Below are positions 1 to 64,000 of a DNA stretch of 64,000 nt, piece after piece. Source of the DNA: a virus. The stretch spans positions 1-64,000 of IMG/VR virus record IMGVR_UViG_3300046167_000921. One strand, written 5' to 3'. A program made the translations under genes and the position numbers. The notes below the pieces were generated by a model. That model ran no database searches. It saw nothing but the letters and a program-made list of their open reading frames with translations, and was not told the origin of the DNA. The first letter of the stretch is position 1, and each line of letters begins with the position of its first letter.

Positions 1-2
1 TC

Positions 3-644
3 AAGCTTGGCCACATCACCATTGACACAGGAGCCTTACCTGATCAGGATGAGATTGAGGATGATGAGATCGAGACCGTAGAGTTTCTTGAAGAGGTTAG
101 GGAAGACCGAGAGACTCTGAAGCTCCTCAACCGAGAGCAACTTATACGTTTTATTGAGTTCGCCGTACAACCTAGAAATGACTACGATGACTTCTCTGGA
201 GTTGATCTTGAGGGTGCGGATCTCGGAGATGCGGACTTTACAGGAGCTAATCTTAGAGGAGCTAATCTCAAAGGTGTCAGCTTTAAAGGAGCTGAAATTT
301 TTCAGGTAGACTTCACAGGAGCAGACCTCACAGGAGCGGACTTCTCTGGGGTAGACATTGACGGTGTTATCTTTGACCGAGCCATCTTGATCGACGCAAA
401 TTTTGAGGATGCTGTTGAGTACGACGAGGGTGCTTCTTTTGAGGGTGCTATCTTTGAAGAGATCTCAAGTGATCCATCTCCTGAGATGGAAGCACTCCTG
501 TCTCAGGTGGAGTGTGCTTTTTGGACTACGGTTATCAATGCTTACCCCGAGGCAAGTGTTCCTGAGATCGACTCTTGTACTCAGAAAGAAGTACAAGAAG
601 TTATGAGGAAAGCGATTCTGAGCTTCCTTCAGCAAAACTCTTGA
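3..644 (+). CDS. Pentapeptide-repeat protein, 5'-truncated by the window edge (only its 3' end is in the ORF track)
   Basis: Frame open from nt 3: ...DFSGVDLEGADLGDADFTGANLRGANLKGVSFKGAEIFQVDFTGADLTGADFSG... continuing in frame into ORF 387..644. Confidence 0.85.
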   Translation, partial: KLGHITIDTGALPDQDEIEDDEIETVEFLEEVREDRETLKLLNREQLIRFIEFAVQPRNDYDDFSGVDLEGADLGDADFTGANLRGANLKGVSFKGAEIFQVDFTGADLTGADFSGVDIDGVIFDRAILIDANFEDAVEYDEGASFEGAIFEEISSDPSPEMEALLSQVECAFWTTVINAYPEASVPEIDSCTQKEVQEVMRKAILSFLQQNS

Positions 645-675
645 TCTAAGACCCAGACTGCTTAGACACTTGTGG

Positions 676-712
676 AGCCCCATTCCCCCACTTCGGGGGG
701 GTGGGGCTTTTT
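676..712 (+). terminator. Rho-independent terminator
   Basis: AGCCCCATTCCCCC-acttcg-GGGGGGTGGGGCT followed by a T tract. Confidence 0.85.
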
Positions 713-774
713 CGTTTACCAGCTTAGGTCTTTTCTATAACAGGCGGTGAACTATATTAAAGTAAAGGAACACC

Positions 775-1194
775 ATGAGTTCAATGAGCATTCAAAAGTA
801 TTTTTGGGCGGGGGTATACGCCTACGGGATTGACCAAGAGCTAATCAAGCTAGAGGCAGGTATTGACAAGATGTCAGGTGCTTGGAAGCAAGTAAATTCA
901 GAAGTACCAGACTCTATTGTTGAGTACCGAGTCTGGGAGACTGAGGACGGCTTCCAAGAAGAGAAGAAATTTACCCGTCCTCAGGAAGACAAGGTCATGA
1001 ACCTCATCCGAGAGAAGTTTCCTGAGTTGGGTTTTAAGTCTAGATGGGAAGAAGACTTCTCAAACGTAACGGTTACGTTCCCCGACTTCTATGCTAAAGA
1101 GAGAGAGTTCTGGGAGCACCTTCGACAAATGACAGGGGTAGAAGTCCCCGCCTATGGCAAATGCCTTAGTTATTTTACGGTACTCATTCACTAG
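775..1194 (+). CDS. Hypothetical phage protein
   Basis: 139-aa ORF with AAAGGA SD. Confidence 0.7.
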   Translation: MSSMSIQKYFWAGVYAYGIDQELIKLEAGIDKMSGAWKQVNSEVPDSIVEYRVWETEDGFQEEKKFTRPQEDKVMNLIREKFPELGFKSRWEEDFSNVTVTFPDFYAKEREFWEHLRQMTGVEVPAYGKCLSYFTVLIH

Positions 1195-1204
1195 GAGTTA
1201 CAAT

Positions 1205-1561
1205 ATGAGTTTTGAAGTAATTGAAGAATTGCAGGGGAAGACCCTTACAGAGATCGAGAGAGACGGAAATGAAGAGATTCGATTCTATACCACAGAGGGG
1301 AAAGTGGTTAGGATGTACCACTTTCAATCATGTTGCGAGGACGTAGAGATTGAGGATCTTACAGGAGATCTGAATGACCTCGTCGGCCACCCTCTCACTA
1401 GAGCAGAAGTCAGGTCTAACCTTCAAGAGACCTTTAGTGGAGATCAGGAATGGACGTTCTACCAGTTAGACACGATAAAAGGATCTGTCACTATACGCTG
1501 GTACGGCACCTCAAACGGTTACTATTCCACGTCTGTGAGTATTAGCGAGTACGACGCTTAA
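1205..1561 (+). CDS. Conserved small phage protein (DUF7448-like); start re-assigned to 1205
   Basis: HFQSCCEDVEIEDLTGDLNDLVG and WTFYQLDTIKGSVTIRWYGTSNGYYS motifs; AGGAG SD before ATG 1205. Confidence 0.75.
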   Translation: MSFEVIEELQGKTLTEIERDGNEEIRFYTTEGKVVRMYHFQSCCEDVEIEDLTGDLNDLVGHPLTRAEVRSNLQETFSGDQEWTFYQLDTIKGSVTIRWYGTSNGYYSTSVSISEYDA

Positions 1562-1602
1562 TAGCCTATCTATAGCTATTCTCCCTCAAAAGGAGATATA
1601 GC

Positions 1603-2436
1603 ATGAACAACGAGACCAGAGAACTAGAGATTCGGGTTGCCCGATTAGAAAAGCAGGCCTTCGTCAAGAGTGTTAGAGATTTCTTGGAAAAGGCGGTAGA
1701 GTTTGTCCCTCAAACAGGAAGGCTTCTTGGCGGTGCTCGGGAGTTAGCGAGGTTAGTTCTGAGCACGCTAAAGATCCTTTACGCGGAGTTCAACCTTCTT
1801 GTTCGGAAGAACAAAAGTAAGATCTTGAAGTACTTAGAGATGAGCTTTAAAGAGATAATGGAGAATGCTTTCCAGCCTTTTGTCTCCGTGAAGAACCCCC
1901 CTAGAATGAAAAAGTGGAACTCTCGTAACTTGCTGGGTTCTACCTTTGAGTTTAAAGACAAGACTTACACCTTGAAGGCTCTGTTAAAGCACGATGCTGT
2001 AACAGGGCAGGGTGCGTACAACTCATACAATGATTGGGTCAAAGAGTACGGTATCTCACTTGACTATGCACTCGGCATTTACCCGAAGCAAGGGTCTGAT
2101 GCAGAGAAGAGAGCATTGCGTTGGGGTGCTAAGACACTGAAGAGAAGCAACAAGCTATTCTACCGCTTCTTAAACATTTGGTTGAAGATGTCTGCTCAAA
2201 CAGGTCTAGTGGCGGGTTTATTCGCGGGTATGGTCACAATGGGGCTTATCTGGTCTACTAAGGCAGTTGTGAAATGGGTGTTCGATAAGTTCAACAACAA
2301 GGTAGAGGATAGCCTATCTGAGTTTGAGGGCGAGGCGAGTAACTTGCTCTTTGACCCAAACAAGACCGCTTCTTCCAATCGCCTCTCGCACATGGGCAAG
2401 CTAACCATAATTTTTGAGGTCGCCTACTCTTCTTGA
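1603..2436 (+). CDS. Leader-tagged protein with C-terminal hydrophobic hairpin (putative packaged/ejected protein)
   Basis: N-term ELEIRVARLEKQA; WVKEYG motif; hydrophobic GLVAGLFAGMVTMGLIW; C-term KTAS. Confidence 0.7.
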   Translation: MNNETRELEIRVARLEKQAFVKSVRDFLEKAVEFVPQTGRLLGGARELARLVLSTLKILYAEFNLLVRKNKSKILKYLEMSFKEIMENAFQPFVSVKNPPRMKKWNSRNLLGSTFEFKDKTYTLKALLKHDAVTGQGAYNSYNDWVKEYGISLDYALGIYPKQGSDAEKRALRWGAKTLKRSNKLFYRFLNIWLKMSAQTGLVAGLFAGMVTMGLIWSTKAVVKWVFDKFNNKVEDSLSEFEGEASNLLFDPNKTASSNRLSHMGKLTIIFEVAYSS

Positions 2437-2492
2437 ATCGTTTGTTATTATATCTCCTTCTTTGAGCATCACATATTACTAGGGGGATAAAA

Positions 2493-2816
2493 ATGTCGAG
2501 TGAAGACAACCAGAAAAACTTACTAGAGATAACGTTCAAGGTATTGAGCTCATTGATCATACCTTTCGGTATTTACATCGTAAGTATGAGCACAGAGCAG
2601 AAGTTGATAGAACAGAAGGTTCAGGTTCAGCAAGAGAGGATAGAAGAGCTTCGGCTCAAAGTTAAAGAACTCAACAAGAGTGTAGCTGAAGGTTGGAGTA
2701 ATATTAAGCTTAACACCCAAGAAGTTAGGCAAATGAGAGAGATGATCTCAGAACAATCTCAGATGACCCGAGAGGTTTACGAGTATGTTCTGAGACAACA
2801 AGGAAGGGGTAATTGA
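2493..2816 (+). CDS. Single-TM coiled-coil membrane protein
   Basis: TM VLSSLIIPFGIYIVSM followed by a Q/E/K heptad coiled coil; GGGG SD. Confidence 0.7.
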   Translation: MSSEDNQKNLLEITFKVLSSLIIPFGIYIVSMSTEQKLIEQKVQVQQERIEELRLKVKELNKSVAEGWSNIKLNTQEVRQMREMISEQSQMTREVYEYVLRQQGRGN

Positions 2817-2817
2817 G

Positions 2818-3153
2818 ATGGCCAGAGCTTCTTTCCTCATTCTAGTCTTAATCACAATATTGTCTTTGGTGAACTTCAAAGACTCTGGGGTCGAGGGTGC
2901 GACGGGCTTGGATAATGTTCGTAAAAAAAGGTATGGAATAGAGTCAAAGGTGGTATTAGAAAGAGCAGGTCGAGAGACCTCTCTCTTAAAGCACGAAGCC
3001 AGCGTTTCTTTTGAAGAAACCTGCAAGTTACACCACCTGATACAAAGGGAAACTTCAAATGAGCACAGAACCAACGCCTGTGGGAACTCTCACACCAGAA
3101 GAAATGGGCTCTATTGCCCAGCTACGACAGAATGCATCTCAGCTTTTAAATAG
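2818..3153 (+). CDS. Possible signal-anchored protein (3' end uncertain)
   Basis: Hydrophobic N-terminus FLILVLITILSLV; starts 1 nt after the previous stop but overlaps the next gene by 95 nt. Confidence 0.35.
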   Translation: MARASFLILVLITILSLVNFKDSGVEGATGLDNVRKKRYGIESKVVLERAGRETSLLKHEASVSFEETCKLHHLIQRETSNEHRTNACGNSHTRRNGLYCPATTECISAFK

Positions 3154-3331
3154 CCTCGGACAACTAGAATTACGTAGGAGCCGTCTCGTTCAGCAAGTGG
3201 AACAGAACGAGCTTCAAGCACAACAAATCCTTCTCTCCGCTAGAGACCGCCTTGAAATCCCTGATGGAGCTCCTTGGCAGGTTCAAGACGACGGGCAGAT
3301 TTTGGCTACATTACCGACCTCAGAAGAGTAA
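3059..3331 (+). CDS. Small coiled-coil protein
   Basis: Q/L-rich helix; GGGA SD. Confidence 0.7.
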   Translation: MSTEPTPVGTLTPEEMGSIAQLRQNASQLLNSLGQLELRRSRLVQQVEQNELQAQQILLSARDRLEIPDGAPWQVQDDGQILATLPTSEE

Positions 3332-3426
3332 AAAAACTCAAAGTAAAATCTGACCCCCTGATCTCCTTTGATAATAGAGGCATTCAAAAGAGATCGAATA
3401 ATGGACAACAGATTTTACGAGGTAAT

Positions 3427-3855
3427 ATGATTTACAAGCAAGACCTTTCACTCTTCTCAGAAGAAGAGCTTCTTAACCTCCGCACCGCAATCACTGAGCG
3501 TCTTGAGTCGTATAAGGGCAACGCCCTTGACCGAGAGAGCTTTGAAGCCCAATTGGGGGCTCTCAAAGTGATGGTAGAGGCCAGCGACCCAAACGAATTG
3601 GGCGGAGTTAATAAAGCGAAGCTGCTCGACAACCAGCTCGCCACGCTTGAGTCGAGCATCGCTTATGCGGAGGACTACGACCAAGACATCCAGAGTCTTT
3701 ACGACCAGATTCAAGCTTTGCTTCCGAGGTGGAAGCAAGTTATCAACCAAACTCTCGGCGGTCGAAAGCGGTTTCGTTTTCGGTTCGTTATGATCTTTCG
3801 CCGCCACACGCGAACTCCGTTCCGCATGTTCGGTAAGCAAGAAAAGATTTTCTAA
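3427..3855 (+). CDS. Hypothetical helical protein; start re-assigned to ATG 3427
   Basis: GAGG SD before ATG 3427; visibly GC-richer codons than neighbours. Confidence 0.65.
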   Translation: MIYKQDLSLFSEEELLNLRTAITERLESYKGNALDRESFEAQLGALKVMVEASDPNELGGVNKAKLLDNQLATLESSIAYAEDYDQDIQSLYDQIQALLPRWKQVINQTLGGRKRFRFRFVMIFRRHTRTPFRMFGKQEKIF

Positions 3856-3893
3856 GAGTATAGATTGATCGTCGGCATTTTAGATGTCCCCCA

Positions 3894-3935
3894 GCCCCTC
3901 CCTTTCCTGTTTGGAAAGCGGAGGGGTTTTTTGTT
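3894..3935 (+). terminator. Rho-independent terminator
   Basis: CCCCTCCCTTTCC-tgttt-GGAAAGcGGAGGGG followed by TTTTTTGTTTTT. Confidence 0.8.
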
Positions 3936-3976
3936 TTTATATTGCTGTCAAATAGCAAATAACAAGGAGACTATTC

Positions 3977-4624
3977 ATGAGCCAAGATTTTTCAGGTCAA
4001 ATACTAAACGAAGCCTTTATGCAAGGGCGAGACTTAAGTGACGCAATTTTTACAGATTCCAAACTTGTAGGTGCAGATCTTTCATATGCTGATTTGAGAG
4101 GTGCGGATCTAACCAACGCGGATCTCTCATATGCTATCCTCACAGGAGCAAAACTAGACGATGCGGTGTTGGAGAACACAATACTAGAAGGGGCTTCTGT
4201 AGAGTCCACAATCTTACAGGATGACTTCCAAGAGGACTTTGTGGCTCGAAGGAAGCCAAGCCCCCTGTATGTGGCAAAAAGGCTTTCTATAATAGAGGAG
4301 AGGGCAAGGGAAGCTATTAGCAAAAAGACAGGTCTCCGACTCGAAACGGTGAGCTTCGCACCTGACATTTTGAGGTCGTACCTTAGAGTTCAGCTACAAA
4401 TCACCGAGAAAGAAACATCTGCGGGTCTATACTTCCTCTTGCCTGAGAGGGGGGAGATTAGACTGCTTCAAGCTGAGACTAGGGGAGGTAAAGTAATGTT
4501 TCTCATAGCTCAGCTTGAGGTCGAGTACGAGAACAAAAAAGTCAGAAAGGTTTTGAGGGTGAAGAAATTCTCAAACTTAAAGACCGCATACCAATACTAC
4601 CGAAAGGTTGAAGAGAGCCGATAG
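3977..4624 (+). CDS. Pentapeptide-repeat protein with unrelated C-terminal domain
   Basis: RDLSDAIFTDSKLVGADLSYADLRGADLTNADLSYAILTGAKLDDAVLEN; AAGGAG SD. Confidence 0.85.
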   Translation: MSQDFSGQILNEAFMQGRDLSDAIFTDSKLVGADLSYADLRGADLTNADLSYAILTGAKLDDAVLENTILEGASVESTILQDDFQEDFVARRKPSPLYVAKRLSIIEERAREAISKKTGLRLETVSFAPDILRSYLRVQLQITEKETSAGLYFLLPERGEIRLLQAETRGGKVMFLIAQLEVEYENKKVRKVLRVKKFSNLKTAYQYYRKVEESR

Positions 4625-5970
4625 TATCTATTAGCTACCCTCCTAGCATTTGCTTTCTTCGTGTTTAAGACACCCGAGTGGTCTTTAAGAGCGTCCAAAA
4701 CCTCTTTTGAAATCTCAGTCTTCCCAGAAAGCAAGTCAGTCGCCATCTTTGATATCTCTTCGCTGTTAGCCTCAATCTCTTCAACAAGCAGGTCTTCAGC
4801 CTCATATTGATCTTTGAGATATTTGAGTTTCAGGAATGCGGGTAGATCTTTATTTTCACCCCTCTTGAGGAATGCACCTTCTTCGCTCCCCTCACTCTCA
4901 CCTAAGAGGTAGACACCTTTGTCTATAGAGGGTCTGACGTTATCGTCGAAGTCCTTGTAGAGGGATAGGATCTCATCTCTCATCTTGTCTGGGTCTTTAT
5001 TTGAAGTAAGAATCTCATCTAGTTTAGAGCTGTATTCTTTATTGATAGCCTCTGGTGTGGAGTACCCTGCATAGATGTCTGCCGCGAGGTCGTCATAGGC
5101 AACTGAGCTACCTTGACCCTTACCTTTGATTTGGTTGACTTTTTTAACAATCCGCTTAAAGACAAACCCCGTCACTAAGCTGGCAACAGCGACACCCGCT
5201 AACCAAGGTATCCATGAAGGAGCGGTGGCTATTGAGACAGCCCCTGCCGCGTGAGCCGCTTTAGTTGCGACAATAGACCCAACACTGACTTTTGCACCTA
5301 AACCTGCGAGCGTCGCGACTTTAGGGATGATTGTAGACTGAACCCAATTTGCCGCGAGGAGTTTAGATGAGGTCTTAATCTCGGGGTTACTCTCTGCGAT
5401 CTCTTTGAGCTTCTTTTGAAAATCAGGGTCGGACTTCTTTTCCTCTCCCTTATAGAGACCTGTCATCAGCTTGTTCATTTTCCCGAAAAGCCCATTTAAC
5501 ATTCTAGCGTTCTGTTTGAGATACATCTTGAACCCGCGAACCGCCACCCCAATCCTGCCTTTGTTGTGTGTGGGAGTTTGAAAAGCTTTCTTGATATCCT
5601 TAGCCAGCTTCTCAATATCTTTCTTAGTGGGCTTAACCCCTTTTATCGCAAGTCGGTTGTCCTTGAAGACCTTCTTAGGTAAGCCCATGTTTTGCTTTCT
5701 AAGAAGCATAGAAACTGCATTTATTGAGACTTCGACATCACCGCCCGCCTGATTTTTCGCTTCGTCTTTCTTGATCGCCGACTCAAACTTCAGGAACATC
5801 CGACGGGCATACTCTTTCTGCTTCTTCTTTAACGGGTCATTCAAACTCTTCTTGGAGTGGTTTCTCCAAGACTTGAGAGTCCAATAACCAATTTGCCTGT
5901 CCGAGAAAGGATTTTTTCTCTTCCAACCTTTGAACGCCTCGTCAACTTTTTGGTTCATACTTTTTACCAT
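4597..5970 (-). CDS. Lys-rich helical protein with a long Gly/Ala hydrophobic segment
   Basis: 457 aa; VATLAGLGAKVSVGSIVATKAAHAAGAVSIATAPSWIPWLAGVAVASLVTGFVF; C-term KKANARRVANRYY. Confidence 0.75.
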   Translation of the reverse strand: MVKSMNQKVDEAFKGWKRKNPFSDRQIGYWTLKSWRNHSKKSLNDPLKKKQKEYARRMFLKFESAIKKDEAKNQAGGDVEVSINAVSMLLRKQNMGLPKKVFKDNRLAIKGVKPTKKDIEKLAKDIKKAFQTPTHNKGRIGVAVRGFKMYLKQNARMLNGLFGKMNKLMTGLYKGEEKKSDPDFQKKLKEIAESNPEIKTSSKLLAANWVQSTIIPKVATLAGLGAKVSVGSIVATKAAHAAGAVSIATAPSWIPWLAGVAVASLVTGFVFKRIVKKVNQIKGKGQGSSVAYDDLAADIYAGYSTPEAINKEYSSKLDEILTSNKDPDKMRDEILSLYKDFDDNVRPSIDKGVYLLGESEGSEEGAFLKRGENKDLPAFLKLKYLKDQYEAEDLLVEEIEANSEEISKMATDLLSGKTEISKEVLDALKDHSGVLNTKKANARRVANRYYRLSSTFR

Positions 5971-6035
5971 GTGGCACTACCTTCTTTTTCAGGCAAAACA
6001 GTCATTCTTATAACACAGAAATAAGGAGTAACATA

Positions 6036-6941
6036 ATGAAACTAGGATACGCTTGCATCAACACAGTGTTGAACGAACATAAAATAACAACAAACCGAGG
6101 AATGATTAAAAGGACTTTTAAAGCAAGAGGGTTGCCTTACGCCTCTGACCTAGCTCTTGAGAACTGCAAAGACCTTTTGAAGATCTTGCGTTGGAACGCA
6201 GATCGTAACATTAGGTTCTTTAGGCTTTCCTCTGATCTCTTTCCTTGGTCTTCAGAGTATGAGCTGACGGACTTGCCCTCTTATGAGGAGATAGGGCAAG
6301 TGCTAGAAGAAGCAGGTTCTTATGCTAAGCTACACGATGTTCGTATCACGACCCACCCTGGACCTTTCAATGTTCTGGGGTCTCCTAGAGAGGATGTAGT
6401 CTCAAGGTCAATCAAAGACCTGTCTACGCACGGCCAGATATTTGATATCATGGGGCTTGAGAATAGCCCCTATGCGAAGATAAACATTCATGTAGGAGGT
6501 ACATATGGTTGCCATGAGAAAACGTCTTGGAGATGGATTAGAGGCTTCTCTAAATTACCTGACTCTGTGAGATCTAGGTTGACTCTTGAGAATGACGACA
6601 AGAGCTCACAGTGGAGCGTGAGACATTTGTATGAAATGGTCTACAAGGAGACAGGTGTGCCTATTGTGTTTGACTACCACCACCATAGGTTTTGTGACGG
6701 TGGGCTTCGTGAGGTGGATGCTTTAGAGCTGGCTCTGTCTACTTGGGGGTCTGTGGTGCCTGTGGCTCATTATTCTCAAAGTAAAGCGGAGGAGTATGAC
6801 GATAAGAGTATTCGCCCTCAGGCACATTCGGATAGTTATTGGAAGTGCTTTGATCTGTATGGGAATGATGCGGACGTGATGCTTGAGTGTAAGCATAAAG
6901 AGCAGGGCTTATTTAAGATGCGTGAACTCCTCGCTTTGTAG
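6036..6941 (+). CDS. uvsE: UV DNA damage repair endonuclease UvsE/UVDE
   Basis: MKLGYACIN, FFRLSSDLFPW, HPGPFNVL, NIHVGG, RLTLENDDK, VFDYHHH, HYSQ, PQAHSD, DVMLECKHKE. Confidence 0.95.
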   Translation: MKLGYACINTVLNEHKITTNRGMIKRTFKARGLPYASDLALENCKDLLKILRWNADRNIRFFRLSSDLFPWSSEYELTDLPSYEEIGQVLEEAGSYAKLHDVRITTHPGPFNVLGSPREDVVSRSIKDLSTHGQIFDIMGLENSPYAKINIHVGGTYGCHEKTSWRWIRGFSKLPDSVRSRLTLENDDKSSQWSVRHLYEMVYKETGVPIVFDYHHHRFCDGGLREVDALELALSTWGSVVPVAHYSQSKAEEYDDKSIRPQAHSDSYWKCFDLYGNDADVMLECKHKEQGLFKMRELLAL

Positions 6942-6984
6942 TCTTTATATGTCGGTTCTCTTGATGTTTGAAAGGAGTATAGTC

Positions 6985-7479
6985 ATGGAAAATAGGATCA
7001 GAGAACTGAAGGTAAGTCTCCAATATGCCATTGAAGCGGGGGACACTAGGAGTCTTCGCAGAACTCTCCCCGAAGAGTTCAAGCAAATCACTACAACATT
7101 GTCTGCCTTTGTACATGGGGAAGACTCAATCCCTCAACTCAAAGGTTATCTAGAAGAGATTGATTCTCTAGCCATCCTTAGAAGGATGAATCCTATATTC
7201 GAGGCCATGACCAGAGGGTCTTATTTAAACCTCACTCAGTCTTACCACCTCTCGTTGTATTTCGCTTCTCTAGAGGAAGTCGTCCGCAAGAACAGGACTC
7301 CGAAGTATGTTGGTGTGGACAGCATTATGCAGGATATTGACTTCTTGCTTACGGAAGGCAAGAAGATCCTTCCGAGGTCTCTCCATAAGCTCTTGAAGAA
7401 GAAAGCGGAGGATGCAAAACAGAAAGTGAAGGACAGGCTTTCTTCTGTAGATCGTTTACTTGATAGGTTCTTCAAGTAG
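6985..7479 (+). CDS. Hypothetical helical protein; start re-assigned to 6985
   Basis: GAAAGGAG SD before ATG GAA AAT AGG. Confidence 0.7.
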   Translation: MENRIRELKVSLQYAIEAGDTRSLRRTLPEEFKQITTTLSAFVHGEDSIPQLKGYLEEIDSLAILRRMNPIFEAMTRGSYLNLTQSYHLSLYFASLEEVVRKNRTPKYVGVDSIMQDIDFLLTEGKKILPRSLHKLLKKKAEDAKQKVKDRLSSVDRLLDRFFK

Positions 7480-7874
7480 GGGGGATCCCTAAAAGGGAAC
7501 TCCTTTTCGAACACCGCCTTCACCTTTGCATAGATGCCATTCCCTCTCCCATAAGTACGTGCACCTTCTTGACAGTAGCACCTAGCAATCATGTACTCAC
7601 AGAGAGTGTTTGTTAGCTCTAGTATTTTCTCATCTACGTATTGGTACTCGCCGTTTCTCTCTTTCCACTTCTCGTAGACGGAGATGGTTCGGAGTTGTAT
7701 ACTCCGATCTTGCCCACGATATGCTCTATGTCGTCTAGTGGGATTGTATATCTTAGAGAGATATTTATCAGGAGTCAGTCTCCTGTGACGTGCGTGCTTT
7801 ATAGTGTACAGAGCGAGGATCTTTTTTTGTTTATTTATAGGTTAGACAACAGACATAACTGAGAAAGGGCTATC

Positions 7875-8669
7875 ATGAGACAGCTAACCGCGAATCTATT
7901 TCAAGACTACTTTCAAGAACAAGGGGTAGACTACCTCTCACTTGACCGTAAATCCCAGAGAAGGCTTGAGAGTAAGCACTCAAAGAAGTTCTTAAAGTGG
8001 AATATAAAGCGAAAGATAGAGTTGGCTTTAGAGAAGAAAGGGCCTCTAAATAAGCTGAAGAGTAGGATAGACCTCTATCTAGACAAGTTACGATTCCACC
8101 CAAACATAGCTCCTGACCTACTATCTAAGCTAGAAGAAAATCTCAGTTATGAGGTTTTATCTGTCTTCGGTAAAGAGATAGAAGATGCGACTTCGGGGCC
8201 TGTCTTCTCCCACAAGGATAACTACAGGAAGCTAAGAAGCACCATAAGTAAAAATTATGGGTGGATGAATATAAAAGATTTGCCTACTCTTGACTCAGAG
8301 TTGGAAAAGAAGTTTAAGCCTCTTTTCCTCATACAAGAGAAAGAAGTAAGGCATCTGGGCAGGATTGTAAGAAAGCTTGCGGATCAATCTGCAAGGATTC
8401 CACCTGTCAATGTCAGAGGCTTAGAGGCTCTTGCCAAAGAAGTAGGCTCTTTACAAGCTCAACCTAAATATGTCGAAAACTATGGCAAGGTTCTCAAGGG
8501 GATTCAAGATCAGATCGAGTCTAAGTATGCGGTGCATGGTAAAGACCACAAGTATCTGGAGAAGCAATTCAAGATGGCTAAAAGGGCTTCGCAGATCCGC
8601 GTAGCCTCTCAGATGAACCGAGAGCTTCAGAGAGAGATCAAAGCTCTCAAGAGAGACCTCAACAAGTAA
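7875..8669 (+). CDS. Protein carrying the shared C-terminal module (divergent copy) and an MRQLTA start
   Basis: C-term LEALAKEVGSLQAQPKY...KRASQIRVASQMNRELQREIKALKRDLNK. Confidence 0.85.
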   Translation: MRQLTANLFQDYFQEQGVDYLSLDRKSQRRLESKHSKKFLKWNIKRKIELALEKKGPLNKLKSRIDLYLDKLRFHPNIAPDLLSKLEENLSYEVLSVFGKEIEDATSGPVFSHKDNYRKLRSTISKNYGWMNIKDLPTLDSELEKKFKPLFLIQEKEVRHLGRIVRKLADQSARIPPVNVRGLEALAKEVGSLQAQPKYVENYGKVLKGIQDQIESKYAVHGKDHKYLEKQFKMAKRASQIRVASQMNRELQREIKALKRDLNK

Positions 8670-8687
8670 CCAGAAGGAGAACAGAAC

Positions 8688-9137
8688 ATGAATAGTTTTG
8701 AAAAAAAAGAAATAGAAGCCGAGCTTAAGCTACTCGATCAAGACGTGAAAGAGGCAGAGAAAACTCAGAACGTAATGGAACTCAAGGTGATCCTCAGAAC
8801 TATCACAGAGCTTAAGCGAGATCTGCCGAGAGGAGATAGAACAAGATTGAGGGCATATGTTAGAGCAATTGTAAGGATTGAAGGTCTCATTGATTCCGTC
8901 AATGAGAGGCTTGAGGAAAGAAAATCTTTCATAAAGGAAATGAAACCACATATCAAGAAACTTGAAAGATTTAGTACTATGATTAAGTACCGCAAAGCCG
9001 CAGTGGAACGATGGCAAGAGAGAGTGGAGGAGCTTCTTGCGGACGGTATTGAAGATGAACGTACAACTAAAACATTAAATAGTTTTAAAAGTCTTCTCTG
9101 GCATAAGATCGACTTTTTTGAGCGTCGGGGTTTTTGA
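8688..9137 (+). CDS. Hypothetical helical protein inserted in the array
   Basis: AAGGAG SD; 149-aa charged helical ORF. Confidence 0.75.
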   Translation: MNSFEKKEIEAELKLLDQDVKEAEKTQNVMELKVILRTITELKRDLPRGDRTRLRAYVRAIVRIEGLIDSVNERLEERKSFIKEMKPHIKKLERFSTMIKYRKAAVERWQERVEELLADGIEDERTTKTLNSFKSLLWHKIDFFERRGF

Positions 9138-9221
9138 TCGAAAAGCATCAGGGGCTTTTTTGTTTATATATAGGTGTCCTTGTGGAGATGTGACAATAGA
9201 GATACATGAAATCAACTAAGG

Positions 9222-10157
9222 ATGAAAACAATGGCTAACCCAAACGACTTAAAAAGAGTCCTCGATGGATCATATGTTCCCAGAGCGGATCTCACAAATG
9301 CGGATCTCAGAAATGCGGATCTCAGGGATGCGGGTCTCTGGGATGCGGATCTATCAGGTGCGGATCTCAACAATGCGAAACTCAAGGATGCGAGTCTTGA
9401 ACGTGCGTATCTTATAGATGCGAAACTCAAAGGTGCGGATCTCAGGGATGCGGGTCTCTGGGATGCGGATCTGACAGGTGCGGATCTCAGCAAAGCGGAT
9501 CTCAGAAATGCGTGGCTTTTGGAAGCTAATCTCACGGGTGCGGATCTGACGGGTGCGAAGCTTGGAAGAGCGATCCTTACTAATGCGGAACTCATAAATG
9601 CGAAACTTGAACGTGCTAACTTAAGTAAAGCGAATCTCATTGAGGCGGATCTCAGAAAAGCTAAACTCAGAGGTGCGATTCTTACTAATGCGGATCTTTC
9701 AGGTGCGGATCTCAATCTTGCGGATCTTGAAGGTGCGGATCTGACAGGTGCGGATCTGACAGGTGCGGATCTGACAGGTGCGAAAGGTATACCTCTGTCC
9801 ATCTCTGATAAATTTCCCCACAAAGGAGAGACGGTAGAGGAAAAAGCCCGAAGAGAGACAATCCAAGACATCACACGTCGCGTCTCCAGAGCTAAGAAAG
9901 ACAAGGAGCTGGAAGCTCTCGCTCAAGAAGTGGGTTCTCTACAAGCTCAACCTGATTATGTTAAAGAGTACAAGAAAGTCCTCGAAGACCTGCAAGCTGA
10001 AATCGAGGAGAAGTATTCTGTTTTAGGTAAGGGTCTTAATTATCTGAAGAAGCTCTTCAGCAGAGGTAAAAGGGCTTCGCAGATCCGCGTAGCTAGTGAG
10101 ATGAATAGAGAAATCCAGAGAGAGATTAAAGCTCTGAAGAGAGATCTCGACAAGTAA
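9222..10157 (+). CDS. Pentapeptide-repeat protein plus shared C-terminal module (likely start at 9231, MANP)
   Basis: Long A(D/N/K)Lxx repeat run followed by the ARRETIQDI...KRDLDK module. Confidence 0.92.
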   Translation: MKTMANPNDLKRVLDGSYVPRADLTNADLRNADLRDAGLWDADLSGADLNNAKLKDASLERAYLIDAKLKGADLRDAGLWDADLTGADLSKADLRNAWLLEANLTGADLTGAKLGRAILTNAELINAKLERANLSKANLIEADLRKAKLRGAILTNADLSGADLNLADLEGADLTGADLTGADLTGAKGIPLSISDKFPHKGETVEEKARRETIQDITRRVSRAKKDKELEALAQEVGSLQAQPDYVKEYKKVLEDLQAEIEEKYSVLGKGLNYLKKLFSRGKRASQIRVASEMNREIQREIKALKRDLDK

Positions 10158-10182
10158 GATATCGCCGTGATCCTATTTAAGA

Positions 10183-10216
10183 AGCCCTGCTCCCCATTCG
10201 GGGGGTGGGGCTTTTT
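10183..10216 (+). terminator. Terminator fused to a TTTATATAGG promoter-like element
   Basis: AGCCCTGCTCCCC-attc-GGGGGGTGGGGCT-TTTTGTTTATATAGG. Confidence 0.85.
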
Positions 10217-10295
10217 GTTTATATAGGTGTCCTTGTAGAGTATTGATAATAGAGACAACAGTAGAAACAAGACAACTAAGAAGGAGGTAAGCCAC

Positions 10296-11384
10296 ATGGC
10301 GACATACACATATGAAGACCTACACCCCAGAAACAATTACTTTGTGGCCGAAGTATACGGTCACGTCCGAGTTGAAGACATTGACCGTTGGATGAGGACT
10401 GGGGTTTGGGCCGAGATGGACGAGATTTTGCATGAATTTGAGGTGTACAAAGAGGCAGAGGATTTCGTCCGAAGGACAAATGCAGAAGCAAAGAGCATCA
10501 TAGAGGATGTGGAGCGTAAGGGAGAAGAGAGTAAGCACGTTGAAGAGGAGGAGGACGACGAGGGCTATCCTACTTTCTATATAGAGTATGTTTTCGATCG
10601 AATTGATGAGAGAGAAGTCTCTGGGCTTGATGGTCACTTCTTTAGCGGTGACACGTTTAAGATCGGGAAAACCAAAGGGTATGAAAAAAATAATCTCAGA
10701 GGTAAGGAATTTAATAATTGCAAATTCATAGGAGGGGGTTTAGAGTTTGATGAGTGCAAGTTCTTCAACTGCACATTCAGTGACGTAAACTCCATTACTT
10801 TTTATTATTCTCGCTTTGAAGACTGTGACTTCACGCAGTCTTCAAATATCCTCTTAGATCCAAGAGGAGGTGAAGAAATCATAAGATGCAAGTTTGATGG
10901 GGCGAGACTCAAAGAGCACATAAAATATTATCTACTTAATTTATCTGGGACTTCGGGTTTTTCAGTAGAAGACACAGACCCTAAGGGAGACCGCAGAAGA
11001 AACCTTTCAGAGGAAATGCTAACGGTTGAAGAAATAGCGTCAATTAGAGAAGAGGAAGAGAGAGAAGAGGAAGCCCGAAGAGTGGCAATCCAAGACATCA
11101 CACGTCGCGTCTCCAGAGCTAAGAAAGACAAAGAGTTGGAAGCTCTCGCTCAAGAAGTGGGTGCTCTACAAGCCCAACCTCAGTATGTTAAAGAGTACAA
11201 GAAAGTCCTCAACGACCTCCAAGGGGAGATCGAGAAGAAGTATTCTGTTTTAGGTAAGGGTCTTAAGTATCTGAAGAGACTCTTCGGCAGAGGTAAAAGG
11301 GCATCACAGGTTCGCATTGCTTCTCAGATGAATAGAGAAATTCAGAGAGAGATCAAAGCTCTGAAGAGAGACCTTCGTAAGTAG
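10296..11384 (+). CDS. Acidic N-domain plus degenerate pentapeptide repeats plus shared C-terminal module
   Basis: NNCKFIGGGLEFDECKFFNCTFSDV...SRFEDCDF; module 11071-11384 nearly identical in DNA to 9844-10157; AAGGAGGT SD. Confidence 0.9.
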   Translation: MATYTYEDLHPRNNYFVAEVYGHVRVEDIDRWMRTGVWAEMDEILHEFEVYKEAEDFVRRTNAEAKSIIEDVERKGEESKHVEEEEDDEGYPTFYIEYVFDRIDEREVSGLDGHFFSGDTFKIGKTKGYEKNNLRGKEFNNCKFIGGGLEFDECKFFNCTFSDVNSITFYYSRFEDCDFTQSSNILLDPRGGEEIIRCKFDGARLKEHIKYYLLNLSGTSGFSVEDTDPKGDRRRNLSEEMLTVEEIASIREEEEREEEARRVAIQDITRRVSRAKKDKELEALAQEVGALQAQPQYVKEYKKVLNDLQGEIEKKYSVLGKGLKYLKRLFGRGKRASQVRIASQMNREIQREIKALKRDLRK

Positions 11385-11420
11385 CAGATCACTTATTTAG
11401 ATGCTGATCCTATTTAAGAA

Positions 11421-11458
11421 AGCCCCGCTTCCCTATCATTGGGAGGTGGGGCTTTTTT
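11421..11458 (+). terminator. Terminator fused to promoter-like element
   Basis: AGCCCCGCTTCCC-tatcatt-GGGAGGTGGGGCT-TTTTTGTTTATATATAGG. Confidence 0.85.
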
Positions 11459-11518
11459 GTTTATATATAGGTGTCCTTGTGGAGATGTGACAATAGAGAT
11501 ACATGAAATCAACTAAGG

Positions 11519-12454
11519 ATGAAAACAATGGCTAACCCAAAACACTTAGAAAGAGTCCTCGATGGATCATATGTTCCCAGAGCGGATCTCACAAATGCGG
11601 ATCTCAGAAATGCGGATCTCAGGGATGCGGGTCTCTGGGATGCGGATCTGACAGGTGCGGATCTCAACAATGCGAAACTCATTGGTGCGAGTCTTCAAGG
11701 TGCGTATCTTATAGATGCGAAACTCAAAGGTGCGAATCTTATAGATGCGAAACTCAGCAAAGCGAAACTCAGCAAAGCGAAACTCAGCAAAGCGAAACTC
11801 TGGGGTGCGAATCTTATAGGTGCGGATCTATCAGGTGCGGATCTGACAGATGCGAAGCTTGGAAGAGCGATCCTTACTAATGCGGAACTCATAAATGCGA
11901 AACTTGAACGTGCTAACTTAAGTAAAGCGGATCTCAGACGTGCGAATCTCCATCAGGCTAAACTTATAGGTGCTATTCTTACTAATGCGAATCTTGGCGG
12001 TGCGGATCTCAATCTTGCGGATCTTTCAGGTGCGGATCTGACAGATGCGAAACTCAATGGAGCGGATCTTCAAGGTGCGATAGGTATACCTCTGTCCATC
12101 TCTGATAGATTCCCCCACAAAGGAGAGACGGTAGAGGAAAAAGCCCGAAGAGAGACAATCCAAGATGTCACCAAACGTGTCTCCAAAGCTAAGAAAGACA
12201 AGGAGCTGGAAGCTCTCGCTCAAGAAGTGGGTTCTCTACAAGCTCAACCTGATTATGTTAAAGAGTACGGAAAAGTCCTCGAAGACCTGCAAACTGAAAT
12301 CGAGGAGAAGTATTCTGTTTTAGGTAAGGGTCTTAATTATCTGAAGAAGCTCTTCAGCAGAGGTAAAAGGGCTTCGCAGATCCGCGTAGCTAGTGAGATG
12401 AATAGAGAAATTCAGAGAGAGATCAGTGAGCTGAAGAGAGACCTCAACAAGTAA
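11519..12454 (+). CDS. Pentapeptide-repeat protein plus shared C-terminal module
   Basis: Paralogue of 9222; about 90 bp of upstream/start sequence identical to 9151-9242. Confidence 0.92.
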   Translation: MKTMANPKHLERVLDGSYVPRADLTNADLRNADLRDAGLWDADLTGADLNNAKLIGASLQGAYLIDAKLKGANLIDAKLSKAKLSKAKLSKAKLWGANLIGADLSGADLTDAKLGRAILTNAELINAKLERANLSKADLRRANLHQAKLIGAILTNANLGGADLNLADLSGADLTDAKLNGADLQGAIGIPLSISDRFPHKGETVEEKARRETIQDVTKRVSKAKKDKELEALAQEVGSLQAQPDYVKEYGKVLEDLQTEIEEKYSVLGKGLNYLKKLFSRGKRASQIRVASEMNREIQREISELKRDLNK

Positions 12455-12480
12455 GATATCGCAGTACTAGAGTTTAAGGA

Positions 12481-12517
12481 AGCCCTGCCCCCTATTATTG
12501 GGGGGTAGGGGTTTTTT
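12481..12517 (+). terminator. Terminator fused to promoter-like element
   Basis: AGCCCTGCCCCC-tattatt-GGGGGGTAGGGGT-TTTTTGTTTATATATAGG. Confidence 0.85.
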
Positions 12518-12577
12518 GTTTATATATAGGTGTCCTTGTGGAGAATTGATAATAGAGATACATGAAATCAACTAAGG

Positions 12578-13426
12578 ATGAAAACAATGGCTAACCCAAA
12601 CGACTTAAAAAGAGCCCTCTATGGAGATAAGGATCTTCACTACGCGGATCTTTCAGGTGCGAATCTTATAGATGCGAAACTATCGCGTGCGGATCTTGTA
12701 GGTGCGGATCTCAAAGATGCGAAACTATCAGGTGCGGATCTTGACGGTGCGTATCTCAATCATGCGGAACTTATAGGTGCGGATCTCTCTCATACTACAC
12801 TTACAGGTGCTCGGCTCAGGGATGCGTATCTCACAGGTGCGTATCTTATAGATGCGAAACTCATAGATGCGAATTTCAGTGATGCGAATCTCAGCAAAGC
12901 GGATCTCAGGGGTGCGGATTTCTGGGGTGCGATTCTTACTAATGCGATTCTCAAAGATGCGGATCTTGAAGGAGCAAAACTAGACGATGCGGATCTCACG
13001 GGTGCGGATCTGACAGGTGCGAAACTCAAGGGAGCGGATCTGACAGGTGCGAAAGGCATACCTCTGTCCATCTCTGATAAATTTCTCCACAAAGGGGAGA
13101 CGGTAGAGGAAAAAGCCCGAAGAGAGACAATCCAAGATGTCACCAAACGTGTCTCCAGAGCTAAGAAAGACAAGGAGCTGGAAGCTCTCGCTCAAGAAGT
13201 GGGATCTCTACAAGCTCAACCTGATTACGTTAGAGAGTATGAAAACATCCTCGACGACCTCCAAGGGGAGATCGAGAAGAAGTATTCTGTTTTAGGTAAG
13301 GGTCTTAATTATCTGAAGAAGCTCTTCAGCAGAGGTAAAAGGGCTTCGCAGATTCGCGTAGCTAGTGAGATGAACCGAGAGCTTCAGAGAGAGATTAAAG
13401 TTCTCAAGAGAGATCTCGACAAGTAA
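12578..13426 (+). CDS. Pentapeptide-repeat protein plus shared C-terminal module
   Basis: Paralogue of 9222/11519 with different repeat order and number. Confidence 0.92.
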   Translation: MKTMANPNDLKRALYGDKDLHYADLSGANLIDAKLSRADLVGADLKDAKLSGADLDGAYLNHAELIGADLSHTTLTGARLRDAYLTGAYLIDAKLIDANFSDANLSKADLRGADFWGAILTNAILKDADLEGAKLDDADLTGADLTGAKLKGADLTGAKGIPLSISDKFLHKGETVEEKARRETIQDVTKRVSRAKKDKELEALAQEVGSLQAQPDYVREYENILDDLQGEIEKKYSVLGKGLNYLKKLFSRGKRASQIRVASEMNRELQREIKVLKRDLDK

Positions 13427-13463
13427 GATATCGCCGTACTGAGGCATAGATCAGATTTAAGGA

Positions 13464-13501
13464 AGCCCTGCTCCCCTAACGGGGGGTGGGGCTCTTTTTT
13501 T
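13464..13501 (+). terminator. Terminator fused to promoter-like element
   Basis: AGCCCTGCTCCCC-taac-GGGGGGTGGGGCT-cTTTTTTTGTTTATATA. Confidence 0.85.
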
Positions 13502-13545
13502 GTTTATATACCTCTCACATAGCTAAAGATGAGAGGATATGAGCT

Positions 13546-14916
13546 ATGTCACATGGATGGTACAACAGTAGAAGCCCTTGGCCACTCCCTCCTAAGAACA
13601 CAATCGCTGTCTCTCCCTTCAAAAAAGGAGAGATCGACGTGCGATGGGATAACCCAGCATTGCTTCACGGCAATGAAGGCTGGATCATCAGAGGGGTCAA
13701 TATATACAGATCGAGTAACTCTGATAGAGGAACATACTATAGAGTAAACGTAGTCCCTGTAGGAGGTAATCTCTATAGGGATCAAATGCATACTTGGACT
13801 GTCCATGAGGAAGTAGTACAAGGCTCCGCATGGATCTCCAGAGGCGGGCAAGCAGAAGACCCTTATCGCTTCCTTACAAAGTACCCTATCGCTAAACTCA
13901 ATGGCATATATGATTCAGCAGACTCGTCCAAAGATGTAGTCGTTACGGTAGACGGTGAAGTCATACCCGTCGCGAGAGTCTTGGGCGACCTGCGACAAGT
14001 GGTTCTCTACTACAGAGGTGTTCCGACAACTGATGCCGTCACTCTTAGAGAGAGCAACATTCTAGAGATCACAGATCAGTCTGTAGTTAAAGTCAGCTAC
14101 CTAGCATACGATCCAAGCACAAGACTTGGCGTTGGCGTGGACAGGAGAGACTTCTATAGACTTACTACAGTGGCAGAAGATCCTCTAACAGGGAGACTCC
14201 ATGAGACCCCGTTGGATCAATGTCAACCTTTCTCTGACAGGGAGGTTGAGAAGATCGACTACATCTGGAGAGAAGGCATCCGTAGGAACAATTGGATCTT
14301 AGAGCAAAGCGGTGAGAGGGTTAAGTTGTTCACCCGTAAGCAAGTGGGAGAGCCTTGCTTCTGTACAGCTTTCAACAGGGAGACATTATCGTATGGGAAG
14401 CAACCTGACAGCCTTTGCAAGATCTGTTTTGGTACAGGGATTAAAGGTGGCTATGAAGGCCCTTATGACATCATCATTGCTACGGATGAGACGGAGAAGA
14501 GGATTGTTCAAGAAGACAGAGGTCGGCGTAAAGAACACTCCTATGAGATCTGGATCGGACCTAGTCCTATCGTGTCTCAGAAGGACTTCATTGTTAAGAC
14601 TAACAATGACAGGTACTCTATAGGTGCTGTCAGATACCCTTCTAATAGAGGTAATATTCTCCAGCAACACTTTAACATTGCTTATCTTGACAGCGGAGAT
14701 ATGAGATATAACTTCCCTGTAGACGGAGTTCCTGTATATTGGGCAAAGACTCAGTATGGGTATTGGCCACAGAGAGACACTTACACTGCGAGATCTGATG
14801 CTAAGTATCCTCTTATTGGAGACAGTGCTTATCCTTCGGGTGCGAACAGGCCTGATGTATCAGATTCTGTAGAGCGTAAGGGTAGAACAGCGGCTTGGGA
14901 AAATCAGAATTACTGA
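13546..14916 (+). CDS. Putative head-completion/neck protein with an N-terminal beta-sandwich domain
   Basis: RVKLFTRK..GEPCFC...CKICFGTGIKGGYEGPY Zn-finger motif and beta-barrel-like C-half typical of myovirus head closure proteins. Confidence 0.6.
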   Translation: MSHGWYNSRSPWPLPPKNTIAVSPFKKGEIDVRWDNPALLHGNEGWIIRGVNIYRSSNSDRGTYYRVNVVPVGGNLYRDQMHTWTVHEEVVQGSAWISRGGQAEDPYRFLTKYPIAKLNGIYDSADSSKDVVVTVDGEVIPVARVLGDLRQVVLYYRGVPTTDAVTLRESNILEITDQSVVKVSYLAYDPSTRLGVGVDRRDFYRLTTVAEDPLTGRLHETPLDQCQPFSDREVEKIDYIWREGIRRNNWILEQSGERVKLFTRKQVGEPCFCTAFNRETLSYGKQPDSLCKICFGTGIKGGYEGPYDIIIATDETEKRIVQEDRGRRKEHSYEIWIGPSPIVSQKDFIVKTNNDRYSIGAVRYPSNRGNILQQHFNIAYLDSGDMRYNFPVDGVPVYWAKTQYGYWPQRDTYTARSDAKYPLIGDSAYPSGANRPDVSDSVERKGRTAAWENQNY

Positions 14917-14939
14917 TTTATATTTAAGAGAGGTGCCCG

Positions 14940-15494
14940 ATGAAATTTGATGCCCGTAAACTCAAGAACCCACCCCGTCCAAGAAGTAAAAAGAATTGGG
15001 ACTTACGGAGCTACAAGCCACGTAAGAACAAGTTCAGTGATGTTAAAGCCCTGAAAGGCGAAGCTATCACTAAAGATGTGATCAAGATCTTCGGGGAAGA
15101 GATTGTCAAGGCGGTAAAAGAGGAGGCAAAGAAAGCTTCTGGCAAAGGGGCGGGCATCCCTAAAAGCCAAGACTTCTATGACTCGTTCTCTTACGAGATC
15201 ATCAAAGGAGGCAAGATCAAGATTCAAAGTACTTGGGATTGGGTGAATAAGTACCTTGAGCGTAAAGATCCTTATGAAGCAAAGTGGCTTGCTAGGAGAC
15301 GGGGTGAAAATAAGGTCATCCCCCTGAAGACTGAGACAGGAGAAGTGATCTTTAGGCAAGCTCCCCTAGTTGGGTCTAAAGGTTGGATTCACCCAGCTAT
15401 TGCGAAGTACAACTTCGTGGATAAAGGTATAAAGGTGGGGGAAGAGAGAGCGGTGCGAAGGGCGATAAACTACTTCAATACGAAGAGTCAATAG
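14940..15494 (+). CDS. Putative neck/virion morphogenesis protein (HK97 gp10-like)
   Basis: Basic protein with VIFR and WIHPAIAKYNFVDKGI motifs; follows the head-completion gene. Confidence 0.45.
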   Translation: MKFDARKLKNPPRPRSKKNWDLRSYKPRKNKFSDVKALKGEAITKDVIKIFGEEIVKAVKEEAKKASGKGAGIPKSQDFYDSFSYEIIKGGKIKIQSTWDWVNKYLERKDPYEAKWLARRRGENKVIPLKTETGEVIFRQAPLVGSKGWIHPAIAKYNFVDKGIKVGEERAVRRAINYFNTKSQ

Positions 15495-15539
15495 TTCTTC
15501 TATAGTGGGAAGGTCTTCTAAAAAAAGGAGACACCCACT

Positions 15540-16592
15540 ATGAGAAAAATATCAGCACAACAACGGATCGCTTTTTTAGAGCGTAGGATTGCACACCTTG
15601 AGCGTAATGCAAGTTTCACCTCCGATGTGACAGGACTTCTTAAGAGAATTTACAACCTCCCTAAGAACTTCGTCATGAATCTTGTGAACGCACTCAGAGA
15701 AGCGTTTGAGATGCTTGTCCGCCCTCTCTTCAAGAAGATGAAGATCATGGACGACCACTTAGGTGTTCTTCTTGCTATTCGTATCGCCCGTGCATTCAGT
15801 GGTCTCATTACAACCGCCGACGACCTCCCTCAAATTGTCAGCTTTGAGGCCAAGAAGCCTATGGATTCAATCTTCACAGGAGGCATCGCAGGAAAAAAGA
15901 AAGTCTCTCTTAAGAAGCTAGCAAACATGTACGACGGAGAGCAACAGAAGAGGATCAAGGCCGCGTACCTTTCTTGGCACAGTGATTTCAGCCATATCCT
16001 CAACCCTCCTACTTCTCAGAGAAAGCTAACCGAGATAGCTCTTGGCGGACTCAAGAGATATTCTAAGTTGGCGTATCGCCTCATCTCTGTAGCACTTCCT
16101 ATCATTGGAGGCACTCAGCTTGTCGCTACAGGTATTGTGTTTCAGCTTCTTGGAGTCATGGGTACTTACTTCTTTAAGGTAGGCGGCTATTCTGTGGTGA
16201 AGAGTGAAGTGATACCTAAATCAGTGACGCTCGAAATAGGCCCAACCAGGATAAACATTCCAAATCCCGATTTAAAACCTTATGTCAACGATACCCCAAC
16301 TATTTTTCAACCCCCTGAGACGATTGAGATAGAAGTACCAGGTGGGACGAAGACAGTAAACTATGATCAGGTTATCAACCATTCTGCTAACTTTGACGTG
16401 ATGGCAAAACCCTATACTGAGATACTCAAAGCTAATGCAGGGATCATGGTTCTTCTTCTCTCTGTACTTGAGAAGGTCATGTACCGCTGGGTTGTAAAGA
16501 CTGATGAGTTTGATGAGATGGCTAAGACCGCAAGCAAGTATCCAGCGGTTATTCACCTCACAAGAATGCTCAGGTCTGCGGCCTACGCATGA
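15540..16592 (+). CDS. Leader-tagged hydrophobic-hairpin protein (paralogue of 17155 and 1603)
   Basis: RIAFLERRIAHLERNAS leader; KAAYLSWHSDFS; hydrophobic helices; KTAS near the C-terminus. Confidence 0.8.
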   Translation: MRKISAQQRIAFLERRIAHLERNASFTSDVTGLLKRIYNLPKNFVMNLVNALREAFEMLVRPLFKKMKIMDDHLGVLLAIRIARAFSGLITTADDLPQIVSFEAKKPMDSIFTGGIAGKKKVSLKKLANMYDGEQQKRIKAAYLSWHSDFSHILNPPTSQRKLTEIALGGLKRYSKLAYRLISVALPIIGGTQLVATGIVFQLLGVMGTYFFKVGGYSVVKSEVIPKSVTLEIGPTRINIPNPDLKPYVNDTPTIFQPPETIEIEVPGGTKTVNYDQVINHSANFDVMAKPYTEILKANAGIMVLLLSVLEKVMYRWVVKTDEFDEMAKTASKYPAVIHLTRMLRSAAYA

Positions 16593-17158
16593 CCTATTCG
16601 GTGAAATGCACTCATCCTCAGGGGGTTAGGGTTAACTCTCTGAATATCAACTTGTCTGAGGGACAGTCTTTCGATTGCCCTAAGACGACGTATGATACTA
16701 ACAAGGAAGTGCAATTTCTCGTATCATCAGGAATGCTCACCCTTACAGTCAAAGAGAACAAAGGGAAGCTCAGGGTGAACTCAGGCAAGAGGGCTTTAAG
16801 GACTAAGCCTTCTGAAAGAGTAGTGGAGAGAGTAGTTGAAAGGGTTATCGAATCTCCTGTTGACATGGATTCTTTAACGAAGAGCTTGGTTGATCGAATA
16901 GGCAATATATTGTCCCCTGAGGTACTCGCACAGGCGATTGCGGCTCAAATGCCAACTATTAGCGTGAACAGTTCTCAGGTCTCTAATGCCTCTCCTATGT
17001 CTCAATCTCCAGAGGATGACTTGATGTTCATCCCTTCAACTATTGTGAACAAAAACACGGTAGCCTCTAAATCTTCCGCTTCCGAGGTAGTGTCTGAAGA
17101 CAATGATATCGCTTCAGCTATGGAAGCCCTCAAAGCCTTAAGGAAAGGTAAAAAATGA
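16589..17158 (+). CDS. Hypothetical protein with a low-complexity linker and C-terminal amphipathic helix (candidate actin partner)
   Basis: ATGA overlap with the upstream gene; ends DIASAMEALKALRKGKK. Confidence 0.7.
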   Translation: MTYSVKCTHPQGVRVNSLNINLSEGQSFDCPKTTYDTNKEVQFLVSSGMLTLTVKENKGKLRVNSGKRALRTKPSERVVERVVERVIESPVDMDSLTKSLVDRIGNILSPEVLAQAIAAQMPTISVNSSQVSNASPMSQSPEDDLMFIPSTIVNKNTVASKSSASEVVSEDNDIASAMEALKALRKGKK

Positions 17159-18063
17159 TATCAGCCCAGCAACTCAGGGCTCTCGAATTCCGTATCGCTC
17201 GCCTCGAAAAAGAAGCAGGAGTAATTGAGGACTTAACAGGCATCGTGAAACGCTTGCGTAATATCCCTCGAAACATCTTAAAGAAAATAGCGGGGGCTCT
17301 CATAGACTTGGGGTCAACTGCTTTAGTACCCATGAACTTCGAGAATATAGAAGCGATGAAAGAGCGACTAGGCTTGGCTCTAGCGATCAGGATAGAGGGA
17401 GTGGTGACATCAGGTTATCTGCCTACAGAAGACAGTTTGCTCTTAGAAGAATTCAACCTCACAAATCCCATCAAATCTACATTCAGAAAAGACGATATAA
17501 CGGTCTTGCCCCTTGATAAGATGATAAACCGTACTTATGAAGGAGGTCTACAGAAAAGGCTTAAAGCCGCCTATCTCTCTTGGAAGTCTGATTACGGACA
17601 CATCGCTAAAGAAATTTCAAATATTGAATCAGGCAGACCTACCAAAGGCGGGTCTGATGAAGCATTCCTAAAAGCTCTGAAAAGAACTTCAAAGACGCTC
17701 TACAGGTTGCTTAAAGCATTCTTGGATCTAGCTCCCGCTGTTGCAACTGTTGTGTTATCTGGTGCAAATTGGGTCGCTTATAAAGCAGTGTTTTTGTTGA
17801 TGTTCAGACATGGAAACACCTTCTCTCAAATAGAAAATAGCTACTCTAATTTAGGCTTAAGTTTAAGTGGCATCAAAAACTTCTATGGGGGTATTGCAAC
17901 AGGCGGTGTCGCTATGGCTTCTCTTTTGCTCAACCTTGTAGAGAAAGCTTTCTACCGTTATGGTGTCAACGTCGATGCCTTTGATGCAGAGTCGGCAGGT
18001 AAGACTGCTTCAAACTACCCTCGAGTAGCGAGTGTTGTAAGACTCCTTGAAAGCCACGCATAG
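17155..18063 (+). CDS. Leader-tagged hydrophobic-hairpin protein
   Basis: LRALEFRIARLEKEAG leader; KAAYLSWKSDYG; KTASNYPRVAS at the C-terminus. Confidence 0.8.
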   Translation: MISAQQLRALEFRIARLEKEAGVIEDLTGIVKRLRNIPRNILKKIAGALIDLGSTALVPMNFENIEAMKERLGLALAIRIEGVVTSGYLPTEDSLLLEEFNLTNPIKSTFRKDDITVLPLDKMINRTYEGGLQKRLKAAYLSWKSDYGHIAKEISNIESGRPTKGGSDEAFLKALKRTSKTLYRLLKAFLDLAPAVATVVLSGANWVAYKAVFLLMFRHGNTFSQIENSYSNLGLSLSGIKNFYGGIATGGVAMASLLLNLVEKAFYRYGVNVDAFDAESAGKTASNYPRVASVVRLLESHA

Positions 18064-18135
18064 AACTTTGTGGTAGGGCTTTTATCATCTGAGGTTGTAT
18101 AATCTAACAACCCTAGATGATAAGGAGTCTCTACT

Positions 18136-19128
18136 ATGAGCAAAGGTGTAGGTTTAGATATCGGGACAATGAACCTTGTCTCTTCAAGAATGAAGGGAAA
18201 GGAAGTCTCTATCCGCAGGATGAGAGATCTCTTTATTGACCTCCCTGCCACGGCTAAGAAAATGCTGAAGCTAGGATCAGTCTCTTATATTGAATCTGAC
18301 GACCATTTATTGGTTCTCGGCGATGAAGCTATGGAAGTAGCTAATATGTTCGGCAGAGAGGGTCGTAGACCCCTTAAAGCAGGTCTTGTGTCTCCAGATG
18401 AGATTGACTCTCTCACAGTGCTTGGACACATGGTTAAAGACGTACTCGGAGAACCTTCTCATGAAGGTGAGCATTGTTACTTCTCCATCCCCGCAGCACC
18501 CGTAGATGTTCAAATGGATGTGGTTTACCATAAGGGTGTGTTTACCCGCATCGTACAGGAGTGTGGGTACACCCCGCACCCCGCGAACGAGGCTATGGCT
18601 ATTGTCTTTGCTGAGACTGCGAAGGAAGGTTTCTCAGGTATCGGCATCAGCTTCGGCTCTGGTATGACCAACATCGCTCTTGCAATCAATACCATTGAGG
18701 GATTGTCTTTCTCCGTAGCTCGCGGTGGAGATTGGATTGATCAAGGTGCGGCACGTTCTGTTGGAGGTACGGCATCTAAGATGTGTGCAGTCAAGGAGAA
18801 GGGCATTGACTTGAAAGACCCTAAGAACCGTGAGGAAGAGGCGATCAGCTTCTACTACAAGGCTCTTATTGAACACGCATTGGATAACATCGCCCAGCAG
18901 TTCGTAACTAGGGGAGGTCATCTGACGCTCAACAAGCCTATCCCAATTGTTGTTGGGGGAGGTACGAGTCTAGCGGGGGGGTTCATGGACTTTTTCCGTG
19001 AGGTTTTTGAGACGAAGCGTAAGCGTTTCCCTATTGAGATCTCAGAGGTGCGTCATGCCTCTGATCCGTTCCATGCGGTAAGCAAGGGGATGTTGGTTCT
19101 TGCCCAGCAGGAGTATGACGAGGACTGA
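18136..19128 (+). CDS. Actin-fold (MreB/ParM/Hsp70 superfamily) ATPase
   Basis: Phosphate-1 GLDIGT, connect-1 NEAMA, phosphate-2 GISFGSGMT, adenosine VGGGTSLAGGF, connect-2 PFHAVSKG. Confidence 0.85.
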   Translation: MSKGVGLDIGTMNLVSSRMKGKEVSIRRMRDLFIDLPATAKKMLKLGSVSYIESDDHLLVLGDEAMEVANMFGREGRRPLKAGLVSPDEIDSLTVLGHMVKDVLGEPSHEGEHCYFSIPAAPVDVQMDVVYHKGVFTRIVQECGYTPHPANEAMAIVFAETAKEGFSGIGISFGSGMTNIALAINTIEGLSFSVARGGDWIDQGAARSVGGTASKMCAVKEKGIDLKDPKNREEEAISFYYKALIEHALDNIAQQFVTRGGHLTLNKPIPIVVGGGTSLAGGFMDFFREVFETKRKRFPIEISEVRHASDPFHAVSKGMLVLAQQEYDED

Positions 19129-19182
19129 TTTTTTTCTTTTATATGCCCTCTTTCATATAAGATATTAAAAAAAGAGGAAGAT

Positions 19183-20191
19183 ATGAAGAAAACAGCAGAG
19201 ATGGCTTTGGCGAACCTTGAAATGAGAACCGCAAAGTTGGAGGGGGCGGAGTACCAAGAATGGGTTGACATGGATTTTAAGACAACGTCCAGAAGCTTCG
19301 AGATCGGTAGCCAAAAAGACCTTAAGGCTACGATACTTCAATTAAACCCATGGTACGACTTTGATCTCTCCCTCTCTGGGAAAGGTATGAAGAGCATCGT
19401 GACATCTCTTTTTAGACCGCTGAAGAGAATTATTGAAGTCCTTGAAAAAAGCGGTATGTCGTTTAAAGTTGTCTTCAAAATTCGTCCGACTCTTATCAAG
19501 AAGTCAGGTTCTGAAGAGGTCACCCTGACTTTTGAGAATTTCTTTTTACGTATTTATTCTTCCCCCTTCAAGGTGTGGAAAGACCCTAATGATGTAGAAG
19601 CGAATTTTGACTATAAGGCAAGAAGGTTTTATGCGACCGCACCGCCTAGCCTCAATCACTCCTTAGAGTGGTTAAATAAAAAGCAGGATTGGAAGATAAC
19701 GTACAATCCTATTCGCGGAACTCTCAGATCAAACATACCCTTGCTCCTCAAAGCAAGCTTTGCGAAGGCTCTCTCTAAGCACTTGAAAGACTACCAAGAG
19801 AACCGTAAACTTATCTCGAAGGCGATCCACGAAGAAATAGCTTCTTGGTCAGAGGATTTCGTTAAGAACTATGGTGTCAAGAACTTCGGGGGTCTCGTTG
19901 AAGACTACGCAGAATCCACTTATCGCCAACAAGGAGAAGATGAGGCTTGGGCCGAATACGGTGGTCGAGAATCGGCAGAAGGGGCTGTGTGGGAAAAATG
20001 TCGTGCTTGCAGATAAAAAAGTTAGCGGGCTGGAAGAAGACCCTAAGCGACCTGTGTTCTTATTCCTTATTGACTTCGACGACACTAAAAACACTGCGGC
20101 TCTAGTGAGATGGGACTTCACATCGCTGATCTCGCGTGATGCCAAATGGGGCACGTTGGAGAAGATGAGAAGCCTTTACAACAAAAGCTAA
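19183..20191 (+). CDS. Leader-tagged hypothetical protein, probably one gene split by a 1-nt indel at A5 19994-19998
   Basis: LANLEMRTAKLEG leader; removing one A joins ...AVWE to NVVLADKKVSG...LYNKS of ORF 19871..20191. Confidence 0.6.
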
Positions 20192-21177
20192 AGTTGCTCT
20201 TCGAGATTTTCCATATCTTCTGGAGTGAAGTCTTTGAGGCTCTTGAAATCACCCATAGCATCTTCGATGAAAACGTCTTTGCGTGGAATGTGATCATCTA
20301 GATTAACATCATCGACAAAAAGGTCTGTCTCTCTCTTGAGGCTTTTTTTGAAGACCTGCCATGCCTTCCCTTCTTTTACAAAAGCCTCTGTAGGTCTGTA
20401 GTAAAACAACCCTACTAAAGCTAGACCTATTTGAATCTTAGATGTAAGGATGAAGCCAAAGAACTTCACTGATTCATAGGTCAGAAGACCAACTATAAAA
20501 GTTGAGACGAAGGCGGAGATCTCTCTGTCACTATCGTCTTTTTTCAACTCGTTCTTTATTTTCTTTACGGCTCGGATAGGGTTCGAGATGTCGAAGAGGG
20601 ACTTCGCAAACTCTGTCATCGTCCGCGTGCCTATGTCTTTCTTAACTAACATTAGAGCTTTCTGCTTCAGTTGTGATGAAGAACCACCCTCAAAGCCCAA
20701 CAGATATTCTTCATAAAAAGGCTCAGTACTATAACCCGACCCAGATACTTGGGTTACAATTTTTCTAAACTTCCTGCTTTTGCTTTTCTTGACCAGCTCA
20801 CCTATGACCATAGAAGGTGTCCTTTCCTCAAATCCCGCCTCGCTATCTTCGACTCCCAACCTCCAAGAATCATACATCCCCTCTAGAACACGCTGATACG
20901 CCACTTTCCTGAATAAAACAGTGAGGTGCGATATTACAGGGGTAGATATAAAGATGGCTCTGGTGATCTTGTGGAAAGCCTTGGTGATGAGGTTCTTGAA
21001 GTTCCTGACTTTCGCGAGACCTGTTTGAACAAGGTTCACGATGAAGTTCTTCACTTGTGTGATCGACCTAGCCTTCCTTAGTTGAAAAGAAGCAGTCCTA
21101 TATAGAGACTCTCTATTCGAAGCGAGCCTTATATTTCGTTCTTGAAACTGAGAGGGATCCGCGAGAAAGTTAAGCAT
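20188..21177 (-). CDS. Lys-rich protein with hydrophobic C-terminal segments (paralogue of 21170..22228)
   Basis: Shared VAYQR...MYDSW.LGVED, PFYEEYL.G, DIGTRTM, VGLFYY..TEA motifs. Confidence 0.8.
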   Translation of the reverse strand: MLNFLADPSQFQERNIRLASNRESLYRTASFQLRKARSITQVKNFIVNLVQTGLAKVRNFKNLITKAFHKITRAIFISTPVISHLTVLFRKVAYQRVLEGMYDSWRLGVEDSEAGFEERTPSMVIGELVKKSKSRKFRKIVTQVSGSGYSTEPFYEEYLLGFEGGSSSQLKQKALMLVKKDIGTRTMTEFAKSLFDISNPIRAVKKIKNELKKDDSDREISAFVSTFIVGLLTYESVKFFGFILTSKIQIGLALVGLFYYRPTEAFVKEGKAWQVFKKSLKRETDLFVDDVNLDDHIPRKDVFIEDAMGDFKSLKDFTPEDMENLEEQL

Positions 21178-22228
21178 CTGTCTTTTCCTTTATAGATTTT
21201 AGGTCTTCCTTTGTAGGGTTGTCGATCCCTCCTATACTGTTGCGTATGAATACGTCTCTTACAGGTATCTTCTTATCTAAGATGTCAAAGTAATCATCCT
21301 TTAATTTCTTCTTCTTGAAGACCTTAGAGAGCTTCCGATAGACTTGCCTAGATAGCTCACCTTTTTGGAAGACCGCTTCTGTACCGCTGTAGTAGAACAG
21401 ACCCACGACACCTAGAGGTATCATTGAATAAAAAGCAAACACACCGTAGCCCATTATATGCAGAGCCACCCAAGTAACGCACTGAACAAGAAACTTAGCT
21501 AAAAAAGTGTTTGTTACCTGACTACTCTTGTAATTTTTCACCCTTCCCGAACCTCCTCCGTGTATTAGGTCTCTTCCTGTATATGCTTCTTTCCCCATAG
21601 CGTCTCTCATGAATTGAAGGGCTGTATTGCCGATATTCAGACTATCAAAGGCCACTTTCGCCATCTCTGACATTGTTCGAGTACCTATGTCTCTGTAAAC
21701 AACCTTCTTCGCCCTTGCTGTGAGCTGGGATTCGTCTTCACCATTGTGTCCCATCAGATATTCCTCGTAAAAGGGATCTTTCATGTAGAAAGATCCGACC
21801 CCCTTAGAGTAGGCATTTCTAAACTTCTTCTTTTTTACCTTGCTCATGAGATACTTCCCCACTCCTTTTGGAGTTCGCTTCAAGTTCACCGACTTGTCTT
21901 CGACACCTAACAGCCATGAGTCGTACATAGCTCCTAGAAGTCTCTGATAAGCAACATTACGGAAGACAGAGGTCAAAGACTTCATAACAACATTAGAAAA
22001 CAAAATCATTCTCGTGAATGAGTGTAAGGCATTTGCTGCTTTAGTCAGCATACCTTTCACCGCCATCAAACCTGATTGTATTGCGTTGAAGATCCAATTG
22101 CCCATCTCAGAAATGCGACCCGCCTTTTTGACTTGGATCAGGGCGATCTTACACAAAGTCCTTTTGTCAGCAGAAGCTAGTCTTATCTGCATCGCAAAGT
22201 TGTCGGGGTGGTCTAGGAAGTCTATCAT
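21170..22228 (-). CDS. Lys-rich protein with hydrophobic C-terminal segments (paralogue of 20188..21177)
   Basis: Same motifs; N-term IRLASAD...VKKAG. Confidence 0.8.
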   Translation of the reverse strand: MIDFLDHPDNFAMQIRLASADKRTLCKIALIQVKKAGRISEMGNWIFNAIQSGLMAVKGMLTKAANALHSFTRMILFSNVVMKSLTSVFRNVAYQRLLGAMYDSWLLGVEDKSVNLKRTPKGVGKYLMSKVKKKKFRNAYSKGVGSFYMKDPFYEEYLMGHNGEDESQLTARAKKVVYRDIGTRTMSEMAKVAFDSLNIGNTALQFMRDAMGKEAYTGRDLIHGGGSGRVKNYKSSQVTNTFLAKFLVQCVTWVALHIMGYGVFAFYSMIPLGVVGLFYYSGTEAVFQKGELSRQVYRKLSKVFKKKKLKDDYFDILDKKIPVRDVFIRNSIGGIDNPTKEDLKSIKEKTDA

Positions 22229-22274
22229 TTTTCGGTCTCCTTCATGCTTTCTCTAGGGTTGCCTATAAACAAAC

Positions 22275-22313
22275 AAAAAAGCCCTGCCTCCCAATAATGG
22301 GGAAGCAGGGCTT
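22275..22313 (-). terminator. Minus-strand copy of the terminator/promoter element
   Basis: Reverse complement reads AGCCCTGCTTCCCC-attatt-GGGAGGCAGGGCT-TTTTTGTTTGTTTATAGG. Confidence 0.85.
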
Positions 22314-22343
22314 TAGGCTCTTTGGAGAGTGGTTCTTATCTGT

Positions 22344-22685
22344 TTAGCGAATACTGAGAGCTTTTGAGATCATCTTGATCTGTGCTCTATCTAACTCAAC
22401 ACCCTTAAGGTGTAGAGTTACTCTTTCTTCAGCATAAGCCATCATCACCTCTTCGAATGCTGAAGTCGCGATGGAAAGTTTGTCCCCTCTGTATGAAAAT
22501 CTTTCCCAAGACCATCCGTAAAATATACGGTTGCTCTCTAGCTCTTCTAACAATTCTTCAAAAGAGTAGATGTTCTTAGATAAGATTTCTTCACTCGACG
22601 AGGTCGAGGTCAAATTGTCATTGTCATAGTCAATCGTTTCTTTGATCAGAACAAGATTGGCCATAGGCTTAACTGACATCCTCAT
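22344..22685 (-). CDS. Hypothetical acidic protein
   Basis: 113-aa ORF ending just before the terminator. Confidence 0.65.
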   Translation of the reverse strand: MRMSVKPMANLVLIKETIDYDNDNLTSTSSSEEILSKNIYSFEELLEELESNRIFYGWSWERFSYRGDKLSIATSAFEEVMMAYAEERVTLHLKGVELDRAQIKMISKALSIR

Positions 22686-22742
22686 ATTTTTTCTCGATTC
22701 GGTTTAAGTATTAATAATTAGTGGTAAATAAACCATAGGGGA

Positions 22743-23684
22743 TTAGAACTTGAAGACACAATCTTCAGGGAGCTTATCGTCACGCCATCTCTCTAATACG
22801 GGGTGGCGGATCGCTCCCGTTGGGTACTGCCCATACCCCTTAATCTCAGCAACACGACCTACGAACTTTTCCATTTGATCTCGGGGTCCTGTCTCTCCTA
22901 GTGACCCTACAACGCGGAGGTTCCCTTCCTTGTCGTAGAAGCCATAGTTGAGTCCGACGTAGCCTTTTGTCCAAGGATCTGTGTGTAGACCCTCTGGGTA
23001 GAGCTTGCCGTCTTGACGATAGACCTCGCCTGGTCGAACTCGCCACTCAGAAGGCTTCGCCTCACAGTCCACGATAACAACATCATAGTTGTCGGTGAAC
23101 TTGAGCTTTGCCCAGCTTGATCGGCTGTTCGCCTTGTAGGGTGCTTGAACATCCTTGACCATGATTCCCTCATGACCCCTCTCCAAAGCGATCTGCATGA
23201 GATCCGCTGTGGAGTTCTCTGACATCTGGTAGATCTCTGAGAGGGCGATGTTCTTCATGTCATCTCTGACAACACTGAGAAGAAGGTTTCTTCGCTCTGA
23301 CCAAGCTCGGTCTCCAACGTACTTGCCGTCGAAGTAGAGGATGTCAAAGGCGGAGAAGACCAGAGACTCAGGAGACTCTGCTCGAAGATTAGACACGCGG
23401 TCAGAGCCTTCAGCTCCTTCGCGAGGGATAATCTCACCATCAAGAAGGTAACCTTTTGGCAACTCTGCCTGTGCGTGGCTGAGGCAACCGATGTCTTTTC
23501 CGATACGTGACCAAGCCACGTTATTTCCTAAGAGGCATCGGTGTCCGTCCAACTTCATCTCTGCGATGTAGCGATCATTACCCTCGACCTTTTTGATCAG
23601 CTTCTCTTTTGCGGTCTTCGCGAGCTGGGGGCGAAGGAATTTGAACACTCCGCAGGGTGAGTTTACGTTAATCTCTTTTGGCAT
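22743..23684 (-). CDS. ATP-dependent DNA ligase
   Basis: Motif I EMKLDGHR, III LLDGEII, IIIa FSAFDILY, IV EGIMVKD, V WAKLK; OB-fold tail IRHPVLERWRDDK. Confidence 0.93.
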   Translation of the reverse strand: MPKEINVNSPCGVFKFLRPQLAKTAKEKLIKKVEGNDRYIAEMKLDGHRCLLGNNVAWSRIGKDIGCLSHAQAELPKGYLLDGEIIPREGAEGSDRVSNLRAESPESLVFSAFDILYFDGKYVGDRAWSERRNLLLSVVRDDMKNIALSEIYQMSENSTADLMQIALERGHEGIMVKDVQAPYKANSRSSWAKLKFTDNYDVVIVDCEAKPSEWRVRPGEVYRQDGKLYPEGLHTDPWTKGYVGLNYGFYDKEGNLRVVGSLGETGPRDQMEKFVGRVAEIKGYGQYPTGAIRHPVLERWRDDKLPEDCVFKF

Positions 23685-23743
23685 CTCTGTCTCCTAAATG
23701 TCTGTTATTACTTATATTTAGTATTATCAATAGTGGGGAGGGG

Positions 23744-24016
23744 CTATGTTTTTGGCTTACTCATTTTTCTTCTGTCTCTTGAGTCACTGCCTACTTCCCA
23801 TATCTCATATGAAACTTGCTCCGAATCGTCTCTGAAGAACTTTGATAAACCATCGCGGCTGAGACTTCCCTCAAACTTGTTAGAAGCTAGTGCTTCCTTT
23901 GCCTCTGAGACAGTGTCGAAATAGTAGTATCTGGGGTGTTTGTAGCCTGTCTCAGCCTGAAAAGTTTCCGTTGTTCTGTCTTTGAGCTGAGTCTTTACAG
24001 TGTGTATTGTGTACAT
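23744..24016 (-). CDS. Hypothetical protein
   Basis: AAGGA SD; co-oriented with neighbours. Confidence 0.65.
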   Translation of the reverse strand: MYTIHTVKTQLKDRTTETFQAETGYKHPRYYYFDTVSEAKEALASNKFEGSLSRDGLSKFFRDDSEQVSYEIWEVGSDSRDRRKMSKPKT

Positions 24017-24035
24017 TCCTTTTCCCTTTTTGGTT

Positions 24036-24380
24036 TCAAAATCGGAGGTTGGGGTGCTGAACTTTCCACTTTTTTGCCCAACTCTCGATCACTTTCAGCT
24101 TAGGGGCATTCTTCAGCACAGCTTTGTAGACCATCCCGTCTTTACGACGGACGAAGCCGATCTGAACCTTCACGCCTTCACGCCTGAGAAGCTCAACGAG
24201 GTACAGAGACGCATCGTGGACTTTTGGGTTATTGTGGATGTTGATTACTTCTTTCAGCTCTTTTGGAGAGACCTTAGAATGAAGCACTTGTAAAGTAAGT
24301 TGCTCAAGGGTGTGAGCCTCGATTACAAATTCACCACCACGGTAGTAATATGAGGTCATTTCAGTTTTTACAGTTTTCAT
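24036..24380 (-). CDS. Hypothetical protein
   Basis: AAAGGA SD. Confidence 0.65.
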   Translation of the reverse strand: MKTVKTEMTSYYYRGGEFVIEAHTLEQLTLQVLHSKVSPKELKEVINIHNNPKVHDASLYLVELLRREGVKVQIGFVRRKDGMVYKAVLKNAPKLKVIESWAKKWKVQHPNLRF

Positions 24381-24429
24381 TGTATATCCTTTCTAGGTAT
24401 TACTCTTATCAAACACAAGAGAGGTCGCT

Positions 24430-24795
24430 ATGAGAGAGATAGACATTTTTATAGAAAACTTCATAAACATACTAGGTCATGAAGTCTGGACACAGGTGAT
24501 CAAGGAACAGGTCAAGGGGGAGGGTGTCCTCTATTCTGTGATAGTTAGACCTTTTTATGGGAGTGCTACAAAGTGGTTTGGAGGCAAGGAAGGATATGTC
24601 TCTACACCTGAGTTCAAAAAGATCACACGCCGCGTCTCCTCCGCTTTTAAGAAGTCGGCTAAAATGAGATCTCGAGTGAAACTTGACCCAGAGGGCTTCT
24701 TGCTAAAGCCATCCTCTAAGAGATTTAAAGGTAAGAGTTACTACCCTATGGGTTCTGCTTATCTGCATATGGTCTTTGTGTCCACGCAGACCTGA
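24430..24795 (+). CDS. Hypothetical basic protein
   Basis: GAGG SD. Confidence 0.6.
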   Translation: MREIDIFIENFINILGHEVWTQVIKEQVKGEGVLYSVIVRPFYGSATKWFGGKEGYVSTPEFKKITRRVSSAFKKSAKMRSRVKLDPEGFLLKPSSKRFKGKSYYPMGSAYLHMVFVSTQT

Positions 24796-25093
24796 TATGG
24801 TGGAATATGTCCAAGATGTCCTCCCACTTCTGTGAGTCTCTGTGGAAGTCTTGTATATACCACTCCCCTGTAAGGTCACATACGTCATTGTGGTTATCAA
24901 AGAGTGGTTCATCTATATAAATCTTAAAGCCGTAAGCCTCTGCGAGGTAAGTTCCCCCAGAGTCTTTGGACTGACGAATGTGAAAGCCACATTCTTCAAG
25001 ACCTTTGCAGACAGCTTGGAACAGGTCTAGTCCTTCTAGAGGGTAGATCTCTTTAGCCCATACTCTGTGTCCGTTTGATATCTTCGTGTACAT
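24746..25093 (-). CDS. Hypothetical protein
   Basis: AAAGGA SD. Confidence 0.6.
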   Translation of the reverse strand: MYTKISNGHRVWAKEIYPLEGLDLFQAVCKGLEECGFHIRQSKDSGGTYLAEAYGFKIYIDEPLFDNHNDVCDLTGEWYIQDFHRDSQKWEDILDIFHHIRSAWTQRPYADKQNP

Positions 25094-25145
25094 GATAGAT
25101 CCTTTATAGTTGCCCTACCCTTAATATACAAAAGGAGAGCAAGCC

Positions 25146-25202
25146 ATGAGAAAACATCGCTTGAAGAGAGCACAGATACAGAGGAAGCTTCTATCTACTT
25201 AG
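25146..25202 (+). CDS. Possible 18-aa basic microprotein MRKHRLKRAQIQRKLLST
   Basis: AAAAGGAG SD 7 nt before the ATG; not in the ORF track. Confidence 0.3.
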   Translation: MRKHRLKRAQIQRKLLST

Positions 25203-25656
25203 AGTGAGAGTCTGCTATAGCACTCGCACACCATGAGTCTGGCTTAACCTTTACCTCTTGAAACCCACACCCTCTGACCATAGACACTAGAGTGTTTGCG
25301 TATTGGGAGGTTCTCGCCCTTGAGTTCTCGGGGCTAACATCTATGTGTATCTCGATGTTAGCTTCTTCAACTTCTCTCTGGATGTCTTGAGCCAGCTCTA
25401 AGGACATTTGGGTCTCACAATAGACCCTGTTGAACAAGTCATAAGAGGTGATTGGAGGGTGCTTGACATAGAAGTACCTACAATCATAGTCCTTGTTTGA
25501 TGACGTGACCGCGATAGCAGAGACGAAAAGGGTACCGTCCCTGTGAGGCTGACTGTCTGTGCCTATAAAGATGGTTGACTGATACTTGGAAGCGTTCTTG
25601 ATGAACAGGATAATGTCTGAAAAGTTGACACTAACCCTCCTACCTGTTTGCCACAT
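25195..25656 (-). CDS. RNase H-like YkuK/DUF458 family protein
   Basis: IFIGTDSQ, EIHIDV, KPDSWCASAIADSH acidic catalytic pattern. Confidence 0.85.
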   Translation of the reverse strand: MWQTGRRVSVNFSDIILFIKNASKYQSTIFIGTDSQPHRDGTLFVSAIAVTSSNKDYDCRYFYVKHPPITSYDLFNRVYCETQMSLELAQDIQREVEEANIEIHIDVSPENSRARTSQYANTLVSMVRGCGFQEVKVKPDSWCASAIADSHSK

Positions 25657-25747
25657 TCGACCCTCTCTTTCTTGTTCTTCATTATACAGGACCTCCTCTT
25701 TTTTTGATAATAGCAGTATATGAAAGAAGAAAGAACAGGAGATAGGA

Positions 25748-26050
25748 ATGCCAGATTTAACACCTTTTACAGTAGCTTACTGCCCATCTGCTAAGACCCC
25801 CGTACAGATCGAGGGGTCTAAGGGCAACGTGTACAACGTCTTCAAAGGACGAACCGCACACTATGACTTTGATTGGATTTGTCAGTGTGCTGGTCGGAAG
25901 TACCGACCTCATGTGGACTGCAAGCATATCCACCTTGTGAAGAGGGATACCTGTGAGTGGAATGAGTCCACCAGCCCTGAGCCTTACGAGGGAGATGGAA
26001 AGTGTCCTTGCTGTGGCGAGTCTGTTGACTTCATCACAATGTGGGGTTGA
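25748..26050 (+). CDS. SWIM-type zinc finger protein with extra Zn ribbon
   Basis: WICQCAG...DCKHI; CEW...CPCCG. Confidence 0.8.
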   Translation: MPDLTPFTVAYCPSAKTPVQIEGSKGNVYNVFKGRTAHYDFDWICQCAGRKYRPHVDCKHIHLVKRDTCEWNESTSPEPYEGDGKCPCCGESVDFITMWG

Positions 26051-26054
26051 TGCT

Positions 26055-26435
26055 ATGGCTACATTTTACAGGAACTGTGATCACCGAGGCAGGTGGAGGG
26101 GAGACCCTCTTGACTTTCTTTTGATCAAGATCGAAAGCCGACAACATACCAAAAGAGAAATCGTCTCCCTATTGGAAAGCATTGGGTTCAAGCTCTATTG
26201 GATCAAAAAGTCTAGGGGCAGGCAGGGAGATATCATCTGGACAGCCAAGACCAAGAATGACATTTACGGTAAAGGAATCCTCGACGGAGGGGAGTTAATT
26301 ACCGCTCGTTTGAATTGGATAACCTATGACGCAGACATGGTCTCGTTTTGGCATAGGACAAATCTTGATCTACGAAAACGCCTATTCTACTCCATTAACT
26401 TAGAAGGAAACACTCTAGAGCCGTACACCTACTAA
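26055..26435 (+). CDS. Hypothetical protein (start uncertain)
   Basis: 3' part of ORF 25953..26435. Confidence 0.55.
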   Translation: MATFYRNCDHRGRWRGDPLDFLLIKIESRQHTKREIVSLLESIGFKLYWIKKSRGRQGDIIWTAKTKNDIYGKGILDGGELITARLNWITYDADMVSFWHRTNLDLRKRLFYSINLEGNTLEPYTY

Positions 26436-26441
26436 GGTACT

Positions 26442-26466
26442 ACCACCCTTCGGGGTGGTTTTTTTT
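26442..26466 (+). terminator. Rho-independent terminator with UUCG tetraloop
   Basis: ACCACCC-TTCG-GGGTGGT followed by a T tract. Confidence 0.9.
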
Positions 26467-26512
26467 GTTCTTTTATTGCCTCCTTACACCAGACTAAGAA
26501 GGAGGTCTAAGC

Positions 26513-27112
26513 ATGAGACAACTAACAGCATCACAGAAAATCGCTCAACTTGAACACCGTATCGCTCATCTTGAGAAGCAGGCCTTAATTGGTATTTTCA
26601 AGAGCAATATGAGACGAGCTAAAGAGATTCACAAGGCGATACATCAAGACATTAGCAAAGGGTACGAGCAATGGCTAATAGACCAGATACTCCCTTTTCA
26701 GATTTCTAGACAATTGGGCCGAGACTATGAATTCAAATACGAACACGCCCCTGATAACAAATACGAGGGGGCTATCGGCTCTTACCATGATAGCCATGAG
26801 AGGGATGTCAAGTCACTAAGTGCGAACAAGTTTACGGTCGATATGTGGCGGGGTGCGAATATAGATCTTGACCTAACTATCGTCTTTGACGAGAGGAGCC
26901 TCGGCAGCAAGATCAGAGGTAAAGATCCTTCTTTCACCGTCTACATGGATGGGAAGAAAGCATTTCACCTCAAGAATATTAGAGACATCAAAAACGGCTT
27001 GGCTTGGAAGCATACCCTAAAGGCTCTCAAGACGGAGTTTAGAGAGCTGGGGAGAGAGATCGAAGACTACACTAGAGATTTTCTCGAAACACATGAAGAC
27101 GAGCATATCTGA
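26513..27112 (+). CDS. Leader-tagged hypothetical protein
   Basis: MRQLTASQKIAQLEHRIAHLEKQA; first 53 nt identical to gene 31171. Confidence 0.85.
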   Translation: MRQLTASQKIAQLEHRIAHLEKQALIGIFKSNMRRAKEIHKAIHQDISKGYEQWLIDQILPFQISRQLGRDYEFKYEHAPDNKYEGAIGSYHDSHERDVKSLSANKFTVDMWRGANIDLDLTIVFDERSLGSKIRGKDPSFTVYMDGKKAFHLKNIRDIKNGLAWKHTLKALKTEFRELGREIEDYTRDFLETHEDEHI

Positions 27113-27154
27113 AAGAAAATATTAAAACAAGACAACAAGGTTCATTACCCCGCC

Positions 27155-27235
27155 TATAGACTCTAAAGTATTTGCGTATTGGGAGGTCTTCCCTTTAGAG
27201 TTTTCGGAGCTTACGTCTATATGGATTTCGAGATT
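27155..27235 (-). pseudogene. 27-codon relic of a DUF458/YkuK gene at the methyltransferase junction
   Basis: Translates NLEIHIDVSSENSKGKTSQYANTLESI vs NIEIHIDVSPENSRARTSQYANTLVSM (25279-25359); 20/27 identical. Confidence 0.8.
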
Positions 27236-27636
27236 TCTTCGTCCTTAATTAAAATATCTAAAACCGATCTTGCAACGGCCTGAGCAAGGATAGGAGGTAC
27301 TGCGTTACCTACTTGCCCAAATTGAGTCATCGAAACTTTTCTTTTACTACTATATGAATCTAAGCGTGTTCCGACGAACTCCCAATCTAATGGGAATGTT
27401 TGCAAACAGGCCAATTCGCGGACTGTAAGCATTCTATCGTAATTAGGATGAATGAAGTCCCTATAGCCACTTCTAGTAACAGTCGGAGAAGGCTTATTTG
27501 GATCTAATCGTCTATATGTAGACCCAAAAGTTTTCGTAATATCTGAAAGCTTTTTCCCTTGTTCTACAAGTTTAATCTTTTTTATCGTACTAGGAGCATG
27601 AGCGGTTTTCTCGTGGTTTTTAAGTTTAGTGTCCAT
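27217..27636 (-). CDS. C5 cytosine methyltransferase beta subunit (M.AquI-like: TRD plus motifs IX-X)
   Basis: HAPST, STYRRLDPN.PSPTVTRSGYRDFIHP, RMLTVRELACLQTFP, QVGNAVPP; 139 aa. Confidence 0.9.
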   Translation of the reverse strand: MDTKLKNHEKTAHAPSTIKKIKLVEQGKKLSDITKTFGSTYRRLDPNKPSPTVTRSGYRDFIHPNYDRMLTVRELACLQTFPLDWEFVGTRLDSYSSKRKVSMTQFGQVGNAVPPILAQAVARSVLDILIKDEEISKSI

Positions 27637-28396
27637 GTTTTTTAATCCTATCTTTGATAGTTTTAGAAATCTTTAATGCATTTTCAGAAGGGGGGCTAGC
27701 GTCGGACAGTGAGCCAATCGCATCTCCGACTGTCGTGTAGGGCAAAAGGGTACTTTCTGAAAATGCATTAAACAAGGTTATCTGCCCCCTCGCGACTAAT
27801 TCAGACGATTCTGTAATGCCGTGAGTAGCCTTTGGGAACTCAAATACCTGATTTATTCTATTACCGACAATAAAGAATCTCTCTCTGAACTGCGGGGCCC
27901 CAAAATGTGCGGAATTTAAAACTTGAAAACTTAGCTCATAACTATATTCAATATCATCATATAAGATTGGCTCGCTCATCCCACTTACTATTGCATCCTT
28001 TGCTCTACCTTTTGACCAATTTACCATCCCTTTTACATTTTCCATTACAAATACCTTTGGCAAAGCTTCTCTAACCACTCGAATATACTCTAGTAAAAGA
28101 AGCCCCCTTGGGTCATCCATCCCCATCCGATCCCCTGCTAAGCTAAAGCTTTGGCAAGGAGGCCCGCCTATAACTACGTCTATGTCTAGAGGCTTTACTC
28201 CTGCCGTCCGTAAAATTTCTTCAGTCGTGATCCCTGAAATATCACCTTCTATAACAGGTACATTTGGCATATTCAGTCTTAGCGTCTCACAACAAGAGTG
28301 ATCTTGTTCTACTGCAACAAGAGTCTGAAAGCCTGCTGCATGAAATCCGATATCCATCCCTCCCGCCCCCGAAAATAAACTAATTAAAGTTTTCAA
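27626..28396 (-). CDS. C5 cytosine methyltransferase alpha subunit (M.AquI-like: motifs I-VIII)
   Basis: SLFSGAGGMD, GGPPCQSFS, MENVKG, PQFRERFFIVG; TTG start with GGGGG SD and TATAAT boxes upstream. Confidence 0.9.
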   Translation of the reverse strand: MKTLISLFSGAGGMDIGFHAAGFQTLVAVEQDHSCCETLRLNMPNVPVIEGDISGITTEEILRTAGVKPLDIDVVIGGPPCQSFSLAGDRMGMDDPRGLLLLEYIRVVREALPKVFVMENVKGMVNWSKGRAKDAIVSGMSEPILYDDIEYSYELSFQVLNSAHFGAPQFRERFFIVGNRINQVFEFPKATHGITESSELVARGQITLFNAFSESTLLPYTTVGDAIGSLSDASPPSENALKISKTIKDRIKKHGH

Positions 28397-28570
28397 GCGT
28401 TCCCCCTTGTCTTCTATTATATACAGTACGGTATAGAGATATTATACCCGAGACTCAAGTGGCTTTAGCTCTTATCAGATGGAAAGAATCTACGATAAGC
28501 TAGGGTATCGTTACTAAATTCTTTATCACCCCCCCTCTGAAGCTACAAACACAGCTAAGGAGGAGTAAAG

Positions 28571-29674
28571 ATGTTCCATCACTTAACAATGGCCGTTCGA
28601 GATAGGATGATTAAAGAGCTTCGTGAGTATTGGCAAGACCACCCTCGTTATGAAACTCTCTCACGAAACATACAAGGTAAGTACGCCTTTGATGAGAGGC
28701 CTCAGTTTGGCATGGTCATTAAAACATCGGGTGCGAGTAACGTAATCCTAAGCCCTGATAACTTCATAGGTCATGTTAAAGGCTATGTCTCACTCGCTAA
28801 AGTAAAGAACAAGAAGAGCGTCTCTATAGAGTGGGCTAAAGAGGACAGCTTCGTGAAGCCAGAAGAGGGCGTTTACCACATCAAGGTAGAAAAGAATAAC
28901 AGGGTTGAAGACCCCAATGCCTATATTATGAACTATCAGAGATATGTGTATAGGAAAGAACCTTCTCCCATATTCTCTGACCCCACCACGATTGGGCTTG
29001 CGTATACTCCTCACGGAGACTCTTTGAGAATCCGAGAAGCTCCTTCGGGCAGAGTTTTGGGAGCAACGGAATACGTCTTGAATGGGTCAACCGTAACTTT
29101 AATAGAAGAGGTTCAACAAGGACTGTCTTTAAGTGCGGAGTACACAAGTAAAGATGAGTTCTTGAATGGCCCTTTCCACGTAACCCCAGACTGTGCTTTC
29201 CGCAAGATCATACCAGGTGTCGTCATTGCAGTGGGTCGCTGGATAGAGGATGGAGATGAGCAGGTAATTGTTGTGTCCAACAAGCAGGAGATTGTAGCTA
29301 GGGAGCATGGGGGGAGGTGGGAAATCTCTGTGGATATAGACTTAGTTACAAGGGATGTCCACTCACAGGCTGACATAGCGGATAGGACTGTGGTTTGGCT
29401 TTGGTCTACGTTGAGGCCAAAGCTGGCAAATATGGGTTTAGAGATGTCCGACGTTGGACTCGGGGGAGAGGGTGAGGAAGTTTATGATGAAAATGGAGAT
29501 GATTATTTCTACACCGCCTCTATGAGTCTTAGTCTTCAGACGGATTGGTTTATCCACTTCCCTGTACTAGTTCCTATTCGGGGGTCTAGTCAGGACCTAG
29601 TGCCTATCTCAGAGTTTGATGCTCCTCTTGTGGGCTTAGGTAGAGACAGCAGTTTCGTACAGAGGATAATTTGA
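28571..29674 (+). CDS. Putative tail completion/terminator protein with inserted beta-rich domain
   Basis: C-terminal WEISVDIDLVTRD...LSLQTDW pattern; late-type motif and GGAGGAG SD upstream; structural context. Confidence 0.45.
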   Translation: MFHHLTMAVRDRMIKELREYWQDHPRYETLSRNIQGKYAFDERPQFGMVIKTSGASNVILSPDNFIGHVKGYVSLAKVKNKKSVSIEWAKEDSFVKPEEGVYHIKVEKNNRVEDPNAYIMNYQRYVYRKEPSPIFSDPTTIGLAYTPHGDSLRIREAPSGRVLGATEYVLNGSTVTLIEEVQQGLSLSAEYTSKDEFLNGPFHVTPDCAFRKIIPGVVIAVGRWIEDGDEQVIVVSNKQEIVAREHGGRWEISVDIDLVTRDVHSQADIADRTVVWLWSTLRPKLANMGLEMSDVGLGGEGEEVYDENGDDYFYTASMSLSLQTDWFIHFPVLVPIRGSSQDLVPISEFDAPLVGLGRDSSFVQRII

Positions 29675-29721
29675 TATGTCATTTATTGCGGTCTTGAGTA
29701 AAGCTATCGAAAGGATGTTAA

Positions 29722-31095
29722 ATGAGCACCAAGCTACCAAAAAAGAAAAGCTATAACCCGTCTGACTTTAACCGCTATGGAAAGGAATGGGCAAGCAGAG
29801 ATCCTCGCAGGAGTATTGCTAATGTGAAGTTTTCAGGGGCGACGCTCATAATAGAGCCTGTCCACAAATTTTACGGCTGCACATTCAACAACTGCGTTAT
29901 TGTCCTAAAAAGCTATGGCAGAGAGAGTAGCCATCACCTAAAAATAAATAAGTTTAACAACTGTGTTATACGAGACAAGAGAGGCGATAATTCAGACGTG
30001 ACCTTTGGAAGTTGTACCCTCAAAAGCACAGTTGTGAAAAGTCCTATCGGACTAGGGGAACCTACCGAAAAAACTCATTTCATTAACTGCGAAATAAAAA
30101 AAGGGTACGGCAATGTTGATTTTAAGGGGGTCAACCTTGATGGCACTAAAGGCTTTAAATATGCCGATACTTCAATAGTAGAACACAAGGGTGTGACTGC
30201 TGAAGAAAAGGTGGTTATGGGTAGAAATGTTCAGAAGCTAGCAAGGGCTTTGAATAAGGTCAAAAACTTCAAGACCCTACTGAAGAAAGTGATCGCTCTT
30301 GAAGAGCAGTATGTCTATAAGAAGCACTTTGGTAGCGAACTGAGGACTCTAAGAGTAGAAATCAGGAAGCGGATTAAAGAGAAGCTGCGTAAAAATCAGG
30401 AAGAGGCTAGGCTTCGTCAACAGATCCAGCAAGAAGTTCAACTACTCAATCTGGATCTCGCTCGAGCCCAAGGAGATGATGAGTTAGTGCCTATTATGAT
30501 GAGGGCAGATTCTCTTCTTGAAGACCCCCTTGCTGAAGAATTCAAAGCTGACTTAGGGTTTATACAAGAGACAGCTAAATCCAAGCTCTCTCTCTGGGAG
30601 CGTATGCTTAAAAATAAGAGAAAACTCTTCAATGAGGGTCGTAGGGCTTCACAGATCAGAACCGCGTCACAGATGCTCAACCATCTCAACAAAGAGGCAG
30701 GAGTCTTCGACTCGTTTTCAGAGGGGGTGCTTAAATCTATCCTAGAGAAAGTCCTCAAGATGATGGTCGAAGAGAATCTGATTTCGGAGCACTTCAGCTA
30801 CAGCCCAAGTATTAAGTTCATTAAAAGAGGCGGGTTGGAGAGTGCGTTCGTGAAGGGCAACAATGACCTCGGAGACTTCTCTATCAGGGTAAACAAGAAG
30901 GGGGAGAATGTAGTTGTTTTCTTAAGACCCTCTGAAGGAGGTCGTGTGCTATTAGGGAAGGATGTCAGGTTCTCCCTAATAGACCCCAAAGCCTCTGAGA
31001 GGAAGATCCTTCAAGAAGTAGGGGGTAGTTTAAAAAGTAAGGGCAAAGTCGGCTTACTGCATGAGCTACTTACGGGCTACAACCCTCACCTTTAA
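29722..31095 (+). CDS. Degenerate pentapeptide repeats plus internal divergent copy of the shared module plus extra C-terminal domain
   Basis: FYGCTFNNCVI; HKGVTAEEK (cf. HKGETVEEK); KLFNEGRRASQIRTASQM...NKEAG. Confidence 0.8.
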   Translation: MSTKLPKKKSYNPSDFNRYGKEWASRDPRRSIANVKFSGATLIIEPVHKFYGCTFNNCVIVLKSYGRESSHHLKINKFNNCVIRDKRGDNSDVTFGSCTLKSTVVKSPIGLGEPTEKTHFINCEIKKGYGNVDFKGVNLDGTKGFKYADTSIVEHKGVTAEEKVVMGRNVQKLARALNKVKNFKTLLKKVIALEEQYVYKKHFGSELRTLRVEIRKRIKEKLRKNQEEARLRQQIQQEVQLLNLDLARAQGDDELVPIMMRADSLLEDPLAEEFKADLGFIQETAKSKLSLWERMLKNKRKLFNEGRRASQIRTASQMLNHLNKEAGVFDSFSEGVLKSILEKVLKMMVEENLISEHFSYSPSIKFIKRGGLESAFVKGNNDLGDFSIRVNKKGENVVVFLRPSEGGRVLLGKDVRFSLIDPKASERKILQEVGGSLKSKGKVGLLHELLTGYNPHL

Positions 31096-31170
31096 CCTTC
31101 TCCCTCTCAAACGTTATAGTCTTTAAATAATCAGAAGATAACTGACCCAATTAATGAAAGGATTTGTCCT

Positions 31171-31605
31171 ATGAGACAACTAACAGCATCACAGAAAATC
31201 GCTCAACTTGAACACCGTATCGCCAGACTTGAAAAATCTGCTAGTCGATTTGACTCCTTGAACCTCGAGGTCGTCGCATCAGCGGCAGAAGATGTTGCCC
31301 TCATGGTCAATGCTAGGTTTAACGCCAAGTCTTCTACCATCCGCAAACAAAAAAGAGGCAAAACAGTAACAGCATTCTTCAACCTACTTCGAGGGCGTGA
31401 GGTTCTCACAAAGGTTTTCGTAAGAAAGACAAGAAACCGCTTGGTCGCTTTCATGAGAAACTCTACGGGCTTTGTTGAACTCGGCAATGTTGAGTATTTC
31501 ACCGCAGATTCTCAATCTTCTGTACGAGAGCTTCTTGAGAGTGTAAGGTTTAACCTTAAAACAGATAGTTCTATCGACCTCTATGTTGACTCCTCAGAGA
31601 TTTGA
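31171..31605 (+). CDS. Leader-tagged hypothetical protein
   Basis: MRQLTASQKIAQLEHRIARLEKSAS. Confidence 0.85.
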   Translation: MRQLTASQKIAQLEHRIARLEKSASRFDSLNLEVVASAAEDVALMVNARFNAKSSTIRKQKRGKTVTAFFNLLRGREVLTKVFVRKTRNRLVAFMRNSTGFVELGNVEYFTADSQSSVRELLESVRFNLKTDSSIDLYVDSSEI

Positions 31606-31862
31606 TCCAAAAGTATCTCTCTGTCTTGCGGGGACACGAAAATAGGTGTGTGGTCTCCCCTATGGGTGTTGAACTCAAGGTACTCTAACGCCATGTGGTA
31701 TTTTTCATTTTCTTTGAGTTCTGGGTTTTTTTTCGACATCTCCCCCGCCCAATATTCAACGACCTGATCTTTGTCATAAACGACAGCAAAGGGTTCGTAG
31801 GAAACCCCTATGATCATGTCATTAAAGATCTCTCGCGGTTCTAGTAGGAGTAGTTCTTCCAT
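31581..31862 (-). CDS. Conserved small phage protein
   Basis: MIIGV...VVYDKD...ALEYLEFNT...TPIFV pattern widespread in phages; GAGG SD. Confidence 0.75.
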   Translation of the reverse strand: MEELLLLEPREIFNDMIIGVSYEPFAVVYDKDQVVEYWAGEMSKKNPELKENEKYHMALEYLEFNTHRGDHTPIFVSPQDREILLDQISEEST

Positions 31863-31878
31863 CGTAACCTCTATTCAA

Positions 31879-31890
31879 TAGTTTATTTAT
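31879..31890 (+). promoter_or_regulatory. Putative late promoter TAR-N6-TAT (sheath operon)
   Basis: TAG-TTTATT-TAT, 42 nt upstream of 31933. Confidence 0.5.
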
Positions 31891-31932
31891 TCAATCGACT
31901 GATAAAGTGAACATCTAAAAAGCTAGGTTACT

Positions 31933-32352
31933 ATGCCAATAATCAAGTTCCAATGTCAATCTTGTGGTCTCTTACAAAGAAAAAGAGTGCGAGGAGTTCA
32001 GTCTGTAGATTGCCCTTGTGGAGATACCGCGTATGCGGAAGGGTCTCGACCTGTTTCTAGTATAGGATTCTCTTCAGAGGTTGAGGGCAGTATGAAAGCC
32101 CAAACTTCTGGGATTGAGTCTTTTGATTTGGATTTTGATCGAGTTATTGGCGAAGAGTCAAAACAGAAATGGGACACCGTATATCGAAGGCAACGAGATA
32201 AGTGGGATGTCCTCCATCAAAGTGACAGTGCCAGCGGCTACGATATTATGAGGCTACCTGACGGGAGCTATGGTTCTTTGCCTGAAAAAGCTAAGGTGTT
32301 CCGAGAAAACCGTCAGGACAATATGAGAAAAATACGAACTCAGAACAAGTAA
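31933..32352 (+). CDS. FmdB-like Zn-ribbon protein
   Basis: MPIIKFQCQSCG...CPCG. Confidence 0.7.
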   Translation: MPIIKFQCQSCGLLQRKRVRGVQSVDCPCGDTAYAEGSRPVSSIGFSSEVEGSMKAQTSGIESFDLDFDRVIGEESKQKWDTVYRRQRDKWDVLHQSDSASGYDIMRLPDGSYGSLPEKAKVFRENRQDNMRKIRTQNK

Positions 32353-32364
32353 AGGAGTAGTCAG

Positions 32365-35300
32365 ATGGCTATAGAAAATAGTTACCTACCACCAGGTGTT
32401 TACACAAGCACCGTATTTGGGAATCAAAACCAAAACCAAGCTCGACTGCAAGGCAGGGTGCCTACCTTAATCGGCACAGGTCGCCAGACCATCGAGAGCA
32501 AGGGCAGTCTCCTCGTAAGAGGCTCGTCTGCTGTGGTTGATCAACGGATCGTAGAAGAAGATCCATCAGGCAGAATGGTTGCAGGAGAGAATCCCGATGG
32601 GAGTTACACCTATCAGGACTTCGACGGCGAGACAAACCAACTTCAGGTCAGGAAATGGCCTATCGTCACGGGTGACGGGTCTGGGACTAACGCTACGGTT
32701 CCTTCTTCTGTTACCGTGAGCATCAACGGCATTAACACTGTCGTTCTCGCAGTTGATGGTGCTGAAGGAGTTCTTACTATCGCGGAAGCCCCTAAGCAAG
32801 GAGACGACGTAAGAGTTTCTTACTTCTTCAACCGCACGGACACTTTCGTAGAAGAGGAAAACCTTTCTAGTCAGGTGTCTCCTTTCGACACAGAACTTCT
32901 CGGAAGTAGTTCCCCCTTCGTGATCGACAATACCTCTAACACTCTTATCTTAACTGTAGATGGTGTGACAGGTGTTATCACACTCCCTAACGGAGCTCAG
33001 GGTGATCGAGCGAACTCCCTCCAGCGTGTCATCGCAACCATTAATGGTGCAGGGCTTGCTTCTCTCGAAGCAGACTCCTACAAAGACACGGAAGGTGGCG
33101 ACAACCTCATCCTGACAGCAGAGGGGTCGATCCTTGTAGGTAACGGCACAGCTAACACCACTATCGGTGTTTACTTGAACCAGACAGGCAATGAACGCAC
33201 CCGCACGTTCTTTACTCAGTATGGCCCTATTGTAGACGGAACAAACAGTGGAGTTATTACTACCTCCACTGACAATGTGACCGTTAGGGTTGACGGGGTA
33301 ATTGTAGCGGTTGAGTCTGTAGACGGTTCAACGAACGCTATCACCCTCGCACTCCCCCCTAAAGTAGGTACTGTCATTAGTGTTGACTACTACCACAATA
33401 CTTTCAGAGATCAGTTCGACTACGTGTCGGGTCGTGACATCACCTCCATCGACAGAGTTTCTCTTGTCGCATCAGGCGGTGGCTCAGCGGCCTTGTTTGT
33501 CGAAGACGTGGACTTTGTACTCTCAGACGACAAGATTGTCTGGGGTACAGCGACAGTTGCCTCTGCGGGTGCAGTACAGAATGGCCAGACCCCTTTCGGC
33601 AACAACCAAGTGTCTCCAACTCTCCGAGATGAGAGAGCCTATCTTTTAGAGTGTTCTTCTGTAATTACGAATGCCGTCCCTCCTAGAGTCCTCCAAAACG
33701 TCTTTAAACTCCCCTTCCAGCCCGTTGACGGATCTGGTGCAGGGAAAGCCACTAACAGAGCTGATCTTGTCACAGTGAGGACAGGAGTCTCCCTCTCAGA
33801 CGCCCTTGTCAACCCTCTTGCAGTTGTGACTAAGGTTGACCCTCAGACTTCACAGGTAACTCTCGCCTCTGATATCCCTGCGAACCATAAGGTGTTTGCG
33901 AGCTTCTACTACTCCAATATTCAAGACAAGTTCGGAGATAAAGCGTATCGAGTCGAGGTTGAGTCTGCGGGAGCTTCTGGAGTTGGCACTTACTCTGTTA
34001 AGTCTTTAAACGAGACTCTTTATAACGTGACTCTTGAAGACAAAGGTACAGACCTTAGTGAAATCGCCTTGAACTTCCCTTCAGGGTCTGAGTCCATGTC
34101 AGGTGCTAGAGTTATAGGAGGCACCCCTGTGGCGGAGAATGTCACCGTTGAGCTTCGTAGTTACGACGAGACTCCTGCGATCTTCTTCACCGAAGGCTTC
34201 GGAGACTACTTCCTCGTCGAGGGTGCTTCAGACACTCTTGCTATTGAGGCAGACCTTCAGGCAATCACGATTGACTTCTCTGCCCCTATGGGTGCTGGTC
34301 GTAACGGTCACATTGCGACTCTTGTAAGTGACTTACTTACGTATGACGTTGCGAGCAACAACACTAACTACGGTGCGACAGCATTAACAAGAGCGGTCAC
34401 TCTCACTGTGGATGGCGTAACTCTCGCAGAAGCTTCTATTAACGGCGTAGGTGACGATGTTGAGACTTGGGTCGGTGCTATCAACACAGCAGCGAACGCT
34501 TCTGCACCTGTTTACACAGCCATGTCTAGCTTCTCTGCTTGGGAAGCGAAGGCAAATTCATATGCTGGCTTCAAGTTCCGTTTCGTCGGCGACTCGAATG
34601 GTGCTTCTGCCGTAGCCTCTGCCACGATTGGTGCGGCTGTTTACCTCAGCCCCGACGACCTCGCTAACGCTGTTGGCGTGGCGATTACTAATGCAATCAC
34701 CGCAGACATCGTTGGTGCAAACGCAGACTTTACAGGTCTTGATCTCAGTTGCTCTGCGGATAACACGGGCCGTTTAGTATTTAGTTTGGATTCTCTTCCA
34801 AACGCTAACGACTCATACGGATTTATTGAGTTCATCGCAGATACTGAAGATACGTTCCTCAGTATTGCAGGCGTAGACTTCGATACTCAGAACGCAACCA
34901 CGAATGGCAACGGCACTCAGACTAAGTTTGGTTTCCTCCCTGTCGCGGCACACTCACGCACCACCCTTACTTCAGGCGAGCTCCGTGACCGCTTGATTCT
35001 TAAAGGTAGGACTGTTATAGGTAACAAGTACTTCCCAACATCAGATCTAGGTGTATCTGTTGATCAGGGTGTGCGGGTCGAAGATGCTGGCCTCAGTGCT
35101 GGCGACTCCGCTGTTGCTTCAAGAAGATCTGTAGTTGATGCCCCAAGTGTCCTCCTTCGTTTGGGTTGGGGTGATGTAGACGCTCTTGGTATTCCTGCAA
35201 AGACACTGTACAGTGCTGGCAATGACCAGAATGACACTCTTGTTCTTGAGATTGACGGTAGTACTGTCACTATCAATTTATCAGATGCTACGGCTCAAGG

Positions 35301-37176
35301 TAATCTCACTTCAATTACAGATATCCTTGATGATGTAGTAATCGCGGTAGGTGTAAATGCCACTGCTCACATTGAGGGTGCGGGCATCCGTGTTATCAAT
35401 GCAAACTCTAACATTGATTCCTATATTAGAGTTGGTGCAGGTAACGGTAATTCATCTTTCGGTTTAACTGAGGGTGAGTCTGTTTCTTCTGTAGGTGTCA
35501 CCGCCCAAGCTTTGACCTCAGCTCTTATGAGTGATGTTGTTGCGAAGGCCTCTTTCGCAACTGCTCTCTTCTCTATTGAGCCAAGCACAGACGCAATCGC
35601 GGGTCACTACGCAGAGAAAGCTGTGTCTTACCTCCACGTAAACCAAACAGGTCGTAGTTTTGTTGGTTTCGAGAGTCTCTCAACTAGTACCAGCTCTATC
35701 CTTGAAGTTACAGGGGGTCGTGTTGCTACAACTAGAGGAAGTGGTACGAAGATCACCGTAGGCGACGGAGCTGTCGGAGAGAATGCGTATCAAGGGTTTG
35801 TGGTCACTTCCGATAACCCGAAGGGTTCGGGGTCAGCTAATGACTCACGCCTCAACGACGGTTCTGGCTCAGATGGTGTTGTAGGACAGACTTATATTGA
35901 TTCAGTAACAGGCCTCACCTTCTCCCTCCTCGCAAGAGAAGGTGGTTTGTCATACCCTACAGGTGTCAACGCAAGAGTTCTCTTCAGCGTATCCACTACC
36001 CTGACAACCGACGCTAATATTCCTGTGTCTCTCATACAAGGTGTTGAACTCACTGTGTCTAACACACTCAACACACAGGCAGGAGACATTGCTCTCGTAG
36101 AGACTTTTGTTAAGAGTGGTTCTGAGCCTTCTATAGGTCAGACCTACTATGTTGACTTCACCCGTGTTAGATCACTCTTTAACACTCGTACCTTCACCTC
36201 TCTCGGAGACGTGGTAGCCACCTATGGGCCTCTGAGTCCAGAGAACTCTTTGAGCTTGGGTGCTTACCTCGCGTTTGCTAATGGTGCTTCTGCAATTGCT
36301 TGTAGGCAGATCCCTCTCGCGAAGGGTCAGAGTATTGCTACCGAGGATCAAGTCATCTCGGCAATTTCTGGTGTTGAAGGTGAGATCACACCAGGTCTTT
36401 CACCTTCTGTGATTGTGCCTGTTTATCCTGCGACATCAGCAATCCTCTCCGCAATCTCTAACCATTGTGACATTCAGTCTTCACTTCGTTATCGTTCAGA
36501 GCGTCGTGCTGTTGTTGGCGTAAAACCTGGCACTCAGCCAAGAGAAGTTCAGCTTCTCGCACAAGCAACAGGAAACTCAAGAGTTTGCATTGTTTACCCT
36601 GACATCGCCACTCTTACTTTCATAAACGACGTGGGAGTCAGTCAGAGCTTCCTCGTCGGCGGTGAATATGTTGCGGTGGGTGTCGCTCTTGCTACAAGCA
36701 ACCCTAGTGTAGACAGTGCGACCCCTTGGACGGGTCGTGTAATCAATGGTCTTTCTTCACTTTCAAGAACTCTTGATGAGGTTGACGCGAACGCGACAGC
36801 TAAAGCGGGTGTGACTGTTATAAGTCAGAGAGCGGACGGTATCAAGGTCAGACATGGTTTGACCACAAACATGACTTCTACTCTCACTAAGACCCCTACG
36901 GTTATCCAGATCGCAGATGACGTTCAGATTCGATCTCGTAACCTCTTGAGTAGGTACATCGGTGTGAAGTACGTACCTCAGGTCATACAGCAGATTGAGG
37001 GTCGTTTGAACGCTTTCTTGAAGCAACTCGTCCGAGACCAGATCATCTCAACCTACACAGGCTTGAGTGTTCGTCGAGATCCCGAAGACCCAACCCAATT
37101 GAACGTGGAGGTCTTCTACAAGCCCGTGTACCCCCTCCTCTATATTCAATTCACCTTTACTCTTCAGGGTGGCTGA
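32365..37176 (+). CDS. Contractile tail sheath protein, unusually large (1603 aa)
   Basis: N-term YLPPGVYT; C-term sheath domain TTNMTSTLTKTPTVIQIADDV...VEVFYKPVYPLLYIQFTFTL; long beta-rich insertions. Confidence 0.88.
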   Translation: MAIENSYLPPGVYTSTVFGNQNQNQARLQGRVPTLIGTGRQTIESKGSLLVRGSSAVVDQRIVEEDPSGRMVAGENPDGSYTYQDFDGETNQLQVRKWPIVTGDGSGTNATVPSSVTVSINGINTVVLAVDGAEGVLTIAEAPKQGDDVRVSYFFNRTDTFVEEENLSSQVSPFDTELLGSSSPFVIDNTSNTLILTVDGVTGVITLPNGAQGDRANSLQRVIATINGAGLASLEADSYKDTEGGDNLILTAEGSILVGNGTANTTIGVYLNQTGNERTRTFFTQYGPIVDGTNSGVITTSTDNVTVRVDGVIVAVESVDGSTNAITLALPPKVGTVISVDYYHNTFRDQFDYVSGRDITSIDRVSLVASGGGSAALFVEDVDFVLSDDKIVWGTATVASAGAVQNGQTPFGNNQVSPTLRDERAYLLECSSVITNAVPPRVLQNVFKLPFQPVDGSGAGKATNRADLVTVRTGVSLSDALVNPLAVVTKVDPQTSQVTLASDIPANHKVFASFYYSNIQDKFGDKAYRVEVESAGASGVGTYSVKSLNETLYNVTLEDKGTDLSEIALNFPSGSESMSGARVIGGTPVAENVTVELRSYDETPAIFFTEGFGDYFLVEGASDTLAIEADLQAITIDFSAPMGAGRNGHIATLVSDLLTYDVASNNTNYGATALTRAVTLTVDGVTLAEASINGVGDDVETWVGAINTAANASAPVYTAMSSFSAWEAKANSYAGFKFRFVGDSNGASAVASATIGAAVYLSPDDLANAVGVAITNAITADIVGANADFTGLDLSCSADNTGRLVFSLDSLPNANDSYGFIEFIADTEDTFLSIAGVDFDTQNATTNGNGTQTKFGFLPVAAHSRTTLTSGELRDRLILKGRTVIGNKYFPTSDLGVSVDQGVRVEDAGLSAGDSAVASRRSVVDAPSVLLRLGWGDVDALGIPAKTLYSAGNDQNDTLVLEIDGSTVTINLSDATAQGNLTSITDILDDVVIAVGVNATAHIEGAGIRVINANSNIDSYIRVGAGNGNSSFGLTEGESVSSVGVTAQALTSALMSDVVAKASFATALFSIEPSTDAIAGHYAEKAVSYLHVNQTGRSFVGFESLSTSTSSILEVTGGRVATTRGSGTKITVGDGAVGENAYQGFVVTSDNPKGSGSANDSRLNDGSGSDGVVGQTYIDSVTGLTFSLLAREGGLSYPTGVNARVLFSVSTTLTTDANIPVSLIQGVELTVSNTLNTQAGDIALVETFVKSGSEPSIGQTYYVDFTRVRSLFNTRTFTSLGDVVATYGPLSPENSLSLGAYLAFANGASAIACRQIPLAKGQSIATEDQVISAISGVEGEITPGLSPSVIVPVYPATSAILSAISNHCDIQSSLRYRSERRAVVGVKPGTQPREVQLLAQATGNSRVCIVYPDIATLTFINDVGVSQSFLVGGEYVAVGVALATSNPSVDSATPWTGRVINGLSSLSRTLDEVDANATAKAGVTVISQRADGIKVRHGLTTNMTSTLTKTPTVIQIADDVQIRSRNLLSRYIGVKYVPQVIQQIEGRLNAFLKQLVRDQIISTYTGLSVRRDPEDPTQLNVEVFYKPVYPLLYIQFTFTLQGG

Positions 37177-37180
37177 TTTG

Positions 37181-37237
37181 TAGTGTATTTATCCTCCGCC
37201 TTTTCTAGTTTAACACTACTAAGAGAAGGCAGGGATA
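37181..37237 (+). promoter_or_regulatory. TAR-N6-TAT motif overlapping an RBS-sequestering hairpin
   Basis: TAGTGTATTTAT; TATCC..GCCTTTTCT pairs with AGAGAAGGC.GGGATA upstream of ATG 37241. Confidence 0.55.
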
Positions 37238-37240
37238 ACC

Positions 37241-38179
37241 ATGTATGACCATAAGATCCGAGAACTCCAAGGGAGGTTGCTTCGCTTAGAGCGAGTAGCT
37301 TCTCAGGGCGACGAGGGCAGGTTCTTTGACAACCCTCTGGTAAGGTCTGTCAGAGAGTTTGCCGAGTCGGAGGCGATCTCTAATGATCTTCAGGTATCAG
37401 AGAATGCTTCTGATACCTTAGATTCTGAGAAGTCAAAAGAGCTACTTAAAGCAGAATCAGTTTTCGCACCCCCAACTCCAGCAGAGACCCGAAAAAAGCC
37501 AGGTGGCGAAGAGTTTTCAACCCTGAATCAGTTTGTATTAGAGACTGAGGAGGGTGTGAGGATGCCCTCCCCCGAAAAAGCGGAGCAACCCCCTCAGTCT
37601 TTGGAGGAAGGTAAGCTGGATCTCAAGCAGAAAGCTGAGGATCGAGTGATAACCAGAAGTGAGAAGCTACGTGCTATAAGAGAAGTCATGAAAAAGAAGT
37701 CTAGCGGGGCTTGGCTTTTACGGCAAAGGTCACTCCAGAGAAGGAAAGAAGACAGTCGTTCTAATGGGAAACGTCGCCAAGACGATGAAGATGAGTTGAC
37801 GGACAGCCAGCGTGAGGTTCAGCGAGAGAAAAGGGACTATGAGAGGAGAAAGGAGAAAGAACAGAAAGAGAAAGAACAGAAAGAGAAAGCCAAAGAGGAA
37901 AGAAAGAAAAACTTAGATCAACGCAAGCAGGATCAAGTCAGTGCGAGAGCCCAAGCGAAGGAAAAGAAAATAAAGTCTTTAGAGCAACAGGCGAAAGGGT
38001 ACTCGAAAATGAAAGGAACCGAAAAAAGCCAATTTGTTAGAGTCGTGTACAAGCTACTCGACCGACAAGGCTCAAGTGGAGCGAAAGATGACCTGCAGTA
38101 TAAATTGAAGAAGACTAAAAACCCCGAAGAAAAAAGCCAAGAAATTATTCGAGCCCTCAACTCTCTACGAAAAGGATAG
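37241..38179 (+). CDS. Leader-tagged charged protein (probable head-associated)
   Basis: KIRELQGRLLRLERVAS leader; K/E-rich coiled-coil C-half. Confidence 0.75.
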   Translation: MYDHKIRELQGRLLRLERVASQGDEGRFFDNPLVRSVREFAESEAISNDLQVSENASDTLDSEKSKELLKAESVFAPPTPAETRKKPGGEEFSTLNQFVLETEEGVRMPSPEKAEQPPQSLEEGKLDLKQKAEDRVITRSEKLRAIREVMKKKSSGAWLLRQRSLQRRKEDSRSNGKRRQDDEDELTDSQREVQREKRDYERRKEKEQKEKEQKEKAKEERKKNLDQRKQDQVSARAQAKEKKIKSLEQQAKGYSKMKGTEKSQFVRVVYKLLDRQGSSGAKDDLQYKLKKTKNPEEKSQEIIRALNSLRKG

Positions 38180-38182
38180 AAA

Positions 38183-38740
38183 ATGTCTACAGATCTTAAT
38201 CTTACAAGCGAAGACCTCATAGTAATGAAGCACGGTGACAGATGCCCCGTCACCGCAGGGGCGACCCTAAGAAGCACAGGGTGGAAAGCTGGCTATTGGG
38301 TGAAGTATGCTGAAAATGAAAACAGTGCTTCTGAGTTCACCGTGGAACTCGCAGACGGTGTGTACGCTACGGGTTTTTTGATGTACGGCAGTGAAGATTA
38401 CTCAAACGCAAGGCAAAGCAACTATAGGAACTTCACATCCTACCAGCAAAGAGGAGCCCTAGCATCTGCTTCAGGGGCATCTGTCTTGACCATGATTATG
38501 GGAGGCGGGAGATTTCTATTTTCTCAATTTGAGAGATTCAATCTTGACGTAAATGGAGACCGTACCATCCCTGCGAATTACGCTCTAAATGATAATCTTA
38601 AAGTGTCCGAGAATGGAGTTCTCTGCAACGACACGGACGCCCGTCTCCTAGCCAAAACGGGAGGGACACTAGCTCTCCTTGTTGGGGTCTGTTGTAAAAC
38701 TCCTGTGGATGGTAAATTAGGACTCGACCTGAAATTCTAA
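38183..38740 (+). CDS. Putative capsid decoration/cement-like protein
   Basis: Gly-rich beta protein, YALNDNLKVSENGVL resembling the decoration protein at 47693. Confidence 0.5.
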   Translation: MSTDLNLTSEDLIVMKHGDRCPVTAGATLRSTGWKAGYWVKYAENENSASEFTVELADGVYATGFLMYGSEDYSNARQSNYRNFTSYQQRGALASASGASVLTMIMGGGRFLFSQFERFNLDVNGDRTIPANYALNDNLKVSENGVLCNDTDARLLAKTGGTLALLVGVCCKTPVDGKLGLDLKF

Positions 38741-38770
38741 ATATATAATAGGTTTTGAAAGGAGACAAAA

Positions 38771-39127
38771 TTGAGAAAATCACTACCAGGGATCGGGCAT
38801 TGGCAAGAGTTCGACAAGATAAATACGACGTTAGAAGTAAATTACACCGTAAAGGTACTAGCTTCAATTCGAGGCGTGACTTATCGTCGAATTGAAGAAA
38901 CGGAAACTAAAGGGATTTTCCACTTGAGGTTTTCTGTGAAGGGATACGGTGACTTTTTTTTGATGTATTCGGATTGCGACGAGGACTTCGCGAAGAAAGC
39001 AAAAAAGTCTTGGTCTGGCATCTTAAGTTATGTGGCCTCTCACCCCAATATCAGATGGGTGGACATTGAGTTCACACCCACTAATTCAATAATCAAGACT
39101 GTGATCTCACACTTAAGTAAGAAGTGA
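38771..39127 (+). CDS. Hypothetical protein (TTG start)
   Basis: AAAGGAG SD. Confidence 0.65.
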   Translation: MRKSLPGIGHWQEFDKINTTLEVNYTVKVLASIRGVTYRRIEETETKGIFHLRFSVKGYGDFFLMYSDCDEDFAKKAKKSWSGILSYVASHPNIRWVDIEFTPTNSIIKTVISHLSKK

Positions 39128-39175
39128 AATTAACGAAAACTCTCCAAGAAACACACTAACCTATGTGGGCATAAG

Positions 39176-40051
39176 ATGAACAGAAAAGCAGGACACGTAA
39201 AAGATATAATCCTCGATGAGATCGAAAATAGAGAAGATGAACTTAAAAGATATATACTAGTCAACACCGAGTTGGAAGACCACCCTTTCTTCATAGAGCT
39301 TCTAGCAGGGAATTTAAAAAGAGCCTATAGGAAAGCAAAGGGCTTTAACTTGAAGCAGGTGGTTGCCGAAATCGGACAAAGCGTAGAGGCCAAGCTTAAG
39401 GTTGCGAACGAGGCTCATGTAGTAGAAGAGATCCGACAGTACGCCATCAACAAAGGTCAAGACCGTCTGCAAAGCATGATTGATAGTATCATTACCAACC
39501 AAGCTAGACTCATGATCAAAGGAAATTGGAGTCGGCCGCGAGGTGTTAAGGGGTTCTCTAATCTTGTAACAACAGCTATCAAATTGTATCGAAAGGAACT
39601 CCCCCTCTCGTCACATATACCTAGTAGGGTTTCCCGCACCGCCAAAACTAAGGCGGCTGAACATCTCTTGGATTGGTACTTCGACCAAATCGAAGAGAGA
39701 GTTGAAGACATGGGAGGGGTTTATGACATATTAGATATGTCAATCCTACTCAACCCTGATAGAGTCCTCCCTAAATCGCTAGAGGTTGGGGGGAGAAATT
39801 TATCTTATGAAGACTTCCTCAACCTCCTCCTAAAGGCGAGGAAGAAAATGCGGTTTGACCCAGATGTTTATCTCAACTATGACCCTCCCCCATCTGGAAG
39901 ACAGGGCTACCTGAGAGCCGAAGTTCAGGTGACTACCGACGAAGACACACGGACGCCACTTTTACTCTCTTTTGATATTAAAAGCGACCTGAGAAGAAGT
40001 CTAGAAGAAGATATTGAGCGTGTTCTTCAAGCGGCCTCTATGAATACATAA
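39176..40051 (+). CDS. Hypothetical protein with KxA/RxA motifs
   Basis: MNRKAG start; internal RVSRTAKTKAA; 291 aa. Confidence 0.7.
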   Translation: MNRKAGHVKDIILDEIENREDELKRYILVNTELEDHPFFIELLAGNLKRAYRKAKGFNLKQVVAEIGQSVEAKLKVANEAHVVEEIRQYAINKGQDRLQSMIDSIITNQARLMIKGNWSRPRGVKGFSNLVTTAIKLYRKELPLSSHIPSRVSRTAKTKAAEHLLDWYFDQIEERVEDMGGVYDILDMSILLNPDRVLPKSLEVGGRNLSYEDFLNLLLKARKKMRFDPDVYLNYDPPPSGRQGYLRAEVQVTTDEDTRTPLLLSFDIKSDLRRSLEEDIERVLQAASMNT

Positions 40052-40191
40052 GGGAACTACGAGAGATATAGTTGGAGAGATAGAACGTCAAAGACGTGGA
40101 TCAGAAGAGTAAGTCAAATAGATTTGATCTGGTTCGTGATACGATTTGGAAAAACCAAGAAGTACCTCCGCCTAATGGTCTGCTCGTAAGG

Positions 40192-40842
40192 TTAAGACTC
40201 AGACCATCTAAAGAAACGGTCATCCTCTTTGTGTGTGATCCCCTTACGCTTCACTTTACCTGTCTTCTTGCCCCGCACGTAACGTTCTAAAGAAGTGAAG
40301 TGCCTCCGCTCTAGGTCAGATAGATCATCAACTGTGATCTTTTCTTCAACCAAAAGCCAAAAACGACTCGCGGCTCGGGCTACCCAAAAGGCATCAGCTT
40401 GGTGGTTATTCCATCTCTTAGCCCCTTGACCTTCGGTAGCTTGCTTTGCGGCATCTACCATATCGCCTTTACCCATCTTCCAACCTTTGGGTCGATTAAG
40501 AAAAGCGGCGGCGTGGGCTTTGACTTGATTGGGTGAAAGATAAACCGTATCTACCTTTTCGAGCATGAGGGCTTCATTGCTATAGAGAAATAGACCATAC
40601 ATCCCTTCACTATAAAGGTCATTGAAGATAGGGGACTCAATACCTACCCTCATCGCATCATTCGGATATTTCTCTCTTATCTCTCGAATCAGTTCTTTCA
40701 ATCCATCCCTAAGGTACATGTACCTTGTTACAAAGACTTCAGAAGCCTCTGTCTTCATTGTTCCTTTGTCGAGGAAGCTCCCGTCATCGCGGATAAGCGT
40801 CCAGCCGAAGTTCCTTAGACTTGGGTCTAGTCCTAGTATCAT
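40192..40842 (-). CDS. ruvC: RuvC-like Holliday junction resolvase
   Basis: MILGLDPS, VGIESP, SPNQVK, NHQADAFWVA. Confidence 0.85.
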   Translation of the reverse strand: MILGLDPSLRNFGWTLIRDDGSFLDKGTMKTEASEVFVTRYMYLRDGLKELIREIREKYPNDAMRVGIESPIFNDLYSEGMYGLFLYSNEALMLEKVDTVYLSPNQVKAHAAAFLNRPKGWKMGKGDMVDAAKQATEGQGAKRWNNHQADAFWVARAASRFWLLVEEKITVDDLSDLERRHFTSLERYVRGKKTGKVKRKGITHKEDDRFFRWSES

Positions 40843-40868
40843 ATCAACCTCTCTGTTTTTATGGGCAA

Positions 40869-40915
40869 TAGTTCATTTATAAGATAAAGTTCCTACACTG
40901 CAAGAAAAGGAGCTT
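40869..40915 (+). promoter_or_regulatory. TAR-N6-TAT motif plus anti-SD hairpin
   Basis: TAGTTCATTTAT; AAGTTCCT pairs with AGGAGCTT. Confidence 0.5.
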
Positions 40916-40919
40916 CGAT

Positions 40920-41567
40920 ATGTCTGAGAAAGATATGGGTCTATTACCAATAATGTCACCTTTGTTCAATCTCAGGGAGACCTGTAAACAGATGTCTCTC
41001 CTCGAAGACCATTTGAATAATGTCAGGAAGAGATGCCCTGATTGTATCAGAAAGCACTTCCTTACGATAGAGGCACTGTTTGAAGAAGCAGTTTCTCTCG
41101 ACAAAGACCGTGAGTACGCGGAAATTCTTGATGGGAAAGCTCAAGATATCAGGGACTTGCAGGGGTCTTGGTTAGATGACGACAGTGACGAGAACTATCT
41201 CCTCGTCGCTCAAGCTCTCCGAGCTATCCGCAAGGAGTTTGCCCCGCTGTGTTTTGATGTCAGGAAACTTGCTAGGGTTGAGAGACTAAGTTCACAGCGA
41301 CATTTTTGTAGTGGGTATAGTGGTGTTTCTTTTTCTAACCTCAGAGATCTCGCGAAGAGAGCCACTAAAAGTGAAGTGGAAAAAGAAGATGAGGCAATCG
41401 CTTCCCTTGTTCGCAGGGACCCAAAGAAGAAACCGCCGAGAAAAGATCTTAGGGAGAATCGGTACAACACAGGCGACCGTGACCTTGAAGGCTTGGGGCG
41501 AGGTGACGGCGGAGACCCTCACCTTTCTAGGAGAGACAGGAAGATGAGTAGTCGAAGGTATCTCTGA
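40920..41567 (+). CDS. Hypothetical protein with CxxC (RCPDCIRKH)
   Basis: AAGGAG SD. Confidence 0.75.
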   Translation: MSEKDMGLLPIMSPLFNLRETCKQMSLLEDHLNNVRKRCPDCIRKHFLTIEALFEEAVSLDKDREYAEILDGKAQDIRDLQGSWLDDDSDENYLLVAQALRAIRKEFAPLCFDVRKLARVERLSSQRHFCSGYSGVSFSNLRDLAKRATKSEVEKEDEAIASLVRRDPKKKPPRKDLRENRYNTGDRDLEGLGRGDGGDPHLSRRDRKMSSRRYL

Positions 41568-41577
41568 GGAGTAAAAT

Positions 41578-42816
41578 ATGAATCCGTATCGAAATATACT
41601 TACAGAGCTGAGAGAATCTCAAAATTTACTTAGTGAGGTAACTGCTATCCTGAAGACATCTGCTTCTAAGGGGGACATAGCCAAAGCGAGAGAATCGTTA
41701 AAAAATAAAAGCTACAAAGACCCCGATAGCGGTAAGAGCATCTCTTTCAGCACGGCATACAATAGAAGTGTCCCTCAGGCCCAGAAAGATTACGCAAAGG
41801 CATTGAAGTCGTTGCCTTCGGATAAAAAAAAAGAGGATGACGACGACAACCCCCTTGACGACCTTAACGAGGAGCAACTCGACTTACTTGAACGTGTTTC
41901 TAAAGGGCGTGATGTCTCGAACATGTCCCTCGTTGAAGAGAGGGTGCTTAGAGAGTCTTTAGCTATCCTCCTAGAGTCTCAGGACGAACTCGAAAAGGAG
42001 GGTGAGCCAGAGCCCCCTAAGAAAGCGGAGCGTAAGAAGAAACGTAAGTACGTGAAGAAGGTCAAAGAGAAGGTCAAAGAGAAGGTCAAAAAAGAGATCA
42101 AGCCGAAAGACGACGACGACCTTGAGTTCATTGACATTGATGAACTTATTGACGTTGAGGAGTTATCTGAAGTGCATTCAGATGACGCCAACCCCCTTTC
42201 TTCTGCCCTAGATAAGAAAGATAAGAGCAGGAGGGAGTTCGTTCAACAGGAACTGCTGAAGGAAGATGAGAAAGCGGAAAAGAGTAGGGACTCAATTCTG
42301 GACACTTTAACCCAATCTATTGACACGATCTCCATTAAGGCCAATGAGGATCTGGAGAGTCAAATAAAAGAGCTCAAAGAAGACCTGAGTAAATCTGGGA
42401 TATCTGAGTCCAAGAAGAGAGAAATAGAAGACTCGATAGAAGATCTTCAAGACCAGAAAGATATCTTAACCCTTAACATTAAAAGCACTCAAGAGGGTTA
42501 CCGTAAAGCTCTCACAGAGGCGGTTAAGGACATCCCTGATTTCGATGCGGAGCAGTCTAAGGAGCTATCTGAATCCTATTCGTCAATGGGAGCGGATTTA
42601 ATATCGAAGGTTGAAGATCCCGCAGAGCTCAACACTTACATAGAAGACCAGATCAGCGAGCTGGAGTCTATAAGCAAAGATGACCCCGACTATCCTAAGT
42701 CACTAGGGAAGCTCTTAGCTCTCAAAGCTATGAAAGAGGAAGTAGTAGAGAACCCCACTTTCGGCTTCTCCCCCCCCTCGGCTCAATGCAGATCCTGTGT
42801 TCTTAGAAGAATATAA
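41578..42816 (+). CDS. Highly charged helical protein, N-terminal part; probably continuous with 42797 across C8 at 42770-42777
   Basis: Removing one C gives FSPPRLNADPVFLEEYKR; ELRESQNLL...KTSAS leader-like start. Confidence 0.7.
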   Translation: MNPYRNILTELRESQNLLSEVTAILKTSASKGDIAKARESLKNKSYKDPDSGKSISFSTAYNRSVPQAQKDYAKALKSLPSDKKKEDDDDNPLDDLNEEQLDLLERVSKGRDVSNMSLVEERVLRESLAILLESQDELEKEGEPEPPKKAERKKKRKYVKKVKEKVKEKVKKEIKPKDDDDLEFIDIDELIDVEELSEVHSDDANPLSSALDKKDKSRREFVQQELLKEDEKAEKSRDSILDTLTQSIDTISIKANEDLESQIKELKEDLSKSGISESKKREIEDSIEDLQDQKDILTLNIKSTQEGYRKALTEAVKDIPDFDAEQSKELSESYSSMGADLISKVEDPAELNTYIEDQISELESISKDDPDYPKSLGKLLALKAMKEEVVENPTFGFSPPSAQCRSCVLRRI

Positions 42817-44350
42817 GAGGGAAGTTGGATCTCAGCAGAGGACTAAGTTCAACTCTTTCAGCAAAGAGCAGAGAGATGTCGCAGCAAAGAAGCTGTCGGC
42901 ACAGAAGGAAGACCTTATTGATATCCTAGAGAGTCCTTCTTCCACAGACGCGGAGAAAAAGGAGGCAGAGAGGCAGATGATGATCGTTCGAGAATCAGAG
43001 TCTGCTCTAAACACTGTCCGCCTACTCAATGAAGAAGAGCCTTTGGACGGATTCTCTCCTGTAGACAAGGATCTTCTTGAGCTTGCTAAGGAGAATGAAG
43101 GTGTAGTGGAGCTGGTCTCTAATGTATCAAGATCCGACCTTTCAAATGAAGAGATGAGGCAGGTTGTAGAGAACAATCTGAGGGAGTTGCCTGAGGATCA
43201 GTGGTTAAAAGTTCTAGGGGCGGGAGGAATGGACAACCCTTATTCAGGCTATAAGGATACTTTCAACAGCAACTACTGCCCTAACACCCCATCTAACGTA
43301 GCGGCGGGCGTAGCGGGTGAAGAACTCGACGATATGTCTAAGTGTCCAAACCCTGTCACGGACTCATTGAAAAACTCTTTGAGGGACTCTTTAACAAAGA
43401 ACTTCTTGGATGTGCAGACTTCCTTCCAAGCCCTGAAGTCAAAAAAGAAGAAAAGACCCGCTCGAAAGAACAAAGAGCTGGCTGACGTACTCAAGAAGAA
43501 CAAGGACGAATTCTTTAGCGTCTTGCTCGATAGTAAACATAAAGACGGGACGCGAGTTACAAAGGAAGAGAAGGAAGAGTATAGAAACTTTTTCTTCACT
43601 GAGTTGAGAGCTCTCAACTTGAAAAACTTGAAAACGCAAGGTTACCCTATCAATGGAATCGAGGACATCATGCGTAAGATGAACAGGATACGAGGACTAG
43701 AGGGCAAGAAGAAGCTTGAAGAAATAGAAGCCCTGAAAAAACTCATGTCCGACATGATGGACTTGAACCCACCAGCTAAGAAGGCATCTATTTTTAATAA
43801 ACCTTTTATTGAAGGTCGTAATAGTTGCGGAGGTGTTTCAATGCACAAAAAATCAACTGTCTATATAGACTATCAAGAAAGAGCGAAGTCTTTCAAGAAG
43901 GGTATGCGTGTGTATACTTTCTGGGAAGGAAACTCTAGCCAGCCTGGTGTAGTCGTAGCAGTTTATCCCGCTATCGGTATGGTGGACGTGGGTTATCCTC
44001 ACGGCACGAAAAGGCAACCCGTAGAAGAACTTATTATAGATACCTCTAATGACGCGAAGATATTGAATAAAGGCGATTCCCTGAACGGGGAGTCAGAGGC
44101 AGTGCCTGTTACTACCAGACTTGCTAAGACAGTAGCCTCTAAGCATGTGAAGAAAGCTATCTATTGGGCTCAACGCGGTCGAAAGTACAGGCTCTGTAAA
44201 GGGGAAGACCCTAAGATGCCGAATTGCCCTCGTTGCAGGACGCAGATGAACCGTTCTATATACAAAAGAAGAGATGGAGTAAGTGATAAATTGTTCGCTT
44301 GCAGAAACTGTCTCTTTATCATCAAAACCACAGATGTTGAAGGAGTCTAA
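42797..44350 (+). CDS. Continuation of 41578, fused in frame to a likely separate gene starting at 43841
   Basis: No SD at the GTG; ends KKAS just before the internal promoter motif and GGAGG-ATG. Confidence 0.6.
   Translation: MFLEEYKREVGSQQRTKFNSFSKEQRDVAAKKLSAQKEDLIDILESPSSTDAEKKEAERQMMIVRESESALNTVRLLNEEEPLDGFSPVDKDLLELAKENEGVVELVSNVSRSDLSNEEMRQVVENNLRELPEDQWLKVLGAGGMDNPYSGYKDTFNSNYCPNTPSNVAAGVAGEELDDMSKCPNPVTDSLKNSLRDSLTKNFLDVQTSFQALKSKKKKRPARKNKELADVLKKNKDEFFSVLLDSKHKDGTRVTKEEKEEYRNFFFTELRALNLKNLKTQGYPINGIEDIMRKMNRIRGLEGKKKLEEIEALKKLMSDMMDLNPPAKKASIFNKPFIEGRNSCGGVSMHKKSTVYIDYQERAKSFKKGMRVYTFWEGNSSQPGVVVAVYPAIGMVDVGYPHGTKRQPVEELIIDTSNDAKILNKGDSLNGESEAVPVTTRLAKTVASKHVKKAIYWAQRGRKYRLCKGEDPKMPNCPRCRTQMNRSIYKRRDGVSDKLFACRNCLFIIKTTDVEGV
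43798..43809 (+). promoter_or_regulatory. Putative late promoter for the head operon, inside the ORF
   Basis: TTTTTAATAA-ACCTTT-TATTGAA nearly identical to TTTTTAATAA-CTCGTT-TATTGAA at 47561-47583. Confidence 0.55.
43841..44350 (+). CDS. Probable independent 169-aa protein (SH3-like N-domain plus C-terminal Zn ribbon)
   Basis: GGAGG SD 7 nt before the ATG; GMRV...GVVVAVYPAIGMVDVGYP; CPRC...CRNC. Confidence 0.65.
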   Translation: MHKKSTVYIDYQERAKSFKKGMRVYTFWEGNSSQPGVVVAVYPAIGMVDVGYPHGTKRQPVEELIIDTSNDAKILNKGDSLNGESEAVPVTTRLAKTVASKHVKKAIYWAQRGRKYRLCKGEDPKMPNCPRCRTQMNRSIYKRRDGVSDKLFACRNCLFIIKTTDVEGV

Positions 44351-44352
44351 AG

Positions 44353-45711
44353 ATGGCATTCTTACGATATGCAAGAGCTAATGTAGTAACTCCTCAACTC
44401 GGGGGTTCTGAATGGGACAAGATCAGGGTAGCTTCTGGTTCAAAGCAGATGAATAGGTCTCTTAAAGCAAAGGCGGAAGATATACTTGGTGAAGAATTCA
44501 CCCCTGACAAGTATCTACTTACCCATGCAACTATCGTCTGTTCCGTAGATGCCATCACACCCCCAAACACCAAAACAGGGTCTATTAAAGAGGGTGGCGT
44601 TACTATCAATAGAAAGTACGCTGACTTTCGTATTTCTAAAGACACAGATAAGTTCATCAATAACAACCTAGACTCATGGTCAAGAGGTGTTATTAAGAAG
44701 TCGTACCAGACCTTCATCGGAGCTCATAACTTTGTCGAACACGTTCAGGTTGAAGAGCTGTCTAAAGGTAAGATTATAGACGCTGTACTTAGAGACATAG
44801 GCGACTCTTTATATGTAGACATCCTTGTGGCAACAAACAAGAAGCACAAAGACCTCATTGAGCAGATTGTCTCTGGCAAAATGAATTCTATGTCAATGGG
44901 TTGCTCTGTGGACTTTACTATCTGCACTAAATGTGGACACGTAGCCGCGGATGAGCCTGAAATGTGCTCTCACGTCAAATACGAGAAGGGTAACACCTTC
45001 TTCGATGAACAAGGTGTGAAACACAGGGTTGCAGAGCTATGTGGACACGAAGATATCGGGGAAACTGCAGGTGTCACTTTCATTGAAGCTTCTTGGGTTG
45101 CAACTCCTGCTTTCCCTGGTGCGGTGGCAAGGAATACTTTAGATATTCCTGAAAAGTGGCTGGAAAAAAAAGCTAGCCTTGTAACCGCCGCTTTCGGAGT
45201 GGACGAAGATAGCGAAGAAGGCGAAGGGGGTCAGGATAAAGCTCCCTCAGATGGCCTCCTAAAAAAGCTAGATGCTGTCTACGAAGAAGCTGTTATCGAC
45301 AGATTCAAGAAGAAGCTGGAAACTGAGATCAAGAAAGAAAAGTCTCAGTTAGCTCTACACCCCCCCATCAGCAAATCTACCGTTGAGCAGAACGACACCA
45401 TCATTAAAGAAGGTGGCTCTATCAACACGGAAGATTATCTCAAAGCATTAGGCCTCTCCATAAGAACTGCTAATTCAGAGCAAGAGGCGGTCTTTAACAT
45501 AGCTTTGGTCAACAACCACTTCGGTGTCAATGTACCCTCTAGTGTCTATAAGGTCGCTAGTAAGATAGGGAACGCCGAAAACTATTCCTCTGTGGAAGAC
45601 TTTCTGAAGAAAGCTTCAGAGGTGTATGGTAAAACACTATCAGAAAAAGAGTCTTTCGCTCTTATTCGAATCTCAAAACTTTTATCCCTTAACAGTTTCG
45701 GGCAGAGATAA
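44353..45711 (+). CDS. Prohead (capsid maturation) serine protease with Cys/His cluster
   Basis: HNFVEH, SMSMGC, IEASWVATPAF; position upstream of scaffold and capsid genes. Confidence 0.8.
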   Translation: MAFLRYARANVVTPQLGGSEWDKIRVASGSKQMNRSLKAKAEDILGEEFTPDKYLLTHATIVCSVDAITPPNTKTGSIKEGGVTINRKYADFRISKDTDKFINNNLDSWSRGVIKKSYQTFIGAHNFVEHVQVEELSKGKIIDAVLRDIGDSLYVDILVATNKKHKDLIEQIVSGKMNSMSMGCSVDFTICTKCGHVAADEPEMCSHVKYEKGNTFFDEQGVKHRVAELCGHEDIGETAGVTFIEASWVATPAFPGAVARNTLDIPEKWLEKKASLVTAAFGVDEDSEEGEGGQDKAPSDGLLKKLDAVYEEAVIDRFKKKLETEIKKEKSQLALHPPISKSTVEQNDTIIKEGGSINTEDYLKALGLSIRTANSEQEAVFNIALVNNHFGVNVPSSVYKVASKIGNAENYSSVEDFLKKASEVYGKTLSEKESFALIRISKLLSLNSFGQR

Positions 45712-45729
45712 AGTCTTGCCCTTGAACCA

Positions 45730-47559
45730 ATGAAAGGAGTACCTATGTCTAGGTATACTCGTTCTAAGTCTCAGAGGTCTTCTTCTGCCCGAAGGAACCT
45801 CCGTTCACGCCGTGCTAACTCAGCTATCCCAGGTTATGACAACCTCGGCTGGGAAGATTTCGGCCACCCCGCTTCAGCAGACCAGCCTAGTCTTGAGGAC
45901 TATGGAATCGAATCAGATTTCGGTGAGGGTGTACGCAAAGGTCCTTACGGCGACAGTCCTGCACCAGCTTCTTACGGATGGGAGCCAGATCATCCCGCTT
46001 CAAGAAGTGCTAGCCTCCGTGACCGAAAGCTCCGTAAAGCTATGGAGCGTAAGGCTGCCAAGTGCATCAAGATTGCTGAGTCTCGTCTCGGCAAGTCTGC
46101 GTCTCAGCGTGAGATTGAAGACCTCGCACTCCGCTTCATGGATCTCCCAAATAAGGCGGTTAACACTCGCGTAGCTAGCCTCGACCACCATATGGGTATG
46201 GAAGATCTCGATGCAGATGAAGACGACATCATGGCAATGATGGACCACCATATGGGTATGGAAGACCATATGGGTATGGACGACCATATGGGCATGGAAG
46301 ATCTCGATGCAGATGAAGACGACATCATGGCAATGATGGACGATCATATGGGTATGGAAGACTTCGATGCTGATGAAGACGACATCATGGGCATGGAAGA
46401 CCATATGGGTATGGACGACCTCGATGCAGATGAAGACGACATCATGGCAATGATGGACGACCATATGGGTATGGAAGATCTCGATGCAGATGAAGACGAC
46501 ATCATGGCAATGATGGACGACCATATGGGTATGGAAGATCATATGGGTATGGACGACCATATGGGTATGGACGACCATATGGGTATGGAAGACTTCGATG
46601 CAGACGAGGACGACATCATGGCAATGATGGACGAACCTGTGGCACATGGCATCTTTGACGAGTATGACCTCGACATGGATGGGATGATCAGCCCAGAAGA
46701 GTTCGGAGGTTCAGCGGACGCTTTCAACGCTATGGACAGCGACCTCGACGGCTTCCTCTCTAGGGAAGAAGCTTCTGTCGGACTCGGTGACTCTTTTGGA
46801 GAAGAAGCCGCTGAAGTTCTCGCGGAGGAAGTGACTATGCTTAAAGCCGCGAATGCTCGCCTCTCACGTAAAGTCCGCAGTCTCTCTGTTCGCATGGCAT
46901 CTCAGGAAGAGGCTTCTGAAGAAGAAGCATCTGAAGAAGAAGCCGAAGAGAAGGAGACTTCAAAGAAGAAGGCAAGCACTTCTCGTCGTATTGCCCGCAT
47001 CGAGAGACTTGCTAATGCACTCTCTGATTACATGGCTGAGATGGAGCGTCAGGCATCTGAGGAAGAGGCTTCTGAAGAAGAAGCATCTGAGGAAGAAGCT
47101 GAAGAGAAAGAGACTTCAAAGAAGAAGGCTAAGGAAGAAGAGGCATCTGAGGAAGAGGCTTCTGAAGAAGAAGCCGAAGAGAAGGAGACTTCAAAGAAGG
47201 CTTACCACTCAATGGCTGACGTTCTCGCCGACCTTGAGATAGAAGCAGACGAAGAAGAGATCGTCGCAGAAGATCCTATGGGTCTTGATGCTTCAGACCT
47301 TGGCATGATCGACCCTAAGCTTGCTTCAATCTTCACCGCTTCTGACGAAGATGACGAAGATGACGAAGATGCAGACGAGACAGAAGATGGCGATAGCGAG
47401 GAGAAGGAGACTTCAAAGAAGGCCTCTTACCGACCAAGCAAGAGAACTCGTCAAGCTTCTGTGAAGACACTCGGCAACATCAGCCGTGAGGCATCTAGCT
47501 CAGACGAGCTCTCTAAGCTCTGGGAATCAGCCCCAGACGTTTCTAAGTTCTTCGGGTGA
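45730..47559 (+). CDS. Scaffolding/prohead core protein (likely start 45745) with repeats and two EF-hand loops
   Basis: Between protease and capsid genes; very acidic; many [KR]xAS sites; C-term SDELSKLWESAPDVSKFFG. Confidence 0.75.
   Translation: MKGVPMSRYTRSKSQRSSSARRNLRSRRANSAIPGYDNLGWEDFGHPASADQPSLEDYGIESDFGEGVRKGPYGDSPAPASYGWEPDHPASRSASLRDRKLRKAMERKAAKCIKIAESRLGKSASQREIEDLALRFMDLPNKAVNTRVASLDHHMGMEDLDADEDDIMAMMDHHMGMEDHMGMDDHMGMEDLDADEDDIMAMMDDHMGMEDFDADEDDIMGMEDHMGMDDLDADEDDIMAMMDDHMGMEDLDADEDDIMAMMDDHMGMEDHMGMDDHMGMDDHMGMEDFDADEDDIMAMMDEPVAHGIFDEYDLDMDGMISPEEFGGSADAFNAMDSDLDGFLSREEASVGLGDSFGEEAAEVLAEEVTMLKAANARLSRKVRSLSVRMASQEEASEEEASEEEAEEKETSKKKASTSRRIARIERLANALSDYMAEMERQASEEEASEEEASEEEAEEKETSKKKAKEEEASEEEASEEEAEEKETSKKAYHSMADVLADLEIEADEEEIVAEDPMGLDASDLGMIDPKLASIFTASDEDDEDDEDADETEDGDSEEKETSKKASYRPSKRTRQASVKTLGNISREASSSDELSKLWESAPDVSKFFG
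46183..46632 (+). repeat. Coding tandem repeats: 11 x HMGM and 6 x DADEDDIM units
   Basis: GACCATATGGGTATG and GATGCAGATGAAGACGACATCATG units. Confidence 0.9.
46900..47200 (+). repeat. Three coding repeats EEASEEEASEEEAEEKETSKK
   Basis: Direct from translation. Confidence 0.85.
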
Positions 47560-47567
47560 TTTTTTAA

Positions 47568-47667
47568 TAACTCGTTTATTGAACTTGTATAACCATGCAA
47601 CTTGGGTGTTAGGGCAACCTACCACCCTATTCTAACAAACACACTACTCACTTGATTACAGTGAGTA
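47568..47667 (+). promoter_or_regulatory. Late-type promoter and structured 5' leader of the decoration-capsid operon
   Basis: TAACTCGTTTAT; hairpin GGGTGTTAGG-GCAA-CCTACCACCC (47604-47627); hairpin TACTCACT-tgattac-AGTGAGTA (47645-47667). Confidence 0.6.
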
Positions 47668-47692
47668 TGAGCAAACACATAGGAGATTAACT

Positions 47693-48274
47693 ATGGCTCT
47701 ACTTGGACAAGCAAGTGGTGGGTTCACTGAGAGCAGTTCTGCACTCCGTATTCTGCACGTCGGTGTTCGTAACACCCTCGGTCAGCTTACTGCAGACAGT
47801 TTCACTCAGACTAACCCTCCTGTAACGACCGATACAGATCGCATTAGTACTTCTGCAGGTATGCAGACCAACGTTCTTGGTGTACTTAGCGGGTCAATCG
47901 CATTCACTAGGTCTGATGAGGGTGTAAACTTTCACGGTGGACCTACCGCAGTCAACCCCGCAACTGAGCGTGTACTCGGTGTTTTCATTAACAATGCTTC
48001 TGGCAATGCTTTTGAGAACCAACCTGGCGTAGCAAGCAACAGGGGACCTTATGTTTCTGCACAGGGTTCTTACGCGAACAGCCTCTATGAGACATCTCGC
48101 ACTGACGCGGACCAAGCTATCACCTACAGTGCTGGCGACAGCCTCAGAGCTTCTGTCAACGGTTATCTCACTAACGATGCAAACGAGAGAGCTAGTGATA
48201 CGATTGAGATCGCTATCCTCAAAATTGCCCCAGACTCTAACTCAGACGAGTTGGTTTACGATCAACGCATCTGA
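47693..48274 (+). CDS. Capsid decoration/cement protein
   Basis: Immediately upstream of the major capsid gene; YSAGDSLRASVNGYLTN. Confidence 0.65.
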   Translation: MALLGQASGGFTESSSALRILHVGVRNTLGQLTADSFTQTNPPVTTDTDRISTSAGMQTNVLGVLSGSIAFTRSDEGVNFHGGPTAVNPATERVLGVFINNASGNAFENQPGVASNRGPYVSAQGSYANSLYETSRTDADQAITYSAGDSLRASVNGYLTNDANERASDTIEIAILKIAPDSNSDELVYDQRI

Positions 48275-48295
48275 TTATAGGAAAGGACGTATAAA

Positions 48296-49174
48296 ATGAG
48301 TAACACAGTTGACAATAGCGTAAAACAGAAGATCATCAGCGACTACATCAAGACCCCTCAGGGTCGTGCGAAGCTCGCGGCTTCTATGACACAGCCACTC
48401 CGCCTTCGTCGTGACTATACGAGTGTTGGTCGTAAGACCTTCCTCGTTGAGCAACTCCCAGACGGAGCGTTGCCGATTTATGACAAAGATCCAGACGTGA
48501 CTGCATTTGTAGTTGGTGAAGAGGGTGAGAACATCCTCGCTATCACTAAGCCTCGTCGTGTGATTTTCCCACTCTTCGAGATCGCATCTAACCCTGAGAT
48601 CCCACTCACGCAGATTAAAGAGCGTCGCTTCGACCTCATCGAGCGTGCTCAGGATCTCGCTAGGGCTCAGATTCAGGCTGCTGAGGACGAGCGTGTATTC
48701 GCGATTCTCGACGCAGTCGCGGCTAACGGCTTCGATAGCGTTGCAGGTCAGACTAACGCTGACATCCCTGTCATCGCCCCTCTTAACGGTGCTGTTCTTG
48801 CTGATGCATACAGCCTCATCGAGCGTCACGACCTCCGCGTTGCTCGCATCTTCATGAATGCTCGTGACTATGCTGACATCCGTAAGTTCGGTCGTGACAT
48901 CCTCGACATCGAGTCACAGGCTTCACTCCTCAAGACAGGCCTTCAGGCTACTCTTTGGGGTGCTCAGATCATCACTAGTCGTCTCGTACCTGTCGGTACT
49001 GTCTACGCTACCTGTGAGCCTGAGATGTTCGGACGTATCCCTGTTCGTACTGAGCTTACCGTTCTCTCTGCTGATGACCCGAAGGCTCGTACCATCGGTT
49101 TCTCATGCTTCGAGAATCTCGGTATTGGTGCATACAACCCACGCGGTCTTGCACGACTCACTGTCACTCGCTAA
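48296..49174 (+). CDS. Major capsid protein (HK97-like fold)
   Basis: GRAKLAASMTQPLR..RDY..VGRKTFLVEQLPDGALPIYDKD; ...ENLGIGAYNPRGLARLTV; strongly biased codons; terminator follows. Confidence 0.85.
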   Translation: MSNTVDNSVKQKIISDYIKTPQGRAKLAASMTQPLRLRRDYTSVGRKTFLVEQLPDGALPIYDKDPDVTAFVVGEEGENILAITKPRRVIFPLFEIASNPEIPLTQIKERRFDLIERAQDLARAQIQAAEDERVFAILDAVAANGFDSVAGQTNADIPVIAPLNGAVLADAYSLIERHDLRVARIFMNARDYADIRKFGRDILDIESQASLLKTGLQATLWGAQIITSRLVPVGTVYATCEPEMFGRIPVRTELTVLSADDPKARTIGFSCFENLGIGAYNPRGLARLTVTR

Positions 49175-49231
49175 TACCTAGTATTTAGCTTGCGACAAGC
49201 CCCTCTGTCTCGGCGGGGTCTAGTCAAGAAG

Positions 49232-49269
49232 AAACCCTGTCTTCCGAATGGAGGATGGGGTTTTTTTTT
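49232..49269 (+). terminator. Rho-independent terminator
   Basis: AAACCCTGTCTTCC-gaat-GGAGGATGGGGTTT followed by a T tract. Confidence 0.85.
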
Positions 49270-49331
49270 ATTTCTCCCACATTCTAAATTGATAACACGT
49301 TTATACGAACCGAGATAGAAATAGGAGAGAG

Positions 49332-49595
49332 ATGATGTATATAAACTGGTCGAAAATACTAGAGAAAGCAAACCTCGTGACACTGAGATTACACTTTGAT
49401 CTCATGTCTGCCTTGGAGTCTCTAGATGAAAACCCTAAAGACGTGACTGAAGACGAGATTCGTTACGCAATCATGCGAGGGAGAGACCGACTAGCCCAAG
49501 CATCAGGGCAAGATAAAGCTCTTTTAATAGAGATTGTGTCCGCCCTTGAAATTGAAATGAACAGTAGAAAACATTCGCGGACAATGAGCCTGTGA
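49332..49595 (+). CDS. Hypothetical protein
   Basis: AGGAG SD. Confidence 0.6.
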   Translation: MMYINWSKILEKANLVTLRLHFDLMSALESLDENPKDVTEDEIRYAIMRGRDRLAQASGQDKALLIEIVSALEIEMNSRKHSRTMSL

Positions 49596-49611
49596 GTAGA
49601 GGGGAGTATTT

Positions 49612-50475
49612 ATGAGAAAGCTATATAACACTAAGAGAAAGCTCTCGATCTCGCCCACCTTCAAGATTTTGGGTGGAGTCCTCCGTAAATGGGGAGAGAT
49701 CCGACACCTTGAAGAGGTTGCCATCATATACAAAAATGGCTCTATCTCTAGGTACTCTCAAGATCCCGATTCTCCTTTCTATATCAGTGTCTTCCCTTAC
49801 ATAAACAAAATGGAAGTCTTCGGGATATCTAATAAATGGCGACGTTACAATGGCTCTTGGGATTTCGTCACTCACGTATATGACCATGAGGGACGACCAG
49901 GACCTTTGCGGGCCGAAAAGACCGAAAAGACCATCAAGGGTGCTCGCCAGGCTGGCATTCAAGCTGTCAAAGATCACTATGTTCAAGTGAATAAAACTCT
50001 CATGCAAGATCCGCAAGAGAGGTTAGAGGAAGAGCTGGTAAGAGCACTCAAGGGCCACGATTGGTATTACGCGATGAGTGATGACCATAGAAAAAATATG
50101 AGCGGGCGAGACTCTATGAGGCGTATTAAGCACCTAATGCGTGAGATGGAAGACTCTGATAGAGCAGAAGAGCTATTTAGAAAGTATGCACCCGAGGGCA
50201 TAGAAGGAAAAGGCATCATACCTAAGAAGAGACCTATCGTGGAGGGAGACATCTTCTTTAAAAAAGACCCTCATGGATTTGATGTTCTTTATTGGTACGA
50301 AGTCTTGAAAGTAAACCGCAGGAGTCTTGTGCTTAGAGAGAAGAACTTCAAGAAGAGTAAGTATAACTCAAAAGAATATCTTGGAGATCCTTTTAGAGTC
50401 CCCTATCCTCAGAGAAAGTGGAATGTCATTAAGTACAAAGGCATCACTTACACCTTACAGGGTACGCAGTTTTAA
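49612..50475 (+). CDS. Hypothetical multidomain protein with an HDWYYAMSDD phage domain
   Basis: LKGHDWYYAMSDDH motif common in phages; GGGGAG SD. Confidence 0.7.
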   Translation: MRKLYNTKRKLSISPTFKILGGVLRKWGEIRHLEEVAIIYKNGSISRYSQDPDSPFYISVFPYINKMEVFGISNKWRRYNGSWDFVTHVYDHEGRPGPLRAEKTEKTIKGARQAGIQAVKDHYVQVNKTLMQDPQERLEEELVRALKGHDWYYAMSDDHRKNMSGRDSMRRIKHLMREMEDSDRAEELFRKYAPEGIEGKGIIPKKRPIVEGDIFFKKDPHGFDVLYWYEVLKVNRRSLVLREKNFKKSKYNSKEYLGDPFRVPYPQRKWNVIKYKGITYTLQGTQF

Positions 50476-50478
50476 AAC

Positions 50479-50542
50479 CTCATCGAGCCTCTTTTTTTTA
50501 TAAGTGTCAACACACAAACTTATTTAAAGGAGGCTCGATGAG
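50479..50542 (+). promoter_or_regulatory. 13-bp perfect inverted repeat masking an SD and ATG
   Basis: CTCATCGAGCCTC ... GAGGCTCGATGAG, with TTTTATAAG in between. Confidence 0.65.
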
Positions 50543-50670
50543 CATTGAATCTATAGTCCATGCCGTATCTCGATAATGACCCTGAAGGACATTGGGAGCG
50601 GAACTTCTAGGCCTTTCCGCCTGAACAATAATATTTCTATAAGCAGTCAAGCTGTAAAGGAGAAAATAAG

Positions 50671-51420
50671 ATGAAGTTAACACCAAGAGATAAGAAGGTA
50701 ATTGATTCTTTCATTGCAAAGAAACCAATGGTTTCAAAAAAGCTGTCTACAGACGGCAAAGTCCTAAATAAGAACGCCCAATTATATTCTCACTTAGAAT
50801 ATATAGGGGTAGCTGAGTGGGGGGGGAGTCATATTAAACAAGTAAGCGACTACCCTGAGGAACTTGCAACCATTGTGAACTATATGACGAAGGAAGCTCT
50901 TCGAAGAGGCATCTCGGTGTTCGATTTTTGGGGTCGTGAAAAGAAGCTGAAGGCGATCACTCTCACTCCTAAAGACAAGAAGGTCATCGAGTCTTTTATC
51001 GCAAAGAGGCCTGCACGGTCTAGGAAGCTTGAGTCTTACGGACATTCCCTTGAGTGCTTGCTGACTAGTAGGGTATTATTCCAACATGACGTGACAGGGG
51101 ACTTTGTGATTAGAGATCGGAAGTCTCAACGGGGTTCCGCGATTCACAGGTGGCATGATACTGTTTTTTCCTATCTCAAGAAGAAGAGTAGGAAGGACAC
51201 AATCCTCGCAGAAAACTATAAAAACCTCGCTGAATACATGAAGGACATCTTAAGAGAGAAGACCATTGAGTTCAATGAAGTGAGAAGTATAGATAGGAAG
51301 CCTAGCGAGAGGCATATCCAAGAGGTCTGGGAGTCTGGTTTGATTGATGAAGAGATCCGTAGGGTGGACGAGGCTATCTCTGACTATCAGCACATGACAG
51401 ACGTAGGGTTTCAAGACTAA
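50671..51420 (+). CDS. Protein with two copies of an LTxKDKKVIxSF domain
   Basis: LTPRDKKVIDSFIAKKPMVSKKL and LTPKDKKVIESFIAKRPARSRKL. Confidence 0.75.
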   Translation: MKLTPRDKKVIDSFIAKKPMVSKKLSTDGKVLNKNAQLYSHLEYIGVAEWGGSHIKQVSDYPEELATIVNYMTKEALRRGISVFDFWGREKKLKAITLTPKDKKVIESFIAKRPARSRKLESYGHSLECLLTSRVLFQHDVTGDFVIRDRKSQRGSAIHRWHDTVFSYLKKKSRKDTILAENYKNLAEYMKDILREKTIEFNEVRSIDRKPSERHIQEVWESGLIDEEIRRVDEAISDYQHMTDVGFQD

Positions 51421-51682
51421 TGCATGGTTTAAGACTTCCTAAACTAACGCAAAGAGACAAGAGTGTGATCCAAGACTTTGTGGATAAGAGGCAGTTTTAT
51501 TCCAAAAAGCTTCTTTCAAACAGCGAAGCACTTGAGTGTAAAGTGACCAAGTGCTTTTCTATTGGGGAGAAGAGGGCAAAATTAAATGGAATAGTTGGGT
51601 TTTCAGTCACTTAGATTTCTCTGACTTGTGGCTACGGCATGTATCAAACTATGTCTGTAACAGGTATGGCGACATACTCTAA
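51420..51682 (+). CDS. Third LTxxDKxVI-domain gene, frameshifted near 51550 (pseudogene or indel error)
   Basis: LTQRDKSVIQDFVDKR...; adding one G restores KVLFYWGEEGKIKW...GDIL*. Confidence 0.55.
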
Positions 51683-51730
51683 TAGTTTATCTATCCTCGT
51701 CTTTCTCTACACCAACAAAGGAGAAATGCT

Positions 51731-52246
51731 ATGGACAGGATTGAACAGATAACTAGACAGTTCCTCCGTGAGAAGAAAGCCGCCGACTTCTTGGCAGAAG
51801 ACAGGGAAGCAGGGGGGCATCGACCTGGTTCTTACATGAGCAGGCAGAACCTCGCACATATGTTGAATCAGGTCATTTCTATCTGTCAGCAAATGGGGCA
51901 TGAGGAAGAGCTTGAAGATTGGGTTGAGGACAAGATATCTCACGCCCATGCCGCTCTTTCAGATGTCGCGAGATATATTGAATATGGAGACCGCGAACCT
52001 TCTTTAAAAATGGCAGAAGACGGCCTAGTCGCGAGTGAAGACGAGAGAATGGCTCACCGAACTTGGACGAAGAAGCAGTGGAAAGAACACCTTGAGAAGT
52101 ATCCTGAGATGGCCTACTACCAAGGAACTTACAATAGAGGTAAGTTTAACCCCGCCAAAGCTAACAAGAACATTAAAGAGTTCGGCCTTGAGAAGGAAAT
52201 GGAGGCAGGTAAATTTAAGCCTAAAAAGAAAGCGAGATGGAGATGA
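51731..52246 (+). CDS. Conserved phage head-associated-type protein
   Basis: YMSRQNL...LEDWVEDKISHAHAALSDVARYIEYG domain seen in large phages; REKKAA. Confidence 0.7.
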   Translation: MDRIEQITRQFLREKKAADFLAEDREAGGHRPGSYMSRQNLAHMLNQVISICQQMGHEEELEDWVEDKISHAHAALSDVARYIEYGDREPSLKMAEDGLVASEDERMAHRTWTKKQWKEHLEKYPEMAYYQGTYNRGKFNPAKANKNIKEFGLEKEMEAGKFKPKKKARWR

Positions 52247-52719
52247 ACTCAGCTACTAGAGTAGCTTCTGCTCACATGAGAAAAGAAGCCGCAAGTGGTC
52301 TCTTTGGGTTCACCAAATCTATCCAGAGAGAGGGTGAGTCAGCCATCAAGAGGGTAAAGAAGCAGGCGGAGAAGATCTCCACACAGCTTGAAAAGAGACA
52401 TCCTGAAGCAGGGGTCTATTTAACTTTGAGATGCACCAAAGCGGGTTGTGTTCCTTCTAAGGCATTAGCTAAGGTATGTATCTTCAACCGACCCCAAACT
52501 AGGGTCTTGAAAGGCCCTATGGGATTTAAGCCATCTACGGCTAAGGCTTCCCAGAAAGCGATCTCGGACATACTCTTGTTTGCGGGCGAGGTTGGATATA
52601 CTCTGTATCATAAGAAGAACGACGTACTTCCTTTCTTAACATCCTACGCGAAACGGAAGAGATGCCCCTACGCCAAGCTCTTAACTGAAGCGTACCCCCA
52701 CATTCAGAGTGGCCTATGA
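52237..52719 (+). CDS. Hypothetical basic Cys-containing protein
   Basis: RVASAHMRKEAASGLFGF; two internal repeats. Confidence 0.7.
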   Translation: MEMNSATRVASAHMRKEAASGLFGFTKSIQREGESAIKRVKKQAEKISTQLEKRHPEAGVYLTLRCTKAGCVPSKALAKVCIFNRPQTRVLKGPMGFKPSTAKASQKAISDILLFAGEVGYTLYHKKNDVLPFLTSYAKRKRCPYAKLLTEAYPHIQSGL

Positions 52720-53447
52720 GATCTCTATTCTTGTCCTTCTTGATATTCCCCTCACTGAGCTTTGCCCAAGTGAATATGGAATCAGATCGCGGAGGAGACA
52801 AAGAAGGATGGGGTCTTAAGACAGACTTTGGCATCACCCTACAGTCGGGTAATGTCGAGACATTCTCTTATAAGCTTGGGCTCAGGGCTGATCTCGCGAG
52901 AGGGAAAAACCACCTTTACCTTGTCCTGAACAATCAGTATGGGGAAGAGGGTGGCGTAAGCTTTAGGGATCAGGGATTTGGACACATTAGGTGGACACAT
53001 ATGAGAGGGCCTGTTGGGTTTGAGACCTTTACTCAAGTAGAATATGACGACTTTCGACTTCTCCAGACGAGGCAGTTGAATGGTTTAGGATTAAGAGTTG
53101 AGTTCATGGAAGTCTTAGCTGTCGGCATCAGTGGAATGTCTGATTTCGAGTCTATTCAGAAGAGAGACGAAGGTCAATTAGATTGGCGTGGGTCTTCTTA
53201 TATCAGCTTAGATGAGGATTTAGGAGAGTCTTTCAAGATCCACGTCGTAAGTTATTACCAACCTCTTTTTAAGGACTTCTCTGATTGCCGCCTATATAGC
53301 ATAGCTACGCTATCAGCCTCTGTCACGAAAACCTTCTCGATTAAGAATCAAGTATCTTATGCCTTCGACACAAGACCCCCCGACGGTGTCGAGAAGAAAG
53401 ATCTTCAATTCATAGTGAGCTTTGAATTGAAGACTTCGGGGGAATAG
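52716..53447 (+). CDS. DUF481/YdiY-like outer-membrane beta-barrel protein
   Basis: Signal peptide ending SFA; GITLQSGN, TQVEYDDF, VSYYQP, FSDCR, YAFDTRPP alternating beta strands. Confidence 0.8.
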   Translation: MRSLFLSFLIFPSLSFAQVNMESDRGGDKEGWGLKTDFGITLQSGNVETFSYKLGLRADLARGKNHLYLVLNNQYGEEGGVSFRDQGFGHIRWTHMRGPVGFETFTQVEYDDFRLLQTRQLNGLGLRVEFMEVLAVGISGMSDFESIQKRDEGQLDWRGSSYISLDEDLGESFKIHVVSYYQPLFKDFSDCRLYSIATLSASVTKTFSIKNQVSYAFDTRPPDGVEKKDLQFIVSFELKTSGE

Positions 53448-53480
53448 TTTTTTTATGGTTTACTCTTTAATAAAAGGAGA

Positions 53481-55145
53481 GTGAGCATGAAAAGCCCATC
53501 AGAACAAATCTTAGACCTTCTGTCTGAATACAAAAACCTTAAAATCAAATCCGCCAAGAAGTCTTTAAGAAAGATACTAGGTAAGTTTGATGTCGAGTTA
53601 GTCTCTTACGAACTTCGAACTAGGTTTCTTGATCAGGTTGAAGTGAAATTAAAAAAAGAGTTCTCTTTACCTAAGCACTTGAAGAGGGAGTACCCTGAGC
53701 TAGTAGGGGAGACCTTCAGCTTAGGTCACTTCATGCAAAAACAGAGTATGATTAAAGGAGTCCCAGAGATTGGTATGCACCAAGAGAATATGTGGGTGAT
53801 AGACCTTAACTACGCCCTCAAGACGTGGATGTTGCAGTATGGTTGCGACATTGAGGTTCTCGTAGGAGATCGTAAAGACTACCCCCTGAAGAAGAAATAC
53901 ACATCCTTAGTTAAAAGAAGATTGCACAGATATGGCTGGAAAGCTCAGTTGCTTGTTAAAATGGGCTTAGGCTTATTTGGGGGTCTCTTCTGGAAGCTTG
54001 CCTATGAAACCATAATGAAGATAGACGACAACCCTTTCTTAGACTTGTCTAAAGACAGCTTAAATCGTTTGAAGAGAGTCGGCTCTAGCCAAGCGAGCTG
54101 GGCTATCCTTTCAAGCGGAGTGTCTCAGTCAAGAGTGGAAGCACATATCATCCGACTCACTGTAAACCAGCTCCTTAACTCACTAGAGAAGAGTCCGCTC
54201 AAAGAAGAGCTCTATAAGCATGTTGGAGATAATCTACAGGCTCTCCCAGCCCACTTGTCGAAGCTCGAAAGAAGCTTAGATAGGACAAACTACGCTCTTA
54301 TCACTATGGGAGGTGATTGGTATCGCCAGAGATTGGTTCACGAAGACCGAGAAATGGTAGATATGGCAAGCAAGTTTAACCCCCTTCCTGTGCCTTCTAC
54401 CATTAAGAAGTCTCATTTAAAGCAGGCTAACCTCTTTAAAGACCTGATAAAGAAGACCTTTTACACAAAGACAGAGAATCTCCTCTCGGCGGTTGAGGAG
54501 ATTAAAAAAGTCCCAGAAGCCGAAAGACGAGGGGTTCAAAAAAAACTCATGTCTGAACTCGAGGTTCACAAGAAAAAGTTTATAGAAAAGGCATATGGAG
54601 TGCTGGAGAGTAAACTTGAAGGTTTCCAATACGAGATCATAAGGTTCGAACCCAGTTCTAAATTATACTCTAACATCACAGTCCGAAAGAAAGATCAGAA
54701 AACTAAGTTCTCGCTCAAGACTTTAGAGTCTTCATTGAAGAAAAAAGCGAGAGAAGAAGAGCTGAGCCTCACACCGAAGACTAGGTTCAAAGATTTGTTG
54801 TTTGTCCTTGAGAATTGGAAATTCCAATATGGGCAGTATATTCTAATGTTAATCGGAGAGTCCTCCTTAACCTTCTCAGAAAAAGATACTAAGCTAGTTG
54901 CTAGGCTAAGTCGGTGGCTTAGTATAGGAGCAAAGAAGGCGATCATCCTCTTGAAAGCTTTGTTCTTGTTTTTCGACCCTAGTGCTTTGGGTATTATAAT
55001 TACCTTCCTACTCCTGCCAAAGACTCTCGGCTATCAACCCCCTGCGATGGCGTTTGGGTCTGCCTTATTCATTGCTTTTGCAAGCATGATCTTCATCGGC
55101 AGAGAGAGAGCAGTCCCACATTGGAAGAGGTTTAAGAGAATTTAG
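53481..55145 (+). CDS. Three-part protein: two hydrophobic-hairpin domains flanking a helical domain (GTG start)
   Basis: WMLQYG and WKFQYG repeats, each followed by hydrophobic helices; central LERSLDRTNYAL. Confidence 0.75.
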   Translation: MSMKSPSEQILDLLSEYKNLKIKSAKKSLRKILGKFDVELVSYELRTRFLDQVEVKLKKEFSLPKHLKREYPELVGETFSLGHFMQKQSMIKGVPEIGMHQENMWVIDLNYALKTWMLQYGCDIEVLVGDRKDYPLKKKYTSLVKRRLHRYGWKAQLLVKMGLGLFGGLFWKLAYETIMKIDDNPFLDLSKDSLNRLKRVGSSQASWAILSSGVSQSRVEAHIIRLTVNQLLNSLEKSPLKEELYKHVGDNLQALPAHLSKLERSLDRTNYALITMGGDWYRQRLVHEDREMVDMASKFNPLPVPSTIKKSHLKQANLFKDLIKKTFYTKTENLLSAVEEIKKVPEAERRGVQKKLMSELEVHKKKFIEKAYGVLESKLEGFQYEIIRFEPSSKLYSNITVRKKDQKTKFSLKTLESSLKKKAREEELSLTPKTRFKDLLFVLENWKFQYGQYILMLIGESSLTFSEKDTKLVARLSRWLSIGAKKAIILLKALFLFFDPSALGIIITFLLLPKTLGYQPPAMAFGSALFIAFASMIFIGRERAVPHWKRFKRI

Positions 55146-55199
55146 CAGCCCCCCGTCTCTTTTCGATAATATCGGTGAAGATATTTATTAGAGAAAGAG

Positions 55200-57365
55200 A
55201 TGATTATGAGAGTTTTAGAGAATAAGTTTAAGAGCAAATGTTACGTCTGCGGGGTTACGGTTCAGCCCGCAGACGGCTTCGCGGTTGAAGAGATACCGCG
55301 TGTTTGGAAAACCGTTTGTAAGAACAGCGGTTGCCACAGCCAAGTCAAGGGGCTGACCGAATTACTGAACCGACCAAACACTAGAGAGATTACTTCAAAA
55401 GGGATGGTTAACATCTACCCTTTCGATTGGAGTGCCCTCCCTAAGATTAAAACCTTTCCTGGAGCGAGGTTTGATGGGAATACCAAAAGCTGGTTTATCT
55501 CCCTTGACCCTTCAGACCGAGATCGAGTAGTTAAGGTCGCAAAGGATCTCCGCCTTGATCTCCCTAAAGGGTTTGAAAAGGTCGAAGCCACATCCGAAGT
55601 TAAAGAAGCTATCGCGAGAGGAGAAGCAGTTGGAGCTTACCCTTACCAACTTAAGGGCATTGAGTTCTTGGCGGGTAAGAAGCATGCCCTCCTCGCGGAC
55701 GACATGGGGCTCGGTAAGACCATTCAGTCTCTTGTCGCCCTCCCTGAGAACGCAAAGTGCATCTTCCTCTGCCCCGCTACCCTCAAGAGCAATGTTGCGA
55801 ATGAGGTTAATAAATGGCGTCCAGATCTTACCCCTGTGGTCATCTGTGGTCGAAAAGGGTTTAGGGTTCCTTCAAAGGGTGAAGTGGTAATTGTTAACTA
55901 TGATATCTTGCCCTCTTGCTTCACACCTACGGATAAGTGGGGCGAGGAGTCAAGCACGCCTTCTTCTTGGGTTCAATCTCTATCTGAGACCGTCCTGATT
56001 GCAGATGAGGTTCACGTCTGTAAGAACCCAAAGGCATCTAAGTCTAAGAAGACAAAGGTTCTCAGTAAGATGTGCCTCAGAGTTTGGGCTATGACAGGTA
56101 CGCCTATCATGTCTAAAGCTCTAGATATGTGGGGTGTCCTTCAAGCGTTCGATTTAGAGCGTAAAGTATTCGGTAGCTGGAAAAACTTTGTTCAACTCAT
56201 GAATGGAGAGAAGCAATGGGTTTCAGCTACCGCTTCAAAGTGGGTCTTTGGAACTCCTTCCCCTATGGTAACAGAGACTCTTCGAAAGTTGATGCTCCGT
56301 AGGTTGAAGAAAGACGTTCTCCCCGACCTTCCCGCTAAGACTTACCAAGACATCCTTGTAGACGTAAATTCTAAGTCTCTGTTCAATAAGACAGAGAAGC
56401 TCATGGTAGATGTTAAGCATCTTACTCCTAACGAGCCTTTACCTCACTTCGAGAAGTTCTCAAAGCTTCGAGCAGCACTCGCTAAAGACCGCATCCCAGC
56501 TCTCATCGAGCAGGTTGAGTCTTTTGAGGAGGCAGATGAGCCTGTCGTGGTCTTCTCGGCACACAAAGAGCCTATGAAGGCTCTGGCTCAAAGAGATGGT
56601 TGGGGTACCATTACTTCAGACACCACCCTCGAAGGCCGTAAAGAGATTGTCAGGCAGTTTCAAGACGGGTTTCTCAAGGGCGTAGGTTTGACCATCAAGG
56701 CGGGCGGAGTAGGCCTTACCTTGACCCGAGCTAGTAAGATGATCTTCGTAGACATGGAGTGGAATCCTGCTTTGAACACTCAGGCGGAAGACAGGATCTG
56801 CCGCATCGGTCAGCAAGCGGATAATATCCAATATGTGCGACTTGTCAGCAACTGTGCCCTTGACATCCATGTACATAATATCCTCCACGCAAAAGCAGAG
56901 ATGATCCACAAGGCATTGGAGAGTGAAGACTCGCCTGTGGTCTTCACTCCAACTCCCGCTATCGACCTTTCTACGAAAGTGGTGCAGGAGACTCCAGAGG
57001 AGGCTCAAAAGAGAATCGAAGACCTTAGAGAAGCAAAGAAGCGAGCAGGGGAAAAGCTGGCTCAAGCATCTGCCACAGCAAAGATCACTGCTCGCCGAAG
57101 CTCTTGGACTCGAGGTAGTCTTTTACCCGACCCCTCACCCACACAGCGTCAAGAGATCTACGCCGCCCTTGTCCTTATGTTAGGGTCTTGTGATGGTGCA
57201 GTGAGCCACGACAACGTAGGCTTTAATAAGCCTGACGCATATAATATGCGGTCAATCCGAATCTCAGGACTCTTAGGAGGAGATATCGGTCTTCAGAAAT
57301 ATGTGTGGGGTACTCTCAGGAAATACAGCCGACAGCTTGAGTCCATCTTCCCCGATCTCTTCTAA
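55200..57365 (+). CDS. SNF2/SWI2-family helicase (HARP/SMARCAL1-like)
   Basis: LLADDMGLGKT, ADEVH, MTGTP, MLRRLK, GGVGLTLT, QAEDRICRIGQ; N-terminal FPGARFD..TKSW HARP-like domain. Confidence 0.93.
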   Translation: MIMRVLENKFKSKCYVCGVTVQPADGFAVEEIPRVWKTVCKNSGCHSQVKGLTELLNRPNTREITSKGMVNIYPFDWSALPKIKTFPGARFDGNTKSWFISLDPSDRDRVVKVAKDLRLDLPKGFEKVEATSEVKEAIARGEAVGAYPYQLKGIEFLAGKKHALLADDMGLGKTIQSLVALPENAKCIFLCPATLKSNVANEVNKWRPDLTPVVICGRKGFRVPSKGEVVIVNYDILPSCFTPTDKWGEESSTPSSWVQSLSETVLIADEVHVCKNPKASKSKKTKVLSKMCLRVWAMTGTPIMSKALDMWGVLQAFDLERKVFGSWKNFVQLMNGEKQWVSATASKWVFGTPSPMVTETLRKLMLRRLKKDVLPDLPAKTYQDILVDVNSKSLFNKTEKLMVDVKHLTPNEPLPHFEKFSKLRAALAKDRIPALIEQVESFEEADEPVVVFSAHKEPMKALAQRDGWGTITSDTTLEGRKEIVRQFQDGFLKGVGLTIKAGGVGLTLTRASKMIFVDMEWNPALNTQAEDRICRIGQQADNIQYVRLVSNCALDIHVHNILHAKAEMIHKALESEDSPVVFTPTPAIDLSTKVVQETPEEAQKRIEDLREAKKRAGEKLAQASATAKITARRSSWTRGSLLPDPSPTQRQEIYAALVLMLGSCDGAVSHDNVGFNKPDAYNMRSIRISGLLGGDIGLQKYVWGTLRKYSRQLESIFPDLF

Positions 57366-57931
57366 GATCCTGTCTCTATCTTCTGGTGATCATACGCCCT
57401 CAAAAACTTTTCAGCTTTATCTAGCTGATATGCCTTATCTCTCAGATCCTTATTGAGGTTCATATTACCTAATACGGTAATCTCATGGGTCGCGGTATCT
57501 TCAAGCCTTGTTGTCAAACCTAGTGTTTTTGGCATCAAGGCTTTTATTAGTTTAGGGTCTATGTATTTAATAGAGATGTCCCAAACCATATCTAATTCTA
57601 CACCTTGACATATGTTCAAAGGCTGACCCCCATACACGGTAGTCATCTTTTCCCTGTGAAGAGAAATCCCTGATCTCGTCTTGAGTTCTAGGTCAAAGAA
57701 GTGGACAGGTATTGGGGCTTCAGGTCTATCAAAGAACATCTTAAAAGCTACATGAAGGTTCTTATCGCCAAAGGTTATCGTGGGTTGGTTGATATGACCC
57801 CACTCATGGATGATGATATATACCTCTTTAGACTCTACGAGCCTATTAACGAAGTCAAGTTCGATGTCGCTCATGGGTATGTACAGAGAATTACTGTTCC
57901 CACCTCCAAATTCGTTCTTGTCTTTTGCCAT
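57362..57931 (-). CDS. Conserved hypothetical phage protein
   Basis: GGGNSNSLYIPMSD...; AGAGG SD. Confidence 0.75.
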   Translation of the reverse strand: MAKDKNEFGGGNSNSLYIPMSDIELDFVNRLVESKEVYIIIHEWGHINQPTITFGDKNLHVAFKMFFDRPEAPIPVHFFDLELKTRSGISLHREKMTTVYGGQPLNICQGVELDMVWDISIKYIDPKLIKALMPKTLGLTTRLEDTATHEITVLGNMNLNKDLRDKAYQLDKAEKFLRAYDHQKIETGS

Positions 57932-57942
57932 CTTACACCTCT

Positions 57943-59274
57943 TTAGATAAGTTCAAGTATGTACAATACTCTACCCAAGCCAGAGCTAACCTTAACCCCT
58001 CTAGCACTAGAAACCTTTTGAGACTCTCTCAGAAAGAATAAAGGATCGAACTCTAGCTTAGTTTCGCCCTTAAGTATACAATCTCTCAAGCTTCCCTTGA
58101 GGTCAGATTTACTTAAAAAGTGCAATATGACCTCTGGGTTGATGTAAGACTGCTTCGTTGTTTTGGGTGAGTCATGAGAGAGGGCGACTTGAGCACTTTT
58201 ATGTGCTTTATCCAGAACTTTGCAGATCTCGTCTATGGTCTTCTCCGCCGCCTCTTCCACCTCAAGATCAACATAAGACTTTATTTTTAACATTAGAGTG
58301 TCTCTCTCTTGCTTCAATGTCTCATAAACCGCTTCTGTGGCCCGCAGCTTCCTGAAGTCTGTAATTCTTAACTCGCCGAAGTTTTCCTTAAAGTACTTCT
58401 TGAGGTGCCGATATTTGAAATCCTCCCCAAAGAGGTAATCTGAACTATGACCCTCAAAGCCCTCTATGTACTCTCTAAGTACTTTAGTTGTAGTGGTATC
58501 AGTTAGAGATGCCCTGTTGACAACACCTTTCTTACCCTCAAACCGTAAGAGGATCGTCCCATCTCCCTGTAAACGCAGGTGCTCTCTCTTCAAAGTGAGA
58601 GCTCCGAAGGTTTCGATCTCCTCACCTTCAGCTAGGATCGCATTCCCATGACGACCTGGCCTGATGCCTGTCTCTAGAATAATTAACAAGACTAGAGCGG
58701 AGATCTTGTCAAAGCCGTATTTTGAATCCAGAGAGGACTTTAAGGTCTTCTCTATGTCATCATACTGCTCTAAGATCTTACGTTGATTAAGAGCCTTTTC
58801 TGCAACCGTGTACGTCTTGTTCGCAAACAGCTCTCCGATGTTCTTGACCCTGCCTTTATCATCGACATCAACTGTAATGGTGTCGGGAAGGTAGGCCCTT
58901 AATTTCTTAGGTATTGTCTTAAGGAACAACTTCTGCTTCTTATAGAGCTGAATGTCCCTCCTCGACTTTAGTGTAATCTTCCCTTCACCGTCAAGAGCCT
59001 CTTTGAGTGTGAGGTCACCCAAGAGGTGGTCGGTTATGATCTTAACCGTTTTATTCCTCTTAGTCTTGAAGGAGTCCTCTGTCAGAGGCCCTACAAACTT
59101 CTGTATATATCTCTTCACTTGGGGGAGAGACTCTATCAAAAGCCTTAGCTCTTTCGCTTTCGTACTCCCCTCTTCTATGGTGCGAGGGTACTTTTTCAGC
59201 GAGGAAAGGAGAGACTTAAATTCCTTTAGAGACCTGTCTCTGAAGTTGATTGTTGCTTTATCTATATCGTTCAT
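57943..59274 (-). CDS. DNA topoisomerase IB (poxvirus/bacterial type)
   Basis: Catalytic pentad: IRPG, FEGKKG, DFRKLRAT, LSH, SYINP; TFGALTLKREH. Confidence 0.85.
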   Translation of the reverse strand: MNDIDKATINFRDRSLKEFKSLLSSLKKYPRTIEEGSTKAKELRLLIESLPQVKRYIQKFVGPLTEDSFKTKRNKTVKIITDHLLGDLTLKEALDGEGKITLKSRRDIQLYKKQKLFLKTIPKKLRAYLPDTITVDVDDKGRVKNIGELFANKTYTVAEKALNQRKILEQYDDIEKTLKSSLDSKYGFDKISALVLLIILETGIRPGRHGNAILAEGEEIETFGALTLKREHLRLQGDGTILLRFEGKKGVVNRASLTDTTTTKVLREYIEGFEGHSSDYLFGEDFKYRHLKKYFKENFGELRITDFRKLRATEAVYETLKQERDTLMLKIKSYVDLEVEEAAEKTIDEICKVLDKAHKSAQVALSHDSPKTTKQSYINPEVILHFLSKSDLKGSLRDCILKGETKLEFDPLFFLRESQKVSSARGVKVSSGLGRVLYILELI

Positions 59275-59330
59275 ATCCCCTCCGTCTTAACTAAGAACTG
59301 AGATTGGGGGGGCTATTAATAGACTACAAC

Positions 59331-59696
59331 CTACTTGAGTGTGCCGTCAAACTCTTCGAATTCTATGTCTTCGATTGGGTTTTTTTCGGCGTGCTCAGTT
59401 TTTTTTTGCGTTGGATGCGAGGAACCGTCCTTATCTAAGGCAGAAACCGCGACATGAGTATACTTATCAAGAGCGGCCTGCCCGAGAATGTACCCTATCT
59501 GGATGAAGCCTGAAGTGACGATCATCGTAACCAACACCATAAATGCGTAGTGTTCAATTTTCGTCTGATATTCCCAGATGACATAGAACATCAAGATTTT
59601 CCATCCAAGGTCAGCGATAAGGTATGCCAAGAACTTCTTACTCTTGAGTGGGAGCTTATCGAAGATGGTATGGTCTTTTGGTTTTTCGGTGGTCAT
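59331..59696 (-). CDS. Two-TM membrane protein, putative holin
   Basis: KSKKFLAYLIA...YILGQAALD pattern; charged C-terminal tail. Confidence 0.5.
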   Translation of the reverse strand: MTTEKPKDHTIFDKLPLKSKKFLAYLIADLGWKILMFYVIWEYQTKIEHYAFMVLVTMIVTSGFIQIGYILGQAALDKYTHVAVSALDKDGSSHPTQKKTEHAEKNPIEDIEFEEFDGTLK

Positions 59697-59705
59697 GGGT
59701 TCCTC

Positions 59706-60053
59706 TTAATTCACTCGGAGTTTGGTTCGCTTGTTAGTGGATTTGTTAACTGTTTTTGGGAGGTGGTTGTTTCCCAAGTTCACTCTAGTTGTCATAGAAC
59801 TCTGGAAGTCGTCCTCTATGGTTTGAGTGTATTTACGAGGGGGAGTGCTGTAGGCATATATAGTCTCCAGCCTACCCTGCTCTTCAGGGAGCATGGAAGA
59901 CAGCAATGCTTGGAAGTCGTCTCTCGCCTTTTGATTTCCGTCAGACAAGAACTCTAGGATCAAATGGTCTGGGAGAAGGGGAGGGTTTTCAAAGTCGCCT
60001 GTCACACCTTTCAGGGTGTTCTGTCCGTTGTCTCTAATCCAATAGTTAGACAT
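59706..60053 (-). CDS. Hypothetical protein (start re-assigned to MSNYW)
   Basis: GGGGAG SD before ATG 60053. Confidence 0.6.
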   Translation of the reverse strand: MSNYWIRDNGQNTLKGVTGDFENPPLLPDHLILEFLSDGNQKARDDFQALLSSMLPEEQGRLETIYAYSTPPRKYTQTIEDDFQSSMTTRVNLGNNHLPKTVNKSTNKRTKLRVN

Positions 60054-60543
60054 CTCTCTCCCCCTCTTCTTCTTCACCATCTTCGGTGTCTTTGGTTTTA
60101 GGTATCCAACTCTCTACAACATTCTTTAGAATGATGTCTTCTTCTTTCTTTGCCTTAATCACACCCTCTCCTTGGAATAAAGATAGCTTGTCAATCACAG
60201 CAGATTGGAGATCGAATATTTGTTCGCGAAGAAGTTGCATCTGTATCTGAGCATCCCTTAATCTCGCGATCAGGGCTTCTCGATCTCCGTTTGCGGACGC
60301 GAGTTTGTCCTTGAGTTCTTCTACTTCAGAGGGGTCTCTCCCTGAAGCTATTGCGAGCATAGAAGATATAGACCCCGTGAGCATACCTATGATCCCAATC
60401 AGGATGTCCCTATTTTTCTCTACTATTTCGTGCGTAGAAAGAAAGTAGATGAGTATGACAATAAGACACATGAAGACGACAGACGCCCACCAGCCTCTTT
60501 TAGCTTTCTCTGATTGAGTGAACTGCTTATTTGTCTGGTTCAT
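60046..60543 (-). CDS. Two-TM plus coiled-coil membrane protein
   Basis: WWASVVFMCLIVILIYFL and ILIGIIGMLTGSISSMLAIA, then heptads. Confidence 0.75.
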   Translation of the reverse strand: MNQTNKQFTQSEKAKRGWWASVVFMCLIVILIYFLSTHEIVEKNRDILIGIIGMLTGSISSMLAIASGRDPSEVEELKDKLASANGDREALIARLRDAQIQMQLLREQIFDLQSAVIDKLSLFQGEGVIKAKKEEDIILKNVVESWIPKTKDTEDGEEEEGERDV

Positions 60544-61414
60544 CGCTAAATCCTATTCTTTTCTGCAGGTCTTTTTTAACAAAATCGTAAGACTCTGAGA
60601 CGTAATCTACGACGCTGTCATAGATGGGCATAGTATAAGGAAGCCCTATTAATATTCTTGACATGGGTCTAACAGATATTTGAAATAGGACATATAGGAT
60701 CACGATAAGAGAGATTACCCCAGCTCTCCATATGACCCAATTTACCCAATCTAGGAATTCCCTATCTCTAGCTCTTTTCTTTATATACTTCGGGCCACCC
60801 AGCCTTTTGACTTTCTCAGAACTTGGAGGGGGCTGAAGAGATTCCACACTCTGCCCAACTGCGTAAACCTCCTGCGGGGTGCTCACCCCTTTGAAGCGAT
60901 ACATACCAACGCAGGCATATCGAGTGTCCTTAGGGGTACGGGTATTAGTTCTACTCTTAATGTTGACAAATGCTTCTTTCGTCAACAGAACTTGACCTGC
61001 TTGGCAGAGGCTCATAGTTCGAGCCGCTATGTTTTTAGCTAAGCCCTCTAGTTCAATCCTTTTAGCACCAGCACCGACGAAGAGTTCATCTTGTTGCACC
61101 TCTATGATCCGACCCCAATGGATGCCTATACGGGTAGTCAGCCGAGTCTTCTTTGGAACTGTCCTCTGATAGCTGAGAGCAAAGTTGACGGCATCAACAG
61201 TCCTGTTAAAAGAAAGTAAGAACCCGTCACTTCGGTCTATTTCTCGACCGTCATGTTTATAGATTAAAGACCGTGCGAGCCTATCATGAACCTGAAACCA
61301 CTGAGCCGACACATGGGCACCATTCTTTTGAACGAATGCGGTAGACCCAATTATATCTAGCAAGACGATTGCTAGATAACGTTCTTTCATCGTGACTTCA
61401 GTGGGGACTTTCAT
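60527..61414 (-). CDS. Class III nucleotidyl (adenylate/guanylate-type) cyclase with C-terminal TM anchor
   Basis: LLDIIGST, IDRSDGFLLSF, RIGIHWG, ELEGLAKNIAAR, GQVLLT; TM AGVISLIVILYVLF. Confidence 0.88.
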   Translation of the reverse strand: MKVPTEVTMKERYLAIVLLDIIGSTAFVQKNGAHVSAQWFQVHDRLARSLIYKHDGREIDRSDGFLLSFNRTVDAVNFALSYQRTVPKKTRLTTRIGIHWGRIIEVQQDELFVGAGAKRIELEGLAKNIAARTMSLCQAGQVLLTKEAFVNIKSRTNTRTPKDTRYACVGMYRFKGVSTPQEVYAVGQSVESLQPPPSSEKVKRLGGPKYIKKRARDREFLDWVNWVIWRAGVISLIVILYVLFQISVRPMSRILIGLPYTMPIYDSVVDYVSESYDFVKKDLQKRIGFSDEPDK

Positions 61415-61415
61415 A

Positions 61416-61625
61416 CTACTCCCAGAGGCTCTCTATATTGCTACAAGTAGTATTCAAGATCCTCTGAGCTATGACCTTATCGCAATTGTCTATGTAAGGT
61501 CGGTATCCGACACATTCTTCAATGTAGTCTATAGCCTCTTCGCAAGGTGTCTTCACGGGATCTTCCTGATGTCCTGCTTCACAAGAGCTTAAGGAAAACG
61601 CTATTAGTAAGGCGATCTTCTTCAT
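61416..61625 (-). CDS. Small lipoprotein with additional cysteines
   Basis: MKKIALLIAFSLSS-C lipobox. Confidence 0.7.
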   Translation of the reverse strand: MKKIALLIAFSLSSCEAGHQEDPVKTPCEEAIDYIEECVGYRPYIDNCDKVIAQRILNTTCSNIESLWE

Positions 61626-61945
61626 TACAAGTACCCTACGAATGCGAATTCTTGTTTTTTAACAACTTCGAGAGGAGAGTTCTCATACTTTTTGATTAAC
61701 CACATGATGTAGTAGTCTCCTGGGATAAACCCAGCGGACAACCTCTCCGAGACGTAGTAGATTCCAGATTGATCTTGAAATGGCACTCTACCACCCTGCC
61801 CTACTCTCCATTGACCTCTAGCATGGTCTTTAGCATGGAATTCATAGTAGATGACGTAAGGGTCAAAAGCACCACCACTCTGGTCATACAGCATGATGTA
61901 TAAATCATTAGGGCCTAACTGTTGCCCTTGAGTATATACAGGCAT
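61625..61945 (-). CDS. Small beta-sandwich (Ig-like) protein, probably virion-associated
   Basis: Alternating aromatic beta strands, PGDYYIMW. Confidence 0.55.
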   Translation of the reverse strand: MPVYTQGQQLGPNDLYIMLYDQSGGAFDPYVIYYEFHAKDHARGQWRVGQGGRVPFQDQSGIYYVSERLSAGFIPGDYYIMWLIKKYENSPLEVVKKQEFAFVGYL

Positions 61946-61946
61946 T

Positions 61947-62300
61947 TTAAATCACCGAGATGATGTTGTTGACTGAGGATGAGGCGACAGCTTTTTTAAC
62001 AGAAATGGTTTGTTCCGCTTTGACCTCAGATTCGTCCCCTACAAGATTAGCGACGTACTCAACAAAGAGAGTTTGCCCTTCGACATCATTAGGAATTGTA
62101 ATCTTAGTGATGAACCTATGATCTTGATCTGTCTGTTGCATGGCAACTGGGCCTGTGATCACTGTCCTTACGACACCTTGATACTTAAATAATGTCGCGG
62201 TGACATTAGCAACTTGAATGGGTTTGCTATCTTGACCTATCCAAGATACTTGACAAGGGTGCGACTCAGAGACCTCTGCTTGAGAATAGTACGCAATCAT
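61947..62300 (-). CDS. Small beta-sandwich protein
   Basis: GGAGG SD; beta-rich. Confidence 0.6.
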   Translation of the reverse strand: MIAYYSQAEVSESHPCQVSWIGQDSKPIQVANVTATLFKYQGVVRTVITGPVAMQQTDQDHRFITKITIPNDVEGQTLFVEYVANLVGDESEVKAEQTISVKKAVASSSVNNIISVI

Positions 62301-62351
62301 AACCCCCCTCCTTCATATGTATTATATGTATTTATGAAGGAGGGGGGTTAT
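62299..62351 (-). promoter_or_regulatory. 19-bp perfect inverted repeat covering the SD and start of 62300, TATAAT in the loop
   Basis: ATAACCCCCCTCCTTCATA (62299-62317) / TATGAAGGAGGGGGGTTAT (62333-62351). Confidence 0.75.
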
Positions 62352-62361
62352 AAAATGAATA

Positions 62362-62616
62362 TTAAGATTCTTCCCTCGCCATATAGGTCAAGGCTTTGAG
62401 AGACCTGATCTCATCGACATAGCTCAAAGCGATCACTCTTGACGTTCTGTTGAAGAACTCTCTCTTAAGATCTTTAAAAGAGGACTTCTTCTCGAAGACG
62501 AAGACCACCTTACGCCCTTCAAGCTCAGTCTTTAATAGCTCCATGCCTACTACTTTTAAGTACGCGGCAAAGTACAGATCTGAGGTCTTGTAAAGAGGCT
62601 CGGGTTCAACATTCAT
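62362..62616 (-). CDS. DUF5659-like small protein
   Basis: YKTSDLYFAAYL...GRKVVFVF. Confidence 0.7.
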   Translation of the reverse strand: MNVEPEPLYKTSDLYFAAYLKVVGMELLKTELEGRKVVFVFEKKSSFKDLKREFFNRTSRVIALSYVDEIRSLKALTYMAREES

Positions 62617-62846
62617 ACCGAGCTTCTCTCCAGAAGGGAACTCAGGGCGACTTGGGCTTTACGAACGCCCTTGTCACTTGAAGGGATTTGAATGAGCTTG
62701 CCTTTCTTATCCCATTTAGCGACAAGGGGTCTTTCTCCCCATGCCCCTCTTAACTCGTCACCGTCTGTGACCAGCACCCGCCCTTCATGTGAAGAACGTT
62801 TTAAGAATGCACTAAGAACCTTTTTATCCTGAAGGGCGATTTTCAC
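62613..62846 (-). CDS. Fourth member of the DKKVI-domain family
   Basis: LQDKKVLSAFLKR...LVTDGDEL. Confidence 0.6.
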   Translation of the reverse strand: MKIALQDKKVLSAFLKRSSHEGRVLVTDGDELRGAWGERPLVAKWDKKGKLIQIPSSDKGVRKAQVALSSLLERSSV

Positions 62847-62874
62847 CGTTTGTGTCTCCCGTGTTAGTTATGAT

Positions 62875-63546
62875 TTAGAGGACGTTACCGAGTCCGTCAT
62901 ATACTACCACGTAAGGATCAACAACAGCACCTCCGACAGTGCGAGTGCTTTTAAGACCGAGAAGATCTCCCTTAGCTACAGAAATCCAGAAGCTTGAGTC
63001 CTCCTCAAGGACAGGGCTCACGACACCGTAGTCAAAGAAGCTCGTCGCTACAGGCTGAAAAACCCCAGCCACTTCTACGACATGACCTGCGGGAACGACG
63101 TATCTTGCCCCTGCGAGAATCTGTAGGATGTCTTCTACAGAAGCTGTAGAGGTTGCAACCCCCACGCCTGCGGTAGCTACGGTCACCGCGACAACAGCAT
63201 TAATAGCCGCGAGGTCGAGAGTGTTACCTGCTCTCATCTCAGCCACTAGAGCATCTGCGATGGTCTTTGCGTCCGCTGATGTGATAGACGCACCTACGGC
63301 AGGGTCGTTTGCACCATCATCGAGATTGACTAGGAGATAAGCCGCGAGGCCTCTCACTTCCGTAGTCACCACCCCAGCCGCTACTGTAGGGAGTGTGGTG
63401 GTTTCAGCTACGCGAAGGTAACGAGGCCCTTGCGGTGCGGGGTCAACCACAGGGTTGGCTTGTGATCTATTAGGCCACATATCTTTAACAAGAATCTGGC
63501 CGTTAGAGATAGATGTGTCTCTGATACAAATTGCTGGACTTGGCAT
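62875..63546 (-). CDS. Ala/Val-rich virion structural protein (paralogue of 63559)
   Basis: IADAL..EMRAG..L.LAAINAV...ST.SV.DILQILAG...VPAG. Confidence 0.65.
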   Translation of the reverse strand: MPSPAICIRDTSISNGQILVKDMWPNRSQANPVVDPAPQGPRYLRVAETTTLPTVAAGVVTTEVRGLAAYLLVNLDDGANDPAVGASITSADAKTIADALVAEMRAGNTLDLAAINAVVAVTVATAGVGVATSTASVEDILQILAGARYVVPAGHVVEVAGVFQPVATSFFDYGVVSPVLEEDSSFWISVAKGDLLGLKSTRTVGGAVVDPYVVVYDGLGNVL

Positions 63547-63558
63547 TTACTTTTCTCC

Positions 63559-63999
63559 TTAGATGTAGAGTGAGCCGTCATCACCATAGATGACAACGTA
63601 AGGTGCAGGGTTACCGCTAGCGTCTACCCTCTCCTGAGCTTTGCGAAGCTGACCTCTCTTTGCAGAGATCCAGAAAGAGGGGTGGTTGTTGAAGTCACTC
63701 CAAAGACTAGCATAGTCGGCAGGGTTCGTGAGAGATCCCGCTTGATCTAGACCCGCGAGAGGCACGAAGGCACCTGCATCTTGCACGTCCTGACCCGCTG
63801 GGATACTGAAGACTTTGTAGCCCGAAATAATCTGAAGAACCTCAAGCACTGTGCCTGTAGAGTTACCCAGAATGCCGTCAAGGTCATTACCCACGGCGGT
63901 GTTTTCAACGATAACAGCATTGATGTCTGCGATAGTAAGACTTTGAGCAGAACGCATTCTCAAGATGAGAGCATCTGCGATGTCGTTTGCTTGATCACT
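63559..63999 (-). CDS. Virion structural protein, 5'-truncated by the window edge
   Basis: Frame open to the end of the window: SDQANDIADALILRMRSAQSL...; paralogous to 62875. Confidence 0.65.
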   Translation of the reverse strand, partial: SDQANDIADALILRMRSAQSLTIADINAVIVENTAVGNDLDGILGNSTGTVLEVLQIISGYKVFSIPAGQDVQDAGAFVPLAGLDQAGSLTNPADYASLWSDFNNHPSFWISAKRGQLRKAQERVDASGNPAPYVVIYGDDGSLYI

Positions 64000-64000
64000 A

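Follow-up and report, generated by a model that had tools for sequence, protein, structure and literature searches.

The window analysed here covers the first 64 kb of a jumbo-phage contig of 177 kb and encodes proteins with unrelated bodies that begin with the same short segment. This raises the question of what this segment does and how it relates to the prohead protease and the scaffold of the same locus. The first-pass annotation had read the segment as a tag that docks cargo on the scaffold and is cut off at [KR]xA, and had named 13 ORFs with a tag of an N-terminal or a C-terminal type. All 13 ORFs exist and contain the respective motifs, that of ORF 19183 in a weak form. We assign a probability of roughly 0.5 to the reading that a clade of uncultured jumbo myophages, most of them marine, possesses a capsid-targeting propeptide system, which would be cut at [KR]xA↓S. 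In kind such a system is not new, as the CTS leaders carried by various internal proteins of T4 set the precedent; the label and the inferred cut site differ. The window features listed below with coordinates lie on the plus strand.

An N-terminal leader shared by unrelated proteins

The leader comprises 19–24 residues with the core LExRIAxLE[KR]xA and stands at the N-terminus of six proteins of the window and ten proteins of the contig, in nine of which the pattern occupies residues 8–21. Its nine-residue core, R[IVL]Ax[LIV]E[KR]xA, is found in ten copies, compared with 0.01 expected from shuffles. Three of the window proteins share a body type (family A): ORF 1603-2436 (leader of 19 aa at 1603..1659, ending EKQA before F), ORF 15540-16592 (24 aa at 15540..15611, ERNA before S) and ORF 17155-18063 (21 aa at 17155..17217, EKEA before G). 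Canonical leaders of 24 aa open ORF 26513-27112 (26513..26584) and ORF 31171-31605 (31171..31242), and the orthologues of the latter retain the leader with a drifting body. A divergent leader of 20 aa (37241..37300, ERVA before S) belongs to ORF 37241-38179, a K/E/R-rich protein with the tail-sheath gene immediately upstream. The strict pattern thus recovers six of the seven ORFs listed earlier for the N-terminal type. The seventh, ORF 19183..20016, is counted as doubtful because its weakly leader-like N-terminus has G in place of K/R and E in place of the final A, and the [KR]xA end is therefore absent.

Every leader ends with E-[KR]-x-A, where the similarity breaks off: the column entropy of about 0–1 bit within the leader rises to about 3 bits from the very next residue onwards, which confirms the proposed tag/body boundary at [KR]xA. 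The claim of unrelated bodies also holds for this type, as the 35 tagged bodies, relatives included, fall into 18 unrelated clusters. Related contigs contain several leader copies per genome, and the leader is better preserved than the bodies behind it. The residue after the final Ala is Ser in 8 of 24 leaders and F, I, G, M, L, H or T in the remainder. About half of the tagged bodies of the contig contain one to three membrane-like hydrophobic segments, as might be expected equally of plain membrane proteins that start with a coiled coil. Searches of the tagged proteins against Pfam and PHROGs gave no informative match, and ORF 15540 had no match in the ESM Atlas. As had been noted, KTAS is located 17–21 residues from the C-termini of 1603, 15540 (19 aa) and 17155, the last of which carries RVAS as well; conserved sites about 20 residues before the C-terminus are a feature of family A.

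The leader Ser is encoded by TCA in this contig and by AGT in a 296 kb relative. Since leader codons differ synonymously between genomes, selection acts on the protein, and a constraint at the RNA level is ruled out.

Enrichment of [KR]xAS in the head module and the tagged proteins

Contig-wide, [KR]xAS occurs 95 times versus 36.2 expected from within-protein shuffles (z 9.7), whereas the control motifs [KR]xSA, SAx[KR] and [KR]xA[TD] are flat in the same shuffles. The excess is position-specific, with K/R at P3, Ala at P1 and Ser at P1′ each required. The head module contains 24 sites (2.9 expected, z 12), which is eightfold over composition. There are 13 sites in the N-tagged proteins (2.7 expected) and 16 in the C-module proteins (2.1 expected). 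Some of the counted sites derive from paralogues and homologues and hence are not independent. The other 180 proteins are at background with 37 versus 27.6. The enrichment test suggested with the first-pass annotation thus places the excess in the head module and the tagged proteins, where it exceeds what Lys/Ala/Ser-rich composition yields. One result counts against the propeptide reading, namely a helicase (67487) with four sites (p ~0.02). Outside the leaders, the N-tagged proteins still have 8 sites versus 2.7, which is about threefold enriched. The positional bias is modest, being not significant for the N-terminal 30 residues and reaching p 0.015 for the C-terminal 30 residues. Codon use at the sites equals the background, which indicates that the motif exists at the amino-acid level; a DNA-level origin is thereby ruled out.

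When motifs were ranked without bias in the protease and scaffold of five phages, [KR]xAS came first among the non-repeat motifs (53 versus 5.7). In the head proteins of the same five-phage set, the T4-type motif [LI]xE is not enriched (46 versus 59), and the phiKZ-type motif [SAG]xE is barely enriched in this set (z 2.1). Phage G and Catera, which are more distant and have a related protease, show no clear excess of [KR]xAS; in Catera, [KR]xAA is enriched instead (18 versus 6.3).

The prohead protease and the scaffold

The prohead protease is encoded at 44353..45711, with a catalytic domain at about residues 40–265. Its family membership is indicated by a match to the PHROG head maturation protease phrog_18299 (E 1.7e-14) and by tblastn matches to the head maturation protease of Tunturi 5 (39% identity) and to the prohead protease of Rhodococcus E3; searches against Pfam gave no match, and a profile search against PDB sequences gave no real match. 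More than 1,400 relatives were found, and His58, His130, Ser181, His207 and His232 are invariant in alignments of 23–90 of them. A structure model of residues 40–275, built from 90 sequences, reached a pLDDT of 89.9, and a full-length model from a 23-sequence alignment was discarded (pLDDT 51). By VIA-align, the domain model superimposes on T4 gp21 (5jbl_A) with Z 9.8 and an rmsd of 2.9 over 126 residues, and on the VZV, PRV and HSV assemblins with Z 8.1–9.7 (1vzv 9.7, 4v08 9.2), which assigns the modelled domain to the T4 gp21/herpesvirus assemblin fold. The match by Foldseek alone is weak (E 7e-3).

The protease contains four [KR]xAS sites, at residues 25, 272, 400 and 419, so that the catalytic domain is flanked by the motif on both sides, as described in the first pass. 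The site at residue 25 is conserved family-wide, as far as relatives of 47% identity, and in the variable linker directly behind the catalytic domain the relatives repeatedly have [KR]xA sites. In the literature searched, no paper gave cleavage sites for this protease family or proteomic data for the clade.

The putative scaffold (45730..47559) is an acidic protein of low complexity with HMGMDD-type repeats and an EF-hand, encoded in an ORF separate from that of the protease (44353-45711). It is indeed saturated with the motif (10 [KR]xAS sites). It also contains the leader core, as RRIARIERLA, in the only copy that is not part of a leader (0.01 expected). This copy occupies residues 420–428 (46987..47013) directly downstream of a KKAS site. 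The last site, REAS, is directly followed by a conserved C-terminal tail of 21 aa (47494..47556). L004, L006, LR745208.1 and the isolate Tunturi 5 have retained the scaffold sites and the C-terminal site with its tail, and an equivalent scaffold site and tail were found in the relatives L004, L006, L019 and L018. Tunturi 5 is the sole cultured phage with this protease, the [KR]xAS-rich scaffold and gp328 in common; LR745208.1 has a leader of another type. Sites of scaffold and protease lie in conserved columns of relatives down to 39–43% protease identity.

The gene order protease, scaffold, small ORF and capsid protein is common to the window and L004, L006, L018 and L019. The major capsid protein (48296..49174; HK97 fold family, phrog_2522) has no [KR]xAS, and the invariant KLAAS at its residues 26–30 is a possible variant site. 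The portal has a single site, 17 residues from the C-terminus. K-mer and loose-motif scans established no common late promoter for the tagged and head genes. These capsid, portal and promoter results weigh against the propeptide reading.

A portable C-terminal module

The double site KRAS-Q-I/V-R-x-AS is present in all six ORFs assigned earlier to the C-terminal type. The description as a short tag does not stand, as the similarity spans 82–113 residues; the C-terminal "tag" is a portable module of 85–110 residues, carried mostly by paralogous pentapeptide-repeat proteins. The unrelatedness of bodies is therefore true of the N-terminal type and only partly of this one. The full-length pentapeptide-repeat paralogues are 9222-10157 (module 9819..10157, double site 10068-10097; PF00805 in Pfam, E 6e-51), 11519-12454 (module 12116..12454, double site 12365-12394), 12578-13426 (module 13085..13426, double site 13337-13366) and the contig ORF 144487. 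ORF 10296-11384, which gives only weak pentapeptide-repeat matches, carries the module at 11043..11384 with the double site at 11295-11324. Each of these four modules of the window ends, behind the double site, in a 20-aa tail. In ORF 7875-8669, the module (8421..8669, double site 8580-8609, 20 aa after the last site) is attached to a non-pentapeptide body, and the N-terminus equals the first six residues of the N-leader. The sixth copy is internal to ORF 29722-31095 (30355..30696, double site 30640-30669), where a short leader-like helix ending KEA before G and a domain of about 130 aa follow the double site; judged by its sequence, the layout is polyprotein-like. The genes with the C-module stand in a tandem array, and promoter-like and terminator-like sequences recur in their flanks.

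Proposed mechanism and alternative explanations

In the propeptide reading, the prohead protease would cut after Ala in [KR]-x-A↓S, a step with good in silico support. It would shred the scaffold, release its own catalytic domain by a cut on either side and trim off C-terminal tails of about 20 residues. The amphipathic N-terminal leader of 19–24 residues ending E-[KR]-x-A would be a capsid-targeting propeptide. As its core copies a scaffold segment, the leader probably enters the scaffold core through coiled-coil pairing during shell formation; it would then be removed at its last Ala, leaving the body within the head. More speculatively, the bodies, among which are basic proteins, pentapeptide-repeat proteins and some with membrane-like helices, may remain with the DNA, and some may be delivered into the host. 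A second, larger portable unit would be the C-terminal module of the pentapeptide-repeat family, and its double site would release a 20-residue tail. The conserved sites, the exact leader break, the protease fold and the core copy in the scaffold fit docking of the leader on the scaffold and cutting at [KR]xA. The original docking-and-cut interpretation thus agrees with enrichment, conservation, boundary, fold and scaffold core at the sequence level, and was overstated for the short C-terminal tag and for 19183. A bolder version is tentative: in a widespread clade of uncultured marine jumbo phages, a herpesvirus-like A↓S protease might act together with a single universal leader of 24 residues, which would imitate a scaffold helix, such that every protein equipped with it would be loaded into the head and released by cleavage. 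Each phage might thereby inject a fast-evolving, recombination-shuffled arsenal, with at least 18 body families seen, in which pentapeptide-repeat DNA mimics and membrane-active proteins would be included.

Ser is needed for the genome-wide excess and follows a minority of leaders, so that many leaders may be poor substrates or may never be removed. A P1′ residue other than Ser in two thirds of the leaders leads to an alternative in which [KR]xA↓S is a head-maturation cut site and the N-leader is a non-removable coiled-coil assembly helix related to the scaffold segment, with no cargo delivery. The proteins would become lasting or temporary components of the scaffold core or an inner body, or the leader would oligomerise membrane proteins. 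The 3-4-3 hydrophobic spacing of the leader, typical of coiled coils, the core common to leader and scaffold, and the membrane-like helices in half of the bodies are all compatible with such a role. However, a structural helix needs neither the exact E-[KR]-x-A end nor the break in similarity behind it, the leader is far better kept than the bodies, and family A also has conserved sites near its C-termini. We consider this alternative unlikely, with an appreciable chance of being correct.

The shared ends could also stem from gene shuffling alone. In this view, recent recombination and duplication within the genome would have distributed a 5′ cassette and a 3′ module over accessory genes (morons) that have no capsid role in common, and the tagged proteins would have acquired their [KR]xAS excess with the cassettes. 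The first 10 codons are near-identical among the copies of one genome and occur in genome-specific variants, which is a mark of concerted evolution; the tandem array of C-modules with its repeated flanks and the six-residue leader stump in ORF 7875 point in the same direction. Nevertheless, the excess in scaffold and protease is independent of any cassette and the strongest of all, the sites outside the leaders of N-tagged proteins remain enriched, and the leader is conserved as protein, with synonymously changed codons, between genomes whose proteases are 67% identical. Shuffling as the sole explanation is accordingly improbable.

Basophilic kinases act on sites of the type R-x-x-S, in which a basic residue stands three positions before the Ser. 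[KR]xAS resembles this arrangement in having K/R at −3 relative to an invariant Ser, and the genome-wide excess strictly requires Ser, as it would if [KR]xAS were a phosphorylation or other recognition motif and not a protease site. We give this explanation very little credence, because Ala at −1 is strict, the sites cluster in scaffold and protease and coincide with the borders of domains and leaders, and the enzyme at the locus is a protease of the gp21/assemblin fold, of which the assemblins cut A↓S. Chance, by which Lys/Ala/Ser-rich proteins such as the low-complexity scaffold would yield the motif unaided, is already refuted by the composition-keeping shuffles, both genome-wide and in the head module, and by the flat permuted controls.

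Implications and comparison with known systems

If the propeptide reading is true, it would provide the first cut-site specificity for an uncharacterised jumbo-phage head protease family with more than 1,400 relatives. To our knowledge, Ala↓Ser specificity occurs in herpesvirus assemblins and in no phage gp21-type enzyme, and an Ala↓Ser cut would thus bear on the phage-herpesvirus link. The rule of a leader plus [KR]xA would predict packaged, possibly injected, proteins of uncultured phages directly from metagenomes. The apparent scaffold mimicry would suggest a route by which address tags originate, and the leader would offer a compact tag for putting foreign proteins into large capsids.

In T4, CTS leaders of 10–19 residues direct a variety of internal proteins into the head and are cut off by gp21, and Alt and gp21 itself have propeptides at both ends (PMC9026906). 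The system proposed here resembles that of IPI-III and Alt in having a short N-terminal leader on otherwise unrelated, mostly basic proteins, a leader end that coincides with the protease motif (here the inferred one), the same protease fold (Z 9.8 to 5jbl) and a variable, expandable gene set; some substrates also have sites at both ends, like Alt and gp21. In contrast to the T4 leaders, the leader here is 19–24 residues long and of the coiled-coil type, has no sequence similarity to the T4 CTS and copies a scaffold segment. The cut would fall after Ala in [KR]xA↓S, whereas T4 gp21 cuts after Glu in [LI]xE. As [LI]xE is not enriched and the leader sequence differs, the leader would work like a CTS without being its homologue.

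In the giant phages phiKZ and SPN3US, many head and ejection proteins, often from paralogue families, lose N-terminal propeptides, as established for SPN3US, and the protease trims itself (PMC10052503). The systems of phiKZ gp175 and SPN3US gp245 are similar to the present one in combining jumbo myophages with a propeptide theme; unlike the enzyme proposed here, their proteases cut after Glu in [SAG]xE. We know of no description of a single conserved leader on unrelated bodies in phiKZ or SPN3US.

Herpesvirus assemblins cut A↓S, with an M site at which cleavage detaches the scaffold from the shell and an R site just after the catalytic domain. The protease here has the same fold and a putative Ala-Ser cut, one of its sites is located directly behind the catalytic domain like the R site, and the predicted cleavage 21 residues before the conserved scaffold C-terminus corresponds to the M site. 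In contrast to herpesviruses, protease and scaffold are encoded by separate genes with no N-terminal fusion, and P3 is K/R instead of V/L/I; the predicted likeness in specificity is based on motif statistics. The Dar antirestriction proteins of phage P1 are packaged in heads and injected with the DNA. The tagged proteins would likewise be accessory proteins in heads that might, speculatively, be delivered with the DNA, and by analogy the pentapeptide-repeat proteins could be DNA mimics.

Distribution of the [KR]xAS motif

The window covers the opening 64 kb of a 177,493-base virus contig, which is probably incomplete because its close relatives span 296–316 kb. By sequence the virus is a jumbo myophage, with PHROGs matches in the window for a tail sheath (32365–37176), a head maturation protease (44353–45711) and a major capsid protein (48296–49174); a portal (102174–103850) and a large terminase (110048–111901) lie on the minus strand of the contig, outside the window. 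The nearest database records belong to LR745208.1, an uncultured phage of 485 kb, and to Tunturiibacter phage Tunturi 5, isolated from soil.

Across the 206 predicted proteins there are 95 instances of the candidate cut motif [KR]xAS, where within-protein shuffles predict 36.2 (z 9.7); permuted control motifs stay flat in the same test. By position scan, P3 is specific for Arg or Lys (R 44 vs 15, K 46 vs 21), P1 for Ala and P1' for Ser. A motif acting at the DNA level was ruled out, since all codons are used at background proportions at these sites. The excess is not proteome-wide: an enrichment test by protein set places it in the six head-module proteins (24 observed, 2.9 expected), the N-tagged proteins (13 and 2.7) and the C-module proteins (16 and 2.1), with the remaining 180 proteins near expectation (37 and 27.6, p about 0.06), all site counts taking in paralogues and homologues. 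The head-module enrichment is independent of tag definitions, and the N-tagged proteins retain 8 sites (2.7 expected) once leader-internal sites are removed. The major capsid protein carries an invariant KLAAS only and no canonical [KR]xAS. One helicase has four sites. Adjoining the terminase, a 766-aa protein of unknown family (contig 113257–115557, minus strand) has six, as does its homologue in LR745208.1 (4915–6759, 614 aa); it is likely a heavily processed head protein.

When all gapped and contiguous triplets were ranked in ten protease and scaffold proteins, [KR]xAS (53 vs 5.7) was second only to the HMGMDD-type repeat of the window scaffold; neither the T4 motif [LI]xE (46 vs 59) nor the phiKZ motif [SAG]xE (z 2.1) was enriched in this set. 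Head regions enriched in the motif are likewise seen in LR745208.1 (protease 43% identical, z 6.8) and Tunturi 5 (39% identical, z 3.4). The scaffold has nine sites in the related contig L004 and seven in L006, several in invariant columns. Phage G and Catera, whose proteases are more remotely related, show no clear [KR]xAS excess in their head modules, so the motif is no general head-module property. In the head module of the Mycobacterium phage Catera the enriched motif is [KR]xAA (18 vs 6.3) instead, a hint that P1 Ala may predate P1' Ser.

Predicted fold and proposed specificity of the protease

The protease belongs to a family whose metagenomic members, upwards of 1,400, are all uncharacterised. 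Its site at residue 25 is retained down to 47% identity. The linker right after the conserved catalytic domain is variable apart from its recurrent [KR]xA sites, whose P1' residue shifts to E, Q, D or A in distant members. Modelling of the full-length protein gave nothing usable; the model of residues 40–275, with 90 relatives, reached a pLDDT of 89.9. Foldseek placed T4 gp21 first and herpesvirus proteases next, all as weak matches. VIA-align superimposed the model on gp21 (5jbl) with Z 9.8 and an rmsd of 2.9 over 126 residues, and on the VZV, PRV and HSV-2 proteases with Z 9.7, 9.2 and 8.1, respectively; the predicted fold is therefore that of gp21 and the assemblins, with a Cys/His cluster inserted. 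Assemblins cut between Ala and Ser. The enzymes of T4 (gp21; PMC9026906), phiKZ and SPN3US (PMC10052503) cut after Glu. The Ala-Ser specificity proposed here would thus be herpesvirus-like, in a phage.

A leader on N-tagged proteins and its core in the putative scaffold

Ten contig proteins match the strict leader pattern, nine of them at residues 8–21, and the core R[IVL]Ax[LIV]E[KR]xA is found 10 times, where shuffled proteins would give 0.01. Seven ORFs of the window had been listed as N-tagged; six (1603, 15540, 17155, 26513, 31171 and 37241) carry the strict pattern, and the seventh, 19183, which has neither the basic residue nor the final Ala, is a doubtful member. The canonical leader has exactly 24 residues (window 26513–26584). 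Among 24 leaders from the contig, its 296 kb relative and metagenomic proteins, aligned on the final Ala, column entropy rises from 0–1 bit at most leader positions to about 3 bits at the next residue. That residue is Ser in only 8 of the 24, which is a weak point of the leader-cleavage reading. In other IMG/VR contigs the leader is likewise present in several copies per genome, frequently clustered.

The description of the tagged bodies as unrelated is correct for the N-tag, since 35 bodies, relatives included, fall into 18 BLAST clusters. With the leader removed, 1603, 15540 and 17155 form a paralogous group and 26513, 85891 and 143999 show a loose relationship; 31171, 37241 and 167033 have only the leader in common. 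Tagged bodies are net basic, and half have membrane-like helices, which would also fit ordinary membrane proteins. Leader-bearing genes flank on both sides a phage-encoded actin-fold ORF (18136–19128, plus strand), which matches Volactin, a family named from a Haloferax actin, over its full length (PF25216, E 1.1e-74).

The first ten codons of the leader copies are nearly identical within the contig. In the 296 kb relative these residues have different codons (Ser AGT vs TCA here; Leu TTA or CTA), and position 3 is His rather than Gln in all its copies. This pattern shows peptide-level selection between genomes and concerted evolution, by recombination or conversion, within them. Among 31171 orthologues the leader is almost constant and the body drifts. 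Six residues from the start of the canonical leader, codons included, open ORF 7875 (7875–7892, plus strand), which then diverges and ends in a C-module; it looks like a recombination scar joining the two cassette types.

The sole non-leader copy of the core lies at residues 420–428 of the putative scaffold (45730–47559, plus strand). It is located three residues downstream of KKAS, within a 27-residue stretch bounded by two sites. The core is also present in the scaffold of the 296 kb relative and absent from that of L006. On the basis of this copy, we infer that the leader may imitate a scaffold helix and in this way join the scaffold core. In all five phages compared, the scaffold ends in a site and a 16–22 residue tail, nearly invariant in four. 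The window scaffold also contains an EF-hand calcium-binding motif (PF13202, E 1.8e-9, residues 308–325) and about 20 copies of the His/Met/Asp-rich HMGMDD-type repeat, features that suggest metal binding; a second scaffold-like protein (contig 155864–157291, minus strand) ends with this repeat.

LR745208.1 lacks the window's leader; two different bodies (22839–23243 and 30466–31521) have another in common, about 29 residues long, with KEA at its end and G or A as the next residue. Leader type seems clade-specific, with the [KR]xA end retained. R-[VL]-A-S within the first 20 residues, as at protease residue 25, is found in 20188–21177 and 21170–22228 (both minus strand; paralogues with a common N-terminus) and in 52237–52719 (plus strand), possible additional substrates with a third leader type.

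A portable C-terminal module

The element first taken for a short C-terminal tag has its double site (KRAS, two or three residues, then R-x-AS) in all six ORFs named for it, and also in contig ORFs 143297 and 144487. Its similarity spans 82–113 residues and it occurs on different bodies, and it is therefore better described, from the alignments, as a portable module. ORFs 9222, 11519, 12578 and 144487 are full-length pentapeptide-repeat paralogues (PF00805, E 6e-51), 7875 and 143297 have other bodies, and in two further contigs the module sits on a protein without pentapeptide repeats. Exactly 20 residues follow the last site in the five terminal copies of the window. ORF 29722 has an internal copy, after which come a short leader-like helix with the ending KEA-G and another domain, a polyprotein-like layout. 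The tenth strict leader is internal, at residue 179 of contig protein 91038–92111 (minus strand), between a C-module linker piece and pentapeptide repeats; this single ORF represents either a polyprotein-type fusion or, with its start mis-called, two genes, and it indicates that pentapeptide-repeat bodies can carry either tag.

Upstream of each pentapeptide-repeat cassette (9100–9220, 10160–10295, 11390–11518 and 12460–12577) lie a T-run, a TTTATATA(TA)GG-like motif and a conserved leader of ~60 nt, which look like repeated promoter/terminator units. Several leader-bearing genes have a similar TTCTTTTAT motif upstream. Co-expression of tagged genes with head genes was looked for and not established.

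Proposed mechanism and comparison with known systems

In the first step of the proposed mechanism, the gp21/assemblin-fold protease would cut [KR]xA↓S, fragmenting the scaffold, freeing its own catalytic domain and removing C-terminal tails of ~20 residues from the scaffold, the paralogous leader-bearing proteins (1603, 15540 and 17155) and the C-module proteins; we assign this in silico prediction a probability of roughly 0.75. In the second, the leader would direct proteins into the assembling core and be removed at its last Ala, and the odds that both steps hold are about even. The third is speculative: the bodies, pentapeptide-repeat proteins included, would stay with the DNA and some would reach the host. 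All three steps together are less likely than not to hold.

The proposed loading logic matches known systems. The T4 capsid targeting sequence has been proposed to let phages load varied proteins (PMC9026906), and propeptide processing in phiKZ-like phages follows the same logic (PMC10052503). The leader is not homologous to the T4 element, from which it differs in sequence, length, coiled-coil nature, apparent scaffold origin and cut-site motif. The site and tail at the scaffold C-terminus parallel the herpesvirus M site, and the site after the catalytic domain parallels the R site, although here protease and scaffold are separate genes.

What the first reader, a model, noticed from the sequence alone, without database searches (positions are those of the whole stretch)
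7875..13501. Tandem cassette array of pentapeptide-repeat proteins with a constant tail and shuffled repeat coils
Seen: self-contained units of terminator, TTTATATATAGG, leader, CDS and terminator. Three units encode A(D/N/K)Lxx beta-helix proteins built from reshuffled 15-nt modules: 9222 and 11519 share the start and the AKLGRAILTNAELINAKLERANLSKA block but differ in between, and 12578 has another order. A fourth unit (10296) swaps in an unrelated N-domain at AAGCCCGAAGAG. Established: pentapeptide beta-helices such as MfpA and Qnr are DNA mimics acting on gyrase. Inference: a diversifying battery of packaged DNA mimics (compare T4 IPI*, T7 Ocr) against host nucleases, DNA sensors or gyrase-targeting toxins. 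Three more pentapeptide genes lie at 3-644, 3977 and 29722.
Basis: partly seen in the sequence, partly recalled or inferred. Interest (0 to 1): 0.8.

Follow-up and report, generated by a model that had tools for sequence, protein, structure and literature searches.

The report
Shuffling pentapeptide-repeat cargo cassettes, giant phage
An uncultured phage-G-like giant phage carries a fast-rearranging row of self-contained genes for rod-shaped pentapeptide-repeat proteins that all end in the same 100-residue helical module, which probably loads them into the phage head for delivery with the DNA, though neither loading nor any DNA-mimic activity has been shown.

Summary
Window 7826-13510 holds five cassettes, each a promoter-like TTTAT(A/T)TA box, leader, CDS and hairpin terminator. 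All five proteins end in one conserved 85-109-aa helical tail. Three bodies are clear pentapeptide-repeat (PRP) beta-helices (Pfam E 1e-51 to 1e-58; AlphaFold pLDDT 92). The "unrelated" fourth body is a degenerate beta-helix. A fifth tail gene (7875) was missed.

The array is not invariant. Estuarine contigs 97-99% identical in both flanks carry other cassettes, orders and PRP lengths (282-598 aa). A complete 312-kb relative has no array at this site.

Copies B and D are collinear mosaics. All 38 amino-acid differences lie at outward-facing repeat positions.

The tail is clade-specific (41 clusters among 1.8 billion proteins). Its invariant core is R-A-S-Q-x-R-x-A-S. [KR]xAS is 2.6-fold enriched in this proteome, most densely in the scaffold-like protein and the head protease. 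This supports loading into the head and clipping there, but does not prove it.

The DNA-mimic idea rests on fold only: PRP charge runs from -16 to +3.

Earlier notes of this scan had already proposed address tags in this genome. This is best seen as a new variant of the T4-type internal-protein system.

The parts
7826..7841 (+). Promoter-like box TTTGTTTATTTATAGG in front of cassette A
7875..8669 (+). Cassette A: 264-aa protein with a basic non-PRP body (pI 9.8) plus the conserved tail (8412-8666)
8688..9137 (+). 149-aa helical protein, no tail, co-transcribed behind a tail gene. The block tail plus 149-aa gene is kept (87.5% nt) in relatives, where it sits behind a 598-aa PRP
9159..9174 (+). 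Promoter-like box of cassette B (exact TTTGTTTATATATAGG)
9222..10157 (+). Cassette B: PRP with 35 pentapeptide units, GIPLSISDKFPHKGETVEE connector and tail (9828-10154). Likely start at 9231
10178..10217 (+). Hairpin terminator of B (18 pairs), with its T-run merging into the next promoter-like box
10296..11384 (+). Cassette C: acidic N-domain plus degenerate beta-helix (xxCxF type) plus tail (11061-11381). Junction with the common sequence at about 11070
11415..11459 (+). Hairpin terminator of C (19 pairs)
11519..12454 (+). Cassette D: PRP with 35 units, net charge +3, tail 12125-12451, and an AKLSK x3 tandem at 11747-11800
12483..12510 (+). Hairpin terminator of D
12578..13426 (+). Cassette E: PRP with 29 units, tail 13097-13423. 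Its orthologue is the first cassette in relative L019 (92% nt)
13464..13493 (+). Hairpin terminator of E, followed by TTTGTTTATATAC in front of the 456-aa virion-like gene 13546-14916
29722..31095 (+). 457-aa fusion protein with the tail inside it (30430-30699). It is two genes in relative L003: 272 aa ending in the tail, and 152 aa starting with the leader. They are joined in the window by an 89-nt deletion between AAAGAG microhomologies
44353..45711 (+). Head maturation protease with four [KR]xAS motifs, one of them DKIRVAS near the N-terminus. Positions are kept in the 312-kb relative
45730..47559 (+). Acidic repeat-rich scaffold-like protein between the protease and the capsid gene, with ten [KR]xAS motifs, the most in the genome
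48296..49174 (+). Major head protein (38% identity to phage G gp27)

Best explanation
The array is a recombination hot spot in a roughly 310-kb phage-G-like myophage. It encodes a paralogous family of cargo proteins.

Each cassette is a separate transcription unit: TTTAT(A/T)TA box, constant 5'UTR and hairpin terminator. Each protein has four parts:
1. a MANPxD cap;
2. a variable body, usually a right-handed quadrilateral pentapeptide-repeat beta-helix of 29-90 units;
3. a fixed connector (GIPLSISDKFPHKGETVEE), with or without an ER/K single-helix spacer;
4. a fixed tail, made of a three-helix bundle and then a long amphipathic helix preceded by K-R-A-S-Q-I-R-V-A-S.

Shown:
- the anatomy and the fold;
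- the restriction of the tail to this phage clade;
- its attachment to unrelated bodies;
- rapid gain, loss, re-ordering and internal remodelling of cassettes among near-identical phages;
- confinement of amino-acid change to outward-facing repeat positions.

Inferred:
- The repeated constant DNA (exact repeats up to 118 nt; about 0.5 kb at 85-95% identity per cassette boundary) drives unequal and ectopic recombination between cassettes. The 15-nt units drive it within coils.
- The tail takes the proteins into the prohead.
- There the head protease (44353-45711) cuts at KRA|S and/or RVA|S.
- The rod-shaped bodies are then stored with the DNA and delivered into the host, where their variable surfaces bind variable host targets. 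Counter-defence or host take-over is the most likely use.
- DNA mimicry is possible for the acidic members only.
For: Anatomy.

Fold: AlphaFold pLDDT 92, beta-helix at about 20-190 plus four helices. Foldseek top hits are PRPs such as Np275/276, HetL, QnrB1 and MfpA.

The tail is portable and clade-specific:
- Nine copies in this 57%-complete genome, on PRP and non-PRP bodies.
- 46 homologues with varied bodies.
- Only 41 clusters among 1.84 billion representatives.
- None in cultured phages or in bacterial genomes.

Hypervariability:
- L019 is 98.7% identical over window 675-7842, then runs straight into an E-like cassette.
- L021, L022 and L023 have a 323-aa PRP, a 598-aa PRP, the 149-aa gene, a 210-aa gene, and then a 97%-identical 456-aa gene.
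- The 312-kb relative G001 lacks the array and has only 2-3 tail genes.
- The orthologue pair.

Mosaic B versus D:
- dS is 0.03, 0.44, 0 and 0.24 along the coils.
- omega is about 1 in the coils against 0.38 in the tail.
- 38 of 38 amino-acid changes are at outward-facing positions and 0 of 68 at A/L positions.
- Exact repeats reach 118 nt.

Link to the head:
- The invariant tail residues are R-A-S-Q-x-R-x-A-S.
- [KR]xAS occurs 91 times against 35 +/- 5.5 expected, with control motifs at expectation. It is densest in the scaffold-like protein (10) and the head protease (4).
- The protease motifs are kept in G001.
- The protease N-terminus reads DKIRVAS..QMNR, against SQIRVASEMNR in the tail.
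- In L021 the same helix sits at an N-terminus and is followed by RTAS.
- The TTTATATA box also precedes the neighbouring virion-like gene and the gene before the tail sheath.

Precedent: giant-phage heads carry many protease-processed ejection proteins, including paralogues (PMC10052503).
Against: - There is no virion proteome, transcript or cleavage data, and the phage is uncultured.
- The specificity of the head protease is inferred from motif statistics only.
- The tail matches no known scaffold, capsid-targeting or cargo-loading sequence. Its fold matches only generic helical bundles (Z up to 8.1).
- Homology between the terminal helix of the tail and the N-terminal leaders of other proteins is not shown (hhalign E 0.02 over 18 columns).
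- An ER/K spacer of variable length between body and tail would also suit an outward-projecting fibre.
- All arrays come from short-read metagenome assemblies, and several contigs break inside the array. Some orders could therefore be chimeric.
- omega of about 1 in the coils may reflect off-register conversion rather than positive selection.
Confidence: 0.45

Rival explanations
1. The proteins act in the cytoplasm and are not packaged. The tail is an oligomerisation or partner-binding module (three-helix bundle plus coiled-coil helix) that assembles PRP rods into dimers or higher complexes, as C-terminal helices dimerise MfpA and Qnr. The [KR]xAS residues are structural or bind a common phage partner.
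For: The tail is a confidently predicted helical domain with an amphipathic terminal helix. PRPs of the MfpA/Qnr type are dimers (established knowledge; PDB hits). Nothing shows packaging.
Against: It does not explain why the most conserved tail residues form a motif that is 2.6-fold enriched proteome-wide and concentrated in the scaffold-like protein and the head protease. It also does not explain why the helix works at either terminus with a [KR]xAS on the cargo side.
Confidence: 0.2
2. The proteins are external virion appendages, such as head or tail whiskers or adhesins. The constant C-terminal module anchors them to the capsid or tail, as the C-terminal domain of T4 Hoc does. The ER/K helix is a spacer. 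The variable beta-helix rods contact variable host surfaces, so cassette turnover reflects host range.
For: Beta-helical rods with variable surfaces and lengths (29-90 units). A variable-length ER/K spacer. Position at the edge of a structural module. A weak PHROG tail-fibre hit (1.3e-4). Turnover typical of receptor-binding genes.
Against: PRPs are not known as trimeric fibres. Bodies attached to the tail include small basic, acidic and a weak toxin-like DUF4258 domain (24.5 bits, just under the cut-off of 25). The link of [KR]xAS to protease and scaffold points inside the prohead.
Confidence: 0.15
3. The array and its apparent shuffling are largely an assembly artefact. Repeats of about 100 nt and strain mixtures led short-read assemblers to build chimeric cassette orders.
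For: Exact repeats of 94-118 nt between cassettes. Contigs L018, L019, L021, L022 and L023 begin or end inside the array.
Against: The same 598-aa PRP, 149-aa and 210-aa order was assembled independently from three samples (L021, L022, L023). All ORFs are intact, with terminators and promoter boxes in register. The repeats are shorter than usual read pairs. Distinct PRP alleles (282, 311, 323, 590 and 598 aa) cannot be made by mis-joining alone.
Confidence: 0.07
4. Diversity-generating retroelement: the coils are variable regions rewritten from a template repeat by a reverse transcriptase.
For: Localised hypervariability in a repeat scaffold.
Against: No reverse transcriptase in the 177-kb record. 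B/D mismatches involve all base pairs and are not adenine-specific. Variation includes unit indels and block replacement.
Confidence: 0.02

Closest known systems
Phage T4 internal proteins IPI, IPII, IPIII and Alt with the capsid targeting sequence, and the polymorphic internal-protein locus of T-even phages (from memory: Mullaney and Black; Repoila et al. 1994)
   Same: Unrelated bodies share one short conserved peptide next to presumed head-protease sites. The genes form a variable locus whose constant parts (promoter, tag) can serve as recombination handles. IPI* is a packaged counter-defence protein.
   Different: Here the constant part is a roughly 100-aa C-terminal helical domain rather than a 10-residue N-terminal peptide. 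The presumed cut motif is [KR]xA|S rather than (L/I)xE. The cargo is mostly pentapeptide-repeat rods with a second, intragenic layer of 15-nt unit shuffling. Packaging and cleavage are unproven.
Protease-processed ejection and inner-body protein paralogue families of giant phages (phiKZ, 201phi2-1, SPN3US; PMC10052503)
   Same: A giant myophage with families of paralogous head proteins carrying removable propeptides. The head protease also processes itself.
   Different: Those propeptides are N-terminal and long, and the motif is (S/A/G)-x-E. None is a pentapeptide-repeat protein. No sequence similarity was found.
MfpA / Qnr / AlbG pentapeptide-repeat gyrase-protection proteins
   Same: The same right-handed quadrilateral beta-helix fold (20-25% identity). 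Rod dimensions are similar to DNA.
   Different: The surfaces are not consistently acidic: net charge runs from +3 to -16. There are no Qnr loops, and a phage-specific tail is added. No link to gyrase is known.
Encapsulin cargo-loading peptides and the C-terminal coat-binding helix-turn-helix of the P22 scaffold (from memory)
   Same: A C-terminal helical element that directs a fused protein into the interior of an HK97-fold shell.
   Different: No sequence or specific structural match was found. This is an analogy only.

Membership tests
Pentapeptide repeat proteins (PF00805) | Tandem A(D/N)LXX units over several coils | tested here: met
   E 6e-51, 9e-58 and 1e-53 for 9222, 11519 and 12578. 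35, 35 and 29 units in register. 10296 has only weak hits (E 0.003-0.005). 7875 has none.
Pentapeptide repeat proteins (PF00805) | Right-handed quadrilateral beta-helix | tested here: met
   AlphaFold pLDDT 92. Foldseek E 1e-14 to 1e-7 to PRP structures. This is a prediction, not a solved structure.
MfpA/Qnr-type DNA-mimic gyrase protectors | Predominantly electronegative, DNA-like surface | tested here: inconclusive
   Net charge of the PRP domains is -7, +3 and -8. The faces carry mixed charge. The family ranges from -14 to +3.6 per 100 aa. No electrostatic surface was computed.
MfpA/Qnr-type DNA-mimic gyrase protectors | C-terminal-helix dimer forming a rod of about 100 A; binding to GyrA/GyrB | not testable with these tools
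   No multimer prediction or assay is available.
T4-type capsid-targeted internal proteins | One conserved terminal peptide shared by unrelated proteins | tested here: met
   The tail sits on PRP and several non-PRP bodies. Its terminal helix alone occurs on 92162-92899, and at the N-terminus of a 210-aa protein in L021.
T4-type capsid-targeted internal proteins | Tag adjoins a head-protease cleavage site | tested here: inconclusive
   Invariant RAS-Q-x-R-x-AS. [KR]xAS is enriched with z of about 10 and is densest in the scaffold-like protein and the protease. The specificity of the protease has not been measured.
T4-type capsid-targeted internal proteins | N-terminal tag of about 10 residues ending in (L/I)xE | tested here: not met
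   The tag is C-terminal, about 25 to 100 aa long, and has a different motif. So this is analogous to, and not a member of, the T4 CTS family.
T4-type capsid-targeted internal proteins | Presence in the mature head and ejection with the DNA | not testable with these tools
   The phage is uncultured and no proteome exists.
Diversity-generating retroelement targets | Reverse transcriptase plus template/variable repeat pair with adenine-specific changes | tested here: not met
   No RVT_1 in the record. The mismatch spectrum is not A-specific. The record is only 57% complete.

The most novel reading that the evidence does not exclude
The phage uses the pentapeptide beta-helix as a folded, DNA-sized rod that packs among the DNA strands and can leave through the tail without unfolding. 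The cassette array would then be an exchangeable, fast-evolving library of injected decoys or inhibitors. Rod length (29-90 units) and surface would be retuned by 15-nt unit recombination. A C-terminal domain would serve as a new kind of capsid-loading signal, removed by an alanine-specific head protease.
Probability: 0.25. Interest if true: 0.8.

Novelty: new variant of a known kind. Interest (0 to 1): 0.55.

Why it matters
If the tail is a loading signal, this clade of phage-G-like megaphages shows two things. First, a natural C-terminal domain-type address for putting arbitrary proteins into a large capsid, which would be useful for engineering cargo-carrying capsids. Second, a first functional setting for the many unexplained pentapeptide-repeat genes of phages: a rapidly diversifying injected repertoire.

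Cassette turnover between genomes that are 97-99% identical elsewhere marks the locus as being under an ongoing arms race. It therefore points to host targets worth finding. If the tail is not a loading signal, the locus is still a clear case of two-level recombinational diversification (cassette and 15-nt unit) in a repeat protein.

Tried and rejected
- Tail against known families: Pfam and PHROGs gave nothing significant. ESM Atlas gave no usable hit. tblastn against 50,697 cultured or deposited phages gave no match. A bacterial genome scan found none.
- Tail fold: the tail-only model (pLDDT 89) searched against 48,161 PDB chains returned only generic helical bundles, Z up to 8.1.
- Leader versus tail helix: the profile comparison was weak (E 0.02, 18 columns). 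I do not claim that they are homologous. The in-phase fusion in 29722 shows only that the two can be joined.
- Head protease: Pfam S77 and S78 were not found in this genome or in G001. The protease was identified through phrog_18299.
- DGR: rejected.
- Literature: no paper was found on packaged or anti-defence phage PRPs. The phage G multi-omics paper gives no cleavage motif.
The long ENA contigs that carry P0001 and P0009 (296 kb) could not be fetched.
- No surface electrostatics or multimer modelling was possible.
Full report
**Context.** The window is the first 64 kb of a 177,493-bp IMG/VR virus record that CheckV rates 57% complete. It encodes the following:
- a 1,603-aa tail sheath;
- a head maturation protease at 44353-45711, and a major head protein at 48296-49174;
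- between those two, an acidic repeat-rich scaffold-like protein.

The head protein is 38% identical to gp27 of Bacillus phage G and 89% identical to an uncultured 485-kb phage. A complete relative of 312,136 bp with terminal repeats exists (G001). All close relatives come from estuarine or marine metagenomes.

**Observation.** The finding is real. Five cassettes lie between 7826 and 13510. Each has:
- a T-rich box TTTGTTTAT(A/T)TATAGG (9 matches in the window against 0.39 expected);
- a 45-78-nt leader;
- a CDS;
- for four of them, a strong G+C hairpin followed by a T-run that merges into the next box.

The proteins of 7875, 9222, 10296, 11519 and 12578 share a C-terminal tail of 85-109 aa, 68-93% identical. 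8688-9137 (149 aa) has no tail and rides behind 7875. The three PRPs score E 1e-51 to 1e-58 on PF00805 and have 35, 35 and 29 units in perfect register. The body of 10296 is an acidic domain followed by a degenerate beta-helix (weak Pentapeptide_3/4 hits). The probable start is the second ATG (MANP...), as in homologues.

**Structure.** AlphaFold with 24 homologues gives pLDDT 92. The model has a cap helix, a beta-helix from about residue 20 to 190, the GIPLSISDKFPHKGETVEE connector, and four helices at 205-223, 227-241, 244-267 and 272-310. Foldseek finds only PRPs (Np275/276, HetL, QnrB1, MfpA, AlbG) and many unannotated phage PRPs. The tail alone folds as a three-helix bundle plus a long helix (pLDDT 89). 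It has only generic structural neighbours.

**The tail is a portable, clade-specific module.**
- This partial genome has nine copies. They include a 415-aa PRP and a 158-aa non-PRP protein at 143-146 kb, a PRP at 92 kb that keeps only the last 30 residues, and an internal copy in 29722.
- A word-indexed search found 46 homologues with PRP or unrelated bodies.
- An exhaustive profile search of 1.84 billion representatives found 41.
- None is found in cultured phages or in bacterial genomes.
- The invariant residues are R-A-S-Q-x-R-x-A-S, just before the last helix.

**Diversification.**
- L019 is 98.7% identical to window 675-7842, then enters an orthologue of cassette E (92%) where the window has cassette A.
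- L021, L022 and L023 come from three samples. They carry a 323-aa PRP, a 598-aa PRP of about 80-90 units with a long ER/K linker, the 149-aa gene, and a 210-aa gene. The 456-aa gene that follows is 97% identical to the window's.
- L018 has a 590-aa variant.
- G001 has no array at this site and only two or three tail genes elsewhere.
- The 415-aa PRP at 144 kb and its orthologue in L001 are identical for 211 residues. They then differ in a 60-residue patch of coils (with a two-unit indel) and by a 40-residue expansion of the ER/K linker. They are identical again in connector and tail.

Within the array, B and D are collinear mosaics. Along the coils, dS is 0.03, 0.44, 0 and 0.24. Omega is about 1 in the coils and 0.38 in the tail. 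All 38 amino-acid differences fall at the three outward-facing positions of the pentad and none at the 68 inward A/L positions. Exact repeats of up to 118 nt link the cassettes, and off-register copies of 39-56 nt show unit transfer. There is no reverse transcriptase and no adenine bias, so this is not a DGR.

**What the tail does.** Direct evidence is lacking. The indirect evidence is as follows.
- [KR]xAS occurs 91 times in 202 ORFs against 35 +/- 5.5 in shuffles, while five of six control motifs sit at expectation and [KR]xAA is depleted.
- The protein richest in the motif is the scaffold-like protein (10 sites), and the head protease has four.
- The motifs in the protease are kept in the 76%-identical G001 orthologue even where neighbouring residues change. 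One lies just after the catalytic domain, where giant-phage proteases process themselves (PMC10052503).
- The two invariant motifs of the tail (KRAS, RVAS) sit between body and terminal helix.
- In a 210-aa protein of L021 the same helix is N-terminal and is followed by RTAS.
- The protease N-terminus reads DKIRVAS..QMNR, like SQIRVASEMNR in the tail.
- The TTTATATA box also precedes the neighbouring virion-like gene 13546 and the gene before the sheath.

Together these points fit a tag-plus-cut-site grammar and loading into the prohead. Earlier notes of this scan proposed the same for this genome and gave me the motif as a lead; I tested its enrichment myself. I could not show that the terminal helix of the tail is homologous to the N-terminal leaders. 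The in-phase fusion in 29722, relative to two genes in L003, shows only that the two are compatible.

**DNA mimicry.** Only the fold supports it.
- Net charge of the PRP domains is -7 (B), +3 (D) and -8 (E), and -16 and -2 for the two distant copies.
- The faces carry mixed charge.
- The wider family spans -14 to +3.6 per 100 residues.
- The most acidic PRP in the window is the tail-less, truncated 3-644 (net -36).

A more cautious reading is that the beta-helix is a rigid scaffold displaying a rapidly changing surface. Its DNA-like width may simply suit storage in, and exit from, the head; that last point is inference.

**Caveats.** All data come from short-read assemblies, and several contigs break inside the array.

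**Verdict.** This is best seen as a new variant of the internal-protein/cargo-tag theme. It has a C-terminal domain-type tag, PRP cargo, and two levels of recombinational shuffling.

Noticed in passing
window 18136-19128: A 330-aa actin-fold protein matches Pfam Volactin (PF25216, E 1e-74). It is conserved between virion-like genes and the sheath in relatives down to about 40% identity (L008-L010).
   Followed up: partly
window 29722-31095 versus L003 7491-8770: The 457-aa gene is a fusion of two genes that are separate in relatives. An 89-nt deletion between two AAAGAG microhomologies removes the end of the tail helix, the stop codon, and most of the leader of the next gene.
   Followed up: yes
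window 45730-47559: An acidic protein between the protease and the capsid gene has many DHMGMED/DADEDDIMAMM repeats, an EF-hand motif (E 2e-9), EEEASEEEA repeats, and ten [KR]xAS motifs. It is probably the scaffold.
   Followed up: partly
window 3-644: A very acidic PRP (net -36, pI 4.05) without the tail, cut by the start of the contig. By charge it is the best DNA-mimic candidate in the window.
   Followed up: partly
G000 91038-92111 (-) (L005 1539-2612): A chimeric 357-aa protein: a MANP cap with only three repeats and the GIPLS connector, an unknown middle part, an internal leader-like LQELELRVASLEREAG, and then a second full PRP domain.
   Followed up: no
L013 874-2064 (-) (G001 about 289.9-291.0 kb): A 396-aa protein with two tail copies and a C-terminal domain that weakly matches DUF4258 (24.5 bits, cut-off 25), a predicted toxin-type RNase fold.
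   Followed up: no
L021 2629-3261: A 210-aa protein begins MANPKDVT-RASQIRVASEMNREIQREIKALKRDL-RTAS. The cap and the tag helix are joined directly at the N-terminus of an unrelated body. This gene is absent from the window.
   Followed up: partly
window 6036-6941: A UV damage endonuclease UvdE (PF03851, E 1e-57) lies just upstream of the array.
   Followed up: no
L001 6903-8303 and L021 259-2055: An (EERLRKEEE)n ER/K-type linker lies between the PRP connector and the tail. Its length varies from 0 to about 70 residues among paralogues and orthologues.
   Followed up: partly
LR745208.1 (485 kb uncultured phage): Its head protein is 89% identical to the window's, yet tblastn with the tail finds no match in that record. 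The tail family is therefore patchy even among close capsid relatives.
   Followed up: no
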